The position numbers and the translations under genes were made by a program. A DNA stretch of 64,000 bases from an uncultured Candidatus Rokubacteria bacterium (GTDB taxonomy: Bacteria; Methylomirabilota; Methylomirabilia; Rokubacteriales; CSP1-6), in NCBI GenBank assembly GCA_963789955.1, contig CAWBMV010000016.1, positions 32,001-96,000 on the forward strand, written 5' to 3'. This document shows, one piece after another, positions 1 through 64,000 of the stretch (the stretch's first letter is position 1; every line of letters begins with the position of its first letter). A model generated the notes under the pieces. The model searched no databases, was not told the origin of the DNA, and worked only from the letters and a program-made list of their open reading frames with translations.

Positions 1-1336
1 CCGGCTGCTGGAAGTCGACCTGGATCGTCGCCACCTGCCAGCGCCGTCCGAGCGCGTCCTGGACGTCGACGTCGATCTTCGGGCCGTAGAACGTTCCGTC
101 ACCCGGATTCAGCTCGAAGGCGAGGCCGTTCGCGCGCAGCGCGTCGTGCAGCGCGCCCTCGGCCGCCTGCCACTGCTCGTCCGAGCCCAGTGATTTCTCG
201 GGGCGCGTCGACAGCTTGAAGAACGGCTCGAGCATGAAGGTCTTGTACCACTCGCGGACCAGCTCGAGCACCGCGGTGATCTCGTCCTGGATCTGATCGA
301 GGCGGCAGTAGATGTGCGCGTCGTCCTGCGTGAACTGCCGCACCCGCATGAGGCCGGTCAAGGTGCCCGAGCGCTCGTTGCGGTGCAGCCGTCCCATGTC
401 CGCGAAGCGGAGCGGCAGGTCGCGATACGAGCGCAGCGCGTGCCGATAGACCAGCGTCGACTCGGGGCAGTTCATCGGCTTGAGGCCGAAGAGCTGCTCC
501 TCGGACTCCACCAGGAACATGTTCTCGCGGTAGTGATCCCAGTGACCCGATTCTTCCCAGAGCTTCTTGTTGACGAGGATCGGCGTCGAGATCTCCTGAT
601 AGCCGCGCGCGTCGAGCACCTCGCGGACGAAGCGCTCGAGCTCGCGCACCATCACCCAGCCGTTCGGGAGCCAGAAGGGCGCGCCGGGCGAGACGTCGTG
701 GAACGCGTACAGATCGAGCTCGCGTCCGAGCTTGCGATGGTCGCGCTTCTTCGCCTCCTCGAGGCGCCAGAGGTGCTTGTCGAGCTCCTCCTGCGTCAGC
801 CACGCGGTGCCGTAGATGCGCTGGAGCATCGGGTTGCGCTCGTCGCCGCGCCAGTAGGCCCCCGAGGACGACAGGAGCTTGAAGTGCTTCACCTGCCCCG
901 TCGACGGCACGTGCGGCCCGCGGCAGAGGTCGATGAAGTCGCCCTGACTGTAGAGCGACACGCGCGGGGCATCGATGCCCTCGAGGATCTCGACCTTGAA
1001 CGGCTCGTTCCGCTCGCGGAAGAAGCGAATGGCCTCCTCGCGTGGCATCTCCTGCCGCTGGAACGGGAGGTCGGCCTTCGCGATCTCCTTCATGACCTCT
1101 TCGATCTTCGCGAGGTCTTCCGGAGTGAACGGCTCCGATTTGGCGAAGTCGTAGTAGAAGCCGTCCTCGATCGACGGACCGATCGCGACGCGAACCGCGG
1201 GAAAGAGCCGCTTCACGGCTTGCGCCATGACGTGCGACGTGGAATGCCGCAGGGTCGCGAGCGGCGACGGATCGCAGTCGAAGTCGCCGGTCAGCTTGAG
1301 GTGACGATCTTCTTCAGACAGTGGTGCGCTCGTCAG
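1..1336 (-). CDS. thrS: Threonyl-tRNA synthetase (5' part; runs off window)
   Basis: Manual minus-strand translation gives LRHSTSHVMAQAVKRLFP, DLCRGPHVP, GAYWRGDERNPMLQRIYGTAW, KPMNCP and GLMRVRQFTQDDAHIYC. There is an in-frame TGA at 1339-1337, and only CTG codons (1336, 1321) precede the conserved region. Confidence 0.95.
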   Translation of the reverse strand, partial: MTSAPLSEEDRHLKLTGDFDCDPSPLATLRHSTSHVMAQAVKRLFPAVRVAIGPSIEDGFYYDFAKSEPFTPEDLAKIEEVMKEIAKADLPFQRQEMPREEAIRFFRERNEPFKVEILEGIDAPRVSLYSQGDFIDLCRGPHVPSTGQVKHFKLLSSSGAYWRGDERNPMLQRIYGTAWLTQEELDKHLWRLEEAKKRDHRKLGRELDLYAFHDVSPGAPFWLPNGWVMVRELERFVREVLDARGYQEISTPILVNKKLWEESGHWDHYRENMFLVESEEQLFGLKPMNCPESTLVYRHALRSYRDLPLRFADMGRLHRNERSGTLTGLMRVRQFTQDDAHIYCRLDQIQDEITAVLELVREWYKTFMLEPFFKLSTRPEKSLGSDEQWQAAEGALHDALRANGLAFELNPGDGTFYGPKIDVDVQDALGRRWQVATIQVDFQQP

Positions 1337-1413
1337 TCAGTGTGACTAGTCGTGCGCGCTGCAGGCCGTCGCGGGGCTAGGGCCCCGCCGGCCAAGGCGC
1401 GCTCATGAAAAAG

Positions 1414-1488
1414 TGGTAGGCTCGGGCGGTTTCGAACCGCCGACCTCCTCTGCGTCAGAGAGGCGCTCTCCCACTGAGCTACGAGCCT
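1414..1488 (-). tRNA. tRNA-Val(GAC)
   Basis: Reverse complement AGGCTCGTAGCTCAGTGGGAGAGCGCCTCTCTGACGCAGAGGAGGTCGGCGGTTCGAAACCGCCCGAGCCTACCA folds as a cloverleaf with anticodon GAC, a TTCGA T-loop and encoded CCA. Confidence 0.96.
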
Positions 1489-1504
1489 ATCCAGAGTGAC
1501 GCTC

Positions 1505-1534
1505 ATGCTACATGCGACGCGGCGAGCATGTCAA
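1505..1534 (-). promoter_or_regulatory. Putative sigma70 promoter for tRNA-Val/thrS
   Basis: TTGACA (1534-1529), 18 nt spacer, TAGCAT (1510-1505) just upstream of the tRNA. Confidence 0.55.
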
Positions 1535-1560
1535 GGCAAGGTCCTGGAATTACGAGCGTT

Positions 1561-2578
1561 TCAACGAAGGATATTGGTGAGCGAGCTCTCGACCAGCTGA
1601 TAGTGGAACGCGGCGACGATCTTGACGCCCGAGCTGCCGGACTTCGCCGACGCCATGAGAGACGCGGGAACGGGCGGAAATGGCTGCGCGAGCTTGATGG
1701 CGTTCGCGGCGTAGTCGTCATAGATCGGGTAGCCCGACTGCTGGGCCACCTCGACCGTCGGGACGCGGCCGTCCTTCAGGATGCCGAACACGATCACGAG
1801 TCGGGCCGACTTGTAGTCGCAGTGGCCGTTCGCGAGGTCCTTGACGCAGGGATAGCCCCACTTCTCCTTGATCATCCGGCGGATGCGCTCGAGGTAGTCG
1901 TTGAACTTCGGATCGTTGGAGTCGAGCGGAATCGGCTCGCCTTCGATCCCGGCCCAGCCCTCTCCCGAGCCTCCAGCCCCTGGGGGTCCGCCTCGACGCA
2001 GCGCAGAGCGGCTATCGATCAGCGGCGGGCGCGGTGGAACCGCGGCCACCCTGGGCTGCGGCGGGCTCGCCGGAGCCGCCTCGCGCGGCGCCGCCGCGTC
2101 CGGCGCGGGTGCCGGCTCGTTCGACGATCGGCTCGGTCGGTTGCGGAGGAGGCGGAGTCGCGGCGGCCTGCAGGCCGTCGGGCGCCGGCGGTTCGGGCGT
2201 GGCCGACCGGGCGGGCTGGCTCGGCGGAGCCGTCTGATTCGGGGCTCGCTGCTGCGGCGCGCGAGCCTCGCGCTGGGCCGGCTGCGGCGGGCTCGGAGCC
2301 ATCCTCGGCTGCGGCGGGGCTTTGGCCACCTCGGGTGCCGGGGGCGTGGGCGGAGCCTTCGGCGCCGGTGACGGCGCCGGCGGCGATCCGCGCTGTGCCT
2401 GCTCCTCGGCCTGCGGAAGCTCGACGAAGAGAGGCTCGCCCCGCTTGACCATGGGCGAGTCCGACGGAGTCCGAATGAAGAAAACGGCAGCGAGCAAAAG
2501 GAGATGGAGGCCGACCGACACCCCGATGGCGACGGCAAGAGGGCCCGAGTTCACACGTCGTGGGCCGTGCACACGCAT
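1561..2578 (-). CDS. TonB/TolA-family energy transducer (frameshifted near 2150)
   Basis: N-terminal TM anchor with SxxxH-like SVGLH, a Pro/Ala-rich linker, and a TonB_C-like C-terminal domain (YLERIRRMIKEKWGYP...SGYPIYDDYAANAI...PFPPVP) in a second frame. Confidence 0.75.
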
Positions 2579-2607
2579 CTCCAGAGATTATAGCCCCGCG
2601 CCGCCGG

Positions 2608-3624
2608 CTACAGGTCTCGGTCCATGGCCCTGGCGATCTTCCGCACGCGCTGCATCAGGGCGGCGAAACGCTCGGGCTTGAGCGACTGCGGCCCATCAGA
2701 CAGGGCCTCCTCGGGATGCGGATGCACCTCGATGATGAGCCCGTCGGCGCCGGCCGCGACGCCGGCCAGGGCCATCGCTTCGACGAACTGCCAGTGGCCC
2801 GTTCCGTGGCTCGGATCGACCAGGATGGGCAGATGCGAGAGCTGTTTGACCGCCGGGACCGCGTTGAGGTCGAGCGTGAACCGCGTCGAGGCCTCGAACG
2901 TACGGATCCCGCGCTCGCAGAGGATGACGTTCGGGTTGCCGCGCGCGAGCACGTACTCGGCCGAGAGGAGCCACTCCTGGATCGTCGTCGCCATGCCGCG
3001 CTTCAACAGGACGGGCTTGCCGGCATCGCCTACGCGCCGGAGCAGCGGGAAGTTCTGCACGTTGCGGGCGCCGACCTGCAGGATGTCGGCGTGCTCGGCG
3101 ACGATATCGACCTTGTCGGGCTCCATGACCTCGGTGACGATCGGCAGTCCGGTCTCGCGCTTGGCTTCGGCCAGGAGCTTCAGCCCCTCGTCCTCGAGCC
3201 CCTGGAAGGCATAGGGCGAGGTGCGCGGCTTGAAGGCGCCGCCGCGCAGGATGTGGGCGCCGGCCGCCTTCACCTTCTCGGCGGCCTCGAGCAGCTGCGG
3301 GCGCGACTCGACGGAGCACGGCCCGGCCATGACCACCAGCGACTTGCCGCCGATCGTCACGTCGCCGACGCGGATCACGGTCGGCTCGTCGCGGACCTCG
3401 CGGCTCGCGAGCTTGAACGGCTTGAGGATCGGAGTGACCGACTCGACGCACTCGAGCGACTCGAGGCTCCGCAGCGCGTCCTTGCCGCGATCGTCGCCGA
3501 CCGCGCCGATCACCGTGCGCAGCGCGCCGCGGATCGTGTGCGGGCTGTAGCCCATGGCGGTGATGCGATGACAAACGTCCTCGACCTGCGCGTCCGAGGC
3601 TCCCGACTTCAGCACGATGATCAT
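2608..3624 (-). CDS. aroF: DAHP synthase, type I-beta with N-terminal regulatory domain
   Basis: MIIVLK N-terminus, [46 protein letters not shown]. Confidence 0.95.
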
Positions 3625-3628
3625 GGCT

Positions 3629-3835
3629 GTTGTTGTAGCGGGGACCGTGAGGCCGGCTCACACCGAGGGTGGCCTGAGATAGGCGCGACCCGGCTCCGTT
3701 TTGCCCGCTCCTTTCCGTGCCGTTCATGACGGCACTCTGGTTTCGTTGTTGTAGCGGGGACCGTGAGATCGGCTCACACCGAGGGTGGCCTGAGATAGGC
3801 GCGACCCGGCTCCGCTCGCCCGTTCTCTGCCGTTG
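3629..3835. repeat. Tandem direct repeat, two copies, 70-bp near-identical core, period 116 bp
   Basis: gttgttgtagcggggaccgtgag..cggctcacaccgagggtggcctgagataggcgcgacccggctccg at 3629-3698 and 3745-3814, followed by weaker similarity. Confidence 0.9.
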
Positions 3836-3864
3836 TTGCGCCGTCTCGCCTCCCCCGTCGTCTG

Positions 3865-3899
3865 AAAAAACAAAAGGCCGCGGGGAGAGCCCGCGGCCT
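3865..3899 (-). terminator. Intrinsic terminator of the aroF attenuator
   Basis: AGGCCGCGGG-ctctc-CCCGCGGCCT followed by TTTGTTTTTT on the minus strand. Confidence 0.85.
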
Positions 3900-3950
3900 G
3901 GAGTGGATCGGCGCCGCGGGCTTTCGGTCCGCCCGCGGCCCCTGCTTATC

Positions 3951-4026
3951 TCAAGTCAGAGCGCCTGGGCGGACCTCGCCGAAGAAGTAAAAGTAAAAGC
4001 CGAAGTACCGAGATCGAGGTGCTCAT
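3951..4026 (-). promoter_or_regulatory. Phe/Tyr-rich attenuator leader peptide for aroF (ATG is one base out of frame as assembled)
   Basis: Codons 4007-3981 read TAC TTC GGC TTT TAC TTT TAC TTC TTC (YFGFYFYFF) and end at TGA 3953-3951. The ATG is at 4026. Confidence 0.75.
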
Positions 4027-4038
4027 GGCGTGTCGGAA

Positions 4039-4067
4039 AGTCTAGCGGGGCGTCCCGGGGCCGTCAA
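4039..4067 (-). promoter_or_regulatory. sigma70 promoter of the aroF leader
   Basis: TTGACG (4067-4062), 17 nt spacer, TAGACT (4044-4039). Confidence 0.7.
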
Positions 4068-4782
4068 GCGCTTTCTCGGCGCCGCCCTTGTCGCCGCGCG
4101 GCTTGTGAAACCGCTTGATCAGGCTCGCGCGGTAGTAGTAGAGCGGCAGGCAGAGCGCCACGACGATCGCCATGAACGCGATGGCGTAGATGTATTGCTG
4201 CTCGGCCACGTGCGCGCCGAAGTACGACGAGACCCACGTGCCGGGAATTCGCGCGACGGTCGAGACGACCGCGAACAGCCAGAAGGGCATCGGACTGATG
4301 CCGAACAGGTACGAGACGATGTCCTTCGGGAAGCCCGGGATCAGATACAAGATGAAGCAGATGATCGCGCCCTCGGCTTCGAGGACGAAGTTCATCTGAT
4401 TCCAGTGGTGCTCGCTGAGCCATGGGCGCACGAGCGGCTCGCCCCATCTGCGCCCTACCCAGAAGCAGAAGAGCGTGCCGACCGTCAGGCCGATCGTCGA
4501 GTAGAGGAGCCCGAGCCACGTGCCGAAGAGCGCGCCGCCGACCGGTCCGGTGATCTCGCCGGGGATCGGCGAGATGATCACCTGGAGCGCCTGGATGGCG
4601 ATGAAGACGAGGGGCGCCATCCAGCCCCACGAGCGCACCGTGTCCTTGAGGAACTTCTTGTCCTGGTAGAGGCGGACCGTGAACCGGATGATCGCGGCGT
4701 CGGCGGCGACGAGCCAGATGATGATCGCGAGCAGCAGCAGGAGCACCGCCGTGACCAGCGCCCACCGAGCGCGGTCAGTCAT
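4042..4782 (-). CDS. TVP38/TMEM64 (DedA/VTT) family membrane protein
   Basis: QALQVIISPIPGEI...GGALFG, LYLIPGFPKDIVSYLFG, RIPGT. Confidence 0.85.
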   Translation of the reverse strand: MTDRARWALVTAVLLLLLAIIIWLVAADAAIIRFTVRLYQDKKFLKDTVRSWGWMAPLVFIAIQALQVIISPIPGEITGPVGGALFGTWLGLLYSTIGLTVGTLFCFWVGRRWGEPLVRPWLSEHHWNQMNFVLEAEGAIICFILYLIPGFPKDIVSYLFGISPMPFWLFAVVSTVARIPGTWVSSYFGAHVAEQQYIYAIAFMAIVVALCLPLYYYRASLIKRFHKPRGDKGGAEKALDGPGTPR

Positions 4783-4800
4783 CGGGAGCGGTGCGCGGCC

Positions 4801-6198
4801 TCACAGGGCCGGACGACGATCTCTCCAGGGCGAAGCGGTTTCGAAAGCGGCCGACGCCGCCAGCACGGTGCCGTCGGCATGGCGACGCCCGACGATCTGC
4901 AGGCCGACCGGAAGGCCCTCGTCGGTCCATCCGGCCGGCACGCTCGCCGCGGGCTGGCCCGTCAGGTTGAACGGGTACGTGAACGGCATCCATCCGAGCA
5001 CCGAGACGTCCTGCCCGGCGATCTCGCGCGGCGGATGCGCGCCCGCCGCGAACGGCAAGGTCGCCACCGTCGGCATGAGCAGCACGTCGAAGCGCTCGAG
5101 GAACGTCTGGGCCTCGCGCCAGTATTCTTCGACGCGCGCGACGGCGCGCAGGTAGTCGCGGGTCGCCACGGCGCCACCGCGCCGGATGAATCGCACGAGC
5201 GAGGCATCCATGTGCGGCTCGGCATCCGGAAGGCGATCGGACCAGGCGGCGTAGAACTGCGCGGCGATGATCGTCGCGAAGATCTCCTCGGGATTCTCCC
5301 ACCCGGGATTGACGACCTCGACGTGACAGCCGAGCGTCTCGAACACGCCCGCCGCGTTCTCGCACGCCGCCAGCACCTTGGGGTCGACCGCCGCGTAGCC
5401 GAGATCCGGTGTCCACGCGACGTTGAGTCCCCTCACGTCGCCGTCGCACATCGTCAGAAATGAGCGGAGCTCGCGCGGCAGGGAGCTGCGGTCGCGGTCG
5501 TCGCCGCCGGCCACCACGTCGAGCACGGCCGCCGCGTCGCGCACGGTGCGGGTGATCGGGCCGACGTGATTGACGCGCTCGAAGCCGCCGAACAGCGCGC
5601 GGTCCGGCACGCGCCCGAAGGAGGGCTTGAAGCCGTAGAGCCCGCAGAACGCCGCCGGGATCCGGACCGAGCCGCCGCCGTCGGTCCCGAGCGCGATCGG
5701 GCCCACGCCGCTCGCCACCGCGGCGGCGGCGCCGCCGCTCGAGCCTCCGGGCGTGAGCGTCGTGTCCCAAGGATTGCGCGTGATGCCGAAGAGCGGGTTC
5801 TCGGTGAACGCCTTGTGGCCGAACTCCGACGTGTTGGTCTTCCCGAGCAGCACGGCGCCGGCGGCCTTGAGCCGGCCGAACGAGAGCGCGTCTTCCTCGG
5901 GGACGAAATCGGCGAAGAGCCGAGAGCCGCCGGTCGTCGTCAGCCCGCGCGTCGGCAGGACATCCTTGACCGAGAACGGCACGCCGTGGAGAGGACCGAG
6001 CGGCTCGCCTTTCATCACCGCGATCTCCGCCTCGCGGGCGGCGACGCGGGCGACGTCGGCGGTCACGAGACAGAACGCGTTGAGGGTCGGGTTGACCGCT
6101 TCGAGTCTGGCGAGAATCGCGTCGAGTACCTCGAGCGGCTTGACCTCTTTACGCCGGACGAGATCGGCGATCTCGAGCGCGGAGAGCCAAGTCTCCAT
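4801..6198 (-). CDS. Amidase signature family protein
   Basis: GPLHGVPFSVKD, GKTNTSEFG, PGGSSGG, GTDGGGSVRIPA. Confidence 0.92.
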   Translation of the reverse strand: METWLSALEIADLVRRKEVKPLEVLDAILARLEAVNPTLNAFCLVTADVARVAAREAEIAVMKGEPLGPLHGVPFSVKDVLPTRGLTTTGGSRLFADFVPEEDALSFGRLKAAGAVLLGKTNTSEFGHKAFTENPLFGITRNPWDTTLTPGGSSGGAAAAVASGVGPIALGTDGGGSVRIPAAFCGLYGFKPSFGRVPDRALFGGFERVNHVGPITRTVRDAAAVLDVVAGGDDRDRSSLPRELRSFLTMCDGDVRGLNVAWTPDLGYAAVDPKVLAACENAAGVFETLGCHVEVVNPGWENPEEIFATIIAAQFYAAWSDRLPDAEPHMDASLVRFIRRGGAVATRDYLRAVARVEEYWREAQTFLERFDVLLMPTVATLPFAAGAHPPREIAGQDVSVLGWMPFTYPFNLTGQPAASVPAGWTDEGLPVGLQIVGRRHADGTVLAASAAFETASPWRDRRPAL

Positions 6199-6227
6199 TG
6201 ACGGGCCGCATTGTATCATTGCGCTTC

Positions 6228-7408
6228 GTGCAGATCGTGGATCGCCGGGGGACGCTCGTCACCGTCCTGCGCCCGACGGCCACCGGGTCGATCGAGAGCG
6301 CGTGGGTTCGCATTCCGGACGGCTCCTGGCTCGGCATCGAACCGCGCGCAACGCGCGACGCGCCGTGGGGCTGGTCCGACCGGCTCTGGCACGCCGCGGA
6401 GCCGCCCGCCAACGGCTGGCACGGAGCGCGGCTCACCCTCTTCGAGTCGCTCGACTGGGCGCGCATCGATCGCATTCCAGTCCTCGCGGAGCCCGCGCGA
6501 TTGCCGCCCGGCGGCGGGACCGCGGTGTTGAACTTCATCGCCGCGCGCGCGGCCGAGCAGGGCGCCGGCCCCCTCGCGTATCGCGGCCCCTATCCGACCG
6601 AGCAGCTCTTTCTGGCGCTCCTCGAGTCGTTCCGTTACGAGCCCCACGCGGCCGACCCGCTCGCGGACTTCATGGCCGGAGGCCTCACCTGGCGGCCGGC
6701 GCCCTCCGAGCATCTGTTCGTCGGCGACGACCTCTACGTGCAAGGTCGTGACCGGATCGAGAAGGTCGTGTGGCGCGGCATCACCTACTACCGGCCGGAG
6801 TGGCAGGACGTCGTGCGCCACACGCCGCGCCGGATCGTCGACGCGCCCGACGGGGTGCGGTGCGGGCTCTGGGCTCTCTCACAACGGCTCGAGGACGCGC
6901 TCCTGCTCCGCCCCGACGGTGATCTCGCGGCGATCCTCGCGGTCGAGCCGACACCCGCGGCGAGCCGGCCCCTCCCGGACCGCGTGTGGGCCGGCGTCGC
7001 CGCGGTCGTCGCCGCGCGCGGCGCCGCGCCGCTGGCGTCCTTCGTGGAATCGGTTGCCGGAGCGTTCTCGCTCGAGTGGGGCCCGGTCGCGCGGGACCTG
7101 GTCCAGATCGGTCGAGGCCGCGTGCGAATCTCCGAGCGGCTCCGCGAGGCGCTCGCGGCCGGGCTGGCGGCGGCGCCCGACGCCGGCGACCGCGCCGCGC
7201 TCGGGCTGGCCGTGATCGCGGAGATGGCCGCGCTCGTGGGCGACGCGCTCCGAGGGCGCGCCCAGGCCGAGATCCTCGCGCGCTCCGGCCCCGAGTCGGT
7301 CGCCGAGCTGGCCCGACCCCAGCGGCGCCCGGCGAGCGGGGCGGCGCCGAACGGGCTCGCGACATCACGGCGGGGGTCGAAGCGCTGCTGGCCGAGGCCG
7401 GCCGCTGA
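6228..7408 (+). CDS. Hypothetical protein (frameshift near 7335; start uncertain)
   Basis: Long ORF with genome-typical codon use and globular segments (YRGPYPTEQLFLALLESF). The C-terminus GAERARDITAGVEALLAEAGR* is in another frame. Confidence 0.6.
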
Positions 7409-7411
7409 GGG

Positions 7412-8633
7412 TCAGTGCGTGGCGCTGAAGATGATCCAGACGTTGAAGGCGATGAACGCGGCGACCGAGAGCGTCGAGAGCCCGACGTAGGCGATCCAGA
7501 GCAGCTCCTCCCGACCCTGCACCATCCGCCCGCGCGCCCGTCAACAGGCCCTTCACGTACGCGATCGCGTCGCTCTTGAGCGTGGGCACGCCCAGCACGT
7601 CGACGAGCACGTGATAGCCGTCCATCTCGATGAAGCAGAAGGGATAGAGCGCGACCACCAGCGCCTGCCACTGGATGATGCCGGACGCGGCGGCGAAGGC
7701 CTGCGTGAAGCTGCCGGTCGGGGCCTTGGCGGCGACGATGAACGCGACCGCGCCGAGGACCAGATGGACGAGCGCACCCGTCACGGCGGTCACCACGCGG
7801 GCGCGGCGGCTCGCCATGAAGATGTCGGTGACGTCGACGTAGAACGTCGGCACGAAGCCGTGCAGGAAGGTGAAGCCGAACTCGCGCACGCGACGCCGAT
7901 AGTGGATGCAGGCCAGCCCGTGCACGAACTGGTGCAGCGCCACGCTGGCGAAGAACAGGAGCTTGACCATCAGGATGCCGCGCAGGGCGTGGCCGCCGAA
8001 TCCCTCGAGCATGTCGTGCACGTCGCGGAAGAGCATCAGCGCGGCGGCGGCGCCCACGACGGCGAGCACGCCACACGCGATCGCGGCGATCGGCGTGAAG
8101 ACGAGGAACCCGCCGTATCGGTAGAGCGCCTGGAAGAACGGCTGGACGTTGTGGCTCGAGATCCGGATACGCTCGAGGCCGGTCAGCGCGAGCTCGAGCG
8201 CCTTCACGATCATGCGGCCGCGGTTGCGCGCCAGGGCCGCCCGCAGCCGCGACCGCGGCTCGAACGTCAGGAGCTGCGCCCGCTGGAGCTTGTGGAGCAA
8301 GCTCGGGATGATCTCGAAGTCGAACTCGCCGTACTTCAGCACGTAGGCGGTCGCGATCTCCTGCAACGAGGTGGCGCCGTCCATCTGATCCCACAGGAAG
8401 CCCTCCTGCGCGGAGAGCAGGAGGAAGCGGTCCGTGGTCTTGTTTTTCAGAATGAAGCCGGGCGCGACAGCCAGCCGCGAGCGCAGCTCGGAGATCTCGT
8501 ACGACTCCTGATCGATCCGGCGCGGGCGCGAGTTGAGGTAGCCGATGACGCTCGCGACCTGGCGGAGCTCGAAGTCCTCCTCGTCGTCGCGCCGGACGAG
8601 CAGCTCGAACTTCGCGGGCGCCGGCCGCTGCAT
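7412..8633 (-). CDS. PqqD/RRE-like domain fused to an M50 (site-2 protease)-like membrane domain with degenerate active site (frameshift near 7520)
   Basis: N-terminal FILKN..RFLLLS..FLWDQMDGATSLQEIA..LLHKL (RRE-like). The membrane part has LHQFVHGLAC, FYVDVTD and LYPFCFIEMDGY. The true C-terminus REELLWIAYVGL...SATH* ends at 7412. Confidence 0.75.
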
Positions 8634-9134
8634 CAGCGCGCCTCGATGTCGAGACCCGGTGGCCTCGAGGCCCCAGCGGGTCGCCTCGGCGACCTGCTGC
8701 GTCGAGCGCCGCAGCCGATCCATGAACACCGTGACCATCGCGTGGAAGAACGCGGCGGCGGCGTGAGGCGCGGTCTCGGTCATCGCCTGCAGGCTATCGC
8801 GTCCGAGGATGAGCAGCTCGACGTCCGTCTCGGCCTGGGCGGTGGCGGAGCGGGGCGAGCCGTCGAAGAGGCTCATCTCGCCGAAGAAGTCGAAGGGCTC
8901 GACGCGCACCAGCACCTGCTCGACCTTGCCGGTCACCGCCTTCGAGATGAGCATGGTCCCGCGCCGCACGATGAACATCTCGTCGCCGCGATCGTCTTCA
9001 CGAAAGAGAATCTGGCGCTTCCGTAGATCACGTTCGCGCAGCCGGTCCGCGACGACGGCGAGATCGGCATCGGAGAAGGATTCGAACACACGAACGTCGC
9101 GCAGGAACGCGAGGGTTTCGGCCGACGCCTGCAC
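8633..9134 (-). CDS. Stand-alone cyclic nucleotide-binding domain protein
   Basis: LFREDDRGDEMFIVRRG, FFGEMSLFDGSPRSATAQA (phosphate-binding cassette). Removing one G at about 8656 gives TGLDIEAR* with a TGATG overlap onto the next gene. Confidence 0.8.
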
Positions 9135-9153
9135 GCGGGGAGTGGCGCGAGGC

Positions 9154-9372
9154 CTAGGTGGCCACGCGGCTGATGAGGCTACTGCGGAACGCGTGTCGCC
9201 GCTCGCTCGACGGCGTCTTCGCGAGCCGGATCAAGGCCTGCTGCACCGTCGCACGCTCGGCGTCGCTCAGCTCGTACTCGGCCAGGAGCGGCTCCGGTGT
9301 GCGCTGGAGCTCGGCGAGAAATTCCGGATCGATCATCACTCGCCCCACCAGCTCACGCAGTCCTTGCGCCAT
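9154..9372 (-). CDS. Small protein resembling NHLP-clan (Os1348/Franean1_4349-like) leader peptides
   Basis: MAQGLRELVGRVMIDPEFLAELQRTPEPLLAEYELSDAE, 72 aa. TATGAT lies 7 nt upstream of the ATG. Confidence 0.7.
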   Translation of the reverse strand: MAQGLRELVGRVMIDPEFLAELQRTPEPLLAEYELSDAERATVQQALIRLAKTPSSERRHAFRSSLISRVAT

Positions 9373-9539
9373 CGAGCGAATCATACCAATTTCCTCGACC
9401 GTTTGATAGGCTCCCACCATGATTCACGACTCGCGCGCGCCCGATACGAGCCGCGACGACTCGTCATCTCCGGAAACTTCGCGGTCGGTCCTGCCCACGT
9501 GGTCGTCGAGCCGGCGCGGCGTCGAGCGCGGGCGGCCGC

Positions 9540-10553
9540 GTGAGCGACGATCGCCCTGACGTGAGGCGCGCCACAGCGCGGCGGCTCGCGGCGGCCGCCG
9601 TCGTGCTGCTGGCGGTCGCGGCGGTCGTCGGGACAACGCGGGCGCCGGCGGCGCAGCCGGACACGCGCATTCCGTGGATCGGCTACCTCGCCAACGAGCC
9701 GACCCCCGATTCCGCGCCGATCTTCCGCGACGCCCTTCGCGAGCGAGGCTGGGTGGAGGGCCAGTCGGTCAAGATCTGGTACCGCTACGCGCAGGGCAAG
9801 CCCGACTTCTACCCGCAGCACGCCGACGACTTGGTGCGCCTGAACGTCAATGCCATCGTCGCCGTCGGCCCGGAGGCGATCGAGGCGGCGAGGCGCGCGA
9901 CGAAGACGATCCCCGTCGTCATGGTCTCGCTCGACGATCCGGCGGAGCTGGTCCGCGAGAGCGGCGGCCCCGCCAGCAATCTCACGGGGATCACCACCTT
10001 CGCGCCCGAGGCGCCAGCGCGGCGCGTCGAGCTCTTGCGCCAGGTGGTGCCGCGGCTCGCCCGCGCGGCGCTGCTGTGGAGCGCGGACAGCACGAGCGCG
10101 ACCGCCGACCTGCAGGCGACCGAAGCCGCGGCGACCGCGCGCGGCGTGGAGCTGACCAAGGTCGAGATCACCGCCGAGACCGACGTGCGCGCGGCCTTGA
10201 CGAAGATCGAGAAGCTGCACACGCAGGGGTTGATCGTGCTCGCCGACGCGGTCACGCTCGCGCACCGCCAGCGGCTCGCCACCTTCGCGAGTCGTGCCAA
10301 GCTGCCGGCGGTGTTCCCGTCCCGCGACTTCGCCGACGCCGGCGGCCTGCTCGCCTATGGCGCGAACTGGACCGAAGTCTTCCGGCAGACCGCCGCGCTC
10401 GTCGATCAGATCCTGAGGGGCGTCAAGCCGGCGGACCTGGGCATACGGCGCGCGGCGCGGTTCGAGCTCGTGGTCAATCTGCGCGCCGCGCGCGCGATCC
10501 CGGTGGCGATCCCGTCGTCGTTGCTCCAGCGCGCGGACCGGGTCATCGAGTGA
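9540..10553 (+). CDS. Solo ABC transporter substrate-binding protein (ABC_sub_bind type)
   Basis: IGYLA..LRERGWVEGQ, ATKTIPVVM, NLTG, GGLLAYG, DQILRGVKPADL, FELVVNLRAA, SLLQRADRVIE. Confidence 0.9.
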   Translation: MSDDRPDVRRATARRLAAAAVVLLAVAAVVGTTRAPAAQPDTRIPWIGYLANEPTPDSAPIFRDALRERGWVEGQSVKIWYRYAQGKPDFYPQHADDLVRLNVNAIVAVGPEAIEAARRATKTIPVVMVSLDDPAELVRESGGPASNLTGITTFAPEAPARRVELLRQVVPRLARAALLWSADSTSATADLQATEAAATARGVELTKVEITAETDVRAALTKIEKLHTQGLIVLADAVTLAHRQRLATFASRAKLPAVFPSRDFADAGGLLAYGANWTEVFRQTAALVDQILRGVKPADLGIRRAARFELVVNLRAARAIPVAIPSSLLQRADRVIE

Positions 10554-10792
10554 TGCGACGCGCCGCGACCCTGGTCTGCGTGGCGGCCTTGCTCGCGGGG
10601 TGCGCGACGAAGCAGTGGATCTACGACAAGAAGGGTGCGACGCCGGCGAAGCTCGACCACGACATGGCGCTGTGCCGAAAGGAATCGGCCGATCCCCAGA
10701 TCGTCGTGCTCCCGGGCAGTCCGCGGTCGGACCGCGCGGTCTTCAACCGCTGCATGGAGCGTAAAGGCTACACGGTACGAACGGAGGGGTGA
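10553..10792 (+). CDS. Small lipoprotein
   Basis: Lipobox LLAGC, CMERKGY motif, TGATG coupling to the upstream gene. Confidence 0.7.
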   Translation: MRRAATLVCVAALLAGCATKQWIYDKKGATPAKLDHDMALCRKESADPQIVVLPGSPRSDRAVFNRCMERKGYTVRTEG

Positions 10793-10840
10793 TGGGAACC
10801 GGTACCCATGGTTCCGAGTTTCCGAGGCGGAGGTGCGCCG

Positions 10841-11223
10841 ATGCGTGGAGCTCGTCTCGCTCTCGCGGTAGCGATGGTGGCATTGCTCGCGTCCAGCAAT
10901 GCGGCAGCGGCAACCTACGCGCAGGAGAGCCTCGATCGATACTTCCGGTTCGAGTACGACGTGACGCCGAGCGCCACGCGACCGGTGGTCAGCGGGTACG
11001 TGTACAACATGAACCCGGGCGTCCCGGTCGAGCGCATGCAGGTCTCCGTCGACAGCCTGGACGGCTGCCGGCAACGTCGTCGGGACGACCTCGACCTGGG
11101 TGCTCGGCGGCGTCCCGCCCGGCAATCGCGCGCTATTTCAGTGTTCGCGCCGTGCCGGCCGCGTCGTATCGGGTCCAGGTGCTCTTCTTCGACTGGGGCA
11201 GCCGCGGCGGCTCGGGCACCTGA
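10841..11223 (+). CDS. Secreted FxLYD-like domain protein (frameshifted)
   Basis: Signal peptide, VSGYVYN, then across frames GNVVGTTSTWVLGGVPPGNRA and YRVQVLFFDW. Confidence 0.6.
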
Positions 11224-11264
11224 CAGGCGTGGACGGCGAGCGGCCGGCCAGGAGGGCGAGATCG

Positions 11265-11607
11265 GTGATCAAGAGCATCTCGCTGCTGACTCGCAAGACC
11301 GGAATGACCCACGCGCAGTTCGTCAGACACTGGGCCGACGTCCACGCGCCCCTGGCCCTGGCCGTCCCGGGCCTCCGCCGCTACGTGCAGTCGCACATCG
11401 TCGAGGAGCGCACGCGCCCGGACATCCCGACGACCGACGTCGAGATCGACGGTATCGCCGAGCTCTGGTACGACGACCGCGAGGTGATGGCGCGGGCGCA
11501 CGCCTCGCCGCAGGCCAAGGCGCTGTTCGACGACGGCGCGCTCTTCATCGGCCGGATCAAGACGTTCACCGTCGAGGAGCAAGCAGATCGTCCCGCCCTC
11601 CGCGTAG
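11265..11607 (+). CDS. EthD family protein (frameshift at about 11580)
   Basis: KSISLLTRKTGMTHAQFVRHWADVHAPL..PGLRRYVQSH..DGIAELWYDD. Confidence 0.85.
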
Positions 11608-11672
11608 GCGCTGCCGCACCCCGATTTGCGGTATGGTGGGACGTGCCTACACTTCCACGGAGGTCACACGTC

Positions 11673-12002
11673 ATGCGACGTATTGCTCTGATAGCTCTCG
11701 TTCTGGCGCTGGCGGGTCCGAGCGCGAGCTGGGCCAGCTCCGAGTCCACCGCCATTGAGGTCGGATCCTCGGCCGGAAGCGCCCTCGGAACGCTGGTCTA
11801 CGTACCGTTCAAGGTGACGTTCTGCATCCTCGGCGGCATCGGCAGCGGATTCACGGCGATCGCTTCGCCGCCGGCGGCCGGTCGGGTGGCGATGGCCACC
11901 TGCGGCGGCTCGTGGATCGTCACGCCCGGTGTCGTCCGCGGGCATGAGACCTTGAAGTTCGTCGGGGACACATCGGCCAACCGGAGCACCGCCTCGCGTT
12001 AG
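11673..12002 (+). CDS. Hypothetical exported/membrane protein
   Basis: GGAGG RBS, signal peptide, YVPFKVTFC..CGGSWIVTP. Confidence 0.65.
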   Translation: MRRIALIALVLALAGPSASWASSESTAIEVGSSAGSALGTLVYVPFKVTFCILGGIGSGFTAIASPPAAGRVAMATCGGSWIVTPGVVRGHETLKFVGDTSANRSTASR

Positions 12003-12031
12003 AGGTCGCGCCCTCGCGCGGCGAGACGGTC

Positions 12032-12452
12032 GTGCACGCTCTGTCTCGGCGGTATCGCGCGCTGGGACTCGGTCTCGCGGTCTGCGCGCTGGCGGCTGAC
12101 GGGTTGCGCGTCGTCGAAATCGGCGCGCCCGGCGACCGCGCCGCCGGCACCCGGCACGCGCATCGTCGGATTCGCCTCCTGGTACGGGTCGCGCCATCAG
12201 GGCCACGCGACGGCGTCAGGCGAGGCCTTCGATATGAACAAGCTCACCGCCGCCCACCGCACGATGCCCTTCGGAACGCGCCTGCGCGTGACGAATGTCG
12301 AGAACGGACGAAGCGTCGTGGTGCGTGTGAACGACCGGGGCCCCTGGGTGAACGATCGCGTCCTCGACGTCAGCCTGGCCGCAGCGAAAGCCCTCGGCAT
12401 GGTCGGCGACGGCGTGACCAAAGTCGAGGTCGTCGTCCTCGGCGCGCAGTGA
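12032..12452 (+). CDS. rlpA: RlpA-family (DPBB) lipoprotein (frameshifted N-terminus)
   Basis: GFASWYG, TASGEAFDMNKLTAAHRTMPFGTRLRVTN, VRVNDRGP, LDVSLAAA. Confidence 0.85.
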
Positions 12453-12454
12453 CC

Positions 12455-13762
12455 TCAGACCGCGGGCATGCCTCCGAGCACATCGCGGCTGAGTCCCGGA
12501 TGCGCGACGCCGGCGCGGCGCAGCTCGCGCGTCGCCTCGATCCAGTCGGCGTCGCGCGGAATCACCGCGCCGCCCGACCGCACGGCATAGACGCTCGGAT
12601 CGTCGACGCCGGGCGGGACCTTGCCGCTGTCGCGTAGCGCCTTCGCCGCGTCGATCAGCCGCTTGCGCGTCCGGATCACCATCGCGTCGCTGCTGCCCAG
12701 GCGCTCGTTCGTCCGGTCGTAGATCGGGCCCATGCTCTCGGTGACGGCCTGGTCCTGGAGGAAGATGGCGTCGATACCCGTGTAGCTGATCGTCTTCTGC
12801 GCCTGCCGGTCGATCTGGTAGTCGTTGGCGGCGTTGGCCACACATCGAAAGCGCGCGTACCAGTCGGTCGTGTTGGGGAGCGTTCGCGGCGGATTCACGA
12901 CCTGGCGACCGGCCTTTCGGGTGCCCTGCGCACCGCGCGAGACCGTGATGGCCAAGGTGTGCTCGTCGTCCATCGGCACCCACGCGCGCACGCGAATCTC
13001 GAGCCCGAGCACGCCCGTCGGCACCATCGCGTAGAACGGGAACAGGAAGTTGGCGATGCGCCAGTAGTTCGTGTCGGCCTCGGCCGGCCGGTACGCGCCG
13101 TACATGACGCCGAAGTCCATGTCGCGCACCTGGTACCGAGGCGCCCGATCGGCCAGCGCGTGGCGGGCCCAGGTGCCGGCCGGCACTTCGTCGGCGCTCA
13201 CCTTGCCGAGATGCAGGAACACGGTGTGGCAGGTGTCGATGTCGCCCTCGAGCGCCTGCATCCAGTTGCACTCGCGCTGGTAGATCTGGATGCTGCTGTC
13301 CGCCAGCAACGTGGGCTCGAGATCGGGCAACGGCGGCGGCGTCTCCCGCGGGCCGAGATAGGCCCAGATGAGGCCGGCCCGCTCCACGCAGGGATAGGCG
13401 ACGGCTCTCGCCTTCTGCTTGAAGCTGCTCTCTTCGGGCTCGTTGGGCATGTCGACGCACCGGCCGCCGACGTCGAACTTCCAGCCGTGGTACACGCAGC
13501 GCAGGCCTTCGCCTTCGTTGCGGCCGTAGAACAGGCTTGCGCCACGGTGCGGACAGCTGTTCCGGACGAGCCCGACGGCGCCGGATGACGTCCGAAACGC
13601 GATCAGATCTTCGCCGAGCAACCGCACGCGCAGCGGCGCGCCATCACGATCCGGGAGCTCGCTCGACAGGGCGGCCGGCATCCAGTACTGGCGCATCAGC
13701 TCGCCCATCGGAGTTCCGCGACCGACCCGACACAGAAGCTCGTTGTCTTCGCGACTCAGCAT
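12455..13762 (-). CDS. Rieske non-heme iron oxygenase alpha subunit (phthalate dioxygenase/LigX-like)
   Basis: CPHRGA...CVYHGW Rieske ligands, EGDIDTCHTVFLH, QDQAVTES. Confidence 0.92.
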   Translation of the reverse strand: MLSREDNELLCRVGRGTPMGELMRQYWMPAALSSELPDRDGAPLRVRLLGEDLIAFRTSSGAVGLVRNSCPHRGASLFYGRNEGEGLRCVYHGWKFDVGGRCVDMPNEPEESSFKQKARAVAYPCVERAGLIWAYLGPRETPPPLPDLEPTLLADSSIQIYQRECNWMQALEGDIDTCHTVFLHLGKVSADEVPAGTWARHALADRAPRYQVRDMDFGVMYGAYRPAEADTNYWRIANFLFPFYAMVPTGVLGLEIRVRAWVPMDDEHTLAITVSRGAQGTRKAGRQVVNPPRTLPNTTDWYARFRCVANAANDYQIDRQAQKTISYTGIDAIFLQDQAVTESMGPIYDRTNERLGSSDAMVIRTRKRLIDAAKALRDSGKVPPGVDDPSVYAVRSGGAVIPRDADWIEATRELRRAGVAHPGLSRDVLGGMPAV

Positions 13763-13914
13763 GTCGTGTTCCTCTCACCCGAAAGTCACAGCGCGACCCG
13801 CGCGCGTCGTCGTTTCGCGTAGACGTTAGCACATAATCCGGCGCAGCCACGGCGCCGCGGGACGGCCAAAGACGGCGTCGGAGGAGACCATCACCATGAT
13901 GGCTCGACCGCGAA

Positions 13915-14103
13915 CTTCGCGGCGGCGCCGCTCGCGAACCGCCACGGCTATCCGGTGCTGGCGCCTACGGCGCTCTCGATGAAGCTCGTGGACATGAAGC
14001 TCCCCTACTTCTTCTCGATGCTGCCCCAGCCGTACGTGCTGATGGCGGCGGCCGCCGACATGCTGGCCGCCAACGGCATCAAGACCGTGGCGGTCATCTA
14101 CAC
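13915..14103 (+). pseudogene. Fragment of a branched-chain-amino-acid-type ABC substrate-binding protein
   Basis: NFAAAPLANRHGYPVLAPTALSMKLVDMKLPYFF..GIKTVAVIY, abruptly joined to an ATPase sequence. Confidence 0.5.
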
Positions 14104-14892
14104 CTCGATGGCCTCGATCTGGATCTGGCCGCGGGGCGGATCACGGCGATCGTCGGCTCGAACGGCGCCGGGAAGAGCACCTTGCTGAAGGCGCTGGCGG
14201 GTCTGCTGCCTCGCGACGGCCACGCCGCGCTCGACGGCTACGTGCTGCCGCCGGGCTCGGCCACCGCGGCCGTGCGCGCCGGACTGATCCTGGTCGCCGA
14301 AGGGCGCCACCTGTTCCCGCGAATGACGGTGCTGGAAAATCTCCAGCTCGGCGGCTGGCTGCTCGCGAAGCGCGAGCGTGACGTCCGTCTCGAGCGAGCG
14401 CTCGCGCTGTTCCCGCGCCTCGGCGAGCGCCGTCACCAGCTCGCGGGCTCGATGAGCGGCGGCGAGCAGCAGATGGTGGCGCTCGCGCGCGCGCTCGTCG
14501 GACGGCCGCGCCTGCTGATGCTGGACGAGCCATCGCTCGGCCTGGCGCCGCGGCTCGTCGACGAAGTGATGGCCCTCGTGAGGCGCATCCGCGACGAGGA
14601 CGTGACCGTCTTGCTCATCGAGCAGAACGTCGCCAAGGCGCTGGCGATCGCCGACGACGCGCACGTGCTCGAGCGCGGCCGCCTGGTGGCCAGCGGGCCG
14701 GCGGCGGAGCTGTTGAGATCAAGCCTTGTACGCACCGCCTACCTCGGCCGGCCAGGCCGCGTTCTGGCGGCGCAGGATCGTTCACTCGCGGCGGCAAGCA
14801 CCGGCTGGCGTCGACGCGGGCTCTCTAGTACAGTCTGCGCGCTGAGCGTCGCTCAATCCCGCGGGAGTCTCGGAGGCCAGCATGGCGAGTGA
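14104..14892 (+). pseudogene. LivF-like ABC ATPase lacking its start
   Basis: IVGSNGAGKSTLL (Walker A, upstream of the called start), AEGRHLFPRMTVLENL, MSGGEQQM, LMLDEPSLGLAP. Confidence 0.7.
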
Positions 14893-15718
14893 TGTGGTCC
14901 GCGTCGGCGATGTCGAGATCATGATGCTGTCGGACGGGATGCTCGAGTTCGACCTGTGCAACTTCTTCCCGACGATCGCGGAAGACAACTGGAGTCCGTA
15001 TGAGGCGCACCTGCACGAGCACAAGGTGCGTTTCAATCTTGGCTCGTACCTGATCCGCGCGGGCGGGCGAACGGTCCTCATCGACACCGGCCTCGGCCCC
15101 AAGCCCGCCGAGACCCCGGACGCCCCGTGGGGCCAGCTCATGAACGACTTCAAGGCCAAGGCCGTGCGCCCGGAAGAGATCGACATGGTCGTGATGACGC
15201 ATCTGCATCGCGACCACGTGGGCTGGAATCTCAAGACCGAGGGCGGGAAATACGTGCCGACGTTTCCGCGGGCGCGCTACTGGATGCCGAAGCTCGATTG
15301 GGATTCATGCCACGATCCGGCACTGCAGCCGACCCGGTGGGTCAACGCGCCGCAGTGCGTGTGGCCGCTGGCCGACCTCGGCCTCTGCGAGTTCATGCAG
15401 GGCGAGCAGAGCCTGACGCGCGAGCTCACCGCGGTGCCGACACCCGGCCACACGCCGGGGCACATGAGCATTCTCATCACCTCGAAGGGCGAGCGGGCGC
15501 TCGTGCTCGGCGATGCCGCCCACAGCCCGGTGCAGGTGCTCGAGCCGGACTGGGTCTCGCGCGCCGACATGGATCCCGATCTGACCCGGCAAACGCGCAA
15601 AGCATTGATCGATCGCCTCGAGCGCGAGCAGATTCTCATCGCGGCGGGGCACTTCGAGGCTCCGGGCTACGGCAGGATCGTGCGCCTGGACGGGCGCCGC
15701 TACTGGAAGGGACTCTGA
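14882..15718 (+). CDS. MBL-fold metallo-hydrolase
   Basis: THLHRDHVGW, PGHTPGH, GDAAH, GHF. Confidence 0.92.
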   Translation: MASDVVRVGDVEIMMLSDGMLEFDLCNFFPTIAEDNWSPYEAHLHEHKVRFNLGSYLIRAGGRTVLIDTGLGPKPAETPDAPWGQLMNDFKAKAVRPEEIDMVVMTHLHRDHVGWNLKTEGGKYVPTFPRARYWMPKLDWDSCHDPALQPTRWVNAPQCVWPLADLGLCEFMQGEQSLTRELTAVPTPGHTPGHMSILITSKGERALVLGDAAHSPVQVLEPDWVSRADMDPDLTRQTRKALIDRLEREQILIAAGHFEAPGYGRIVRLDGRRYWKGL

Positions 15719-15728
15719 GCCGCTCGGG

Positions 15729-17360
<1,632 letters not shown>

Positions 17361-17364
<4 letters not shown>

Positions 17365-17667
17365 GAGTGCTCGACGAGGTCGAGCCCCTCCAGAACCCGC
17401 GCGGTGTTCGACATGTCGCCGATGACACGGCGGGCCGGGAAGCGGGAGCTCCTTCACGCACGTCGGCGCCGCGATGATCTGCTCGGCGGACGCGCGCGCC
17501 GGTTGCTCGTAGAGGTTGACCACCTCGAGCTCGTACGCGCCGGCGAAATGCTCTTCGCAGATCGCCCGGATGTTCTCGACGGCCCGCGTCGAGCGCGCGG
17601 TCATGCCGGCGACGAACAGTCGCAGCACGTACGCTCGCTGCGAACCCTGCGGGCCGTGGGATTCCAA
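17361..17667 (-). CDS. kaiB: KaiB family protein (second copy; frameshift near 17440)
   Basis: YVLRLFVAGMTARSTRAVENIRAICEE..IIAAPT..RRVIGDMSNTARVLEGL. Confidence 0.85.
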
Positions 17668-17670
17668 CGC

Positions 17671-18002
17671 TCAGCGCGCCGGTCGGACATCCAGCCCGAC
17701 GAGGACACGGTCGGTATTCGAGAGATCTCCGATGATCTTGCGCACCGGCTCGGGCAGAAGCCGGACGAGCGTCGGCACCGCGAGGATCTGATCTCCCGCC
17801 GCCAGCTGCGGGTTCTGAATCAGGTCGATGACCTCGATCCGGTATCGGCCCTTGAGGTGCTCCTCGCAGATCCGCTTGAGATTGGCGAACGCCTTGACCG
17901 AGCGAGGCGTCTGCCCGGCGATGTACAGCCGCAAGATCTGCTCGATCGGACGGGCGCAGACGTCGGCGACGGTCCGCTCGGACGAATTTCCGTCATCTCC
18001 AT
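17671..18002 (-). CDS. kaiB: KaiB family protein (N-terminal frameshift)
   Basis: [51 protein letters not shown]. Confidence 0.92.
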
Positions 18003-18031
18003 GACTTCACCGTATACTTACCGGTCCTCAG

Positions 18032-19778
18032 CTACGCCATCGTCGTCACGTTCGCGCCGCGTTCCCACACCGCGTTCGTCACTTTGGATCCGTTGTCGCT
18101 CATGTCGGCCGCCGGCTCTCGGCAATGTCCTGACGCTCGTCGCTCAAGCGCGTCGACCCGTGTTCATCTGCTCATCGATCCCGGTGGCCAGATCGGCCTG
18201 CTCCGCCTCGAACTTGGCCCGCATGGATGCCAGCTCCGCCTCGAACGCGGCTCGCAGCCGGGCGAGCGTCCGCTCTTTGCGCTCGATCTCCTGCTGCTGC
18301 GCGAGCTCGGCCGCTCGCTCCTGGGCTTCCTGACGTCAAGCGCGCGGAGCCCGTGAGCACGCCGCCGGCGCCGGCGTAGACGTCGACGAGCTCGATACCA
18401 TGGTCGGTCAGGAGAAACTCGCGGATCTGATTGGAGTGACCCATCCCGCGCGACTTGAGCACGTAGAGGCCGCGATTTCTCTCGCCGCTCGACTCGAGCG
18501 TGACCAGCAGGAGCCAGGTGTCGACGATCGACGAGATCTCCGCGTCCGTCTGCTCGAGCTCGGTCTTCCCGTGGGAGAGGCTGGTCATGAGCGCGGTGAT
18601 GCCCTGCGTCTTGAGGTGGTCCACGAGCCGGGTCAAGCGTCGACCGGACGTCTGCCGTCGCCGCCACCGACAGCAAGCTGCTCACCGGGTCGAGGATCAC
18701 CACATCCGGATGGAATCGCTCGATCGCCCGGTACATCTGCGACAGGTGCATCTCGAGCCCGTGCAGCGCGGGACGAGACGCGTGGTACTCCAGAAGACCA
18801 CGGTCGATCCACGGCTGCAGGTCGAGGCCGATCGACCGCATGTTACGGACCACCTGCTGCGGCGATTCCTCGAACAAGAACACCAGGCAGCGTTCTCCGC
18901 GCCGGCAGGCCGCGTCGACGAAGTGGGCGCCCAGGCTGCTCTTGCCGGCGCCGGCGGTGCCGGACACGAGGATCGTGCTGCCCCGGAAGTAGCCTCGGCC
19001 TCCGAGCATCGTGTCGAGCCGGGCGACACCGCTCGAGACGCGCTCGGACGACGCGGCATGACTGAGACCCATCGAGGTGATCGGCAGCACCGCCATCCCG
19101 TCCTCGTCGATGAGGAACGGGTACTCGTTGGTCCCGTGGGACGAGCCGCGGTACTTCACGATGCGAAGGCGCCGCGTGGAGACCTGCTCGGTCACCCGGT
19201 GGTCGAGCAGGATCACCGCGTCCGACACGTATTCTTCGAGGCCCTGTCGCGTGAGGGCGCCGTCGCCTCGCTCGCCGGTGATCACCGCCGTCACGCCCTT
19301 GTCCTTGAGCCAGCGGAACAGGCGGCGCAGCTCGGCCCGTAGAATCGACTCGTTGGCGAGGCCCGAGAAGAGCGATTCGACCGTGTCGAGCACGACGCGG
19401 CGGGCTCCGATGGAGTCGATGGCGAAGCCGAGCCGGACGAAGAGTCCCTCGAGATCGTAGTCACCGGTCTCCTCGATCTCGCTGCGCTCGACCCTGACGT
19501 GGTCGAGCACGATCTTCTTCTTCTCGATCAGCGCCGGAAGGTCGTAGCCGAGCGAGGCGACGTTCTTGGCGAGCTCGTCGTTGCTCTCCTCGAAGCTCAT
19601 GAACACGCCGGGCTCGTCGAACCTGGTCGCGCCGTTGACGAGGAAGCTCATGGCGAAGAGGGTTTTGCCGCAGCCGGCCGAGCCGCAGATCAGGGTGGGC
19701 CGGCCGGTCGGCAGGCCTCCTCCCGTGATCTGATCGAAGCCTTCGATACCGGTGGGCGATTTGGGTAGACGCGGTCAC
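18032..19778 (-). CDS. kaiC: Double-domain KaiC (several frameshifts; ends approximate)
   Basis: PTGIEGFDQITGGGLP, GSAGCGKT, FEES, KYRGSSHG, second P-loop GTAGAGKS, ISSIVDTW, KSRGMGHSNQIREF, VLTGSAR, coiled-coil tail. Confidence 0.92.
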
Positions 19779-19830
19779 GATGCGCAAATCATGCCCAGAG
19801 GACTCTGTCAGACGCCATCAGGTGTTCACC

Positions 19831-21063
19831 TCATGAGCGGGCCTCCGCGATGACCTTCTGCGCCATCGGGGTGCCCTGCAGGTGGAAGAACGCGAGCATG
19901 TTGCCCGCCGCGATCTTGAACGCTTCGCCGGCCGGCACACCCGCGAACAGCCGCTCGGCGAACGGCCGCGTGTTCGGCCAGTCGCATTCGATGTGCGGGA
20001 AGTCCGTGGCGAACATGATGCGGTCCACGCCCATGTGGTGACGCAGCTCGACGGCCACCCGCTCCACGTGCTGGACGCTGAAGAAGATGTGCTCGCGAAC
20101 GTAGTCGCTCGGCCGCTGCTTGAGCGGCTTGAAGTTCAGCAGGCGCGCGGCCCAGTGGCGGTGCCGCTCGTACCAGTAGTCGGCTTCCTCCATCCAGAAC
20201 GGCACCCAGCCCAGGCGTGTCTCGGCGAAGAAGATCTTGAGGTCGGGGAGGCGATCGAACACACCGGACAGGATGAGCTGGGCGAAGCTCATCGACGGCG
20301 CGATCCCGAGGAACGGCAGCGCCACCCACTCGACGAGCTTTCGCGGCCCGAGCTTGGCCAGCATCGCGGGATCGGCGCCGGGATACTCGAAGGTGGGCTG
20401 AGACGCGCGCGGTCCGAGACGGTCGAAGCCGACGTGGACCGTGAGCGGCATCTTCATGTCGATCGCCGCGGCCCAGAAGCGATCGTCCGCGGGAGTCGGA
20501 TACGCCTTGCCGCTCGGGAACACGCCGAGGTTGACGCCTTTGAGGCCGAGCTTCGCGCAGTGCTCGAGCTCGGCGATGGCGTCGTCGACGTTGGTCCACG
20601 GGATCACGCCGAGCCCGATGAGGCGATCGCGCGACACCGCGCAGTACTCCTCGCCGAGCCAGTCGTTGTACGCGCGCACCGTCGCGCGATAGACGTCGTC
20701 GTCCGTCAGCGTGCGCCAGAGCCGCGGGCCCACCTGCATGTTGGGGAAGAGCACCTCGGCGTGCAGCGCGTCCATGTCCTGCTCGCGCAGGCGCTGCTCG
20801 GGCGGGCCGACGCCGGCCGTGTCGTCGACGGTCACGCCGATCGGCTCCCAGGTCTCGTTGGTCCGCCCGGCCCTGAGATCGAGGAACGGCGCGGGATAGG
20901 GCGGCTGGCCCTCGACGAGGATCGCGTCGCCGCCGTCGGGGAGCTTGATCGTCCGCGGCGCCTTCTCACGAAGCTTCGCGGGCATGTGCGGCGTCCACCG
21001 CTCCGGGCGGACTTCCAGGTGACCGTCGCTCGAGATCAGGGGCGGAAGACCGGAGGTGGTCAT
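19831..21063 (-). CDS. Amidohydrolase_2 family protein
   Basis: ISSDGH, MPLTVH, FAETRLGWVP, FATDFPHIE. Confidence 0.88.
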   Translation of the reverse strand: MTTSGLPPLISSDGHLEVRPERWTPHMPAKLREKAPRTIKLPDGGDAILVEGQPPYPAPFLDLRAGRTNETWEPIGVTVDDTAGVGPPEQRLREQDMDALHAEVLFPNMQVGPRLWRTLTDDDVYRATVRAYNDWLGEEYCAVSRDRLIGLGVIPWTNVDDAIAELEHCAKLGLKGVNLGVFPSGKAYPTPADDRFWAAAIDMKMPLTVHVGFDRLGPRASQPTFEYPGADPAMLAKLGPRKLVEWVALPFLGIAPSMSFAQLILSGVFDRLPDLKIFFAETRLGWVPFWMEEADYWYERHRHWAARLLNFKPLKQRPSDYVREHIFFSVQHVERVAVELRHHMGVDRIMFATDFPHIECDWPNTRPFAERLFAGVPAGEAFKIAAGNMLAFFHLQGTPMAQKVIAEARS

Positions 21064-21131
21064 GGCGGCTCTCCTTTTCTCCGGGCGCGATGGTACCATC
21101 GGCCGCGGATACGATGTGAAGGGAGGCCGCT

Positions 21132-22197
21132 ATGGGCGCGATCCTGGGTCTCGGCGTCACCCACTACCCGCCACTCGCGCGGACAGGACGAGCACATGGC
21201 ACGCATCCTCAAGCGCGTCATGCAGGATCCCGATCTTCCCGAGCGCTACCGCCGCCCGAAGGCTGGCCGGAGCCGATGCGACAGCGAGTACGGCGCCGAT
21301 CAGGGGCTGAGCGCGGCGCAAGCGCCACCGCGAGGCGCTCGTCGCCGGATTCCGCGACGCGCGACGGCGGCTCGACGAGTTCGCGCCGGACGTCGTCCTG
21401 GTCTGGGGCGACGACCAGTACGAGAACTTCAAGGAAGACATCATCCCGCCCTTCTGCGTGCTGGCCTACGAGTCGATCGAGCACCGGCCGTGGGCGGAGG
21501 CACGCTGGCAGAAGGCGAAGAACGCGTGGGACGAGTCGAGCGACGCGACGTTCGTCTACAAGGGGCATCGCGCCGCCGCCAAATCGCTCGTGACGGGGCT
21601 GCTCGACGCGGGTCTCGACGTGTCCTACGCGTACCGGCCGCTCCATCATCCGCTCGGCCACGCCTTCATGAACACGCTGCTGTATCTCGACTACGACCGG
21701 CAGGGCTTCCCCTACCCGGTCGTGCCGTTCTCGATCAACTGCTACGGCCGCAAGGTCATCTCGCAGCAGGGCGGCGTGTCGAGCTTCGCCGATCTGCCGA
21801 CCGAGGCGCAGCTCGACCCGCCGTCGCCGGCGCCCTGGCGCTGCTTCGATCTCGGTCGCGCCACCGCGCGCGTGATGGCCGCAGAGCCCGTGGCGCGTGG
21901 CGCTGGTCGCGTCGTCGAGCTGGTCGCACGCGTTCCTGACGCCGAAGAACCACCTGCTCGTATCCGGACGTCGACGGCCGATCGCGCGCTCTACGAGACG
22001 CTGCGGTCCGGCGACTACGAGGCCTGGCGCAAGACGCCGCTGGCGAGCATCGAGGAGAGCGGCCAGCAGGAGATGCTGAACTGGATGTGCCTGGCCGGCG
22101 CGATGGCGGAGCTCGACCGGCGGCCCGACGCTCGACCAAGTTCATCGAGACCTACATCTTCAACTCGAGCAAGTGCTTCGCGTCGTTCCCGGCCTGA
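21132..22197 (+). CDS. LigB-type extradiol ring-cleavage dioxygenase-like protein (frameshifted)
   Basis: LGVTHYP, VWGDDQYENF, LGHAF, ASSSWSHAFL, SGQQEMLNW. Confidence 0.8.
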
Positions 22198-22216
22198 CGG
22201 CCGGGAACGCGCGCGA

Positions 22217-23382
22217 TCACTTGCGGGTCGCGAAGTGCGGCTTGACCTCTTTCGCGAACCAGGCGAGCTGCTCCAGCATCACGCTCTGCGGCGTGCCCAT
22301 GCTGTTGCTCACGTGGACGTACTCGAGGCCCGGGTACTTCTGCTCGAGCGATCTGAGGTGCGCCACGAACTCCTCGGGCGTTCCGGCGAACCACGCGCCG
22401 ACCTTCGTGTAGTCCTCGACGGTCGGCACGCCGGCGGCGCCCCAGCCGCCGCGCTTCATCGCCACGCGCGTTCTGCTCGGCGGTCATGCCGGGCACGAAG
22501 CCGAGCGGACCGAACATCTTCACGTGCTCCTCGTACCACGGGCGTGATCTCGCGCACCGCGCGCTCGCGCGACTCGGCCAGGTGGAAGAAGATGCCGAGG
22601 CTCAGCCCCTCGCCGAGCTTGTAGTTCGACGACCGGCGCGCTCCGACGCCTCCTGATAGGCGTGGATCGAGCTGCTCGGCCATCGTCGCGGCGCCGCCGC
22701 CGATCAGGCCCTTGATGCGGTGTTTCATCATGAAGTCGAGCCCGCGGGCGCTGGCGCTCACGACGGGCTGCCAGCACTCGACGGGCTGCCGCAGCGGGCG
22801 CGGCACGAGCGTCAGATCGCGGAGCTCGTACCCGCGGTACGGGACGGCCGGCGGCAGCGTGTAGTGCTGGCCCCGATGCGTGAACCGCTCGGAGTGGAAC
22901 GACTTCATGAGGATGTCGACCTGCTCCTCGAAGAGCGCGCGGTTCGCCTCGGCGTCGAGCATCGGGCTGCCGAACGTCTCGACCTCCCGGCTGTGATACC
23001 CGCGGCCCACGCCGAACACCACGCGGCCGCCCGTGAGGATATCCGCGGTCGCGAAGTCCTCCGCGAGCCGCAGCGGATGCCACATCGGCGTGATGTTGAA
23101 GCCGCAGCCGATGCGAAGCCGCGTCGTGAGATGCGCCAGGTGGACGGCCACCATCATGATGTTCGGGATGCACTCGTAGCCCTCGTGCTGGAAGTGGTGC
23201 TCGGCCAGCCAGAGGATGCTGTATTCGTGCTCGTCCATGCACCGCGCGATGGCCTCGGTCTTGTCGAACACCGACGCCAGATGCTCGTTCGAGTACCGCC
23301 GCTCGTTGGCCGGCGTGGCCATCTGGCCCATGTCCCCCAGATCCACGTGCCCGGCATACACCGTCGAGAACTTGCTGATCAT
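22217..23382 (-). CDS. LLM-class flavin-dependent oxidoreductase (frameshifted)
   Basis: LWLAEHHF, HPLRLAEDFATADILTGGRVVFGVGRGY, FAKEVKPHF. Confidence 0.88.
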
Positions 23383-23445
23383 CTCTCCCCCTCCGCGCGC
23401 GAGCCTATCAGCGGCGTCATTCCAACGTCAAACCCGGCGCCGTCA

Positions 23446-23611
23446 TTCCGGCGGGAGGCGGGTGGGGTGGCGGTGGGGGTCGTGCGACCACGCGGCACGC
23501 GTTCGCTGCTCCGGGGCGGCTGGGCTCCATCCCGGCGCGCCACTTCCGCCGCCGCTTGGAGGGAACGAGTCGCACGACCCCCGCCGCCACCCCACCCGCC
23601 TCCCGCCGGAA
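23446..23611 (+). repeat. Hairpin element copy A (166 bp, about 42-bp terminal inverted repeats)
   Basis: ttccggcgggaggcgggtggggtggcggtgggggtcgtgcgac ... gtcgcacgacccccgccgccaccccacccgcctcccgccggaa. Confidence 0.85.
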
Positions 23612-23727
23612 CGTCTGCATCAGGCAGGACGCGTGAACCGCGATCATCCCTGCGCACCGAGGCCGAGCAGTGGTCGAGCTGGTCCTAGGCTCGGGCGCGA
23701 TGCTCGCGCACATCCTGACCGCTGAGG

Positions 23728-23893
23728 CGCCGGGCGGGTGGCGGAGGTGGCGGGTGGGGGTCTCGGGACCCGTTCCCTCCAGGGGGGCAACGGACACTGC
23801 CGCGCCCAGATGGAGCCCAGCCGCACAGGCCACGCGAACGCGTGCCGCGTGGTCCCGAGACCCCCACCCGCCACCTCCGCCACCCGCCCGGCG
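23728..23893 (-). repeat. Hairpin element copy B, inverted relative to copy A
   Basis: Has its own terminal inverted repeats. Its reverse complement shares cacgcggcacgcgttcgc, ggctgggctccatc and tggagggaacg with copy A. Confidence 0.85.
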
Positions 23894-23918
23894 TCGCAAA
23901 GCGAGTAGGATGGGCGCA

Positions 23919-25130
23919 GTGCGCCTAACGTCCCGGCCGATGATGAAGCTGTGGCGACATCACGGCGTACGCTGTCTCGGCTTCTGCGTCTTCTTCCATT
24001 CGATCGGCATGGTCGGCGAGCAGGTCGTCCTCGGCTGGTACATCCTCGAGATCACCGACTCGGCGTTCATGGTGGGCCTGGCGCTGGGCGTGCGGAACTT
24101 GCCGCTGCTGTTCGCCGGCATTCCGGCGGGTGTCGTCGCCGATCGCGGCGACCGGGTGAAACTGCTCCAGATCTCCGGCGTCACGATGGCGGCGGGTTCC
24201 GCGCTGATGGGCGCGCTCGTCGCGGCGAAGCTCGGCGGAGTCGGGCCGGCGTTGATGCTGACCTTCGCCACGGGGTGTGCGCGCGCCCTTCATCAGACCG
24301 CGCGCCAGGGCTATGCGCACGATACCGCCGGGGGCGGCGGCGTGGTCCACGCGCTCGCGCTCGTCGCCCTCACCTCGCGGCTGGGCGGCCTGCTCGGCTC
24401 GCTCATGGCGGGTGTCATGATCGCGCGCCTCGGCTCCGCGACGGCCTTCCTGATGGTCGCGGCCAGCTATCTCGTGAGCGCTCTCGCCATGCTGCCGGCG
24501 CGATCGAGCGGCCGCCCGAGCGAGGCCGCCGAGAGCTCGGTGCGCGACGACGTGTTCGGCTTTCTCGGGACGATCCGGCACGATCGCGTGCTCCTGCACC
24601 TCATGAGCCTGACGGCGATCGCGGAGGTGCTGGGCTTCTCGCATCAAGCGCTGCTGCCGAGTCTCGCCCGCGACGTGCTCCAGGTGGGACCGGAAGGGCT
24701 CGGCGTGATGACGGCCGCGCGGCAGGTCGGCGGGCTGGCCGGGATCGCGTTCACCTCCGGGCTCGGCGGTGCGCGCTACGGGCCGCTCTTCCTCTCGGTG
24801 ATCGTCGGCTTCGGCGCCTCGCTCGTGGCGCTCGGGTTCGCGCCGAGCTTCACGGTGGTCTTGCTGATCCTGGTCGGCGCCAACGCGCTCGGCGCGGTGA
24901 CGGACGTGCTGGCGCAGACGTTGATCCAGCTCGCGGTGCCGAGCGGGCTTCGCGGCCGCGCGGGCGGGGCATGGGTGGTGTCGATCGGGATGGCGCCGCT
25001 CGGGCAGTTCCAGGTGGGAGCACTCGCGTCGCTCTTCGGCGTCAGCGCCGCGCTCGGGGTGAACGGCGTCGCGCTGATGGCGGTCGGTGCCGCCGCGGCG
25101 CTGCTGGTGCCGAGGCTTCGCCGACTCTGA
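23919..25130 (+). CDS. MFS transporter
   Basis: About 12 hydrophobic segments, GVVADRGDR motif A, LRGR. The GTG start lies 7 nt after TAGGAT. Confidence 0.88.
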   Translation: MRLTSRPMMKLWRHHGVRCLGFCVFFHSIGMVGEQVVLGWYILEITDSAFMVGLALGVRNLPLLFAGIPAGVVADRGDRVKLLQISGVTMAAGSALMGALVAAKLGGVGPALMLTFATGCARALHQTARQGYAHDTAGGGGVVHALALVALTSRLGGLLGSLMAGVMIARLGSATAFLMVAASYLVSALAMLPARSSGRPSEAAESSVRDDVFGFLGTIRHDRVLLHLMSLTAIAEVLGFSHQALLPSLARDVLQVGPEGLGVMTAARQVGGLAGIAFTSGLGGARYGPLFLSVIVGFGASLVALGFAPSFTVVLLILVGANALGAVTDVLAQTLIQLAVPSGLRGRAGGAWVVSIGMAPLGQFQVGALASLFGVSAALGVNGVALMAVGAAAALLVPRLRRL

Positions 25131-25918
25131 TGGCGGCGTCTCTCGAGCGCCGGGTGGCGATCGACGCCGCGCGCGCCGCCGGCGACATCTTAAAGATGCA
25201 GTTTCGCGCGGCGCATCGCATCGCGTTCAAGGGCCAGACGATCAATCTCGTCACCGAGATGGACGAGCGCGCCGAGGAGCTGATCGTCGGCCGGCTCGCG
25301 TCGGCGTTTCCCGACGACGCGATCCTCGCCGAGGAGCGCGGCGCGGCGCGCGGACGCTCGGGGCGGCGCTGGATCGTCGATCCGCTCGACGGCACGACGA
25401 ACTACGCGCACGGGCTGCCGGTCTACGCGGTGTCGATCGCGCTCGAGGTCGATCGGCGGATCGCGCTCGGCGTCGCCTACGATCCGAGCGCCGACGAGCT
25501 CTACGTCGCCGAGCGCGGGCGCGGCGCGACCGTGAACGATGCGCCGCTCGCGGTATCGACGACGCCGACCCTCGAGGCGAGTCTGCTGACGACGGGCTTT
25601 CCCTACAACATTCGCGAGACGCCGGACACGAACCTGAAGGAATACGCCGCGTTCGCGCTCCGCTGTCGCGGCGTGCGCAGACTCGGCTCCGCCGTCCTCG
25701 ACCTCGCGTGGGTCGCCGCCGGCCGGCTCGACGGCTTCTGGGAGCTCCGCCTCGGGCCGTGGGACGTGGCCGCGGCCAGCCTCTTCGTCGAAGAGGCCGG
25801 CGGGCGAATCACGAATCTGGTGGGAGGAGCTGTCGACGTCGACGCGCCCGCGGTGGTCGCGAGCAACGGGCGCATCCAGGACGAGATGCTGGCGGTGCTG
25901 AGAGGGGTCCGAGCCTAG
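25130..25918 (+). CDS. suhB: Inositol monophosphatase family protein
   Basis: LVTEMD, AEE, WIVDPLDGTTNY, RRLGSA, PWDVAA. Confidence 0.92.
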   Translation: MAASLERRVAIDAARAAGDILKMQFRAAHRIAFKGQTINLVTEMDERAEELIVGRLASAFPDDAILAEERGAARGRSGRRWIVDPLDGTTNYAHGLPVYAVSIALEVDRRIALGVAYDPSADELYVAERGRGATVNDAPLAVSTTPTLEASLLTTGFPYNIRETPDTNLKEYAAFALRCRGVRRLGSAVLDLAWVAAGRLDGFWELRLGPWDVAAASLFVEEAGGRITNLVGGAVDVDAPAVVASNGRIQDEMLAVLRGVRA

Positions 25919-26106
25919 TCGGTGACGCGGGGGCGAATCTCCAGACCGCCCAGCGGACCCGGCAGGCCGCGCAGGGTGATCTGCACCGAAGACCGTGAGT
26001 CCGGCTGGCCCTCGACGATCACGTCGACGTCGACGGCTTCGGCCGCGCTCAGGACTTCTCCGAGCCACGCCAACAGCTGGTCAGACCCGAACGGTGTGCG
26101 TGTCAT
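25915..26106 (-). CDS. Small hypothetical protein (63 aa)
   Basis: GGGGAG RBS, MTRTPFGSDQLLAWLGEVL... Confidence 0.45.
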   Translation of the reverse strand: MTRTPFGSDQLLAWLGEVLSAAEAVDVDVIVEGQPDSRSSVQITLRGLPGPLGGLEIRPRVTD

Positions 26107-26168
26107 GCTCTCCCCCGATTTTCTGTGAACGGCGGGAACTGTCATATAATGCCGCCGGTTGCACTGCC

Positions 26169-26723
26169 ATGAAGTCCGCGTCTTCTGACTCGGCGCTCGA
26201 GCATCAAGGCCACGACGAGAGGTTCGCGCCGCTCTGGTACGTGCTGCGGACGCGCTCGCGTCACGAAAAGACGGTGCGCGATCAGCTCGTGCGCCGAGAG
26301 GTCGAGACTTTTCTGCCCATCGCCGAGCGCTGGAGCCGCTGGAAGGATCGGCGCAAGAAAGTCGCCTTCCCACTTTTTCCCGGCTACTGCTTCGCGCGTT
26401 TCTCGCTCGTCGACCGCCTCCGGGTCCTGAACGTCGTCGGGGTCGCCGATCTCGTCGGGATCAGCGGCCGGCCCGAGCCCGTCCCGGACGCCGAGATCGA
26501 AGCGATTCAACGTCTGGCGAGCACGACCTTGCAGTACGATCCGCACCCGTTCCTGGCCGAAGGCATGGACGTCGAGGTCGTGCGCGGCCCCCTCGCCGGC
26601 GTCCGCGGCAAGCTCCTGCGCAAGGACCGTGTGACGCGGCTGGTGCTCTCCGTCACGCTCATCCGCCAGGCCGCGGTCGTCGAAATCCATCCGGCTGACG
26701 TCGTTCACGTAAGCGGCCCCTAG
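26169..26723 (+). CDS. UpxY/RfaH-like NusG paralogue transcription antiterminator
   Basis: WYVLRTRSRHEK, RWKDRRKKVAFPLFPGYCF, KOW motif VEVVRGPLAGVRG. TATAAT at 26145-26150. Confidence 0.9.
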   Translation: MKSASSDSALEHQGHDERFAPLWYVLRTRSRHEKTVRDQLVRREVETFLPIAERWSRWKDRRKKVAFPLFPGYCFARFSLVDRLRVLNVVGVADLVGISGRPEPVPDAEIEAIQRLASTTLQYDPHPFLAEGMDVEVVRGPLAGVRGKLLRKDRVTRLVLSVTLIRQAAVVEIHPADVVHVSGP

Positions 26724-27501
26724 TTCCGGAGCAACGCTCGCGCCTGGCGGGCCGCGGCACTCTGGGGATGCTCGCGGACCACTCGCTCCCACGATCGCTT
26801 CGCTCGCGCGCCGTCACCCAGGTCCTTCTGACATAGACCGATCTTCAGCAGCGCGTCGGGCACTTTCTCGCCGCGCGGCACCGCGGCGACGAGCGCCTCG
26901 AACTCGGCCAGCGCGCCGCGCCAGTCCTTCTGCTTGTAGTAGATGTCGGCCACCAGGAACTGCGCGCTCTCGCGCAGCGGGCTGTCCGGATACGTCGCGA
27001 TGAGGTCGTAGAACGTGAGGATCGCCGCGTCGTCGGCCTTGGCGCGCAGCTGATCGACCCCTCGCCGGTAGAGGTCGGCCGCCGGCGTCGTGGTCGCCGA
27101 GCCGAGCAGCGGCGGCGCTGCGGGCGGCGCCGGGGCGGTGCGGCGCGCTCGGCGCGAACCCGCTCGGCGCGGCCGGCAGGCGACCGCGATTCGGCGACTC
27201 CGAGCTCTTCCACGCGACGACGCAAGTACGTCAGCTGATCATCCTGCTGTCGCGAGGCCGCGATGAGCTTGGCGACGGCGTTCTGGAGCTCGGCGAGCTC
27301 GCTGGCGATGCGCGCGACCTGCTCGTTGGAGCGATTCGGGTCGGCGGCGGCTCCCGACGGCTGGTTCGCGCCGGCGGCGGGTCGCGGCGAGTCGGCCGTC
27401 GCCGGCTGCTTGCCCACCTCGGCGCAGCCGGCAAGCATGAGCGCGACCATCGCGGCACCGAGAAGCGTGCCGAAGCGGAGCGCCGGGGTCGCGGTAGTCA
27501 C
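26720..27501 (-). CDS. CpoB/YbgF-like TPR lipoprotein (frameshifted)
   Basis: Lipobox MLAGC, coiled coil, TPR C-terminus KVPDALLKIGLCQ..VVREHPQSAAARQA. Confidence 0.75.
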
Positions 27502-28031
27502 GGGCTGTTCGCCGTCGTCACGGACACGAACGCGAGCGGCCATTGAGCGTGCGCCCGCACCTGGAGCGTCACGGTCGTCTCGCGGCTCAGCGGCACGTCG
27601 ACGAGCCAGAGCCAGCCCTCCGGCACGTTCAACGACGGATAGCTCCGCACGATCTCGCCGCGCGCGAACACATACTGGGCCTGCCCGGCGGCGCGCGTGT
27701 GCACGCGCTCCCCGAGGACCAGGGTCCCTCCGTTCGTGACGCAGAAGAGATAGTCGATCTCCTCTGCCGGAGAAGTCCGGATCACCCGAACGGGCGCCGT
27801 GCGTCGCGTGGACTTTCCGGCGATGCTCGTGGAGATCTGCTCGAGCGTCGAATACGCGACGGGCGCCTCGCGCATGGCGAAGAGCTCGTTGCCCTGGCTC
27901 TGGACGCGGATCATCGATTGATCCAGGGCCGCCACCGGCCGCGACTGAGGCTCTACGCGCGCGGCGACGATCAGGAGCGAGGCGACGGCGGCGAGCGTCA
28001 CCACGGCCTGGAGCGCGGACCCGCGCGTCAT
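27498..28031 (-). CDS. Hypothetical exported protein
   Basis: N-terminal hydrophobic segment; ATGA/GTGA overlaps with both neighbours. Confidence 0.65.
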   Translation of the reverse strand: MTRGSALQAVVTLAAVASLLIVAARVEPQSRPVAALDQSMIRVQSQGNELFAMREAPVAYSTLEQISTSIAGKSTRRTAPVRVIRTSPAEEIDYLFCVTNGGTLVLGERVHTRAAGQAQYVFARGEIVRSYPSLNVPEGWLWLVDVPLSRETTVTLQVRAHAQWPLAFVSVTTANSP

Positions 28032-28936
28032 CCCGGCGCCGCCCGGCCCTGGAGCGCGATCCAGTCGCTCCGGCCGCCGATCCAGCCGCGCACCACTCTG
28101 GCGATGGGCAGCTCGTCACCCGCGGTGATCGCGCGCGCCGCGAGCTCGTCGAGTCGCGTGAGCCGCGCGCGCACCGCCGCGAGCTCCGCCAGGAATGCCG
28201 CGAACGTCGCGAGCAGCGCGCCGCCTTCCACCTCGGCGTGGAGCGTGAACACGTTGATGCCCGGCCGCACCGCCTGCGCGAGCGCCTGCGGGACGTTCGC
28301 GACGCGGCCCATGACCTCGTCCATCGTCGGCATCGTCGTCGGCAGCTGGATGGTCTCGAGCGCGCCGTCGCCGACGCTCGGCCGGAACGGCGTGTCGCCA
28401 CGCGTGTCGCTCGCGTAGCGGAAGCCGCGGCCGTCCTGGACCGTGAGCGCCAGCGGCGAAGTCCGCCACCCGGGCGCCGCGCTCGCGGATGGCGCGACGC
28501 CGACCGCGGCCAGGAACGACCGCGCGGCCAGATCCAGATCGGCGCGGATCGCCACGTGGTCCAGTCGATGGATGCGATCCTGCCAGCCGACGTGGTCCCA
28601 GCCGTGCGGCGCGACCTCGTGCCCTTCATCGGCGATCTGACGGAGCATCGCCGGCGCGCCGGCGCCGACCAGCCTCGCGGGCACGAGCGTGCCGGACAGC
28701 AACGTGCGGAGCCCGTAGAGCTTGAACGGGTTCGTGCGCCACATCTTGGCGAGAAAGCTCGGGCGCAGCGCGCGGCGGATCGCCCGCCCGGAGTGGTCCG
28801 GCCCCATGGTCACGAAGAAGGACGCGCGGACTCCGAGGCGCCGGAAGAGCTCGAGCAAGCGCGGGACCCCTTCGTCCAGACCACGGCGCGTGTCGACGTC
28901 CACGCGCAGGCCGACCGTCGCGCGATCGGTCAGCAT
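28028..28936 (-). CDS. arnD: ArnD-like deformylase (polysaccharide deacetylase fold)
   Basis: GLRVDVDT, ASFFVTMGPDHSGRA, HGWDHVGWQ, AAPGW, QLPTTMPTMDE, FTLHAEVEG. Confidence 0.85.
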   Translation of the reverse strand: MLTDRATVGLRVDVDTRRGLDEGVPRLLELFRRLGVRASFFVTMGPDHSGRAIRRALRPSFLAKMWRTNPFKLYGLRTLLSGTLVPARLVGAGAPAMLRQIADEGHEVAPHGWDHVGWQDRIHRLDHVAIRADLDLAARSFLAAVGVAPSASAAPGWRTSPLALTVQDGRGFRYASDTRGDTPFRPSVGDGALETIQLPTTMPTMDEVMGRVANVPQALAQAVRPGINVFTLHAEVEGGALLATFAAFLAELAAVRARLTRLDELAARAITAGDELPIARVVRGWIGGRSDWIALQGRAAPG

Positions 28937-29867
28937 CAGAGACGCGTCCCCGGGCGCACAGCCCGGCGCGCCGCCCAGCGGTCGGCAGGCTCGGCGACGC
29001 CGCCGGCGCTTTGCACGCGCGTGATCAGGAGCATGCCCCGGCCCGTCGCCACGGCGATGCCGCGCGCCGGAACGATCTCGACCACGGTCCCCGGCGCGGC
29101 GTCGCTCGCCGAATCCTCGTGGATCGACGCGGCCCACAGGTGGACACGCGCCGGGCCGTCGCCGACGAACGCGCCGGGATAGGGCTCGGCGACCGCGCGA
29201 ATCATGTTGAAGATCCGGGCGGCCGGCCAGGTCCATTCGATCCGGCCGTCCTCGGGACGTCGCCGCGGCATGGTCGTCGCCAGCCTCGGATCCTGTGGGA
29301 TCCGCGGCGCCCGGTCGGCGAGCACCGCCGGGTAGGACTCGAGCAGCAGCTCCACGCCGATCTTCGTCATGCGCTCGTACACGGTGAAGGCGGTGTCGTC
29401 CGGCTCGATGTCGATCGGCCGCTGGGCCACGATGTCGCCCGCGTCGGCGGTCGCGGTCATGTGATGGAGGGTGATGCCGGTGCGCGACTCGCCGTGCACG
29501 ATCGCCCAGTTGAGCGGCGCACGGCCGCGGTACGCCGGCAGCAGCGAGCCGTGCAAATTCAACGCCGCGATTCGCGGCAGCGCCAGAAGCGCGGGCCCCA
29601 GGAGCCGGCGATACCACACGGAGAGCATGAGTCGGGCGCGAGCTCGCGAACGTCTCGACGGTCGCGGGGCGATTCGGCGAAGGCGGCGTGAGACAGGGAA
29701 TCCGATAGATGCGCGCGACGTCGGCGACCGACTCGAACCAGCTCCGTTCACCGGGATCGTCGGCGTGGGTCACCACGGCCGCGACGTGCTCGCCTCGTGA
29801 CGAGCGCCTCGAGCACGCGCGCGCCGATCGTGTGATAGGCGAAGACGGCCCACCGCGCGCGCGTCAC
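28936..29867 (-). CDS. Stand-alone ArnA-type formyltransferase (frameshifted)
   Basis: VFAYHTIG, VVTHADDPGE..WF, LNLHGSLLPAYRGRAPLNW, ADAGDIV, RRRPEDG, PYPGAF. Confidence 0.85.
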
Positions 29868-30634
29868 TCGAGCACCTCGGCGATCACGTAGCGCGGCCCG
29901 CGCCGCGCTTCCTGATAGATCCGGCTCACGCGCGCGCCGATCGGCCGGAGTGCGAGCACCTGGACCGAGAGGTCGAAGGCCAGGCCGAGGAGCCGCAGCG
30001 GCCCGTACCGGGAGCGTCCGTGCTCGCGGGCGCGGTGGTCGACGGGAATCTCGGTCATCGAGGACGCGAAGGCCGCGGCGAGCACCGGAAGGTAGCGCCG
30101 GGTGCCCCGGAACGCGAGGATCCGGTCGATCACCGATCGCCGGTACGCGCGCAGCATGCATCCGTAGTCGCGAAGCCGTACGCCGATCGCGGCCGACGTC
30201 ACGTGATTGACGAGCCAGGACGCGGCCCGCCGGCCCCAGGGATCGCGCCGGCTCACGCGCCGCCCGCCGACGACGTCCGCGCCGGTTTCGAGCGCCGCGA
30301 GCAGCCGCGGAATCTCCTCGGGCGGATTCTGCAGATCGGCGTCGAGCGTCACGACGATCTCGCCGCGGGCGCGCTCCATGCCGGCGAACAGCGCGGCGTG
30401 CTGCCCGTAGTTGCGATTGAACCGGATCATCCGCACGGCCGCGTCGCGGGCGCGGAGCGCGCGAAGGACGTCCGCCGAGTCGTCGCGGCTCCCGTCGTCC
30501 ACGAAGATGATCTCGTGCGGGCGGCCGATCTTCTCGAGCGTGCGCGCGAGCCGCTGATGGAGCGCGACGAGACTCGGCGCCTCGTTGAACACGGGGATCA
30601 CGATCGACAGCGCCGGCCGCGCGCCGTCGCTCAT
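29864..30634 (-). CDS. ArnC-like polyprenyl-phosphate GT2 glycosyltransferase (no C-terminal TM hairpin)
   Basis: VIPVFNE, VDDGSRD, RNYGQHAA, TLDADLQNPPEEIP, DYGCMLRAY, RIYQEARRGPRY. Confidence 0.88.
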   Translation of the reverse strand: MSDGARPALSIVIPVFNEAPSLVALHQRLARTLEKIGRPHEIIFVDDGSRDDSADVLRALRARDAAVRMIRFNRNYGQHAALFAGMERARGEIVVTLDADLQNPPEEIPRLLAALETGADVVGGRRVSRRDPWGRRAASWLVNHVTSAAIGVRLRDYGCMLRAYRRSVIDRILAFRGTRRYLPVLAAAFASSMTEIPVDHRAREHGRSRYGPLRLLGLAFDLSVQVLALRPIGARVSRIYQEARRGPRYVIAEVLE

Positions 30635-31947
30635 CGCCCGGCCTCCCGGACCAGCAGGCAGTCGTTGTGGCCGCCGAAGCCGAACGAGTTCGAGATGGCG
30701 GCGCGGATGCGGGCGGGCACGGCGGTGTTGGGCACGTAGTTGAGGTCGCATTCGGGATCCGGCACGCGGTAGTTGATCGTCGGCGGGGCGATCTGGTCGC
30801 GCACCGCCAGCACCGTGGTCGCGAGCTCGATCGCGCCCGCGGCCGAGATCGTGTGGCCGATCATGGATTTGGTCGAGCTCACCAGGAGCCGCGGGGCCTC
30901 GGCGCCGAACACGGTCTTGATCGCGGCGGTCTCCACACGGTCGTTCATCGGCGTCGAGGTTCCGTGCGCGTTGACGTAGTCGACGTCGGGCGGGCTCAGC
31001 TCGGCGTCGGCCAGTGCCAGGCGCATCGCGCCGATGGCACCCCGCCCGTCCGGCGCCTCGTCGGTGACGCGATAGGCATCGCAGGTGGTCCCGTAGCCCG
31101 CGATCTCCGCGAGCGCCGGAGCCCCGCGACGACGCGCATGGTCGGCCGCCTCGAGGACGAGAAAGCCGGCGCCTTCGCCGATCACGAAGCCGTCGCGCCG
31201 AGCGTCGAAGGGCCGGCTCGCGGTCTCCGGCGTTCCGTTCTGGCGCGACATGACCCCGAGCAGGCAGAAGAGCTGCACCTCGATGGGCGCGACGATGCAC
31301 TCGGCGCCGCCGGCCAGCGCCACGTCGATCGTGCCGCGGCGGATCGCGCGGTACGCCTCGCCGATCGCCTGTGCCGACGACGTGCACGCGGTCTGGATCG
31401 TCGCCGTCGGTCCCTCGACCGCGAAGTGCCCGGCGAGCCGCGCGGCCAGGTACTGCGGCCACGTCCGGTAGGCCGCCCGGGCGGCGGCCCGGCGCGCGAA
31501 CTCGCCGACGAATCCGGCGCGGGTCACGCCGCCGCCGGCATCGCGGCTCGCGTACGCGATGGCGCCGAGATCGCGCAGATCCTGGCGCTCGCCGCTGGTA
31601 CCGACGAAGACGCCGGCGCGCCGCGACGCGAGCACCGCACGGGCGCCGGCCGCCGCGACGGCGCCGCGGGCGGCGCGCACACCCACCACGACGCCGCGGG
31701 GCTCCCGCGCATCGAGCGCTGCCTCGGCCCGGAGCTCGTCGATCAGCGCCCGATCGTCGAGCGAGGCGGCGATCTGGGTCGGAAGCCCTTCGGGATCGAA
31801 GTGGGAGATGCGCTTGACGCCCGACACGCCGGCGAGCGCGGCCTTCCAGAAGGTGTCCGCCTCGGCGCCGATCGGCGTCACCAGGTCGAGCCCGGTCACG
31901 ACGACCCGCCGGCGCGCGCCCGCGTCAGGCGAGGAGCGAGTACCCAC
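30631..31947 (-). CDS. Beta-ketoacyl-ACP synthase (FabF/KS type), intact Cys-His-His triad; start uncertain
   Basis: TACTSS, SRPFDARRDGFVIGEG, NAHGTST, KSMIGH, SNSFGFGG. Confidence 0.92.
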   Translation of the reverse strand: MGTRSSPDAGARRRVVVTGLDLVTPIGAEADTFWKAALAGVSGVKRISHFDPEGLPTQIAASLDDRALIDELRAEAALDAREPRGVVVGVRAARGAVAAAGARAVLASRRAGVFVGTSGERQDLRDLGAIAYASRDAGGGVTRAGFVGEFARRAAARAAYRTWPQYLAARLAGHFAVEGPTATIQTACTSSAQAIGEAYRAIRRGTIDVALAGGAECIVAPIEVQLFCLLGVMSRQNGTPETASRPFDARRDGFVIGEGAGFLVLEAADHARRRGAPALAEIAGYGTTCDAYRVTDEAPDGRGAIGAMRLALADAELSPPDVDYVNAHGTSTPMNDRVETAAIKTVFGAEAPRLLVSSTKSMIGHTISAAGAIELATTVLAVRDQIAPPTINYRVPDPECDLNYVPNTAVPARIRAAISNSFGFGGHNDCLLVREAGR

Positions 31948-32677
31948 CGTCCACCGTCAGGACCTGCCCCTGGATCGCCTGCGCCGCCGGGCTCGCGAGA
32001 AAGTAGACGACGCCGGCGACTTCGTCCGCCGTCACGAGTGCCCGGCCCGGCGTGCGCTCGCGGATCGCCGCGAGCGCCGCCGTGCCGTCGGGCATCGCCT
32101 GCCACACGTCCGTCTCCACGGCCCCGGCCGACACCGTGTTCACGGTGATGCCCTTCGCGCCGAGCTCGACGGCGAGGTAGCGCGTGAGTCCCTCGAGCGC
32201 GGCCTTCGACACGCCGATCGACGCATAGCCCGGAATGACACGCTGGCTGCCGAGGCTCGACAGCGCGATGATCCGGCCGCCCGGCGTCATGATCCGCGAG
32301 GCTTCCTGGGCCAGGATCAGCAGCGCGCGCGCGTTGGTCGCCATGACCCAATCCCACTGCTTGGGCGAGAGATCGAGCCCGTCCCGCAGCACGCCGGATG
32401 CGGCGTTGCTCACCACGACGTCGAGACGACCCGCGCGGTTCTTGATCTCGGCCACCAGCCGCTTGATCTCCGCCGGCTCCTTGAGGTCGGCCTGCAGCAG
32501 GTGCGGCACGCCGCCGCGCAGCTCCACGTCGTGCGCCGTCTTTTCCGCGGCCTCGCGATTCACGAAGAAGTTCACGAAGACCAGGGCGCCGGCCTCGGCG
32601 AAGCGCAGCGCGATCGCGCGCCCGATGCCGCGGCCGCCGCCGGTCACCAGCACGCTGCGCGGTGTCGCGTCACTCAT
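31925..32677 (-). CDS. FabL-like enoyl-ACP reductase (SDR)
   Basis: TGGGRGIG, SNAASGVLR, SSLGS, Y-x6-K (YASIGVSK), RYLAVEL. Confidence 0.82.
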   Translation of the reverse strand: MSDATPRSVLVTGGGRGIGRAIALRFAEAGALVFVNFFVNREAAEKTAHDVELRGGVPHLLQADLKEPAEIKRLVAEIKNRAGRLDVVVSNAASGVLRDGLDLSPKQWDWVMATNARALLILAQEASRIMTPGGRIIALSSLGSQRVIPGYASIGVSKAALEGLTRYLAVELGAKGITVNTVSAGAVETDVWQAMPDGTAALAAIRERTPGRALVTADEVAGVVYFLASPAAQAIQGQVLTVDGGYSLLA

Positions 32678-32680
32678 GCG

Positions 32681-33160
32681 TCACGCGCCGCCGTCTCGCG
32701 GCGCGAGACCGGCGGGCACCGGCGTGAGCTCGCGCGCGAGCGCGCCGAGCCGCGCGGCATGGCGTTCCGCGTCGGTCCCGGGGGCCGCCGGCTCGAGCTC
32801 GTACTCGAGGGTCGCCGCCGCGACCCGGCGCGACTCGACCATCGCCGTCGCGTCGAGCACCCAGCCGTCGTCGCTTCGCCGCTCGCACCGGATCGCGAGC
32901 TGATCGCCGGGACGCACGGGATGCCGGAATGCGACGCGTGAGAGCCGGCGCAGCCGCCCGACCTCGGCGAACTCCCGGCTCAGCGCGATCAGGAGCTGGC
33001 ACGCCTGCGCGAACGCCTCGACGACGAGCGCGCCCGGCAAGACCGGGTAGCCGGGAAAGTGGTCGGCGAACACGTCGTCGAGCCCGCTCACGTGCTTCGA
33101 GGTCTCGATCCGGCGAGGGACGTCGAGCTTCACGATGCGGTCCACGAACACGAAGCGCAT
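32681..33160 (-). CDS. FabZ/FabA-like 3-hydroxyacyl-ACP dehydratase
   Basis: MRFVFVDRI, DHFPGYPVLPGALVVEAFAQ, FRHPVRPGDQL. Confidence 0.88.
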   Translation of the reverse strand: MRFVFVDRIVKLDVPRRIETSKHVSGLDDVFADHFPGYPVLPGALVVEAFAQACQLLIALSREFAEVGRLRRLSRVAFRHPVRPGDQLAIRCERRSDDGWVLDATAMVESRRVAAATLEYELEPAAPGTDAERHAARLGALARELTPVPAGLAPRDGGA

Positions 33161-33192
33161 CCTGGTGGACGGCGCGCGGCGCCGTCGTCTCC

Positions 33193-33801
33193 TCAGGCTC
33201 CGGCGGCGAGCCGCCCGGCGGCCGCGAGCTGGCCCACGAGGTACTCGGTGACGGCGTGAACGGTCAGCCGGCTCATGACGGCCTCGACCGCGTCCGGCGA
33301 GTGCAGGTTCTTCTCGAGATAGCCGGCGAGCTGGTCGACCTCGAGGCCCGACAGGTCGAGCGGGGTCAGCGCGAGATCGTCGAGCATGCGGGTGACGAGC
33401 ACCGTGACGACCTCGCGCGCGTCGCCGGAGACTCGGGCGATACCGTGCTTGGCGGCCATGTGCTCGAGCACCGCGCCGACCGTCGCCGGCGACACCATGC
33501 GCAGCTCCTCGGCCGCCACCGCGACGCGATACCGCGCCTCGAGCACGCGGGCCAGCACGCTCAGGTCGCGCCACTCGATCCGGCGCTCCTGGATCAGTCG
33601 CATCGGCAGGTCGACGCCGAAGGTCTGCTGACACTTGAAGCTCAGGTCGAGAAAGTCGATCGACTCGGCGCCGAGATCCGCGATCAGCGCGGCCTCCGCC
33701 GTCACGTTCCCCTCGTCGACGCCGAGTGATTCGACGATGAGCTTGCCCACGCTCACGCGAACTTCGGGTCGAGTCCAGATCTTCCTGGTATCGGGCTCCA
33801 T
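33193..33801 (-). CDS. Enlarged acyl carrier protein (202 aa)
   Basis: DLGAESIDFLDL phosphopantetheine site, followed by a large insertion before the terminal TVHAVTEYL helix. Confidence 0.8.
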   Translation of the reverse strand: MEPDTRKIWTRPEVRVSVGKLIVESLGVDEGNVTAEAALIADLGAESIDFLDLSFKCQQTFGVDLPMRLIQERRIEWRDLSVLARVLEARYRVAVAAEELRMVSPATVGAVLEHMAAKHGIARVSGDAREVVTVLVTRMLDDLALTPLDLSGLEVDQLAGYLEKNLHSPDAVEAVMSRLTVHAVTEYLVGQLAAAGRLAAGA

Positions 33802-33817
33802 GCGCTCCCCGGCCTCC

Positions 33818-34564
33818 TCAGCCGATTCCGCCGTCGACGGCGATGACCTGGCCCGTGATGTAGCTCGCCTCCTCCGAGGCGAGGAACACGGCCAGCGCGG
33901 CCACCTCTTCGGGGCGACCCACGCGCCGCATCGGGATCCACTCCCGAATCTTCGGCGCGGCCATGCCGATGAACGGACGGCTCATGTCGGTCTCGATCAA
34001 TCCCGGCGCGATCGCGTTCACCGTGACGCCCCGGGCGCCGAGCTCCCGCGCCAGGGCCACGGTGAAGGCGTTGACGCCGCCCTTCGACGCCGCGTAGCCG
34101 ACCTGGCCGCGGCCGGCCCGCGACGCCAGCACCGAGCTCACGTTGATGATGCGGCCCCAGCCCTGGCGGAGCATGTGCCCGGCGCCCAGACGCGCACAGC
34201 GAAAGACGGCGTCCAGGTTGGTCTCGAGCACCGACGCCCACTCGTCGTCCGGCGTCTCGACGAACAATCCCTCGCGGCTGATCCCCGCGTTGTTCACCAG
34301 GACGTCGAGCCGGCCCGCGCGCTCGACGACCGCACCGATCAGCGCCTCGGTCTGGGCCCGGTCGCTCACGTCGGCCTGGTACACGAAGCCGTGTCCGCCG
34401 GCCGCCTCGATCGCCCCCAAGGTTTCCTTGGCGCGCTCGTGCTGCTGGCGATAGTTGATGCACACCGTCGCGCCCGCCCGCGCCAGCGCGATGGCGATGG
34501 CGCGTCCGATACCGCGCGAGGCGCCGGTGACGAGCGCGGCGCGGCCGGTCAACGCGATCTGCAT
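33818..34564 (-). CDS. FabG-like 3-oxoacyl-ACP reductase
   Basis: TGASRGIG, NNAG, YAASK, APGLIETDM. Confidence 0.9.
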   Translation of the reverse strand: MQIALTGRAALVTGASRGIGRAIAIALARAGATVCINYRQQHERAKETLGAIEAAGGHGFVYQADVSDRAQTEALIGAVVERAGRLDVLVNNAGISREGLFVETPDDEWASVLETNLDAVFRCARLGAGHMLRQGWGRIINVSSVLASRAGRGQVGYAASKGGVNAFTVALARELGARGVTVNAIAPGLIETDMSRPFIGMAAPKIREWIPMRRVGRPEEVAALAVFLASEEASYITGQVIAVDGGIG

Positions 34565-34571
34565 GCCGGCG

Positions 34572-35829
34572 CTAGCTCCGCATCATGAGCGCCGAGCACT
34601 CGCCGAAGAGCCCGAGCGTGAGCACCAGCACGGAGCGTAGCACCGGAGTCGTCGCGGGGCTGGGGCCCCGCCGGCCGAGGCGCGATTCTGGATCATGGTC
34701 CGACACGTCGGGCGGCACGGTCGCGTGGCGGAGCGCCGACGAGCACGCCAGGAGCTCGACGGGGCTCGCGGCGGCGCCGAGGTCGGCGTGAGCCGCCTTC
34801 AGCTTGAGCCGTGGCGCCGACGGCGTCACCGCGCCGAGCGTGCGCGCGAGCGCTGCATCTTCGGCCCGATCGTGGGCCGGGATGCCGTCGCCGTGCAAGC
34901 TCACCAGATCGGGAGCGGTCTTCGCTTCCTCGAGCACCGTGTCGATCACTCGAGTGAGCCGGTCCGCCAGCCGCTGCGGATCGTCGCCGCCTCCGAGGCG
35001 GCCATCCCCGGCCGCCGAGGCGAAGCCGACCATCTCGCCGTGCACGCGCGCACCCCGTGCGATCGCGTGCTCGGCTTCTTCCAGCACGAGCAGGCCGCTG
35101 CCTTCACCCGGGACGAGGCCGGGCCGTCCATCGTCGCCGGCGATCACGCCGCCGCCCCAGTGCGTCGCGAAGAACAGCTCCTCGAGCTGGTCGTCGGCGC
35201 CGCCGCAGAGGGCGACGTCGAGATCGCCCTCGCTCGATGAGCCGCACGGCATCCCCCACCGCGCGCGCGCCGCCGACATGGCCCTCGGTCAGGGCCCGGC
35301 AGAATCCCTGCGCGTCATTCGCGATGGCCAGATGACCGGCGATCAGGTTCGGCAAAGTCTTCAGCGAGAAGTCGAGCGGGTTGATCGAGCGCATGCAGAA
35401 GGCGCTCGCGCGCGCCACGTCGAGCGTGCCCGGGGAGACCGTCGACTCCGACGCCGCGAGGTACTCCAGCATCGAGCCGAGATCCCAGGCGAGCATGTTC
35501 ACCCCGAGCAGCACGCCGAAGCGCCGCGGATCACCGGCGCCCGCGACGAGCCCCGCGTCTTCCATCGCGAGCGCGCCGCCGAGCATCGCCAGGAGCGTCG
35601 CGCGGTTCCAGAGCTTCTGCTGCTTGCGCGGCAGGCGCGCGAGATGAGGCTGAATGGCGTCCGGCGCCACCTCGGCCCCGCGCGACGCCGGCAGCCCGAG
35701 CGCGGCGAGCCGATCCCGGCGGCCGACGGCCGAGCGCCCCGCGCAGAGCGCCTGCCAGTGCGGCTCGATCCCGACGCCGAGCGGCGAGACGACGCCGCGC
35801 CCGGTCAGCACGACGCCGCGCCCCCTCAT
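34572..35829 (-). CDS. Catalytically degenerate ketosynthase (chain-length-factor-like; frameshift near 35230)
   Basis: VVLTGRGVVSPLG, LKTLPNLIAGHLAI, PGEGSGLLVLE. The Cys position reads EGHVGG and the second His position reads AHADLG. Confidence 0.8.
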
Positions 35830-36111
35830 GCGCGGGCACCTCGCGCCGGGTCGCCGGCCGGCGGCTCGACGCACACGAACATGAGCGTCGCCCGCGCGAT
35901 CGGCGTGCGCTCGACGTACACCTCGCTCTCCGTCTCGGCGACGCTCGTCCCGTCGGCCACCGACGTGAGCCCGCGGAGCGTGGCACGAGCGCAGCCGGTC
36001 GCCCGCGGCAGCGACGCCCGCGAGACGGCAGTCGGGCACCTTGAGGAGCAGCGGCAAGCGGCTCCGGCCGAGGTGACGGAAGACGATCTCGTCGACGAAT
36101 TGGTAGCGCAT
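35826..36111 (-). pseudogene. Short FabZ-like hotdog protein, internally deleted/frameshifted
   Basis: MRYQFVDEI start and LLLKV..AGDRL..IARATLMF end, but no HF..PG..E segment. Confidence 0.55.
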
Positions 36112-36149
36112 GCAGAGACGGGTCGAGCGACCGGAGACGAGTGGTGGCG

Positions 36150-38759
36150 CTAGAACAGCACGGCCAGCGCCGCGATGCCCAGGAGCGCCGCGCCGATGGT
36201 CTGCGCGATATCGCGAACCGTCGGCAGGGTGCGGATCTTTTCCTCTTCCTTCGGTGGCACGATGACGGTGTCGCCGGCCTCGACAGTACGGATGTTCGTG
36301 AAGCTGGCGATGGCCGAGCCGTCGGCCTTCACGATGTGGGCTTCCTTCTTGTCCGCCTCTTTCGAGTAGCCGCCGACACGATTGATGTAGTAGTCGACGC
36401 CGGCGCCGTCCTTGTGCTGGACCGAGGTCGACGTGCGCACCGCACCGATGACCAGCACCGAGTCGGGCGGCTCCGGCACGCTCAGCGTGTCGCCGTCGAC
36501 CAGGGTGACGTCGTTCTCCGTACCCTTGAGCTTGTCGGGCTGGTCGAGGCGCACGACCATGCGGCCCACCACGACCTTCGCTGGCCAGGAGCCGCAGCGC
36601 CTCGCGGCGCGCCTGCAGCGCTTGCTGCTGGGCGGCGACTTCTTCCTTCTCGGCGCCGACGATCACCGTCGAGGCCGACGCGAGCATGCGCTGCTCCTGG
36701 GTCTTCATGAAGGCGTCGAGCTGCTCCTGCTCGATCCGCCGGAGCGAGGCGCGGGTGAACGCCGCACCCTTGAGGAACGCGCGGTCGGTGAAACCGCCGG
36801 CGCGCTGGAGCACCGAGGAGAGCTTCTCCCCTGTCGGCGATCGTATAGATGCCCGGTCGCAGGACCTGCCCGCCCAGCACGATCGTCCGGGCGGCCTTGA
36901 GCTCGGTGCGCACCGTCACCTCGTCGAGCGGCCTCAGCAGCAGATCCTGGTTCAGGTCGCCGCCCCACGCCTTCTTCAGATCGACGGACAGCACTTCCAT
37001 CGTCAGATCCGGACGCCGGCGCGCCACCTCGACGCGCTCGGTGTAGGCCTCGGGCAGGAGCTTGTCGGCCGGCAGGAGCTGGCTGATCCGCATCAACGGC
37101 TTGAGCTCGTACGCGCCGGGATACCGCACCGCGCCATCGACCTTCACGATGTTGTACACACGCGGGTCGGCCGGGTGAATGAGCACGAGATCACCCGCGT
37201 TGACGAGCGGGTTGCTCGCCTCGTCGCCCTTCAGGTAATGCGCCGTCAGATCGACGTCGAGCGTCGCGCGCTCGGCGTTCGGCAGCGCGCGGACGATCTG
37301 GACCCGCTTGAGATAGCTGGTCGGAGTGACGCCGCCCGCGAGGGTGACGACGTCGGCCAGACGGGTCCCCGTCTGGACTTCGTAGATCGCCGGCCGCTTG
37401 ACCTCGCCCGCCACCGCGACCACGTCGCCGACCGTCGGCACGAAGATCGTATCGCCGGACTCGAGCCGGTAGTCGCGCGCCCGGTCGCCGCGCTGCAGGA
37501 AGTCGTAGAGGTCGATGCGCGCGACCTGAACGTTGCTGCGCAGCAGCCGCACCTCGCGGAGCGAGCCGAGCTTGGTCGGCCCGCCGGCGCTGTAGAGCGC
37601 GTTCGTCACGGTGGCGAGCGAGCTCAAGGTGTAGACGCCGGGCTGGCAGACCTCGCCGACGACGTGAACGCTGACGGTGCGCAGCCGCCCCATGGTCACG
37701 CTGGTCTGGAAGCCGCGGAAGAACCGGGAGAGCTCGTCCCGGATCAGACGATCGGCCTGGGAGAACGTGAGCCCCCAGATCCGGAGGTCACCAACTTTCG
37801 GAAGCACGATCCGCCCGTTGCGATCGACCGTGCGGATCAGGGTGCTATCGACCGCTCCCCAGACGTTGATCGTGAGATCGTCGCCGGGACCGAGCACGTA
37901 GTCGGGTCCGACCGGAATGTCGTCGACGGGCGCGAACGTCGAGACGTTCGCGGCGAACATCGCGTAGCCGTACTGCCGCAGCGGCGAGCCGAACGGCCCG
38001 AGGTAGGCCTGCGACGGCTGATCTTGATTGCTCGGCCGCTGCGATTGCGGGAGCTGTTGCAGGAGCGCGGCCTGCTGCGCCTGCTGCGACGATTGCGGCT
38101 GCTGCATCGCGAATTGCGCCTGGGTCTGCTGGAAGCTTCCGATCTGCTGGACGCGCACCGAATCCAGATTGAAGCCGGCCTCGATTCTCGAGAACTCGTC
38201 GACGTCGGACGCCGTCGACGGCACGCCCGCGTTGGACGTCCGCGGGTCGGCGAACTGCTGCGGCTGTTGTTGCTGCGGCGGCTGTTGTTGCGTGAGCGGG
38301 CTGACCCGGAGCGCCGAGGGCTCCCGGCGCGCTTTGCGTCACGGTGACCTGCGTCACCGTCCCACCCTGGGCGACCTGCGGCCCTTGCTGGTACGGGAGC
38401 TGGTCCGCGGGCCGCGAGCGGGGAATCGAGACGGTCTGATACGGGCGGCCTCCGATACCGGGCTGGCAGATGTTCGGCCCCGCCGGCCCAGCCGGTCGCT
38501 GGATCATCTGGGGAGATTGCTGCATCTGGGGAAGCATTTGCGGCTGCTGCGGCACGCCGACGTAAGGAGCCGTCGTGCTCGGGCCTGGCAGCACACGGCC
38601 GTAGGCGCCGTCGCTTTGACCCAGGCTGGGCGTCATCTGGTACCCGTTGCCGTTGCCCGGGGTTGACGTCTGCGCGAGAGCAGGAGACACCGCGAGGACG
38701 AGGTCGGACCCGAGCAGGGCGACCATGGTCATCGTGGCCAGGAGTTTCCTCGACCGCAT
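36150..38759 (-). CDS. Polysaccharide export protein with multiple SLBB domains (Wza/KpsD-like; frameshifted)
   Basis: Signal peptide, YVLGPGDDL, VDRNGRIVLPKVG, repeated V.GEV..P..Y SLBB units, GDTVIVPP. Confidence 0.88.
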
Positions 38760-38763
38760 GTTC

Positions 38764-40236
38764 CTATCCTCTCCCGAGGCGCTCGATTTTACGCGAACGT
38801 TCCTCGAACCGAATGATCCGACTTCTGGCGATACTCGACGGACCGATATCCAACAGGTGGTAGACGCTCACGATCGTGGACGCATCGCCGGCGCCGACGC
38901 TCGTCACCCAGGCCGGCGGCCCGCTGAGGCGCTCATCGACGAGCCGAAGGAGCTTGCGGCCCGTGCGAAGGGTCCCCGGCGCGACGAACACGACTTCCAG
39001 GTCGATCAGGCGTTGGCAGTAGGCCGACCAGGCGTCGGGCCGCGTGCGCTGGAGCGCGCCGAGCATCGCCTGGACGGCCCGCTCGCGGGCCGCGGCATCG
39101 CCCTCGAGCTCGAGGCGGAATTGCACGACGGTGGTGAGATCGCGCTCGTAGAGCCCGACCTGCCAGTCGTTCGGGAGCCGCGGCACCTCCGCGAGCAGCG
39201 GCTCGAAGAAGTCCGGGCGAAGATTGCCCCAGGCGCACGAGACCTGCTCGTCGAGCCTGCCCCGCAACGGCGAGAGCCGGCGGAACGGGAGCCCGCACGC
39301 GCAGGGCTCCGGAACCCAGCGCGCCACGTCGCCCGTGCGGTAGCGGATCAGCGGCATCACCCGCCGGCTCACCGTCGTCAGGACGATCTCTCCGTAGCCG
39401 TCGGAGTCCGCATCGGCGAGCTCGACGCAGAAGTCGAACTCGTTCACGTGATAGCCCGCACGCTGCGTGCATTCGAAGCCGAGGATGGTCGCGGCCTCGG
39501 TCGACGCGTACGTCATACACACGAGCGCGCCCCAGAAGCTCTCGAGCTCGGCCCGCGTACGCGGCGTGATCCCCTCGCCGCCGCCGATCAGGACTTTCAT
39601 CGGCCCGGGCCGTCCGCGCTCGCGCGCGATCTCGGTCAGCCGCGCCAGCCAGAAAGGATCGCCGACGATGACGTTGAAGCGGTACTCGGCGAGCCGCTCG
39701 TAGGCCTCGCGCGGATCGACGCGGCCCACGACCATCGAGAACATCGGCGTGTAGCGCATGAGGCGTTCGACGAGCAAGGAGCCGAGACCCCAGTCGAGCC
39801 CGAGCGTCGAGAGGAGCCGGTCTCCCCGCCCCAGGCCGTAGAGTCCGAGCATGAGGCCGCCCTGGCGGGCGTTGTACTCGAGCTCACGCCGGCTCAGGTA
39901 GACGCGCGTCACGTGGCCCGAGGTGCCGGAGCTCTCGATCGCGAGCTCGGCCGGCCCCGTCACGAGCGCCTCGGGGCGCGTCTTGAGGATCTCCGGGGTG
40001 AGGTAGAAGTCGCCGAGATCCTCGAGCCGGCGGAGGCCCCGCGCCTCGATGCGCGCGGCCGCGAAGGCGTCGCGATACCAGGGTGCGCGCGCGGCGATCC
40101 GGAACGTCTCGCGCAGCCCCGGCGCGCGCAGCGTTTCCAGCACCGGCAGCGGCAGCGCGCGCAGGAACGCCAGCGGAAGCCGCGGGTAACGGCGGCCGAG
40201 CGCGAAGAGGACCTCGGAGCCGGCTCGGAGGTTCAT
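38764..40236 (-). CDS. Phenylacetate-CoA ligase (PaaK)-like adenylating enzyme
   Basis: ESSGTSG, TYASTE, PLIRYRTGD, CACG, GRLDE. Confidence 0.85.
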   Translation of the reverse strand: MNLRAGSEVLFALGRRYPRLPLAFLRALPLPVLETLRAPGLRETFRIAARAPWYRDAFAAARIEARGLRRLEDLGDFYLTPEILKTRPEALVTGPAELAIESSGTSGHVTRVYLSRRELEYNARQGGLMLGLYGLGRGDRLLSTLGLDWGLGSLLVERLMRYTPMFSMVVGRVDPREAYERLAEYRFNVIVGDPFWLARLTEIARERGRPGPMKVLIGGGEGITPRTRAELESFWGALVCMTYASTEAATILGFECTQRAGYHVNEFDFCVELADADSDGYGEIVLTTVSRRVMPLIRYRTGDVARWVPEPCACGLPFRRLSPLRGRLDEQVSCAWGNLRPDFFEPLLAEVPRLPNDWQVGLYERDLTTVVQFRLELEGDAAARERAVQAMLGALQRTRPDAWSAYCQRLIDLEVVFVAPGTLRTGRKLLRLVDERLSGPPAWVTSVGAGDASTIVSVYHLLDIGPSSIARSRIIRFEERSRKIERLGRG

Positions 40237-41434
40237 CGCGCGTAGTGAGCGAAGACCTTGTCGAGGGCGCGCAGGACGTCATCCTGGTCGGCGTCGGTCA
40301 TCGCGGCGAAGAGGGGCAAGGTCACCAGCCGCGGCTCAACGGCGTCGGCCGTTGCGCACAGTCCCTTCCCGTAATGGACCCGCTTTCGATAGAACGGGTG
40401 ATTGTAGACGAGCGGATAGTGAACGGTGGCCCCGATGTTCTCGGCGCGCAGCGCCTCGACGATCGTGTCGCGTTCCACCACGAGACGCTCGAGGCGAAGC
40501 AGGACGACGAAGAGATGCCAGCCGTGCCGCCCGCCCGGCGGGAGCGCCGGGAGCTCGACGAACGGTGAGCCCCCAGCCGCTCGCGGTAACGCCGGGCGAG
40601 GCGATCTCGCTGTGTCCAGAAGCGATCCAGCTTGGCGAGCTGGGACAACCCCAGCGCCGACTGGAAATCGGTAAGTCGATAGTTGTCGCCTGGCTCGTGA
40701 ATCTCGTAGCGCCAGGGGCGCGGGCCGGCGGGCACGCGGATGCCGTGGTGGCGCGCCGCCCGCATCCGCTCGGCGAGGTCGTCGCGATCGGTCAGCACGG
40801 CTCCGCCTTCTCCGGTGGTGACGATCTTCGCGGGATGGAAGGAGACGGTCGTCAGATCGGCCAGCGCGCCGACGGGTCGATCTCCGGAGGCGCCGCCGAA
40901 CGAATGCGCTGCGTCCGCGATCACGATCCAGCCGTGCTCGCGCGCGATCGCCAGCAATCGGTCGTACTCGCACGGAAGCCCGGCGAAGTCGACGGCCAGC
41001 ACAGCGCGGGTCCGGGACGTCGCGACCCGCTTGACCGCGCCGGGAGCCAGATTCAGGGTCGAGCCGTCGATGTCGGCGAAGACCGGCAGCGCGCCGCGAT
41101 CGACGATCGCGTTCGCGGTCGCCGCGAACGTGAGCGGCGCCGTGATCACCTCGTCGCCGGCGCCGAACCCCGCCGCCCGGCACGCGAGGTGAAGTGCCGC
41201 CGTGCCGCTCGCGACCGCGACCGCGTGACGCACCCCCGCGCGCTCGGCCAGGGCCCGCTCGAAGCGGACGACCGCCGGGCCCTGCGTGATCCAGTCCGCG
41301 GCGAGGGCGGCGCTGACCGCGGCGATGTCGTCGGCCTCGATCGTCTGGCGTGCGTACGGCAGCGGTGTGGCCCGAACGCGAGAGCCACCGTGGAGCGCCA
41401 GCGTGTCGCTACGGCGTCGAGGGGGATGGCTCAC
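40233..41434 (-). CDS. DegT/PseC/ArnB-family PLP sugar aminotransferase (frameshift near 40570)
   Basis: SGTAALH, TFAATAN, DAAHSFG, SFHPAKIVTTGEGG, LVTLPLF. Confidence 0.9.
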
Positions 41435-41438
41435 GGGC

Positions 41439-42608
41439 TCAGCGCTTTCCGAACCGGCGACGGGCGTTGTTCTCGAGCATCACGGCGAGCGACACACCGA
41501 GCACGAGCATGATCACGCCGGCGATCGCGCCGTTTCGCGTCGCCCGGGGGCGCGAGTACCGTGCGGCCGGGACCGCCCGGTCGAGCACCTGCACCACCGG
41601 GGTGTCTCGCGCCTCGGCGATCCGCGCCTGCTCGAGCTGCTGGGTCAGCAAGGTCACGAGCACCTCTTGAATCTTCACCTCGCGTGCCAGCTTCACCAGC
41701 TCCAGCCCCAGCTCGGGGACGCGCGCGAACGGCACCATGAAGTCGCCCTTCTGGGCCCGACCGTCGGGGACGCTGCGCTCGCCGAATTGCATCTGCGCGT
41801 ACTGCCGGTTCATCTCGTCGATGCGCCGGCGCAGCGCGACGATCTCGGGATTGGCCTCCGTCGCGAAGTTCCGCATGACCTGCAGCTGCACCTCCGCGGC
41901 CATGATCTCGCCCTTCAGCCGCGCCGCGGCCTCGATCGCGCCCTTGGTCTGGTCTTGCAGCACGATCGCGCGGTTCTGCTCCTGAAACCGGCGCAGCGAC
42001 TGCTCGGCGGAATCCAGGTCGACCCGGGCTCGCGCGAGCTGGCCGGTCAGGAACATGCGCTGGCGCGAGGCCTCGCCGGTTCCGTAGCGCGCAATCTGCT
42101 GATCCAAGAGCTCGATGTAGTAGTTGGCGATCGCGGCAGCGGTCGCCGGATCTCGATCCTCGACCTTGACCGATATGACGCCCTCCCGCGAGGTGGCGAT
42201 CGTGGTCAGGTCGCGCAGCTGCTTGACCGCGTCGTCGGGATAGCTGGCGCGGTAGCGAGCCTGAAGCCCGAAGCGCTCGACGATGGCCTGGGCGATCGTC
42301 CGGCTCTTGAGCACGCCGACCAGCAGATCGCGATTCGGCGTGAACGAGGGCAAGGTGGGCATGGCGACGCCTGGATTCTGCTGGAGCATACCGGACGCCA
42401 GCAGACCGCCGAGCACGCCGCCGCTTCCTTCTTTCGGCGTCACGAGGGTCGCCGTCGATTCGTACCACTTCGGCAGCAGCCTCGAGACACCGTAGGTGCC
42501 GACGCTGGCGACGACACACAGGGCGATGACGACCCACCGCTGTCGCCAGACCATCGACGTCAGATCGCCGAACGTCATCTCGCCGCCACGTTCTGACGAG
42601 TCCATCAT
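41439..42608 (-). CDS. Polysaccharide co-polymerase (Wzz/GumC, GNVR domain; no kinase domain)
   Basis: TM, coiled coil, TM; YESTATL, LKSRTIA, VQVLDRAVPA..SRP. Confidence 0.85.
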   Translation of the reverse strand: MMDSSERGGEMTFGDLTSMVWRQRWVVIALCVVASVGTYGVSRLLPKWYESTATLVTPKEGSGGVLGGLLASGMLQQNPGVAMPTLPSFTPNRDLLVGVLKSRTIAQAIVERFGLQARYRASYPDDAVKQLRDLTTIATSREGVISVKVEDRDPATAAAIANYYIELLDQQIARYGTGEASRQRMFLTGQLARARVDLDSAEQSLRRFQEQNRAIVLQDQTKGAIEAAARLKGEIMAAEVQLQVMRNFATEANPEIVALRRRIDEMNRQYAQMQFGERSVPDGRAQKGDFMVPFARVPELGLELVKLAREVKIQEVLVTLLTQQLEQARIAEARDTPVVQVLDRAVPAARYSRPRATRNGAIAGVIMLVLGVSLAVMLENNARRRFGKR

Positions 42609-44476
42609 TCGCTCGCTCTCCAGGGCCGGTACGTCGGCACCAGCTCCGCCAGCTTGGCGATCACGGCGGTGTCGTCTCCCGCGTCGGCGAGCCGCTCGAG
42701 CTCCGCGACCTGGCGCGTGAACGTCTGCCACTCGGGCGCCGTGGACAGCTGCACCCGCAGGATGCCCTCCGCCGGCGTGAGGTCCGCGGTCTCGTCCTTG
42801 CCGATCAGCTCCTCGGACAGTTTTTCGCCGGGGCGCAAGCCCACGAAGGCGATGTCGATGTCCTCCTCGGGAACGAGCCCGGACAGGCGGATGAGGTTTC
42901 GTGCGAGGTCGAGGACCTTGATCTGCTCGCCCATCTCCAGGACGAACGTGTCGCCGCCCTTCGCGAGCGTGGCCGCCTGCAGGACGAGGTGCACGGCCTC
43001 GGGAATCAGCATGAAGTAGCGGCGCATCTCGGGATGCGTCACGGTCACTGGGCCGCCAGCTTCGATCTGGGCGAGGAACTGGGGCACGACGCTGCCGTTG
43101 CTGGCCAGTACGTTGCCGAAGCGGACGGCCGAGTAGATCCCGGTCCCGTCGGCGCCCATGCTCTGGACGAGCAGCTCCGCCACTCGCTTGGTGGCGCCCA
43201 TCACGCTCGACGCGTTCACCGCCTTGTCGGTGGAGATCAGGATGAACCGCTCGACGCCGAAGCGGAGCGCGGCCTCCATGATCGCGCGCGTGCCGCCGAC
43301 GTTGTTGCGGACCGCCTCACAGGCGTTGCTCTCCATCAGCGGCACATGCTTGTGTGCCGCCGCGTGAAAGACGATCTCGGGTCGATGCGCGGCCAGCACG
43401 CCGGTCACGCGCGCCGCGTCGGAGACGTCCGCGACGACCGAGTGCGGGCGGCACCGTGTGTTCCGCCAGCACGGCTCGATCGTCAGCGAGTGCAGCCCGT
43501 TCTCGTATCGGTCCAGCAGAACGACGGCCGCCGGTCCGAGCGCCGCGACCTGCCGCGCCAGCTCGGCGCCGATCGAGCCCCCGGCGCCGGTGATCATGAC
43601 GCGCTTGCCCGCGATCAGGTGGCGGACCGGCTGGACGTCGAGCCCCAGCGGCGCTCGCTCGAGCAGATCCTCGACGGCCAGCGTGCGGATCTGGCTGACC
43701 GTCACCCGGCCATCGATCAGGTCGGGAAGGCTCGGCAACGTCTGGATCGGCACCGTGTAGGGCTCGAGCGCGCGGACGATCTCGCGGATCGCGGAGGGTC
43801 GCGCGCGGGGAATCGCCACGACGACGGCATCGGGCTTCTGCCCCGCCATGATCTTCGGCAGCGCGGCGCGCGTGCCGAGCACCTTGACGCCGTGGATGCG
43901 GCGGCCCACCTTGGCCGGGTCGTCGTCGATGAAGCCCATCGGCTCGTAGCTGTAGAGCTCGTTTTGCCTCATGTCGCGCACGATCATCTCGCCGGCGTCG
44001 CCGGCGCCGTAGACGAGCACGCGCTTTTCCGGCACCAGGCGCGCCAGCTCCCGGTGCGTCCTTCGCACCAGGCGGATGCCGCCCATGAACGCGATGAGGA
44101 GCAGCGAGTCGAGCAGGTAGACGGACGGCGGGTAGACCGCCGCATCGAACACCCACCGCAGCACGACGTAATATCCCCACGAGCTGAGCGACACCGCGGC
44201 CACGATGTTGAGGAGGTCACCGAGGCTCGTGTATCGCCACATCCCCTCGAAGAGCCGGAACGGGATGAATACGAGGATGCGGATGGCGACCAGCCACGGC
44301 AGCATCTCCAGATAGCGCGGAAAATCCAGGACCGACTGGGACGGCTTGAGATGCAAGAAGACCGCGAGGAAGTTCGACAGCAGGACCAGCGCCGCGTGCA
44401 AGATCACGATACTCGGGCGACGGTAGCGATAGATGAACCGGGCCACCGCTCCCCGGTGCTCGAGCGGCTCGATCAC
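42605..44476 (-). CDS. CapD/PglF/WbpM-type UDP-GlcNAc 4,6-dehydratase
   Basis: GAGDAG, TGAGGSIG, HAAAHKHVP, STDKAV, MGATKR, RFGNVL.SNGSV, GLRPGEKL. Confidence 0.93.
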   Translation of the reverse strand: MIEPLEHRGAVARFIYRYRRPSIVILHAALVLLSNFLAVFLHLKPSQSVLDFPRYLEMLPWLVAIRILVFIPFRLFEGMWRYTSLGDLLNIVAAVSLSSWGYYVVLRWVFDAAVYPPSVYLLDSLLLIAFMGGIRLVRRTHRELARLVPEKRVLVYGAGDAGEMIVRDMRQNELYSYEPMGFIDDDPAKVGRRIHGVKVLGTRAALPKIMAGQKPDAVVVAIPRARPSAIREIVRALEPYTVPIQTLPSLPDLIDGRVTVSQIRTLAVEDLLERAPLGLDVQPVRHLIAGKRVMITGAGGSIGAELARQVAALGPAAVVLLDRYENGLHSLTIEPCWRNTRCRPHSVVADVSDAARVTGVLAAHRPEIVFHAAAHKHVPLMESNACEAVRNNVGGTRAIMEAALRFGVERFILISTDKAVNASSVMGATKRVAELLVQSMGADGTGIYSAVRFGNVLASNGSVVPQFLAQIEAGGPVTVTHPEMRRYFMLIPEAVHLVLQAATLAKGGDTFVLEMGEQIKVLDLARNLIRLSGLVPEEDIDIAFVGLRPGEKLSEELIGKDETADLTPAEGILRVQLSTAPEWQTFTRQVAELERLADAGDDTAVIAKLAELVPTYRPWRASE

Positions 44477-45582
44477 GCGTCACCGAAGAACCGCCGGATC
44501 GCGGCGGTCGTGAATTCGACGTGCTCGGCTGTCGTCTCCGCGCTCATCGGGAGCGAGAGGACCTCGTCGCACAGACGGCTCGTCTCGGGCAGGCCGGGGT
44601 CGGACAGGCCGAGCCCCTTGTGCTCCCACATCGGTTTGGGCCAATGCAGGAGCGTCTCCACGCCCTCGGCCCGGAGAAACGCGCGGAGCGCGTCGCGCCG
44701 GCCGGTGCGGATCACGTAGTTCTGGAAGCTGTCGAAGTGCCGCGTATCGGGAAAATTCGGCAGCCGCAGGTCCCCCACCCCGTCGAGCGCCCGGCCGTAG
44801 AGCGCGGCGATGTGGCGCCGGTGGTCGATCCACGCCGGAAGGTGCCGGAGCTTCACGTCGAGCACCGCGGCGTTGACGTTGTCGAGCAGCGCGGTATAGC
44901 CGTGCAGGTGAAACTCGCCCGTCTCGCGATCCTCGCCGTTGAAGCGTAGGAGCGTCACCTTGCGGGCGATCTCCGGGTCGTTCGTGGTCACGGCGCCGCC
45001 GTCGCCCAGCCCTCCGAGCGCCTTGAGCGGATAGAAGCTGAAGCAGCCGGCAGCACCGAAGCCGCCGGCCATGCGCCCTTCGAATCGTGCGCCCAGGGCC
45101 TGCGCGGCGTCCTCGATGACGGCGAGCCCATGCGTCTGCGCCAGCGCCATGATGCGCCGCATGTCGCACATCCGGCCGTTCAGATGGACCGGCATGATCG
45201 CGCGCGTTCGGGGCGTGATCGCGCGCTCGAGCAGCGTCACGTCCATGTTGTGGTCCGATCCGACGTCGATGAGCACCGGAGTGGCACCGGCGTGGACGAT
45301 CGCGGACACGCTGGCGACGAACGTGTGTGCCACGGTGATGACCTCGTCGCCCGGACCGATCCCGGCCGCGAGCAAGGAGAAGTGCAGCGCGTGATAGCCG
45401 CTGTTCACTCCGACCGCGAACGCGGTTCCCACGAACGCCGCCAGGTGACGCTCGAAGCTCGCGAGCTGCTCGCGGAGCACGAGATCGCCCTTCGCCAGGG
45501 TCTCGGTGACCGCCGCGTCGACCTCGGTCTTCAGGCGCCGGTAGTGCTCGCGCGGATCAACGAACGGGACGCGATACGCCAT
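44473..45582 (-). CDS. DegT/DnrJ/EryC1/StrS family aminotransferase
   Basis: EDAAQALG, SFYPLKALGGLGDGG, LSLPM. Confidence 0.92.
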   Translation of the reverse strand: MAYRVPFVDPREHYRRLKTEVDAAVTETLAKGDLVLREQLASFERHLAAFVGTAFAVGVNSGYHALHFSLLAAGIGPGDEVITVAHTFVASVSAIVHAGATPVLIDVGSDHNMDVTLLERAITPRTRAIMPVHLNGRMCDMRRIMALAQTHGLAVIEDAAQALGARFEGRMAGGFGAAGCFSFYPLKALGGLGDGGAVTTNDPEIARKVTLLRFNGEDRETGEFHLHGYTALLDNVNAAVLDVKLRHLPAWIDHRRHIAALYGRALDGVGDLRLPNFPDTRHFDSFQNYVIRTGRRDALRAFLRAEGVETLLHWPKPMWEHKGLGLSDPGLPETSRLCDEVLSLPMSAETTAEHVEFTTAAIRRFFGDA

Positions 45583-45583
45583 G

Positions 45584-46568
45584 CTATCTCCTGTAGGAGC
45601 ACACCTCGCGCGCCGCGGCCTCGATATCGTCGGCTCCCACGTAATACGCCGACTCGAGGGACGCGCTCATCGGCGCCGGAGCGTCTGGCAGGCAGACTCG
45701 CGCGACGGGCGCGACCAGGGTGTCGAAGCAATCGGCCGCGATCGTGGCGGCGATCTCCGCGGCCACGCCGCAGGTCCGCCAGGCTGCGTCGGCGACGACC
45801 AGACGGCGCGTCTTGCGCACGGACTCGACGACGCACGCGCGATCCCAGGGCTTGATCGACCGCAGGTCGATCACCTCCGCGTCGATCCCGTCCGCCTCGA
45901 GCGCGGTGGCCGCACGGGTCGCCTGGGGCGCCATGAACGAGGTCGCGACGATCGTGATCTGCCCTCCGGACCGGCGTATGGCCGCGGTGCCGATCTCGAC
46001 CGCATACTCGACGGTCGGCACGTCGCCGACCTCCTCGTAGAGCCAGCGATCGTCGATATAGAGGACCGGGTTTCCGTCGTTCACCGCCGCGACGAGGAGT
46101 CCCTTGGCGTCGTGTGGCGTGCTCGGCATGACGACCTTCAGGCCGGGCACGTGCGTGAACATCGCCTGCAGCGCCTGCGAATGCTGTGCGGCCTGCTCGC
46201 CGCCGCGGTTGATCACGGTCCGGATCACGATCGGCACGCTCGTCCGTCCGGCGAACATGTACGCCCAGTTCGCGGCCTGATTCACGATCGGGTCGACCGC
46301 GAGCAGCATGAAGTCCATCCGCGGGTGAAACACGATCGGGCGCATGCCGGCGAGGGCGGCACCGACGGCGGCGCCCGTCATCGCATTCTCGGAGACCGGC
46401 GAGTCCAGCACGCGATCGCGCCCGAACTCGCTTGTCGATGTCCTGAAGGCTAGCTCCCGCGTACCACGGGCTCCACAGGCCCTGCCCGATGACGAACACG
46501 CGCGGGTCCGAGGCCAACAGCTGCGCGAAGGCCTCGCGGATGGCCTGAGCGTAGGTCAGCGATCGCAT
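45584..46568 (-). CDS. ThDP-dependent E1 beta-like subunit (frameshifted)
   Basis: DSPVSENAM, AAQHSQ, PGLKVVMP, EVIDLRSIKPWD. Confidence 0.9.
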
Positions 46569-46569
46569 C

Positions 46570-47555
46570 TCAGGGGGCATGCTTCGCGAGGCCGAACACG
46601 TGGGAAGCGACTCCTTTCGGGTCGGGGCGCGGCGACTCGCGAGCAAACTGCACCGAGCGCTCGATCTCTGTCGTGACGAGTGTCTTCTCGCGGGCGAGCT
46701 CCTCGTCGGGTATGCCGAGCGCGGCCAGCCGCCGGCCGAGCGACGCGATCGGGTCCTTGTCCAGCCACGCGTGCAGTTCGTCCTTCCGCTTCACACCGAC
46801 GTCCTCGTCCCACGAGGGACCGACGTGCCCGCGCCACCGATACGTGTCGCAAACCAGCAAGGTCGGTCCCTGGCCGGCGCGGGCGCGCGCGACCGCCGCC
46901 ACGGCGCCGTCGTACACGAGGTCAGCGGCATTGCCGTCGACGCGCCACGACGAAACGCCTTGAGCGTGACCGGCGCTGCTCGAGTCGGTCGATCGCTCGC
47001 CGCTCGAGCAACCCCATGTGGCTCGCGTAGAAGTTGTTCTCGCACACGAAGATAACTGGAAGGCGATAGAGCGCCGCCAGGTTGAGGGACTCGTGAAAGT
47101 GCCCTTCCTCCATCGCGCCGTCCCCGAAGAAGGAGACGGAGATCCGCGTGGTCCCGTCGGAGCTTCGACGCCAGCGCCGTCCCCACGGCGAGCGGGATCG
47201 TGGCGGCGACGAGTGGCACGGTGCCGAGGATGCCGACCTCCGGGGCGATCAGGTGCATGGACCCGCCGCGTCCGCCGGCGCAGCCGGTCTCCCTGCCGTA
47301 CAGCTCGGCCATCAGCGCCGGAAGCTCGCCGCCCTTCGCGATGTAGTGCCCGTGAGACCGGTGCCCGCCCCAGACATAGTCCGTGGTCGCGAGCGCCGCG
47401 CACACGCCCGCCGCGATCGCCTCCTGACCGATGCACAGGTGGCAGGGACAGCGGATCTCGCCAGCTTCCATGAGCTCCGCGGCGCGCTCCTCGAAGAGGC
47501 GGATCCGAAGCATCGTCACATAGAGACGACGCAGCACGGCGGCGTCAGCGGGCAT
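46570..47555 (-). CDS. ThDP-dependent E1 alpha-like subunit (frameshifted)
   Basis: [47 protein letters not shown]. Confidence 0.9.
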
Positions 47556-48205
47556 GCGGCGGCGCTCCTTGCCGTTCCGGGATTCCGGCGTTCGCCACGA
47601 GACGCCGGACGACACGCGAGATCACGTGGCGGAGCGTGGCGCCGAGGATGAGAAGATCCACCACGAGCGAGTGCCGGGAGACGTACTCGAGCTGAAGGCG
47701 CATCTTCTGCGGGCGAATTTCCTCGAGGTACACGCGTTCGGGATCGACGCGACCTCGGAGCAACGACTCCTTCATCTGGATTGCTGAGCGTCGCCCAGTC
47801 GGTGATGCCCGGTCGAACGTCGAGGATGCGGCGCTCCTCAGGCGAGAACATCCGGACGTACGCTTCCACCTCGGGCCGCGGCCCCACGAGACTCATGTGC
47901 CCGGCGACCACGTTGAAGAGCTGAGGAAGCTCGTCCAGCTTGTACCGGCGGAGCACGCCGCCGATGCGGGTGATACGCGGATCGTCGTCAGCCGTCGAAG
48001 AGCCTCCGAGCCGCTCGGCGTTCACGACCATCGTGCGAAATTTGCACATGCGGAACGGCCGGCCGTGCCGGCCGATCCTGACGCCCCGGTACAGCACGGG
48101 CCCATGATCCTCGCGCTTGACCAGGACCGCGATCACGACGAGCAGCGGCGCCAGGACCAGAAGCCCGACGACCGCTGCGATGAGGTCCACGGTGCGCTTG
48201 ACCAC
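47545..48205 (-). CDS. Initiating phosphoglycosyl transferase (bacterial sugar transferase; frameshift near 47770)
   Basis: KRTVDL, KFRTM, DPRITRIG, DELPQLFNV, SLVGPRPE, RPGIT. Confidence 0.92.
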
Positions 48206-49089
48206 TACGCCAGCCCGCTCCCCGCGTTTCGCGCCGCGTGCAGCTGGTGCCCACCATTCAGGTCCTCGAGCACGGCCGAGACGTAACCGAGCTCCAGAAC
48301 GCCATCGATGAAGGCCCCCAGGGCCGTGAGGTGGTGCGGCCCGAGGCCGCGTCGATGCCGTGTCGGGTTGTCCGCGGGGATCACCTGGTCCGCGCCGTCG
48401 ACGAATTCCGCCGGATGCGCGTAGAAGACGAGGATCGAGCTTCGCGACCTGAGCCGATGGACGGCCCATCGGAGCGGAGCCAACCCCAGGACACGGAGCG
48501 CGCTCATGTTGAGTGGAAGCAGGAAGGCTGACGGCGGAACCTCGAGCACGGTGCTGGCGCCTCGGTCGTTCAGATCATCGAGAGATGGATGATATGGCTC
48601 GAGCGGCGCCCGGTAATATCGCGTCCGCCTCACCCCCGCCGGTCCGACCGAGAGCCGACGCGGCGACACCGACGAATCGTAGGAGTATCCGACGTCCTGC
48701 AGGACACGAACCGTCGTCTCGCTGACGAGGAGGTTCGGGGCCCGGAATGCCTTCGGCGACACGCCGGAGGCGTCTTCGACGGCGCGCGAGGCGTCCACCA
48801 GCCACGTCCGCTGTCGCTCCGCCGGCGCCAGACCGAAATTCTCGTCGTCGGTCGCGCTGAGCGAGCCGTGCTCCCACCCGTGGGTCCCGAGCGCGTGTCC
48901 GCGATGGGCAACCTCTCGGACGACGTGCGGATAACGCTCGGCGAACCGGCCGGCCACGAAGAACGTGGCCCGGATGCCCAGGCGATCGCAGAAATCGCAC
49001 AAGCGCAGGACTCCGGTCTCGGAGCCAACGACCCAATCGACGTCCACCGTGAACAAGAACCGCCGCGCGGGCAGGCCGGTCGGGTTCAT
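48205..49089 (-). CDS. Polysaccharide deacetylase family protein
   Basis: FTVDVD, ATFFV, THGWEH, FRAP, YDSS, YAHP.EF. Confidence 0.85.
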   Translation of the reverse strand: MNPTGLPARRFLFTVDVDWVVGSETGVLRLCDFCDRLGIRATFFVAGRFAERYPHVVREVAHRGHALGTHGWEHGSLSATDDENFGLAPAERQRTWLVDASRAVEDASGVSPKAFRAPNLLVSETTVRVLQDVGYSYDSSVSPRRLSVGPAGVRRTRYYRAPLEPYHPSLDDLNDRGASTVLEVPPSAFLLPLNMSALRVLGLAPLRWAVHRLRSRSSILVFYAHPAEFVDGADQVIPADNPTRHRRGLGPHHLTALGAFIDGVLELGYVSAVLEDLNGGHQLHAARNAGSGLA

Positions 49090-49634
49090 GGATGCTCGGC
49101 CGCGGCGGTGAGCGCGAAATACCCGAGCGCGCGCACGCGCAGTCGATCCTTGCGAATGCCTTCGGCCACGAGCGACAGGCCGGCGCGCTTCGCGGCCCGG
49201 ACCGATGCCACGTTGCTCTCTTCGGTCAGATACCAGAATCGACGGCCCGGGCGACCGAGCCGGCGGACGATCTCGCGGATCGCGAAGGTCGCCAGACCTC
49301 GTCCCCGATGCGTCTCGTCCGTCGCGGTATATCCGATCTGAAGGTCGCCCGGGCCCATGAACGGAAAGACGAAATAGGGTGGCAGCACCAGCGCGCGATG
49401 GGCGACGTGCCGGCCGGCGCGAATGATCAGCGCCCCGTACTCGCGGTTCCGGAAGCATTGCGTCTCGTGCATGAGCCAGCACACGTAGAGTCGCGCCGCG
49501 CGCTCGCCCGGCGGCACCGGATGCGCCCACGAGGGCCGCCACAGCTCGACTCGGTATTCGCTCGGGAGCGGCGCCTCGGACCATGCCTCGCCGCTCTCGG
49601 CCGTGAACACCAGATAGCGTTCTAACGGGCGCAC
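49086..49634 (-). CDS. GNAT-family acyltransferase
   Basis: HRGRGLA acetyl-CoA motif, NVASVRAAKRAG. Confidence 0.75.
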   Translation of the reverse strand: MRPLERYLVFTAESGEAWSEAPLPSEYRVELWRPSWAHPVPPGERAARLYVCWLMHETQCFRNREYGALIIRAGRHVAHRALVLPPYFVFPFMGPGDLQIGYTATDETHRGRGLATFAIREIVRRLGRPGRRFWYLTEESNVASVRAAKRAGLSLVAEGIRKDRLRVRALGYFALTAAAEHP

Positions 49635-49641
49635 GCCGCCC

Positions 49642-50331
49642 TCACGCGAATGCGGTCACGAAGTAGCACCCGCCTGTGTAGTCGAGATGCTTCACGTCGA
49701 TCCTGGTGAACCCGGCTCGCGCCAGATAGTCGCGGGTCTCGGTCTCCGAGTGGTGGAAGACCTCACAGCGCCCCAGCAGCCGATACCGGATTCTGCGCAT
49801 CGGCCAGCGCAGCGCGTCTTTGAACGGAACCGAGATGACCGCTGACCCGCGAATGTGCTTGCGCAGCGCCGCCAGGAACGCCACGGGCTCCGCGACATAG
49901 TCGAGGACGCCCATCACGATAGCGAAATCGAACGGCTCGTCGAGCTCGGCGACGCCGCGCACCGTCGGAAACGGCGAGCAGACGAAGCGGCACTGCTCGG
50001 CGAGACCCCGTCGGGCGGCTTCCTCACGCGCTCGCGCGATCATCGGCTCAGCGATGTCGAGCCCGACGATCTTCCGGGGACCCCACCGGGCCGCCTCGAA
50101 GCAATACACGCCCGATCCGCAGCCGATATCGAGCACCGACTTGCCATGCAGGAGAGGTCCGAGCGTCTTGAACGTGAGATCGTAGCGGTCGTAGATATCG
50201 CGCCGGAGCATCGCGTCGAGCGTACGCAACAGTCGAGTCCGCTTGCCGCCGTAGATCGAGTCCCACTGCTCCGAGAAGTCGGAAAAGAAGCGACGGACGT
50301 TCTCGCTCTGCGCCGGCGAGTGATGGCTCAT
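49642..50331 (-). CDS. Class I SAM-dependent methyltransferase
   Basis: VLDIGCGSG, GLDIA, FDFAIVMGVLDY. Confidence 0.88.
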   Translation of the reverse strand: MSHHSPAQSENVRRFFSDFSEQWDSIYGGKRTRLLRTLDAMLRRDIYDRYDLTFKTLGPLLHGKSVLDIGCGSGVYCFEAARWGPRKIVGLDIAEPMIARAREEAARRGLAEQCRFVCSPFPTVRGVAELDEPFDFAIVMGVLDYVAEPVAFLAALRKHIRGSAVISVPFKDALRWPMRRIRYRLLGRCEVFHHSETETRDYLARAGFTRIDVKHLDYTGGCYFVTAFA

Positions 50332-51579
50332 CGGCGCGGGCCCGTGGTCTCGGCCACGCGCCGCAGCAACGCCTCGGTGAGTGGCGCACCGACCTCGAGC
50401 GACATTCGCTCGAGGTAGTATGCGCGGCCGCGTGCGCCCATGGCGTCGAGCTCTTCGCGATCCGTCTCGAACAGCTTCCGCATCGCGTCGGCCAGCTCCG
50501 CGGGATCCTCGGGACCGCAGGTCGCCCCCGCGCCGGCGTCACGAACGATATCGGACGCGTCGCCGCGAACCGCCATCAGGATCGGGCGGGCGCTGGCCAG
50601 CGACACCTGCGTCTTGCTCGGGATCGTGCCCCGCAGGAACGGCAGGTCACGCAGGTGAACCAGCAGCACATCGGCGAGCGCGTTGATCCTGGGCATCTCC
50701 GAGTACTCGCGATGCCCGAGGAAGCGGACGTTGTCAGCCCCCAGCTCCCGGGCCAGCGACTTCAGCTGAGCCTCGCACTGCCCGGTCCCGCTTAGCACCA
50801 CCTGGATTCTCGACTCGCCGCGGATCATGGCCGCCGCCCGGATGACGGTGTCGAGCCCCTGGAACGCGCCGAGGTTGCCCGCGTAGACGATATTGAACCG
50901 GCCCGTCAGACCCAGCGCGGCCGCCAGCGCGGGGTCGCGCTCGACGGGCTTGAATACCGTCTCGTCGGTCCAGTTGTAGATCACTTCCATCTTCTGGGAC
51001 GGGACGCCGCGGGCGAGCAGCAGACGCTTGAAACCGGGAGAGAGAACCGACAGTGCGCCCGCCTGCCCGTAGGTCAGGCGGCACCAGCCCGCCAGGAGAC
51101 GCTCGACGACGCGCCGCGCGGCGTTGTCGCCCAGCATTCCCGAGGCGACCACCGCTTCGGGCCACATGTCTGCGATGTGATACACGAACGGCATCCCGCG
51201 AAGCGCCTTCAACATGATCGCGGGCAGGCCAACGGTGGCCGGAGGGTGATAGACATACGCGACGTCGGCCTGCTCCACGAGCGCGGCGCCGAGTGTCGCC
51301 GCCGAGAGGGCGAATGTCGTGTAGTTCGCCACGCGGCCCAGCGCCGACGCATCGTGGCTCGGGTAGAGCGGCACGCGCAGTACCGGGATGCCGTCCATCA
51401 CCTCGCGCTGCCAGAGCCGGATGCGGTAGCCCGGGTAGACGCGGCCGCCCGGATAGTTCGGGACCCCTGTGAGCACGCTGGACCTCGTGCCCGCGCGCCG
51501 CGAGCCATCGCGCGAGCGGCAAGCCGCGGATGGCGCCCGGCTCGGGCTCGAACCATTGGGTCACGAAGAGGATCTTCAT
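50328..51579 (-). CDS. GT4 glycosyltransferase (WbuB-like; frameshift near 51478)
   Basis: MKILFVTQWFEPEPG, LTGVPNYPGG, DMWPE, YAGNLG..QGL, IPSK. Confidence 0.9.
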
Positions 51580-53308
51580 CGCGCGGCATACCGGTTGAGC
51601 CACAGGTCGAGCATCAGCAGTCCGAAGACTTCGCGGGAGAACTTCGTCTCGGCGGTGAAGTTCACTCGCCGCAGGTCGTAGTGATCCCGGAAGCGCGAAT
51701 CCATGATCCGCTCGCGGATCAGGTGCGAGGCGCGGTTCACGAACGTCCCGATCGGCGTCGTGAAGCCCATCTTGTCCTTCCGGTGCGTGATGGTCTTCGG
51801 CACGACGCCGGCCGAAATCTCTCGCAGCACGGGCTTGAGGTCGCCGTTCTGGAGAAACCGCGCCGAGCTCACTCTTTGCAGGTGACGCACGAGCCGCTGA
51901 TGGAGGAGGCTCGGCCGGCTCTCGAGTGAGTGACGGCCGGCCATCTTGTCGTCGATGTTGAGGAGCCCCGGGAGAAAGTGACGGCGGTCGAACCGCAGCA
52001 TCGTGTCGAGCTCGTCATCGCCGGCTCGGCAGGCCTCGTAGGCGGCTTCGAACGTCTTCTCGACATCGGGCTCATAGAAGCGGTAGAGCGACGGGTCGCC
52101 CTTGCGGTGGGTGAACTCGAAGCGGTCGGCGGCCGCGCGTCAGCTCCTGCATGCGCTGGTAGAGCGCGCGGTACGAATCCTGGTAGCACTCACCGAGCGC
52201 CAGCTGGTATCGCACGTAGCCCGCGAACAGCTCGTCGCCTCCGGTCCCGGTGAGCATCACCTTGTAGCGCCGCTTGACCTGAGCCAGCAGGTCGTCGAGC
52301 GGGAGGATGACCGAGCCGATCGTCAGCTCGTCGAAATCCTCGACGATGTCGGTGAGCCGCGCCACCAGATTGAACGACTCCTGAGCGTTCACCACGAACA
52401 GGCGCGTGGGGGTTCCCCGCACCGCCTGCTGTGCGAAGAACGTCTCGTTGCACTCCGGGTCGGAGTAGTTGCAGTGATAGGCGACCTCGGGCCTGGCGAT
52501 GCGCGTGATGAGGCTCGAGTCGAGCCCGCCGCTGCACAAGGTGGTGAACGACGTGTCGCCGATCGTGGACGCGAGCACGCACTCGGTCACCAGCTCCCGC
52601 GTCTTCTCGACCCACTCCGCGGTCAACGGCTGCGTCGACCCACCCGGCGTCGAAGATGTCCTCGTAGCACACCAGCCGTGATGGGCCGCCATCGAGATCG
52701 AGCTCGACGACATGGCCCGGCGGCACCTTCTGGATCTGCTTCACGAACGTCTTGTCGCCGAAGGTGAACTGGTAGCGGACGTACTCGGAGATCGCCTCGT
52801 AGTCGAGCTCGGGCGGCTCCGGCACCGCGTCGAGGATGGCCCCGATCAACGACGACACGCAGAGGACGTCCTTCGAGCGCCAGTAGTAGAGCGGCTTCAC
52901 GCCGAACTGATCGCGGACCAGGAACAATCGACGCTGGGACTTGTCGTAGACGACGAAGGCCCAGAATCCGTCGAGGTCGGGAAGGATCCGGCTGCCCCAG
53001 CGGGTCCAGGCGTGGAGCAGCACCTCGGCGTCGTTGGCGGCCGTCACCGCGACGCCCTCCGCCCTCAATCGCGCCGCGATCGCGTTGAAGTTGAAGATCT
53101 CGCCGTTGTAGGCGAGCACGTGGGTCGCGCTCTCGAGCGGCTCGGTTCCGCGATCGTCGAGCCCGATGATGGCCAGACGCGCGTGACCGATCTGCACCGT
53201 CCGATCCGACCAGAACCCGATGTCGTCGGGTCCGCGCCGCCTCAAGGACCGGAGCAGGCGATGGTGAAACGGCCGATCGACGCCGGAGATCGCGAGGATG
53301 CCGCACAT
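51576..53308 (-). CDS. Asparagine synthase-like glutamine amidotransferase (frameshifted)
   Basis: MCGI, RGPD, RLAIIG, NGEIFN, RDQFGVKPLYY, SGGLDSS, GTGGDELFAGY, SLESR, KMGF. Confidence 0.88.
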
Positions 53309-53318
53309 ATCGCGGGTG

Positions 53319-54351
53319 TTACGCGCCCTGACCGAACGCCATGCGGACACCGTCCTTGAACGACAGGGGCTCGCGACCCAGGAGCGCGCGAAGGGCGGAC
53401 GGGTCGCCTAAACAGTGTCGCATGTCCCCCGCCCGATACCCGCCGACAACCTCAGGCGGGCAATCGACCCCGAGCGCCTCGGCGATCCGCTCGCAGGCCT
53501 CGCCGAGCCGGGTGGGGACACCTGAGCAGACGTTGGTGACCGGCTGGCGCCGGTCGCGCCGCCCAAGCACGGCCAGGATGGCGGCCACGACGTCGCCGAC
53601 GAAGACCCAATCGCGGATCTGCCGCCCGTCCTCGAAGAGCTTCGGCCGCTCACCCGCCCGCGCCCAGCCCGGCGATCCGCGCGATGATGGTGGCCTCCCC
53701 ATCGTCCAGCCGCAGGCGGGACCCGTACACGGACGAGAAGCGCAGAATCGAGACCGGGCACGCGGTAGAGCCCCTGAAGCAGAGCTCCTGCATGTACTTC
53801 GAGGCGCCGTACGTCTCGAGAGGATCCGGCGCGCGCCGTCTCCGTGATCGGCTGGATCTCCATGTCGGCGCCGCACTCGCGGCAGCGCACCTCGAAGCGC
53901 CCAGCGTCGAGGTCGGCCGGGCTTCGCGTCCCGTCGCCCTCGCGCGCGCACCGCGCGCACCGATACGTGTAGTTGGCCCCGTAGACGCTGAAGCTGGACG
54001 CCAGCACGACGCGGCGCAACCGGGTCCAGCGCCGCGCGGCCTCGACGAGCCGTCCCGTGCCGGCGCAATTCGCCTCCAGGATGTTGGCGGGCTCGCGCGC
54101 CGCGCGTGCGACGCCGCCGAGCGCCGCCAGATGCACGACGGCCTCGACGTCGTCGAAGCCGTGCGTCCGGCTCGAAGTCGGCGCAGGTCGACGATGCGAT
54201 AGTCGACATCCGCGCGAAGGTAGGTCGGCCGCTCGCGATGGACGCCGGGATCGAGGCTGTCGACGCAGACGACGGCGGCGCCCGCCTCGCGGAGGGCATC
54301 CACGACGTGCGAGCCGATGAAACCGGCGCCGCCCGTCACCAGGACTTTCAT
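53319..54351 (-). CDS. NAD-dependent sugar epimerase/dehydratase with CxxC..CxxC insert (frameshifted)
   Basis: TGGAGFIG, HLAA, YGASK, FEDGRQIRDWVFV, YRAGDMRHC. Confidence 0.85.
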
Positions 54352-55317
54352 GCGCGTGCGCTCAAGGTCGCGGCGATCCGCTCACGATGCTCGCGAAACC
54401 AGTCGACCGTTCGCTCGATGCCCTCGCGAACGCTCACCGCTGGCGCGAATCCCAGTGTGGCCCGCGCCTTGCCGATGTCCGCCTCGCGGTGGGTCGAGCG
54501 GTCCCAGGGCCGCCGCGGCGCGAACTGGATCGGGCTCGCGGAGCGGCACGCCTTGACGATCATCTCCGCCAGATCGATGACGCGGGTCTGAACACCGGTC
54601 CCGAGGTTGAACGCGTCGCCGCGGGCCGCGGGCATCTCGGCGCTCGCGAGCAGACCGTCCGACGAGATCGTCGACGAAGATGAAATCGCGCGTCTCTTCT
54701 CCGGTCCCGGTGATGACCAGCGGCTCGCCGTGCAGCGCGCGCCAGATGAAGTTCGGGATCACGTTTCGGTAGGCGCCGGGCACTTCGCCCGGACCATACG
54801 AGTTGAAGAAGCGGCAGCGCACCGTGGTGCACGCGGGCATCGAAGTAATTGCAGTAGAGCTCGCCCAGCGCCTTCGTGATCTGGTAGGGCGTGTCGAGCG
54901 CGAGGCTCACCGGCATGTCCTCGCGAATCGGCCCGTCGACGCCGTGACCGGCGATCGAGCAGCCGGCCGACGCGTAGACGAAGCGTTCCGCCCGGCGCGC
55001 CTCGGCCCACATGAGCGCCGTGAGCGTGCCGAGACCGTTCGTGTGCAGATCGTCGCGCGGATGATCCACGCTGTTCTGATTCGCGAAGAAGGCGGCGAGG
55101 TGGAAGACCAGCGGGCCATCCGCCCGAGGCCCAGATCGAAGATCCGGCACACGTCGCCTCGCGTGAGTCGGACTCGCGGATCTGAGGGGAGCAGCCACTC
55201 ATACCCCGACGACAGGTCGTCGACGACCTCCACGTGCGCGACGTCACGCTCCAGCAATCGCCGGACGAGCCAGGATCCGATCGCGCCCGCGCCTCCGGTG
55301 ACGACGACGGTCTTCAT
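54348..55317 (-). CDS. NAD-dependent sugar epimerase/dehydratase (frameshifted)
   Basis: TGGAGAIG, HLAAFFANQNS, YQITK, RFFNSYGP, TRDFIFV. Confidence 0.88.
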
Positions 55318-56423
55318 GCTCGTTCGACTGCGGGCGCGCGGCCGGCGCGCCACGCCGCTTCGTGGATCGCGCGCGCGTACCGCGGCCACACACGCTCGAT
55401 GTCGCAGCGCTCGACCACCGTCTGGCGTCCGCGCCCACCGATCTCGCGCGCCCGATCGGGTCGTGAGAAGAGCTCGACGACGCGCTTCGTCATGCCGGCG
55501 ACATCGCCCACCTCGACGAGGAATCCGTTATCTTCGTGACGAATCAAGTCCGGAAGGCCTCCCACTCCGGTCGCGACGACAGGCAGCCCGACGGCCATCG
55601 CCTCGATTACCGCGTTCGGAAGCCCCTCGGAATGGCTGGGAAAGAGAAACACGTCGCTCTCGCCGAGCACGCGTTGAACCTCGTGACGGCCGAGCCAGCC
55701 CGTGGTGCGCGCCGCGCCCGACAATCCCGCGCTGGCGACGCTCTCGCGGAATGCGTCCAGATCGCGGCCGCCACCGACGATGGTGAGCGTCGCCGAGGGG
55801 TGAACCGTTCGAACGCCAGCAAGAACCTCGAGGGCCTCGAAGACCCCTTTCTCGCGCGTCACCCAGCCGACGAAGACGATGCGGCCCCCGGGAGCATGCG
55901 GGACGGCAGGGTCGCCGAGCCTCACACCATTCGAGACCTCGATGACCTTGTCGCCGCCCGCGAAACGACCGAAGTAGGTCGTCCAGTACCCGCTCTGCGT
56001 GCACACGCAGTGAGCGCTCCTGAGCACCAGCCGCAGCCAGGTGCGCAGCACCGGCCACCGGGCACACTGCTCGGGAACATTGCCGCCGCTGATTCGCAGC
56101 ACCACCCCGCGACGAGCCAGGCGCGCGAGAATGCACATCCATCCCTTCTCGAGCAGGCTGACCGCGTCCGCCGCGAAGACGAGTACGACGTCGGCCGCCC
56201 AGAGGCGCCTGACGAACCGAGAGAGCCTGGCGACGGCCCTCGCGGCGCGTCGAGGCAGTGCCGGTGGCGGCACGGACGGCAGGGCCGTGGACAGCAATTC
56301 CAGCTCGACCGCGGAGGCCAGGCTGCTCTCGAAGAGCGCGTTGGCCGCGACAGCCTGGCCTCCGGTCGCGCCGCCCGCGCCCGCCGCGACCGAGGCGACG
56401 AAGAGGACGCGCAGCCGGCTCAC
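55314..56423 (-). CDS. GT4 glycosyltransferase
   Basis: FVGWVTREKG, FLFPSHSEGLPNAVIEAMA, GGLPDLI. GTGA overlap with the upstream gene. Confidence 0.9.
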   Translation of the reverse strand: MSRLRVLFVASVAAGAGGATGGQAVAANALFESSLASAVELELLSTALPSVPPPALPRRAARAVARLSRFVRRLWAADVVLVFAADAVSLLEKGWMCILARLARRGVVLRISGGNVPEQCARWPVLRTWLRLVLRSAHCVCTQSGYWTTYFGRFAGGDKVIEVSNGVRLGDPAVPHAPGGRIVFVGWVTREKGVFEALEVLAGVRTVHPSATLTIVGGGRDLDAFRESVASAGLSGAARTTGWLGRHEVQRVLGESDVFLFPSHSEGLPNAVIEAMAVGLPVVATGVGGLPDLIRHEDNGFLVEVGDVAGMTKRVVELFSRPDRAREIGGRGRQTVVERCDIERVWPRYARAIHEAAWRAGRAPAVERA

Positions 56424-58335
56424 GTCGTGGACGGCGGTTCCACTCGACCGAGAATGCACCGCCGCCAGCGAAAGAACGTGTACAGCAGGAACGACCGATG
56501 AAGCGCTCGATAGCTGTCGTGGCGCCGGCACCGTTCCATGTCGGCGCGGACCTGTCGTTCCAGGGCGACGCGGTTGAGCTCCGCGTCCGGGTCGCGCGCG
56601 TAAGCATCCACCTCCCGGCGGAGCGCGGTCCAGAAGCGCTCGCCCAGCCATCGCGAAACCGGGAGCGTGAAGCCGCGCTTGGGCGCCGCCGAGGACGGGC
56701 TGAGGCAGACGGCCGGCCAGCGCCTCTCGAAGTACGCGCTTGCCGAGGCCTCCACGGACCTTGAGATGCCCAGGCAACGCGAGCGCGTACGCCGCCAGGC
56801 GGGAATCGAGGAACGGGGCGCGGACCTCGAGCGATTCGGCCATCGACATCCGATCGACCTTCGTGAGGATGTCTTGCGGCAGTGAGACGCGGAGCTCGTG
56901 AAGTGACATGGCGAGCAAGGGATCCTTCACGCCCTGCCACAGCCGGCGCGACTCCTCCCGCATCACATCGATCTGCTCTCGCGCCTCGCACTCCCAGGGC
57001 GTCGCGCGAAAGAGCTCGAGCAGGGCGTCATCGCTAAAGAGCCCTTCCATCGAGTGCGGCAGCAAACCCGCTGGGACGGCGCCGTTGAGCTGAAAGGCCC
57101 TTTGAACTCCTTCCCACCGCCCGTGGTCTGGGAGCATGCGGGACAGGACTCCGGAGGTACACGCGCCCAACCAGCCTCCTCCCAGACGCCGGAGGCGGTC
57201 CGTCCGCAGGTGCGACAGGTAGCCGCCAAAGAGCTCGTCGCCGCCGTCACCCGACAGCACCACGCGGAAGTGACGCCGAGCCGCCCGCGACACCGACCTG
57301 GTCGGGATCGCGCTCGTGTCGTGGAACGGCTGCCCGAAATGCTGCAAGAGCTCGTCGACGACCACTTCCGAAAAGGAGGCCGTCTGAGCGCTCTCCTCGT
57401 GAAGCTCGATCCCGAGGCGGGCGGCCGTCTGCCGAGCGAGCGGGCGTTCGTCGTGCGCGGCGTCATCGAATCCGACTGTGACGGCGGCGATGCTCGATGT
57501 CGCTCGAACGGCGGAGGCGGCGATCGCGCTCGAGTCGATCCCGCCGCTCAGGAAGAGCCCGACGGGCACGTCGGCGACCAGCCGCTCGCGGACACTCGCG
57601 TCCAGCAAGGCCAGGATCTGCGAGCCGCACCGCTCGAGCCGAGCCACATTCCTCGTCGACGCGGTCGGGCAAGCACCAATAGTGCCCGGACTCCTCGGCT
57701 CCGGCGGACGATCGCCGCAGCCAGGTCCCGGGACGCAGCTCCGAGATGCCCTCGACGGCGCTGATCCCCGGCCAGGGGTAGCCGGCCCGAAGAATCGCGG
57801 CGAGCCCGCGAGCGGACGGCCGCCGGGCCGAGCGGGCCGTGAGCACGAGCGGCGCGAGCTCGCTGCAGAAGGCGAAGCCATCGCGCCGATCGACGTACAG
57901 CGGCTTCTCGCCGAATCGGTCACGAGCCAGCCACAGATCACCGGCGGGGATGTCGACCGCGGCGAAGCTGAACATGCCCTCGGCCGACGCGAGCGCGCCG
58001 GGGACCCCGCGCTCGGCGATCAGCTCGAGCAGCACTTCCGTGTCGGAGGCGGTCCGGAACCGGACGCCTCGTGACGCCATCTCGGCGCGGAGCCGGACGA
58101 AGTTGTAGATCTCGCCATTCAGGACCAGACACCAGCGCCCATCGGCGCTCGTCATCGGCTGGAGTCCCCGCCGAGGGTCGATGATGGCGAGCCGAACCAT
58201 GCCCAGGCGCCACGTCACGCCACGCCATTCGCCCGAGTCGTCGGGGCCGCGATGCTGGAGCATCCCGAGCATCTTGGAGACGTCCGGGCCTCCTGCGTCC
58301 AGTGCTCGTCGATCGGTCCCGGCGATACCGCACAC
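56420..58335 (-). CDS. Asparagine synthase-like glutamine amidotransferase (frameshifted)
   Basis: CGIAG, HRGPD, NGEIYN, RDRFGEKPLY, LSGGIDSS, SGDGGDELFGGY, DRMSMAESLEVRAPFLD, KRGF. Confidence 0.9.
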
Positions 58336-58339
58336 GGGC

Positions 58340-59782
58340 TCAGCGCTCCCCGCCGGTCATCGACTCGACGGTCGGCGACGGCAATCGCCGGCGACGACCG
58401 AGCCACGCCGCGACGAAGACCGCGGGGACCAGCGAGCCGACGATGCCCGCTTTCAGGAGCGAGGCGAAATCGCCCCGGATCATCATGATCGACAGCGACA
58501 CGACGACGGCGTAGACGAGGATGCGGCTCTTGCTGAACGGCGCGAGACGTCGATAGGTCACGGCGGCCCGGACCACGATCCCCTCGACGAAGGCCACGGC
58601 GGCCGCCCCCAGGATTCCGAAGTTCAGGTACCCCTCCGCCAGCAACGCGTAGCTGTATCCGCCTCCGGCGGCCGCGATCCCCGGATCGATCAGATTTACG
58701 AACCACTGGCTCGGCGCGATCGGTCGCTCCGGGTGCAGCGGCAGCGGAATCAGGATCTCGAAGGCGTCGACGAAGCTCCGGCCCAGCCAGAACGGCTCCT
58801 GCGCGGGAACTTGATAGATCGTCTCGGTCAGCGCGAGCAGGACCGTGACCGGCTCGGCCATCAGATTGACGAGTTCGTCGAGACCGAATTGCTCCACCAG
58901 ACGCGTCAGGATGCCGCCGAAACCTTCGGCGAGATAGGCGCGAGCGAGCCCCACCGCGGCGAACACCGGCAGCGCCAGGGCCGCGCCGATAACCAGCGTT
59001 CGTAGCCGGATCCGACGCGTGGAGAAGTGATGCGCAACCAGGAGCGCCAATATCGTCTCGAGCACCACGCGACGACGGCCGATGCGCAGCATGAGCAGGG
59101 CGAAGACCGAGAACAGGATCCACGGAAGGATCGGCGTGCGGCGGCCCCATTCCGCCGTCGTCAGATACAGCACGACGAGTCCGGTTTGCGCCAGCATCAC
59201 GCCCGCGGCCAGAACGCCGAGTCCCGCGATGGCCTCGTATCCTCGCGCGTATGCCGACTCGACCAGTGTCTCGACACCGACGGTCCCGACCAGGGTGCCG
59301 ACCAGCGCGGTCCCGAGGATCAGGAGCCCCGACGAGATCGCGAGACCCTCGCCTCGCGTCCAGTCGCCTTCGGCCCGCGGCATGAGTCCGGCGAGCGCGG
59401 GTCCGGCGGGGCTCGAATAGCCGAACAAGAAGGCGAAGAGGGCGATGAGCGCGACACCGATGATGCCGGACTCGAGGTGGAGGACCAGGCCGATGAAGCG
59501 TGGCACCTCTCCGACCGCCAGCCAGAAGAACGCCACCACCGGAACCACCACGTAGATACCGAAGAAGACGAGGAACACCGTGTCCATCTCGACGAGGTCG
59601 CGGGGATGGGTGGCGCAGCGATACCAGAGCGCCGCGAAATACGCGATGACCAGCACGGTCAACCAGATGTCGACCGGGCTCAGCACATCGGGCATCGCGA
59701 GCGCCACGATACCCGCCGAGAGCACGAGCACGTTCAGGACAGCGAGCGAGCTCAGCCACGGCGACGACAGCACGGCTCTCAC
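58340..59782 (-). CDS. wzy: O-antigen/EPS polymerase (Wzy-like)
   Basis: Multiple TMs, GRRR, periplasmic loop, LLAEGYLNFGILG, IRGD. The GTG start overlaps the upstream stop. Confidence 0.78.
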   Translation of the reverse strand: MRAVLSSPWLSSLAVLNVLVLSAGIVALAMPDVLSPVDIWLTVLVIAYFAALWYRCATHPRDLVEMDTVFLVFFGIYVVVPVVAFFWLAVGEVPRFIGLVLHLESGIIGVALIALFAFLFGYSSPAGPALAGLMPRAEGDWTRGEGLAISSGLLILGTALVGTLVGTVGVETLVESAYARGYEAIAGLGVLAAGVMLAQTGLVVLYLTTAEWGRRTPILPWILFSVFALLMLRIGRRRVVLETILALLVAHHFSTRRIRLRTLVIGAALALPVFAAVGLARAYLAEGFGGILTRLVEQFGLDELVNLMAEPVTVLLALTETIYQVPAQEPFWLGRSFVDAFEILIPLPLHPERPIAPSQWFVNLIDPGIAAAGGGYSYALLAEGYLNFGILGAAAVAFVEGIVVRAAVTYRRLAPFSKSRILVYAVVVSLSIMMIRGDFASLLKAGIVGSLVPAVFVAAWLGRRRRLPSPTVESMTGGER

Positions 59783-61260
59783 GAGGTCGCCCACAGGCGG
59801 CGGCGCAAGGGGCGCGTCCATTCCATCCCGGTCGCCGTCATGCTCCCGATGAACGCGAGCGCCGCGAGCGGCACGTACACGATCATTTCGACGGCGCTGT
59901 ACTGGGCCGGAAGCAGACTCCGCAGCGCAACGGCTCCGGCGCCGAGCAGCGCGCCCGACGCCAGCGCAGTCCAGGGGCGCAGGGCCGAAAAGCTCACGCG
60001 ATAAGCATGAGCGACGTACCGCAAAGTCAGGACGGCCAGCGTGACGCGCGACAGCAGGTAGGCGAGGCCAAGGGCTGCCATCCCGGCCAGACGCAGCCAG
60101 CCCAGCAGTGCCGAGGCGACGCCGAAGACGAGGATGGCGGCACAGAGGTTGCGGGTATTCACCGCCCGCTCTGTCTCGCCGTCGATCAGACCTCTCAGAC
60201 AGGCGAAGAGGAACGAGGGGGTCAACGAGAGGCACACCATCGCCGCGACCCCGGCCGCCGCGTCGTACTCGGGGCCGAGCCAGACCCGGATCAGCACGTC
60301 AGCCCAGATGACCATCTGGAAGGTCGCGAACGTGCCGCCGTGCAGCGCCCACTGGGCAACCTGGCGAGCCCGGGCTGCATGCGTATGGAAGTCTCCCCGT
60401 GCGATCGCGGCGGCCGACGCCGGGATCAGCACCTGGCTCAAGGCGCCGCTGATCGGATTGAGTGGCCTCATGAGCGCCAGGCCGATCGCCAGATAGCCCG
60501 CGCCGATCAGGCCCGCGCCTGACACGACGGCGATCCACGGCAAAGTCAGATCGAGAGCCGGCTCGAGGGCGCTGGCCGGCACTCTGCGCAGGCCGTATCG
60601 CAGCAGGACGGCGGCTTCGCGGAACGGACTCGGCCCGACTTGACTCCAGATCCAGCGGGCGATTCGCAGCAGCGACGGCAGCGTCGTGACGCCAGTGGCC
60701 ACCGCGGTCCACGTGATGACGGTCGAGAGGCTCGTATCACGGAGCAGCAGAACACACACCAGTGGCGACAGCCCGAGCGCGGCGACCGCCGTCCCCACCG
60801 ACTCCAGCACATGCTCGCGCGCGAGCTGAATCAGGCTCACCATCGTAGTGAAGGCCTGAGCGTACGTGAGCCATATGAATGCCCGCCACAGATGTTCGGC
60901 TCCGGGATGATCGAGAAGCCGGGCGATCGGCTCCGCGAAGACCACGCTCACGGCGCACCCAGCGGCGAGGCTCGCTCCCGCGAGGACGAGACCAGTCAGC
61001 GCGGCACCGGCGGCACGATCCGGCTTCGAGCCGAGGTACGCGACGGTCCGCTGCAGCGCGATCGGCAGTCCGAGCGCCGCGCACGCGAGCAGCAGTGATC
61101 CGTACAGCCTGAACAGGAGCACGGCCGAGAGGTCGAGGCCTCCATACCTTTGGGTATAGGCACGCGTGACCAGCAAGGTGAACCCGGCGATGAGCAGGCT
61201 GCCGGCACTGACGAGACAGGTCCGGCTGAGCAGTCGCTTCGAGGAGAAGGTCAATTTCAA
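59779..61260 (-). CDS. wzx: Oligosaccharide flippase (Wzx-like)
   Basis: About 12-14 TM segments, LGLPIALQR, LLRYG, LIRVWLGPEY..AA. Confidence 0.78.
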   Translation of the reverse strand: MKLTFSSKRLLSRTCLVSAGSLLIAGFTLLVTRAYTQRYGGLDLSAVLLFRLYGSLLLACAALGLPIALQRTVAYLGSKPDRAAGAALTGLVLAGASLAAGCAVSVVFAEPIARLLDHPGAEHLWRAFIWLTYAQAFTTMVSLIQLAREHVLESVGTAVAALGLSPLVCVLLLRDTSLSTVITWTAVATGVTTLPSLLRIARWIWSQVGPSPFREAAVLLRYGLRRVPASALEPALDLTLPWIAVVSGAGLIGAGYLAIGLALMRPLNPISGALSQVLIPASAAAIARGDFHTHAARARQVAQWALHGGTFATFQMVIWADVLIRVWLGPEYDAAAGVAAMVCLSLTPSFLFACLRGLIDGETERAVNTRNLCAAILVFGVASALLGWLRLAGMAALGLAYLLSRVTLAVLTLRYVAHAYRVSFSALRPWTALASGALLGAGAVALRSLLPAQYSAVEMIVYVPLAALAFIGSMTATGMEWTRPLRRRLWATS

Positions 61261-61367
61261 ATTGAAAAGGGCAGTAATCTGGCGAGGAGAAAGCTTCGCC
61301 CTCCCGGTCCCATTGAAGAGGGCGCCGCCTCAGATTGCATTCTAGTCCGGTCCCAGGAGGGTAAACA

Positions 61368-62786
61368 ATGTATTTCCGGGTTCGCAGAGACCGCACGCGA
61401 GACGGCAGCTGGAGGGCAAGCATCGCGCCACGCCTACTCGCGGTCATCGTCGCCGTGGCGGCCGGCGTCACTGGCGACGTCTCGGGTCAACCGACCGCGC
61501 CATTTACCGGGGTCGCGAACGTCAGGGACTTCCGCGCGACGGGCGACGGGGTGACGGACGATACCGCGGCGGTCAAGCAGGCGCTGGCCGCCGCCCTCCG
61601 CGCGAAGGGCACGATCTACTTCCCGCCCGGCACCTATCTGATTAGCGACACCTTGATGGTGACGGATACGGTCGCCTTCGTCGGGAGCGGCTGGGGCTCG
61701 GTCATCGCGCTGAAGGACGGAGTGCGACGGATCATGATCCTCGTGCAGGGCGCATCGCCATCGGGCGAGACGATCGGATTCCAGGCGTCGAATCTCGTGC
61801 TCGACGGCAAACAAGGGGGGCAGCTGGATGGCGGCCTGCTCCAGATCAACAGCTCGGTGGGCTTCGTCGTCGACCATCTATGGGTTCGCAACGGCGGACG
61901 ACCCGGCGAGTCGCGGACGCAGGGGGTTGACGGCATCGCCGTCGCCGTCAAGTCACCGACGAACCTGGTCGCGAGCCGCGGGGTCATCATGAACTCGATG
62001 ATCGAGGCGACGACCAAGCCCGGGATCCTCTGGAGCACTCACGCCACCGACGGGCTGATCTCGGGGAACATCATCCGCGGTCTTCGCGGGAACTCGCAAA
62101 CTCCGTGCCTCGCCGTCTCCGAGGGCCGGAACGTGACGGTGAGCGGCAACTCGGTCAGCGGCTGTGAAGCTTCTGGGATCTCGATCGCGAACGGGGGGAA
62201 CAACGTCGCTCCCGTGCACGCCATCATCGCCAACAATCACGCATATGGAAACGGTACGGGGACGGTCGAGGGCAACGGCATCCAGGTCGTCAATGCCTTT
62301 CCTGATCGGCGCGTCTTCGTCGAGATCACCGGCAACGTGCTCTACGACAATCGCGGCGCCGCCGACGGGTACGGCATCCTGGTTCAGAACGTCGATCACG
62401 CGATCGTCAGCGGGAACATCGTCAGGAACAACAAGCGCAGCGGGATCGTTCTGTACAACGTCAGCGGCGCCCTGGTCGAGGGCAACTACATCCTCGGCAA
62501 CAATGCACTGGGAACTCCGGAGCACTCGGGGATCATGCTCCATCAGGTCAGTCGGGTGCACGTGACCGGCAACTTCGCTTTCGACGACGGCCCGACGCCG
62601 ACCCAGGCCTACGGTCTCTTCTTCAGCGGGACCAGGCCGAGCGATCGAATCTCCGTCACGAACAACGTGCTGTACCCGAACAAGCTCGGCCCCTGGCACG
62701 GCCACGCGCCGCCGACCAACACCGTGTTCGTCGCGAATCGGACGGGCGACGATACTCATCTGGCCATCGGCTCGGGGACCCCCTGA
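61368..62786 (+). CDS. Secreted right-handed beta-helix protein (Pectate_lyase_3/GH28-like N-terminus)
   Basis: AGGAGG RBS, signal peptide, NVRDFRATGDGVTDDTAA..IYFPPGTY, many GN/NN ladder repeats. Confidence 0.85.
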   Translation: MYFRVRRDRTRDGSWRASIAPRLLAVIVAVAAGVTGDVSGQPTAPFTGVANVRDFRATGDGVTDDTAAVKQALAAALRAKGTIYFPPGTYLISDTLMVTDTVAFVGSGWGSVIALKDGVRRIMILVQGASPSGETIGFQASNLVLDGKQGGQLDGGLLQINSSVGFVVDHLWVRNGGRPGESRTQGVDGIAVAVKSPTNLVASRGVIMNSMIEATTKPGILWSTHATDGLISGNIIRGLRGNSQTPCLAVSEGRNVTVSGNSVSGCEASGISIANGGNNVAPVHAIIANNHAYGNGTGTVEGNGIQVVNAFPDRRVFVEITGNVLYDNRGAADGYGILVQNVDHAIVSGNIVRNNKRSGIVLYNVSGALVEGNYILGNNALGTPEHSGIMLHQVSRVHVTGNFAFDDGPTPTQAYGLFFSGTRPSDRISVTNNVLYPNKLGPWHGHAPPTNTVFVANRTGDDTHLAIGSGTP

Positions 62787-62912
62787 CGGTTCGCTGGAGC
62801 TGACGGCCAACGCCTCCGCTGCCGCGTCGGGGCCGGAGTCGCCACCGGCGCTGTATGTCGACGTCAAATACAAAGGGAGGATGTATCGACTTCCGCTCTA
62901 CGCTCGGTGAGG

Positions 62913-62950
62913 AAAAACGATCGGCCCTCCGGTAGCTGGAGGGCCGATCG
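62913..62950 (-). terminator. Intrinsic terminator
   Basis: CGATCGGCCCTCC-7 nt loop-GGAGGGCCGATCG followed by TTTTT on the minus strand, 30 nt after the upstream stop. Confidence 0.75.
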
Positions 62951-62980
62951 CCGTTTCGCTGATATCGCGTCGCGACGAGG

Positions 62981-63772
62981 CTATTGCAAGGTCAACAGCA
63001 CCAGCACCTCGCCCTGGCCGTCGGCGAGCGACTCGAGCGCCTTGCCGATCAGCGTCCCGGGCTGATGAATCGCGGCGGTGCCGATCGTCACGGGCTCCGA
63101 ACGCATCGCGTACCCCGGAGTCGCGCTCGTGACCAGCAGGTCACCGATCTGAACCGGGCCGTACTTTGCGTCCACCTTGACCTTCACCCGGCCGATGTGG
63201 GCGACCTTCACCTGATTGTCGCCGCCCTCGCCCAGGATCAGGCCTGGCTTGTCCGATACGACGCCGGCCACCCGCGTGTCGTACGCCTTCTGGCTCTCCA
63301 TCACTTCGTTCGGCTTGATACCCCCGAGGATCACCACGGTGCCAGGAGCGAGCTTGCTGGCTGCGGGCACCCACTCGGCCACGTCCTGGTACTTCGCCGC
63401 GATGTTGCCATCGACCTGGACGTTGCCCGCCACGTGAAGCGTGGCGGCCGGCGTCGTCGTTCCGATCCCGACGTTTCCGCTCGGGAGGACGAGCAGCTGT
63501 GGCGCGCTGCTGTTCGTGTACAGCCCGACCGGCATATTCGTCCGCGAGCCAAGGTGCAAACCCATGACGCCGCCGGAGCTACCGGTGAAGAACTCGCTGA
63601 AGTTCGAACTTTGCGACATCCGGATCCGTCCGTTCACGTCCAGCTCTGACCCGGGCGCGATCGTGCTGATCCCGACCCAGCCCGCGTTCTGGAGTAGATT
63701 CTGCGCCCAGGCCTGCGATGCGCTGAACGCGCCAACAACGACGAGCGCCACGACCAACCAGTTTTTCCTCAT
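62981..63772 (-). CDS. Secreted protein with GNVGIG repeats and a peptidase G2/intramolecular-chaperone-like C-terminus
   Basis: Signal peptide ending AWA, GNVGIGTTTP, QDVAEW..PGTVV..VAGVVSDKPG..GRVKVKV..GDLLVTS..GKALE. Confidence 0.7.
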   Translation of the reverse strand: MRKNWLVVALVVVGAFSASQAWAQNLLQNAGWVGISTIAPGSELDVNGRIRMSQSSNFSEFFTGSSGGVMGLHLGSRTNMPVGLYTNSSAPQLLVLPSGNVGIGTTTPAATLHVAGNVQVDGNIAAKYQDVAEWVPAASKLAPGTVVILGGIKPNEVMESQKAYDTRVAGVVSDKPGLILGEGGDNQVKVAHIGRVKVKVDAKYGPVQIGDLLVTSATPGYAMRSEPVTIGTAAIHQPGTLIGKALESLADGQGEVLVLLTLQ

Positions 63773-64000
63773 CACCGGCCTCCCTCGGCTGTGACGGGGG
63801 CTCCAGGTGCCCCCAGTTGTACCGCCCACATCGCAATCTCGCCTGAGAATTGGCGAATCTCTTTCAGAGTGTCCGCCCGACAACACTGACGTGTCCTTTT
63901 GGCTGCCGCGCGATCATTCACGTACACTCCCTGAAGCGGCGTCGCCCCTCGAATCGCTCTGCTAGTCAGCGCCATTTCGTCGATAACTGCGCTTTCTCAC

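Follow-up and report, generated by a model that had tools for sequence, protein, structure and literature searches.

Anammox bacteria, aryl polyene lipids and rhizobial lipid A already offer examples of private type II synthases whose ketosynthase (KS) has an inactive KS as its partner and which use a special acyl carrier protein (ACP), and the heterodimer of KS and inactive KS with a private ACP has precedents in bioRxiv 10.64898/2026.05.19.726425 and PMC10139942. The anammox FAS-like clusters (kuste3603-3608 and kuste3335-3352) combine a private ACP with FabF, a triad-less FabF, FabZ and FabG, and the second cluster also carries a PaaK-like ligase and a glycosyltransferase (PMC4790861, PMC2649909). 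The rhizobial VLCFA cassette consists of acpXL, fabZXL, fabF1XL, fabF2XL plus lpxXL. The ape clusters contain KS/CLF, a dehydratase (DH) pair, a GT2 glycosyltransferase and a carrier, and aryl polyene synthesis is not known to involve enoyl reduction. Their type II synthase leads to an amino-sugar-containing membrane lipid (10.1101/2020.12.19.423268). Here, we compare these systems with a locus in a 64,000-nt stretch of DNA (the window) from an uncultured Candidatus Rokubacteria bacterium. It contains a further, predicted fully reducing variant that three families within a single uncultured phylum have conserved, as has a Binatia-like lineage; the leading results of a literature search with partial coverage contained nothing on this cassette.

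Synthase cassette

The cassette and its core partner, the PaaK-like ligase, comprise the following genes:

38872..40236, minus strand: PaaK-like adenylating ligase (PDB PaaK match, E 1e-29)
35826..36111, minus strand: pseudo-dehydratase DH' (frameshifted)
34572..35829, minus strand: chain-length-factor-like KS' (frameshifted)
33818..34564, minus strand: FabG-type ketoreductase KR
33193..33801, minus strand: 202-aa ACP with one Ppant serine (S47) and a helical insertion of ~110 aa
32681..33160, minus strand: FabZ-type dehydratase
31925..32677, minus strand: FabL-like enoyl reductase (best NCBIfam match FabL, 286/328, below cut-off)
30631..31899, minus strand: FabF-type ketosynthase KS, predicted to be active

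Judged by its residues, KS is an active ketosynthase: the Cys-His-His triad is intact, and FabF proteins head its list of PDB matches. The triad is kept in none of 29 KS' orthologues (Cys is missing in 26), and the catalytic His of DH' is missing in all 25 alignment rows shown, an f7 orthologue giving a FabA-like match; FabZ orthologues have the DHF motif with its His retained. The housekeeping plsX-fabH-fabD-fabG-acpP-fabF locus sits elsewhere in the genome, which supports the dedicated acyl synthase proposed in the initial annotation as a second synthase.

The architecture of the ACP is unlike that of any PDB carrier found. The predicted fold of the insertion weakly resembles a second carrier domain; hhalign provided no sequence evidence for a duplicated carrier (probability 2.7% and 1.8%), and Foldseek returned no match at E<=0.001. 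The ACP alignment left out P0169 and P0257 as poorly aligned. The top fold match of the long ACP is amxACP 7AUF (Z 11.5, rmsd 2.1, 87 aligned), a resemblance of fold and motif only.

The nearest models are the anammox and rhizobial AcpXL cassettes, and defining features of both are missing here. (i) The anammox clusters share their private ACP, FabF pair, FabZ and FabG with the window, whereas the run adds the FabL-like enoyl reductase, the pseudo-DH and the ArnT-like and Arn genes, has an ACP of 202 rather than ~90 aa, and, in contrast to those clusters, has no member of the radical SAM or phytoene-desaturase families among the 66 ORFs scanned. (ii) The rhizobial cassette is similar in its specialised ACP motif, two KS and FabZ, and in that the host makes lipid A, a resemblance rather than orthology (AcpXL model 35.9/83); the present cassette type differs in adding PaaK, KR, DH', DUF1571 and ArnT-like genes. 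LpxXL was found neither in the window run nor in the relatives' loci inspected, where the search covered the stretch between PaaK and KS, and PF03279 genes sit elsewhere in the genome. (iii) Compared with the ape clusters, the cassette has a conserved FabL-like SDR enoyl reductase of putative activity, a FabF-like KS and no acyltransferase. Because an enoyl reductase is present, a polyene product is not expected.

Amino-sugar genes and the proposed lipid

Downstream of the cassette, the run ends with five genes:

29864..30634, minus strand: ArnC-like GT2 without the C-terminal membrane hairpin
28936..29867, minus strand: ArnA-N-type formyltransferase (frameshifted)
28028..28936, minus strand: ArnD-like deformylase (ArnD 250/382, below cut-off)
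27498..28031, minus strand: exported protein of no known family (no Pfam/NCBIfam match; weak DUF6805 lead at 0.90)
26720..27501, minus strand: CpoB/YbgF-like TPR lipoprotein paralogue (frameshifted; G013 orthologue 89.3/90.1)

Another copy of the TPR lipoprotein is present on C6. With the Ara4N modification of lipid A (arnBCADTEF), the run and its neighborhood share DegT, GT2, formyltransferase, deformylase and ArnT-like genes. The G004 formyltransferase orthologue scores 316.5 against a cut-off of 316; ArnD and ArnT are the best matches of their genes yet remain below equivalog cut-offs. The differences from the Ara4N pathway are as follows. (i) The G013 orthologue of the second DegT aminotransferase is below both cut-offs and closer to PseC (398/423.5) than to ArnB (293/631). 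(ii) The hydrophobic hairpin of ArnC is missing in 4 of 24 rows, those of the window, G004, G006 and G010, and the hairpin-less proteins have a dN/dS of 0.16-0.21. (iii) For the UDP-glucuronate decarboxylase (ArnA C-terminal type), the best match reached 36-38% in G000 (the genome of the window, 87% complete), G004, G006 and G010 versus 68-88% for orthologues elsewhere. Since the decarboxylase gene was not found in the window's sub-lineage, the sugar there is probably not Ara4N.

The sequence 2-8 kb past the window end contains ArnT-like and Wzi genes, the G000 ArnT gene being ~6 kb past it on the opposite strand. In f7, cassette ArnT and ArnD-adjacent ArnT (8 rows each) form separate clades with a support of 100, and G078 carries both. 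Monophyly of all cassette-type rows has a support of only 85-95, in a tree that left out G000's C37 ArnT (long branch), and the alternative grouping was not rejected (p-AU 0.335). Active-site motifs did not separate the ArnT paralogues.

These likenesses bear on a reading of the locus as an LPS cluster, in which Wzx/Wzy/Wzz would build O-antigen or an O-antigen capsule, the Arn-like genes would provide a lipid A amino sugar and the cassette an AcpXL-style very-long lipid A acyl chain. Genes for LpxC and LpxB occur in G000 together with two of the LpxL family, and its ArnT, which shows DE and EKP motifs, is similar to 5EZM, a lipid A ArnT (E 2.5e-41); the ACP has the DFLD(I/L)xF..FGxxLP stretch of PDB 2KW2, an AcpXL-type 'specialized ACP', and resembles its fold (Z 9.7, rmsd 2.3, 91 aligned). 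The rhizobial cluster likewise has two FabF-like genes, FabZ and ACP, according to PMC5613085. We nevertheless consider this reading rather unlikely, in that LpxXL, among the five defining genes, is missing from the cassette core, the rhizobial cluster has neither PaaK nor DUF1571, f7 retains its separate ArnD-adjacent ArnT, and a single LpxL-family gene is present in each of G077 and G107, which have the cassette, and in G080, which does not.

We tentatively favor, at somewhat less than even confidence, a cassette that acts as an orthogonal type II synthase for a dedicated envelope lipid bearing an amino sugar, as the conserved core of a run of separable modules that has a variable Wzx/Wzy locus upstream and a predicted separate promoter. 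PaaK would activate a carboxylic acid and load it onto the ACP, a putative role; the cassette contains no FabH. The KS/KS' heterodimer would elongate the chain and fix its length, with full reduction in each round by KR, DH/DH' and ER, and the acyl group would enter a membrane lipid. DegT, formyltransferase, GT2 and deformylase would build an amino sugar on polyprenyl phosphate, and ArnT of the cassette type would then transfer this sugar in the periplasm. In Rokubacteriales, the polysaccharide may bind or use the cassette lipid, with no class-wide requirement. A point against this reading is that off-loading is unexplained, because the cassette has no acyltransferase or thioesterase. The limited support for a single clade of cassette-type ArnT, the opposite-strand position of the G000 ArnT gene outside the window and the failure to find DUF1571 in five genomes (see below) also speak against it.

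PaaK might instead be an amide-forming ligase, and the product a small metabolite that is released, for instance an amino-cyclitol or amino sugar acylated through an amide bond, for which hygromycin A is a parallel. Consistent with this are MIPS and a second DegT before PaaK in G015, G027, G237, G248, G249 and L058, an inositol monophosphatase at 25130-25918, and the PaaK-like ligases NatL2 and AjiA1 among the PDB matches. We regard this alternative as very improbable: MIPS was not found in G000 and is missing from those cassettes of f7 and f11 that were seen, the constant neighbors are membrane and envelope genes, and no small-molecule exporter or regulator co-travels.

Architecture of the co-oriented run

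The remaining features of the run, with its candidate promoters and the convergent gene at its 3' end, are as follows:

61339..61344, minus strand: -10-like hexamer (TA[ATG]A[AC]T match), candidate promoter P1 before wzx
59779..61260, minus strand: probable Wzx-like flippase (10 hydrophobic segments, no Pfam match)
58340..59782, minus strand: Wzy polymerase (PF14296, 32.4 bits against a cut-off of 26.6)
48205..58335, minus strand: variable tailoring block, several genes frameshifted (AsnB-type amidotransferase, GT4, two NAD epimerases, second AsnB, GT4, methyltransferase, GNAT, polysaccharide deacetylase)
47545..48205, minus strand: initiating phosphoglycosyl transferase, PGT (PF02397; frameshifted)
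45584..47555, minus strand: TPP-dependent E1 alpha/beta pair (frameshifted)
42605..45582, minus strand: DegT aminotransferase 1 and CapD/PglF-type 4,6-dehydratase
41439..42608, minus strand: Wzz/co-polymerase (PF02706, 33.3 against 25.5)
40233..41434, minus strand: DegT aminotransferase 2, PseC-like (frameshifted)
38786..38791, minus strand: -10-like hexamer (TA[ATG]A[AC]T match), candidate internal promoter P2 before the exporter
36150..38759, minus strand: Poly_export/SLBB outer-membrane export protein, ~850 aa (frameshifted)
26169..26723, plus strand: UpxY-family NusG paralogue, convergent with the run (112.3 against a cut-off of 100)

The initial annotation described a co-oriented run of ~34.5 kb and about 30 genes; we count 32 minus-strand genes from 61260 to 26720, in the order it gave. 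The gene identities stood, and the convergent UpxY-family gene, the second DegT and the E1 alpha/beta pair had been overlooked. A similar E1 pair adjoins CapD/DegT in G248, as read by eye. The tight junctions that it reported were also found: the 26 computed junctions comprise 13 ATGA/GTGA overlaps of 4 nt, 2 overlaps of a single nucleotide and 11 gaps of 1-38 nt, and another 4, read by eye, are overlaps or 1-nt gaps. The exception is the PaaK/exporter junction. Since close PaaK orthologues stop at 454 aa and the window frame at 490 aa, there is probably an intergenic region of ~115 nt, with a conserved -10-like hexamer. Terminator-like sites in the run are no more frequent than expected by chance (6 vs 4.7+/-2.1; 6 vs 7.0+/-2.9), in agreement with the absence of an evident terminator noted before.

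Hydrophobicity and position of the Wzx-like gene fit a flippase, the only family match being a weak one to SpoVB, whereas Wzy, the initiating transferase, Wzz and the Poly_export protein are all above Pfam cut-offs. The likeness to Wzx/Wzy capsule and O-antigen loci extends to Wzi (outside the window) and UpxY, which, like Wzy, PGT, Wzz and the exporter, pass curated cut-offs. An UpxY antiterminator would be expected as the first gene of its target operon. In contrast to Wzx/Wzy loci with an UpxY/RfaH-type antiterminator, the UpxY gene here is not first in an operon but lies downstream and convergent, and an ops-like motif gave 5 matches where 12.5 were expected, none of them before the run. 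This gene has the same position in f1 relatives, and its homologues occur in 96 of 251 genomes, a much wider spread than that of the cassette. An Rfam scan retrieved a tRNA only.

At least 13 run genes are split by frameshifts, and their orthologues in relatives are intact; 1-nt indels were seen at 27197, 29630/29648 and 35234 in short-read contigs of related strains. Because the relatives lack the frameshifts and the dN/dS of six genes is 0.09-0.34 (NG86), assembly error is a more probable cause than decay of the locus. The AsnB-GT4 fusion ORF (55314-57941) is a frameshift artefact.

The motif TA[ATG]A[AC]T has only two minus-strand sites in 26600-61500, P1 and P2, against a total of 6 across 476 kb of coding sequence. 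Among the other f1-type loci for which upstream DNA is available, 12 of 13 have a P2-like hexamer ahead of the exporter, compared with none of 5 other loci; a strict sigma-70 scan reported neither P1 nor P2. As the hexamer is found only before wzx and before the exporter, the run is predicted likely to form two transcription units. RNA-run contigs cover the region, one spanning FabL-FabZ-ACP; we set them aside as evidence of transcription because strand, ends and freedom from DNA cannot be read from contigs.

Modules among relatives

The long ACP was detected in 41 of 251 phylum genomes and the PaaK orthologue in 32, of which 31 have the long ACP, versus 1 of 210 among genomes without it; the genomes compared are related, so that presence counts are not independent. 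Synthase gene order is identical in f1, f7, f11 and the Binatia-like lineage (KR was not called in G242), and the KS and KS' trees mostly track family lines (quick tree). No plasmid has the long ACP, and plasmid matches to KS' and PaaK are below 60% identity, those listed being 26-33%. Many relatives also have AcpS and DUF1571; the latter, a candidate lipid carrier, was found in none of G000, G004, G006, G013 and G015.

Beyond this core, modules are shuffled. FAS is combined with ArnT in G081, G069, G076 and G078, with Arn in G083, and with exporter and Wzi in G077 and G070, and G080 has exporter and Arn without FAS. In the genus, the synthase is present in 11 of 17 genomes and Wzy in 2. The cassette is usually accompanied by an ArnT-like GT-C enzyme. 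Both in three families and in the Binatia-like lineage, it repeatedly has ArnT-like, Wzi and exporter genes as neighbors, which supports the connection that had been proposed with the cell surface and with transfer of an amino sugar. One obligate pathway for a lipid-anchored polysaccharide finds no such backing: four f7 genomes have the cassette without adjacent wzx/wzy, exporter or ArnC/FMT/ArnD (the G078 contig is short), and in 11 genomes the exporter is present but the long ACP is not. We reject a single 34.5-kb obligate pathway on the basis of this shuffling and the second -10-like site, and the fusion for the most part places familiar modules side by side in a lineage-specific way. Of the scenario that the initial annotation had set against its own model, a PKS-Arn block that is independent and separately transcribed in relatives, independence is seen and separate transcription is predicted from the -10-like site.

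That model, in which the acyl-amino-sugar lipid would be the anchor or carrier of a Wzy polysaccharide that is SLBB-exported and Wzi-retained, appears unlikely to us. The cassette is present, but an exporter orthologue and Wzi are both lacking, in G081 (98% completeness and 7% contamination in 6 contigs) and in G069 (100% and 10% in 260 contigs); the exporter occurs without the long ACP in G080 (98%, 7 contigs), G061 (100%, 10 contigs), G062 and G082; and no glycan-to-lipid ligase is evident in the cassette. G081 and G069 each have a different Poly_export protein of ~380 aa, which qualifies their lack of an exporter. On the other hand, exporter and/or Wzi lie within or next to the cassette in f1, G068, G070, G077, G107, G242 and L069, the ACP is found in 28 of 39 exporter carriers (21 of 23 in f1), and a generic anchor would look like a constant lipid module adjoining a variable sugar block. 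With the exporter first in the predicted P2 unit, the f1 count favors a tighter exporter link than our preferred reading, the dedicated envelope lipid, needs. Decidedly unlikely in its entirety is an undescribed PaaK-primed glycolipid pathway in Methylomirabilota and Binatia, with an ACP-within-ACP carrier, a dedicated ArnT paralogue adding the amino sugar, and a role in Rokubacteriales as outer-membrane anchor of a Wzy-dependent capsule.

The cassette product could serve as a lipid biomarker for carrier lineages, and the anchor model, if true, would bear on the attachment of Wzy-dependent capsules. The compact f7 cassette, with about 11 genes, is a practical expression unit.

Organization of the co-oriented run

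The source Rokubacteriales genome (G000) is 87% complete and comprises 38 contigs, and frame breaks split at least 13 genes of the run. These breaks are most likely assembly errors, since the orthologues of the split genes are intact in relatives and single-base indels occur at three of the breaks in short-read contigs of related strains. For family searches, intact orthologues were substituted for frameshifted window genes where needed.

The initial annotation described a co-oriented, tightly joined series of genes with no evident terminator, and this description was borne out. (i) In the reported order, 32 minus-strand genes extend from 61260 to 26720. (ii) The 26 junctions computed consist of 13 overlaps of 4 nt, 2 overlaps of 1 nt, and 11 gaps of 1 to 38 nt. 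(iii) Terminator-like sites are no commoner than chance. The exception to the tight joins is the junction between the gene for the PaaK-like ligase (PaaK) and that for the Poly_export/SLBB outer-membrane protein (exporter); PaaK has 454 aa in close orthologues versus 490 aa in the window frame, and about 115 nt are therefore probably intergenic. A UpxY-family gene is convergent with the run at its 3' end, and Wzi and ArnT-like genes are located just outside the window (C16:97904-99514 and C16:101874-103601, respectively).

A DNA alignment of 8 loci revealed a conserved TAnAnT hexamer upstream of the exporter. The pattern TA[ATG]A[AC]T, set after inspection of this alignment, has only two sites on the minus strand of 26600-61500, namely, at 61344 (before wzx) and 38791 (before the exporter); it occurs 6 times in 476 kb of coding DNA, and of the 325 genes preceded by a long gap, only 8 have it. 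Among loci with upstream DNA (6 of the 24 loci had none), 12 of the 13 other loci of the f1 family type carry the hexamer in front of the exporter, versus none of the 5 from other families. These hexamers predict that the run probably forms two transcription units; it is possible that transcription from the site before wzx reads through into the exporter block. In several relatives, the PaaK/exporter gap is interrupted by two small genes on the opposite strand, read by eye as a Phd/PIN toxin-antitoxin-like pair (L040:600-1315, L038:12179-12891, and L017:1884-2596).

Other features of the window are the following:
1417-1488, minus strand: tRNA gene
25130-25918: inositol monophosphatase
25918-26106: conserved divergent 62-aa gene near the UpxY-family gene, assigned to no family
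26169-26723: UpxY-family gene, with TATAAT about 20 nt upstream of the start in 6 of 7 aligned relatives
34650-34684: 35-nt stretch within the KS' gene, matched at high depth by many unrelated contigs
45584-47555: TPP-dependent E1 alpha/beta pair within the glycan locus, found likewise in genome G248 and perhaps, by analogy, for a branched sugar
61368-62786, plus strand: pectate-lyase-like beta-helix protein, divergent from wzx
62981-63772, minus strand: secreted protein, for which the family search gave no match

The second fatty acid synthase and its carrier protein

The run includes a second type II fatty acid synthase cassette; the housekeeping synthase genes are located on a different contig. 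The ketosynthase KS has an intact Cys-His-His triad, which is found in none of the 29 orthologues of the second ketosynthase, KS'. The dehydratase FabZ retains its His, and the pseudo-dehydratase DH' is devoid of it in all 25 rows shown. The nearest family of the second SDR is FabL.

The conserved carrier of the cassette, a 202-aa acyl carrier protein (ACP), is unusual. It contains a single serine motif, GAESIDF, and about 110 additional residues between helices II and IV. Its predicted structure (pLDDT 93.7) best matched the anammox carrier amxACP (Z 11.5, rmsd 2.1, 87 aligned), followed by the AcpXL-type structure 2KW2 (Z 9.7). The insertion modelled alone also folds (pLDDT 91.8), with amxACP again ranking first (Z 6.6, rmsd 2.6, 80/89 aligned) and carrier domains accounting for 12 of the top 15 rows. 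That the insertion may be a second carrier nested within the ACP is a lead only, because a Z of 6.6 is usual among helical bundles and profile comparisons gave no support for the insertion as a carrier domain.

Two further cassettes were observed in this genome. The first (G000:C3:155471-161157) is FAS-like, contains an SDR, a 191-aa ACP with a CxxC-rich C-terminal tail, KS, two FabZ, KR, and a Cys-less KS, and resembles metagenome loci with 130-aa GAESID carriers. The second (G000:C37:218463-232399), which we take to be aryl-polyene-like judging by gene content, contains an LpxL-family acyltransferase, an ArnT-like protein, GT2, ACP, and several KS genes.

Distribution and modularity of the cassette

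In descriptive tallies, so treated because the genomes are all related and many of them are in fragments, the long ACP was found in 41 of 251 phylum genomes (27 of 158 in family f1 plus G000, 11 of 21 in f7, and 2 of 2 in f11), and it is co-inherited with PaaK (present in 31 of the 32 genomes with a PaaK orthologue). The ACP was likewise present in 30 of the 45 genomes with ArnD and 28 of the 39 with the exporter. Within the genus, the window Wzy occurs in 2 and the ACP in 11 of 17 genomes.

The reading of the run as a single pathway proved over-interpreted, since its modules combine separately across relatives. In four f7 genomes, the cassette consists of ArnT-like, PaaK, DUF1571, (AcpS), DH', KS', KR, ACP, FabZ, and FabL, plus KS where the contig reaches, and neither polysaccharide nor ArnC/D genes were found beside it. 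The cassette is joined to Arn genes in G083 and to the exporter and Wzi in G077 and G070, and G080 has the exporter and Arn genes without the cassette. G081 and G069 possess the cassette and a different short Poly_export protein, the window-type exporter and Wzi being absent; in G076, Wzi is present elsewhere in the genome. It is thus quite unlikely that the cassette lipid anchors the polysaccharide: the linkage in f1 fits such a role, but G081, G069, G080, and G061 do not. A metagenome locus combines Wzi, ArnT-like, PaaK, DUF1571, and AcpS genes with the synthase, and the relatives of its PaaK are named Binatia or Deltaproteobacteria. An f7 locus (L123:5587-8010) encodes Wzi as a fusion with a PAP2 phosphatase domain; in G013, PAP2 has a gene of its own, located between those for Wzi and ArnT.

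Amino-sugar genes and proposed function

In f7, cassette ArnT and ArnD-adjacent ArnT form separate clades (support of 100 each), and G078 carries both. The G000 ArnT clusters with cassette-linked f1 proteins; a single clade of all cassette ArnT received support of 85 to 95, with the alternative grouping not rejected. The sugar of the sub-lineage comprising G000, G004, G006, and G010 is probably not Ara4N, since in these genomes the ArnC membrane hairpin is lost and no decarboxylase orthologue was found; the hairpin-less ArnC is still under purifying selection. DUF1571 was found in none of the five genus genomes tested, including G000.

No paper on this cassette was among those listed in the literature searches. 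The comparison papers, which also include PMC10139942, describe anammox clusters with a PaaK-like ligase, a glycosyltransferase, and a non-canonical FabF (PMC2649909, PMC4790861), the amxFabF heterodimer (bioRxiv 10.64898/2026.05.19.726425), a five-gene VLCFA cluster (PMC5613085), and aryl polyene lipids (bioRxiv 10.1101/2020.12.19.423268). The cassette appears to work like the anammox, VLCFA, and aryl polyene systems, yet misses a defining feature of each. Our tentative proposal is that PaaK would prime the ACP, that KS and KS' would work as a heterodimer, that the acyl chain would be fully reduced, given the proximity of the second SDR to FabL, and that the cassette ArnT would attach an amino sugar to the lipid carrying the chain. 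A role of the cassette in serving lipid A is unlikely; the lipid A genes of the genome fit, but LpxXL is missing and an extra LpxL copy is absent in 2 of 4 cassette genomes tested. A released amide as the product is very unlikely, as the add-on that it fits, myo-inositol-1-phosphate synthase (MIPS) and a second DegT, is found in six loci only. This pair precedes PaaK at L133:9187-11599 and in the five other loci.
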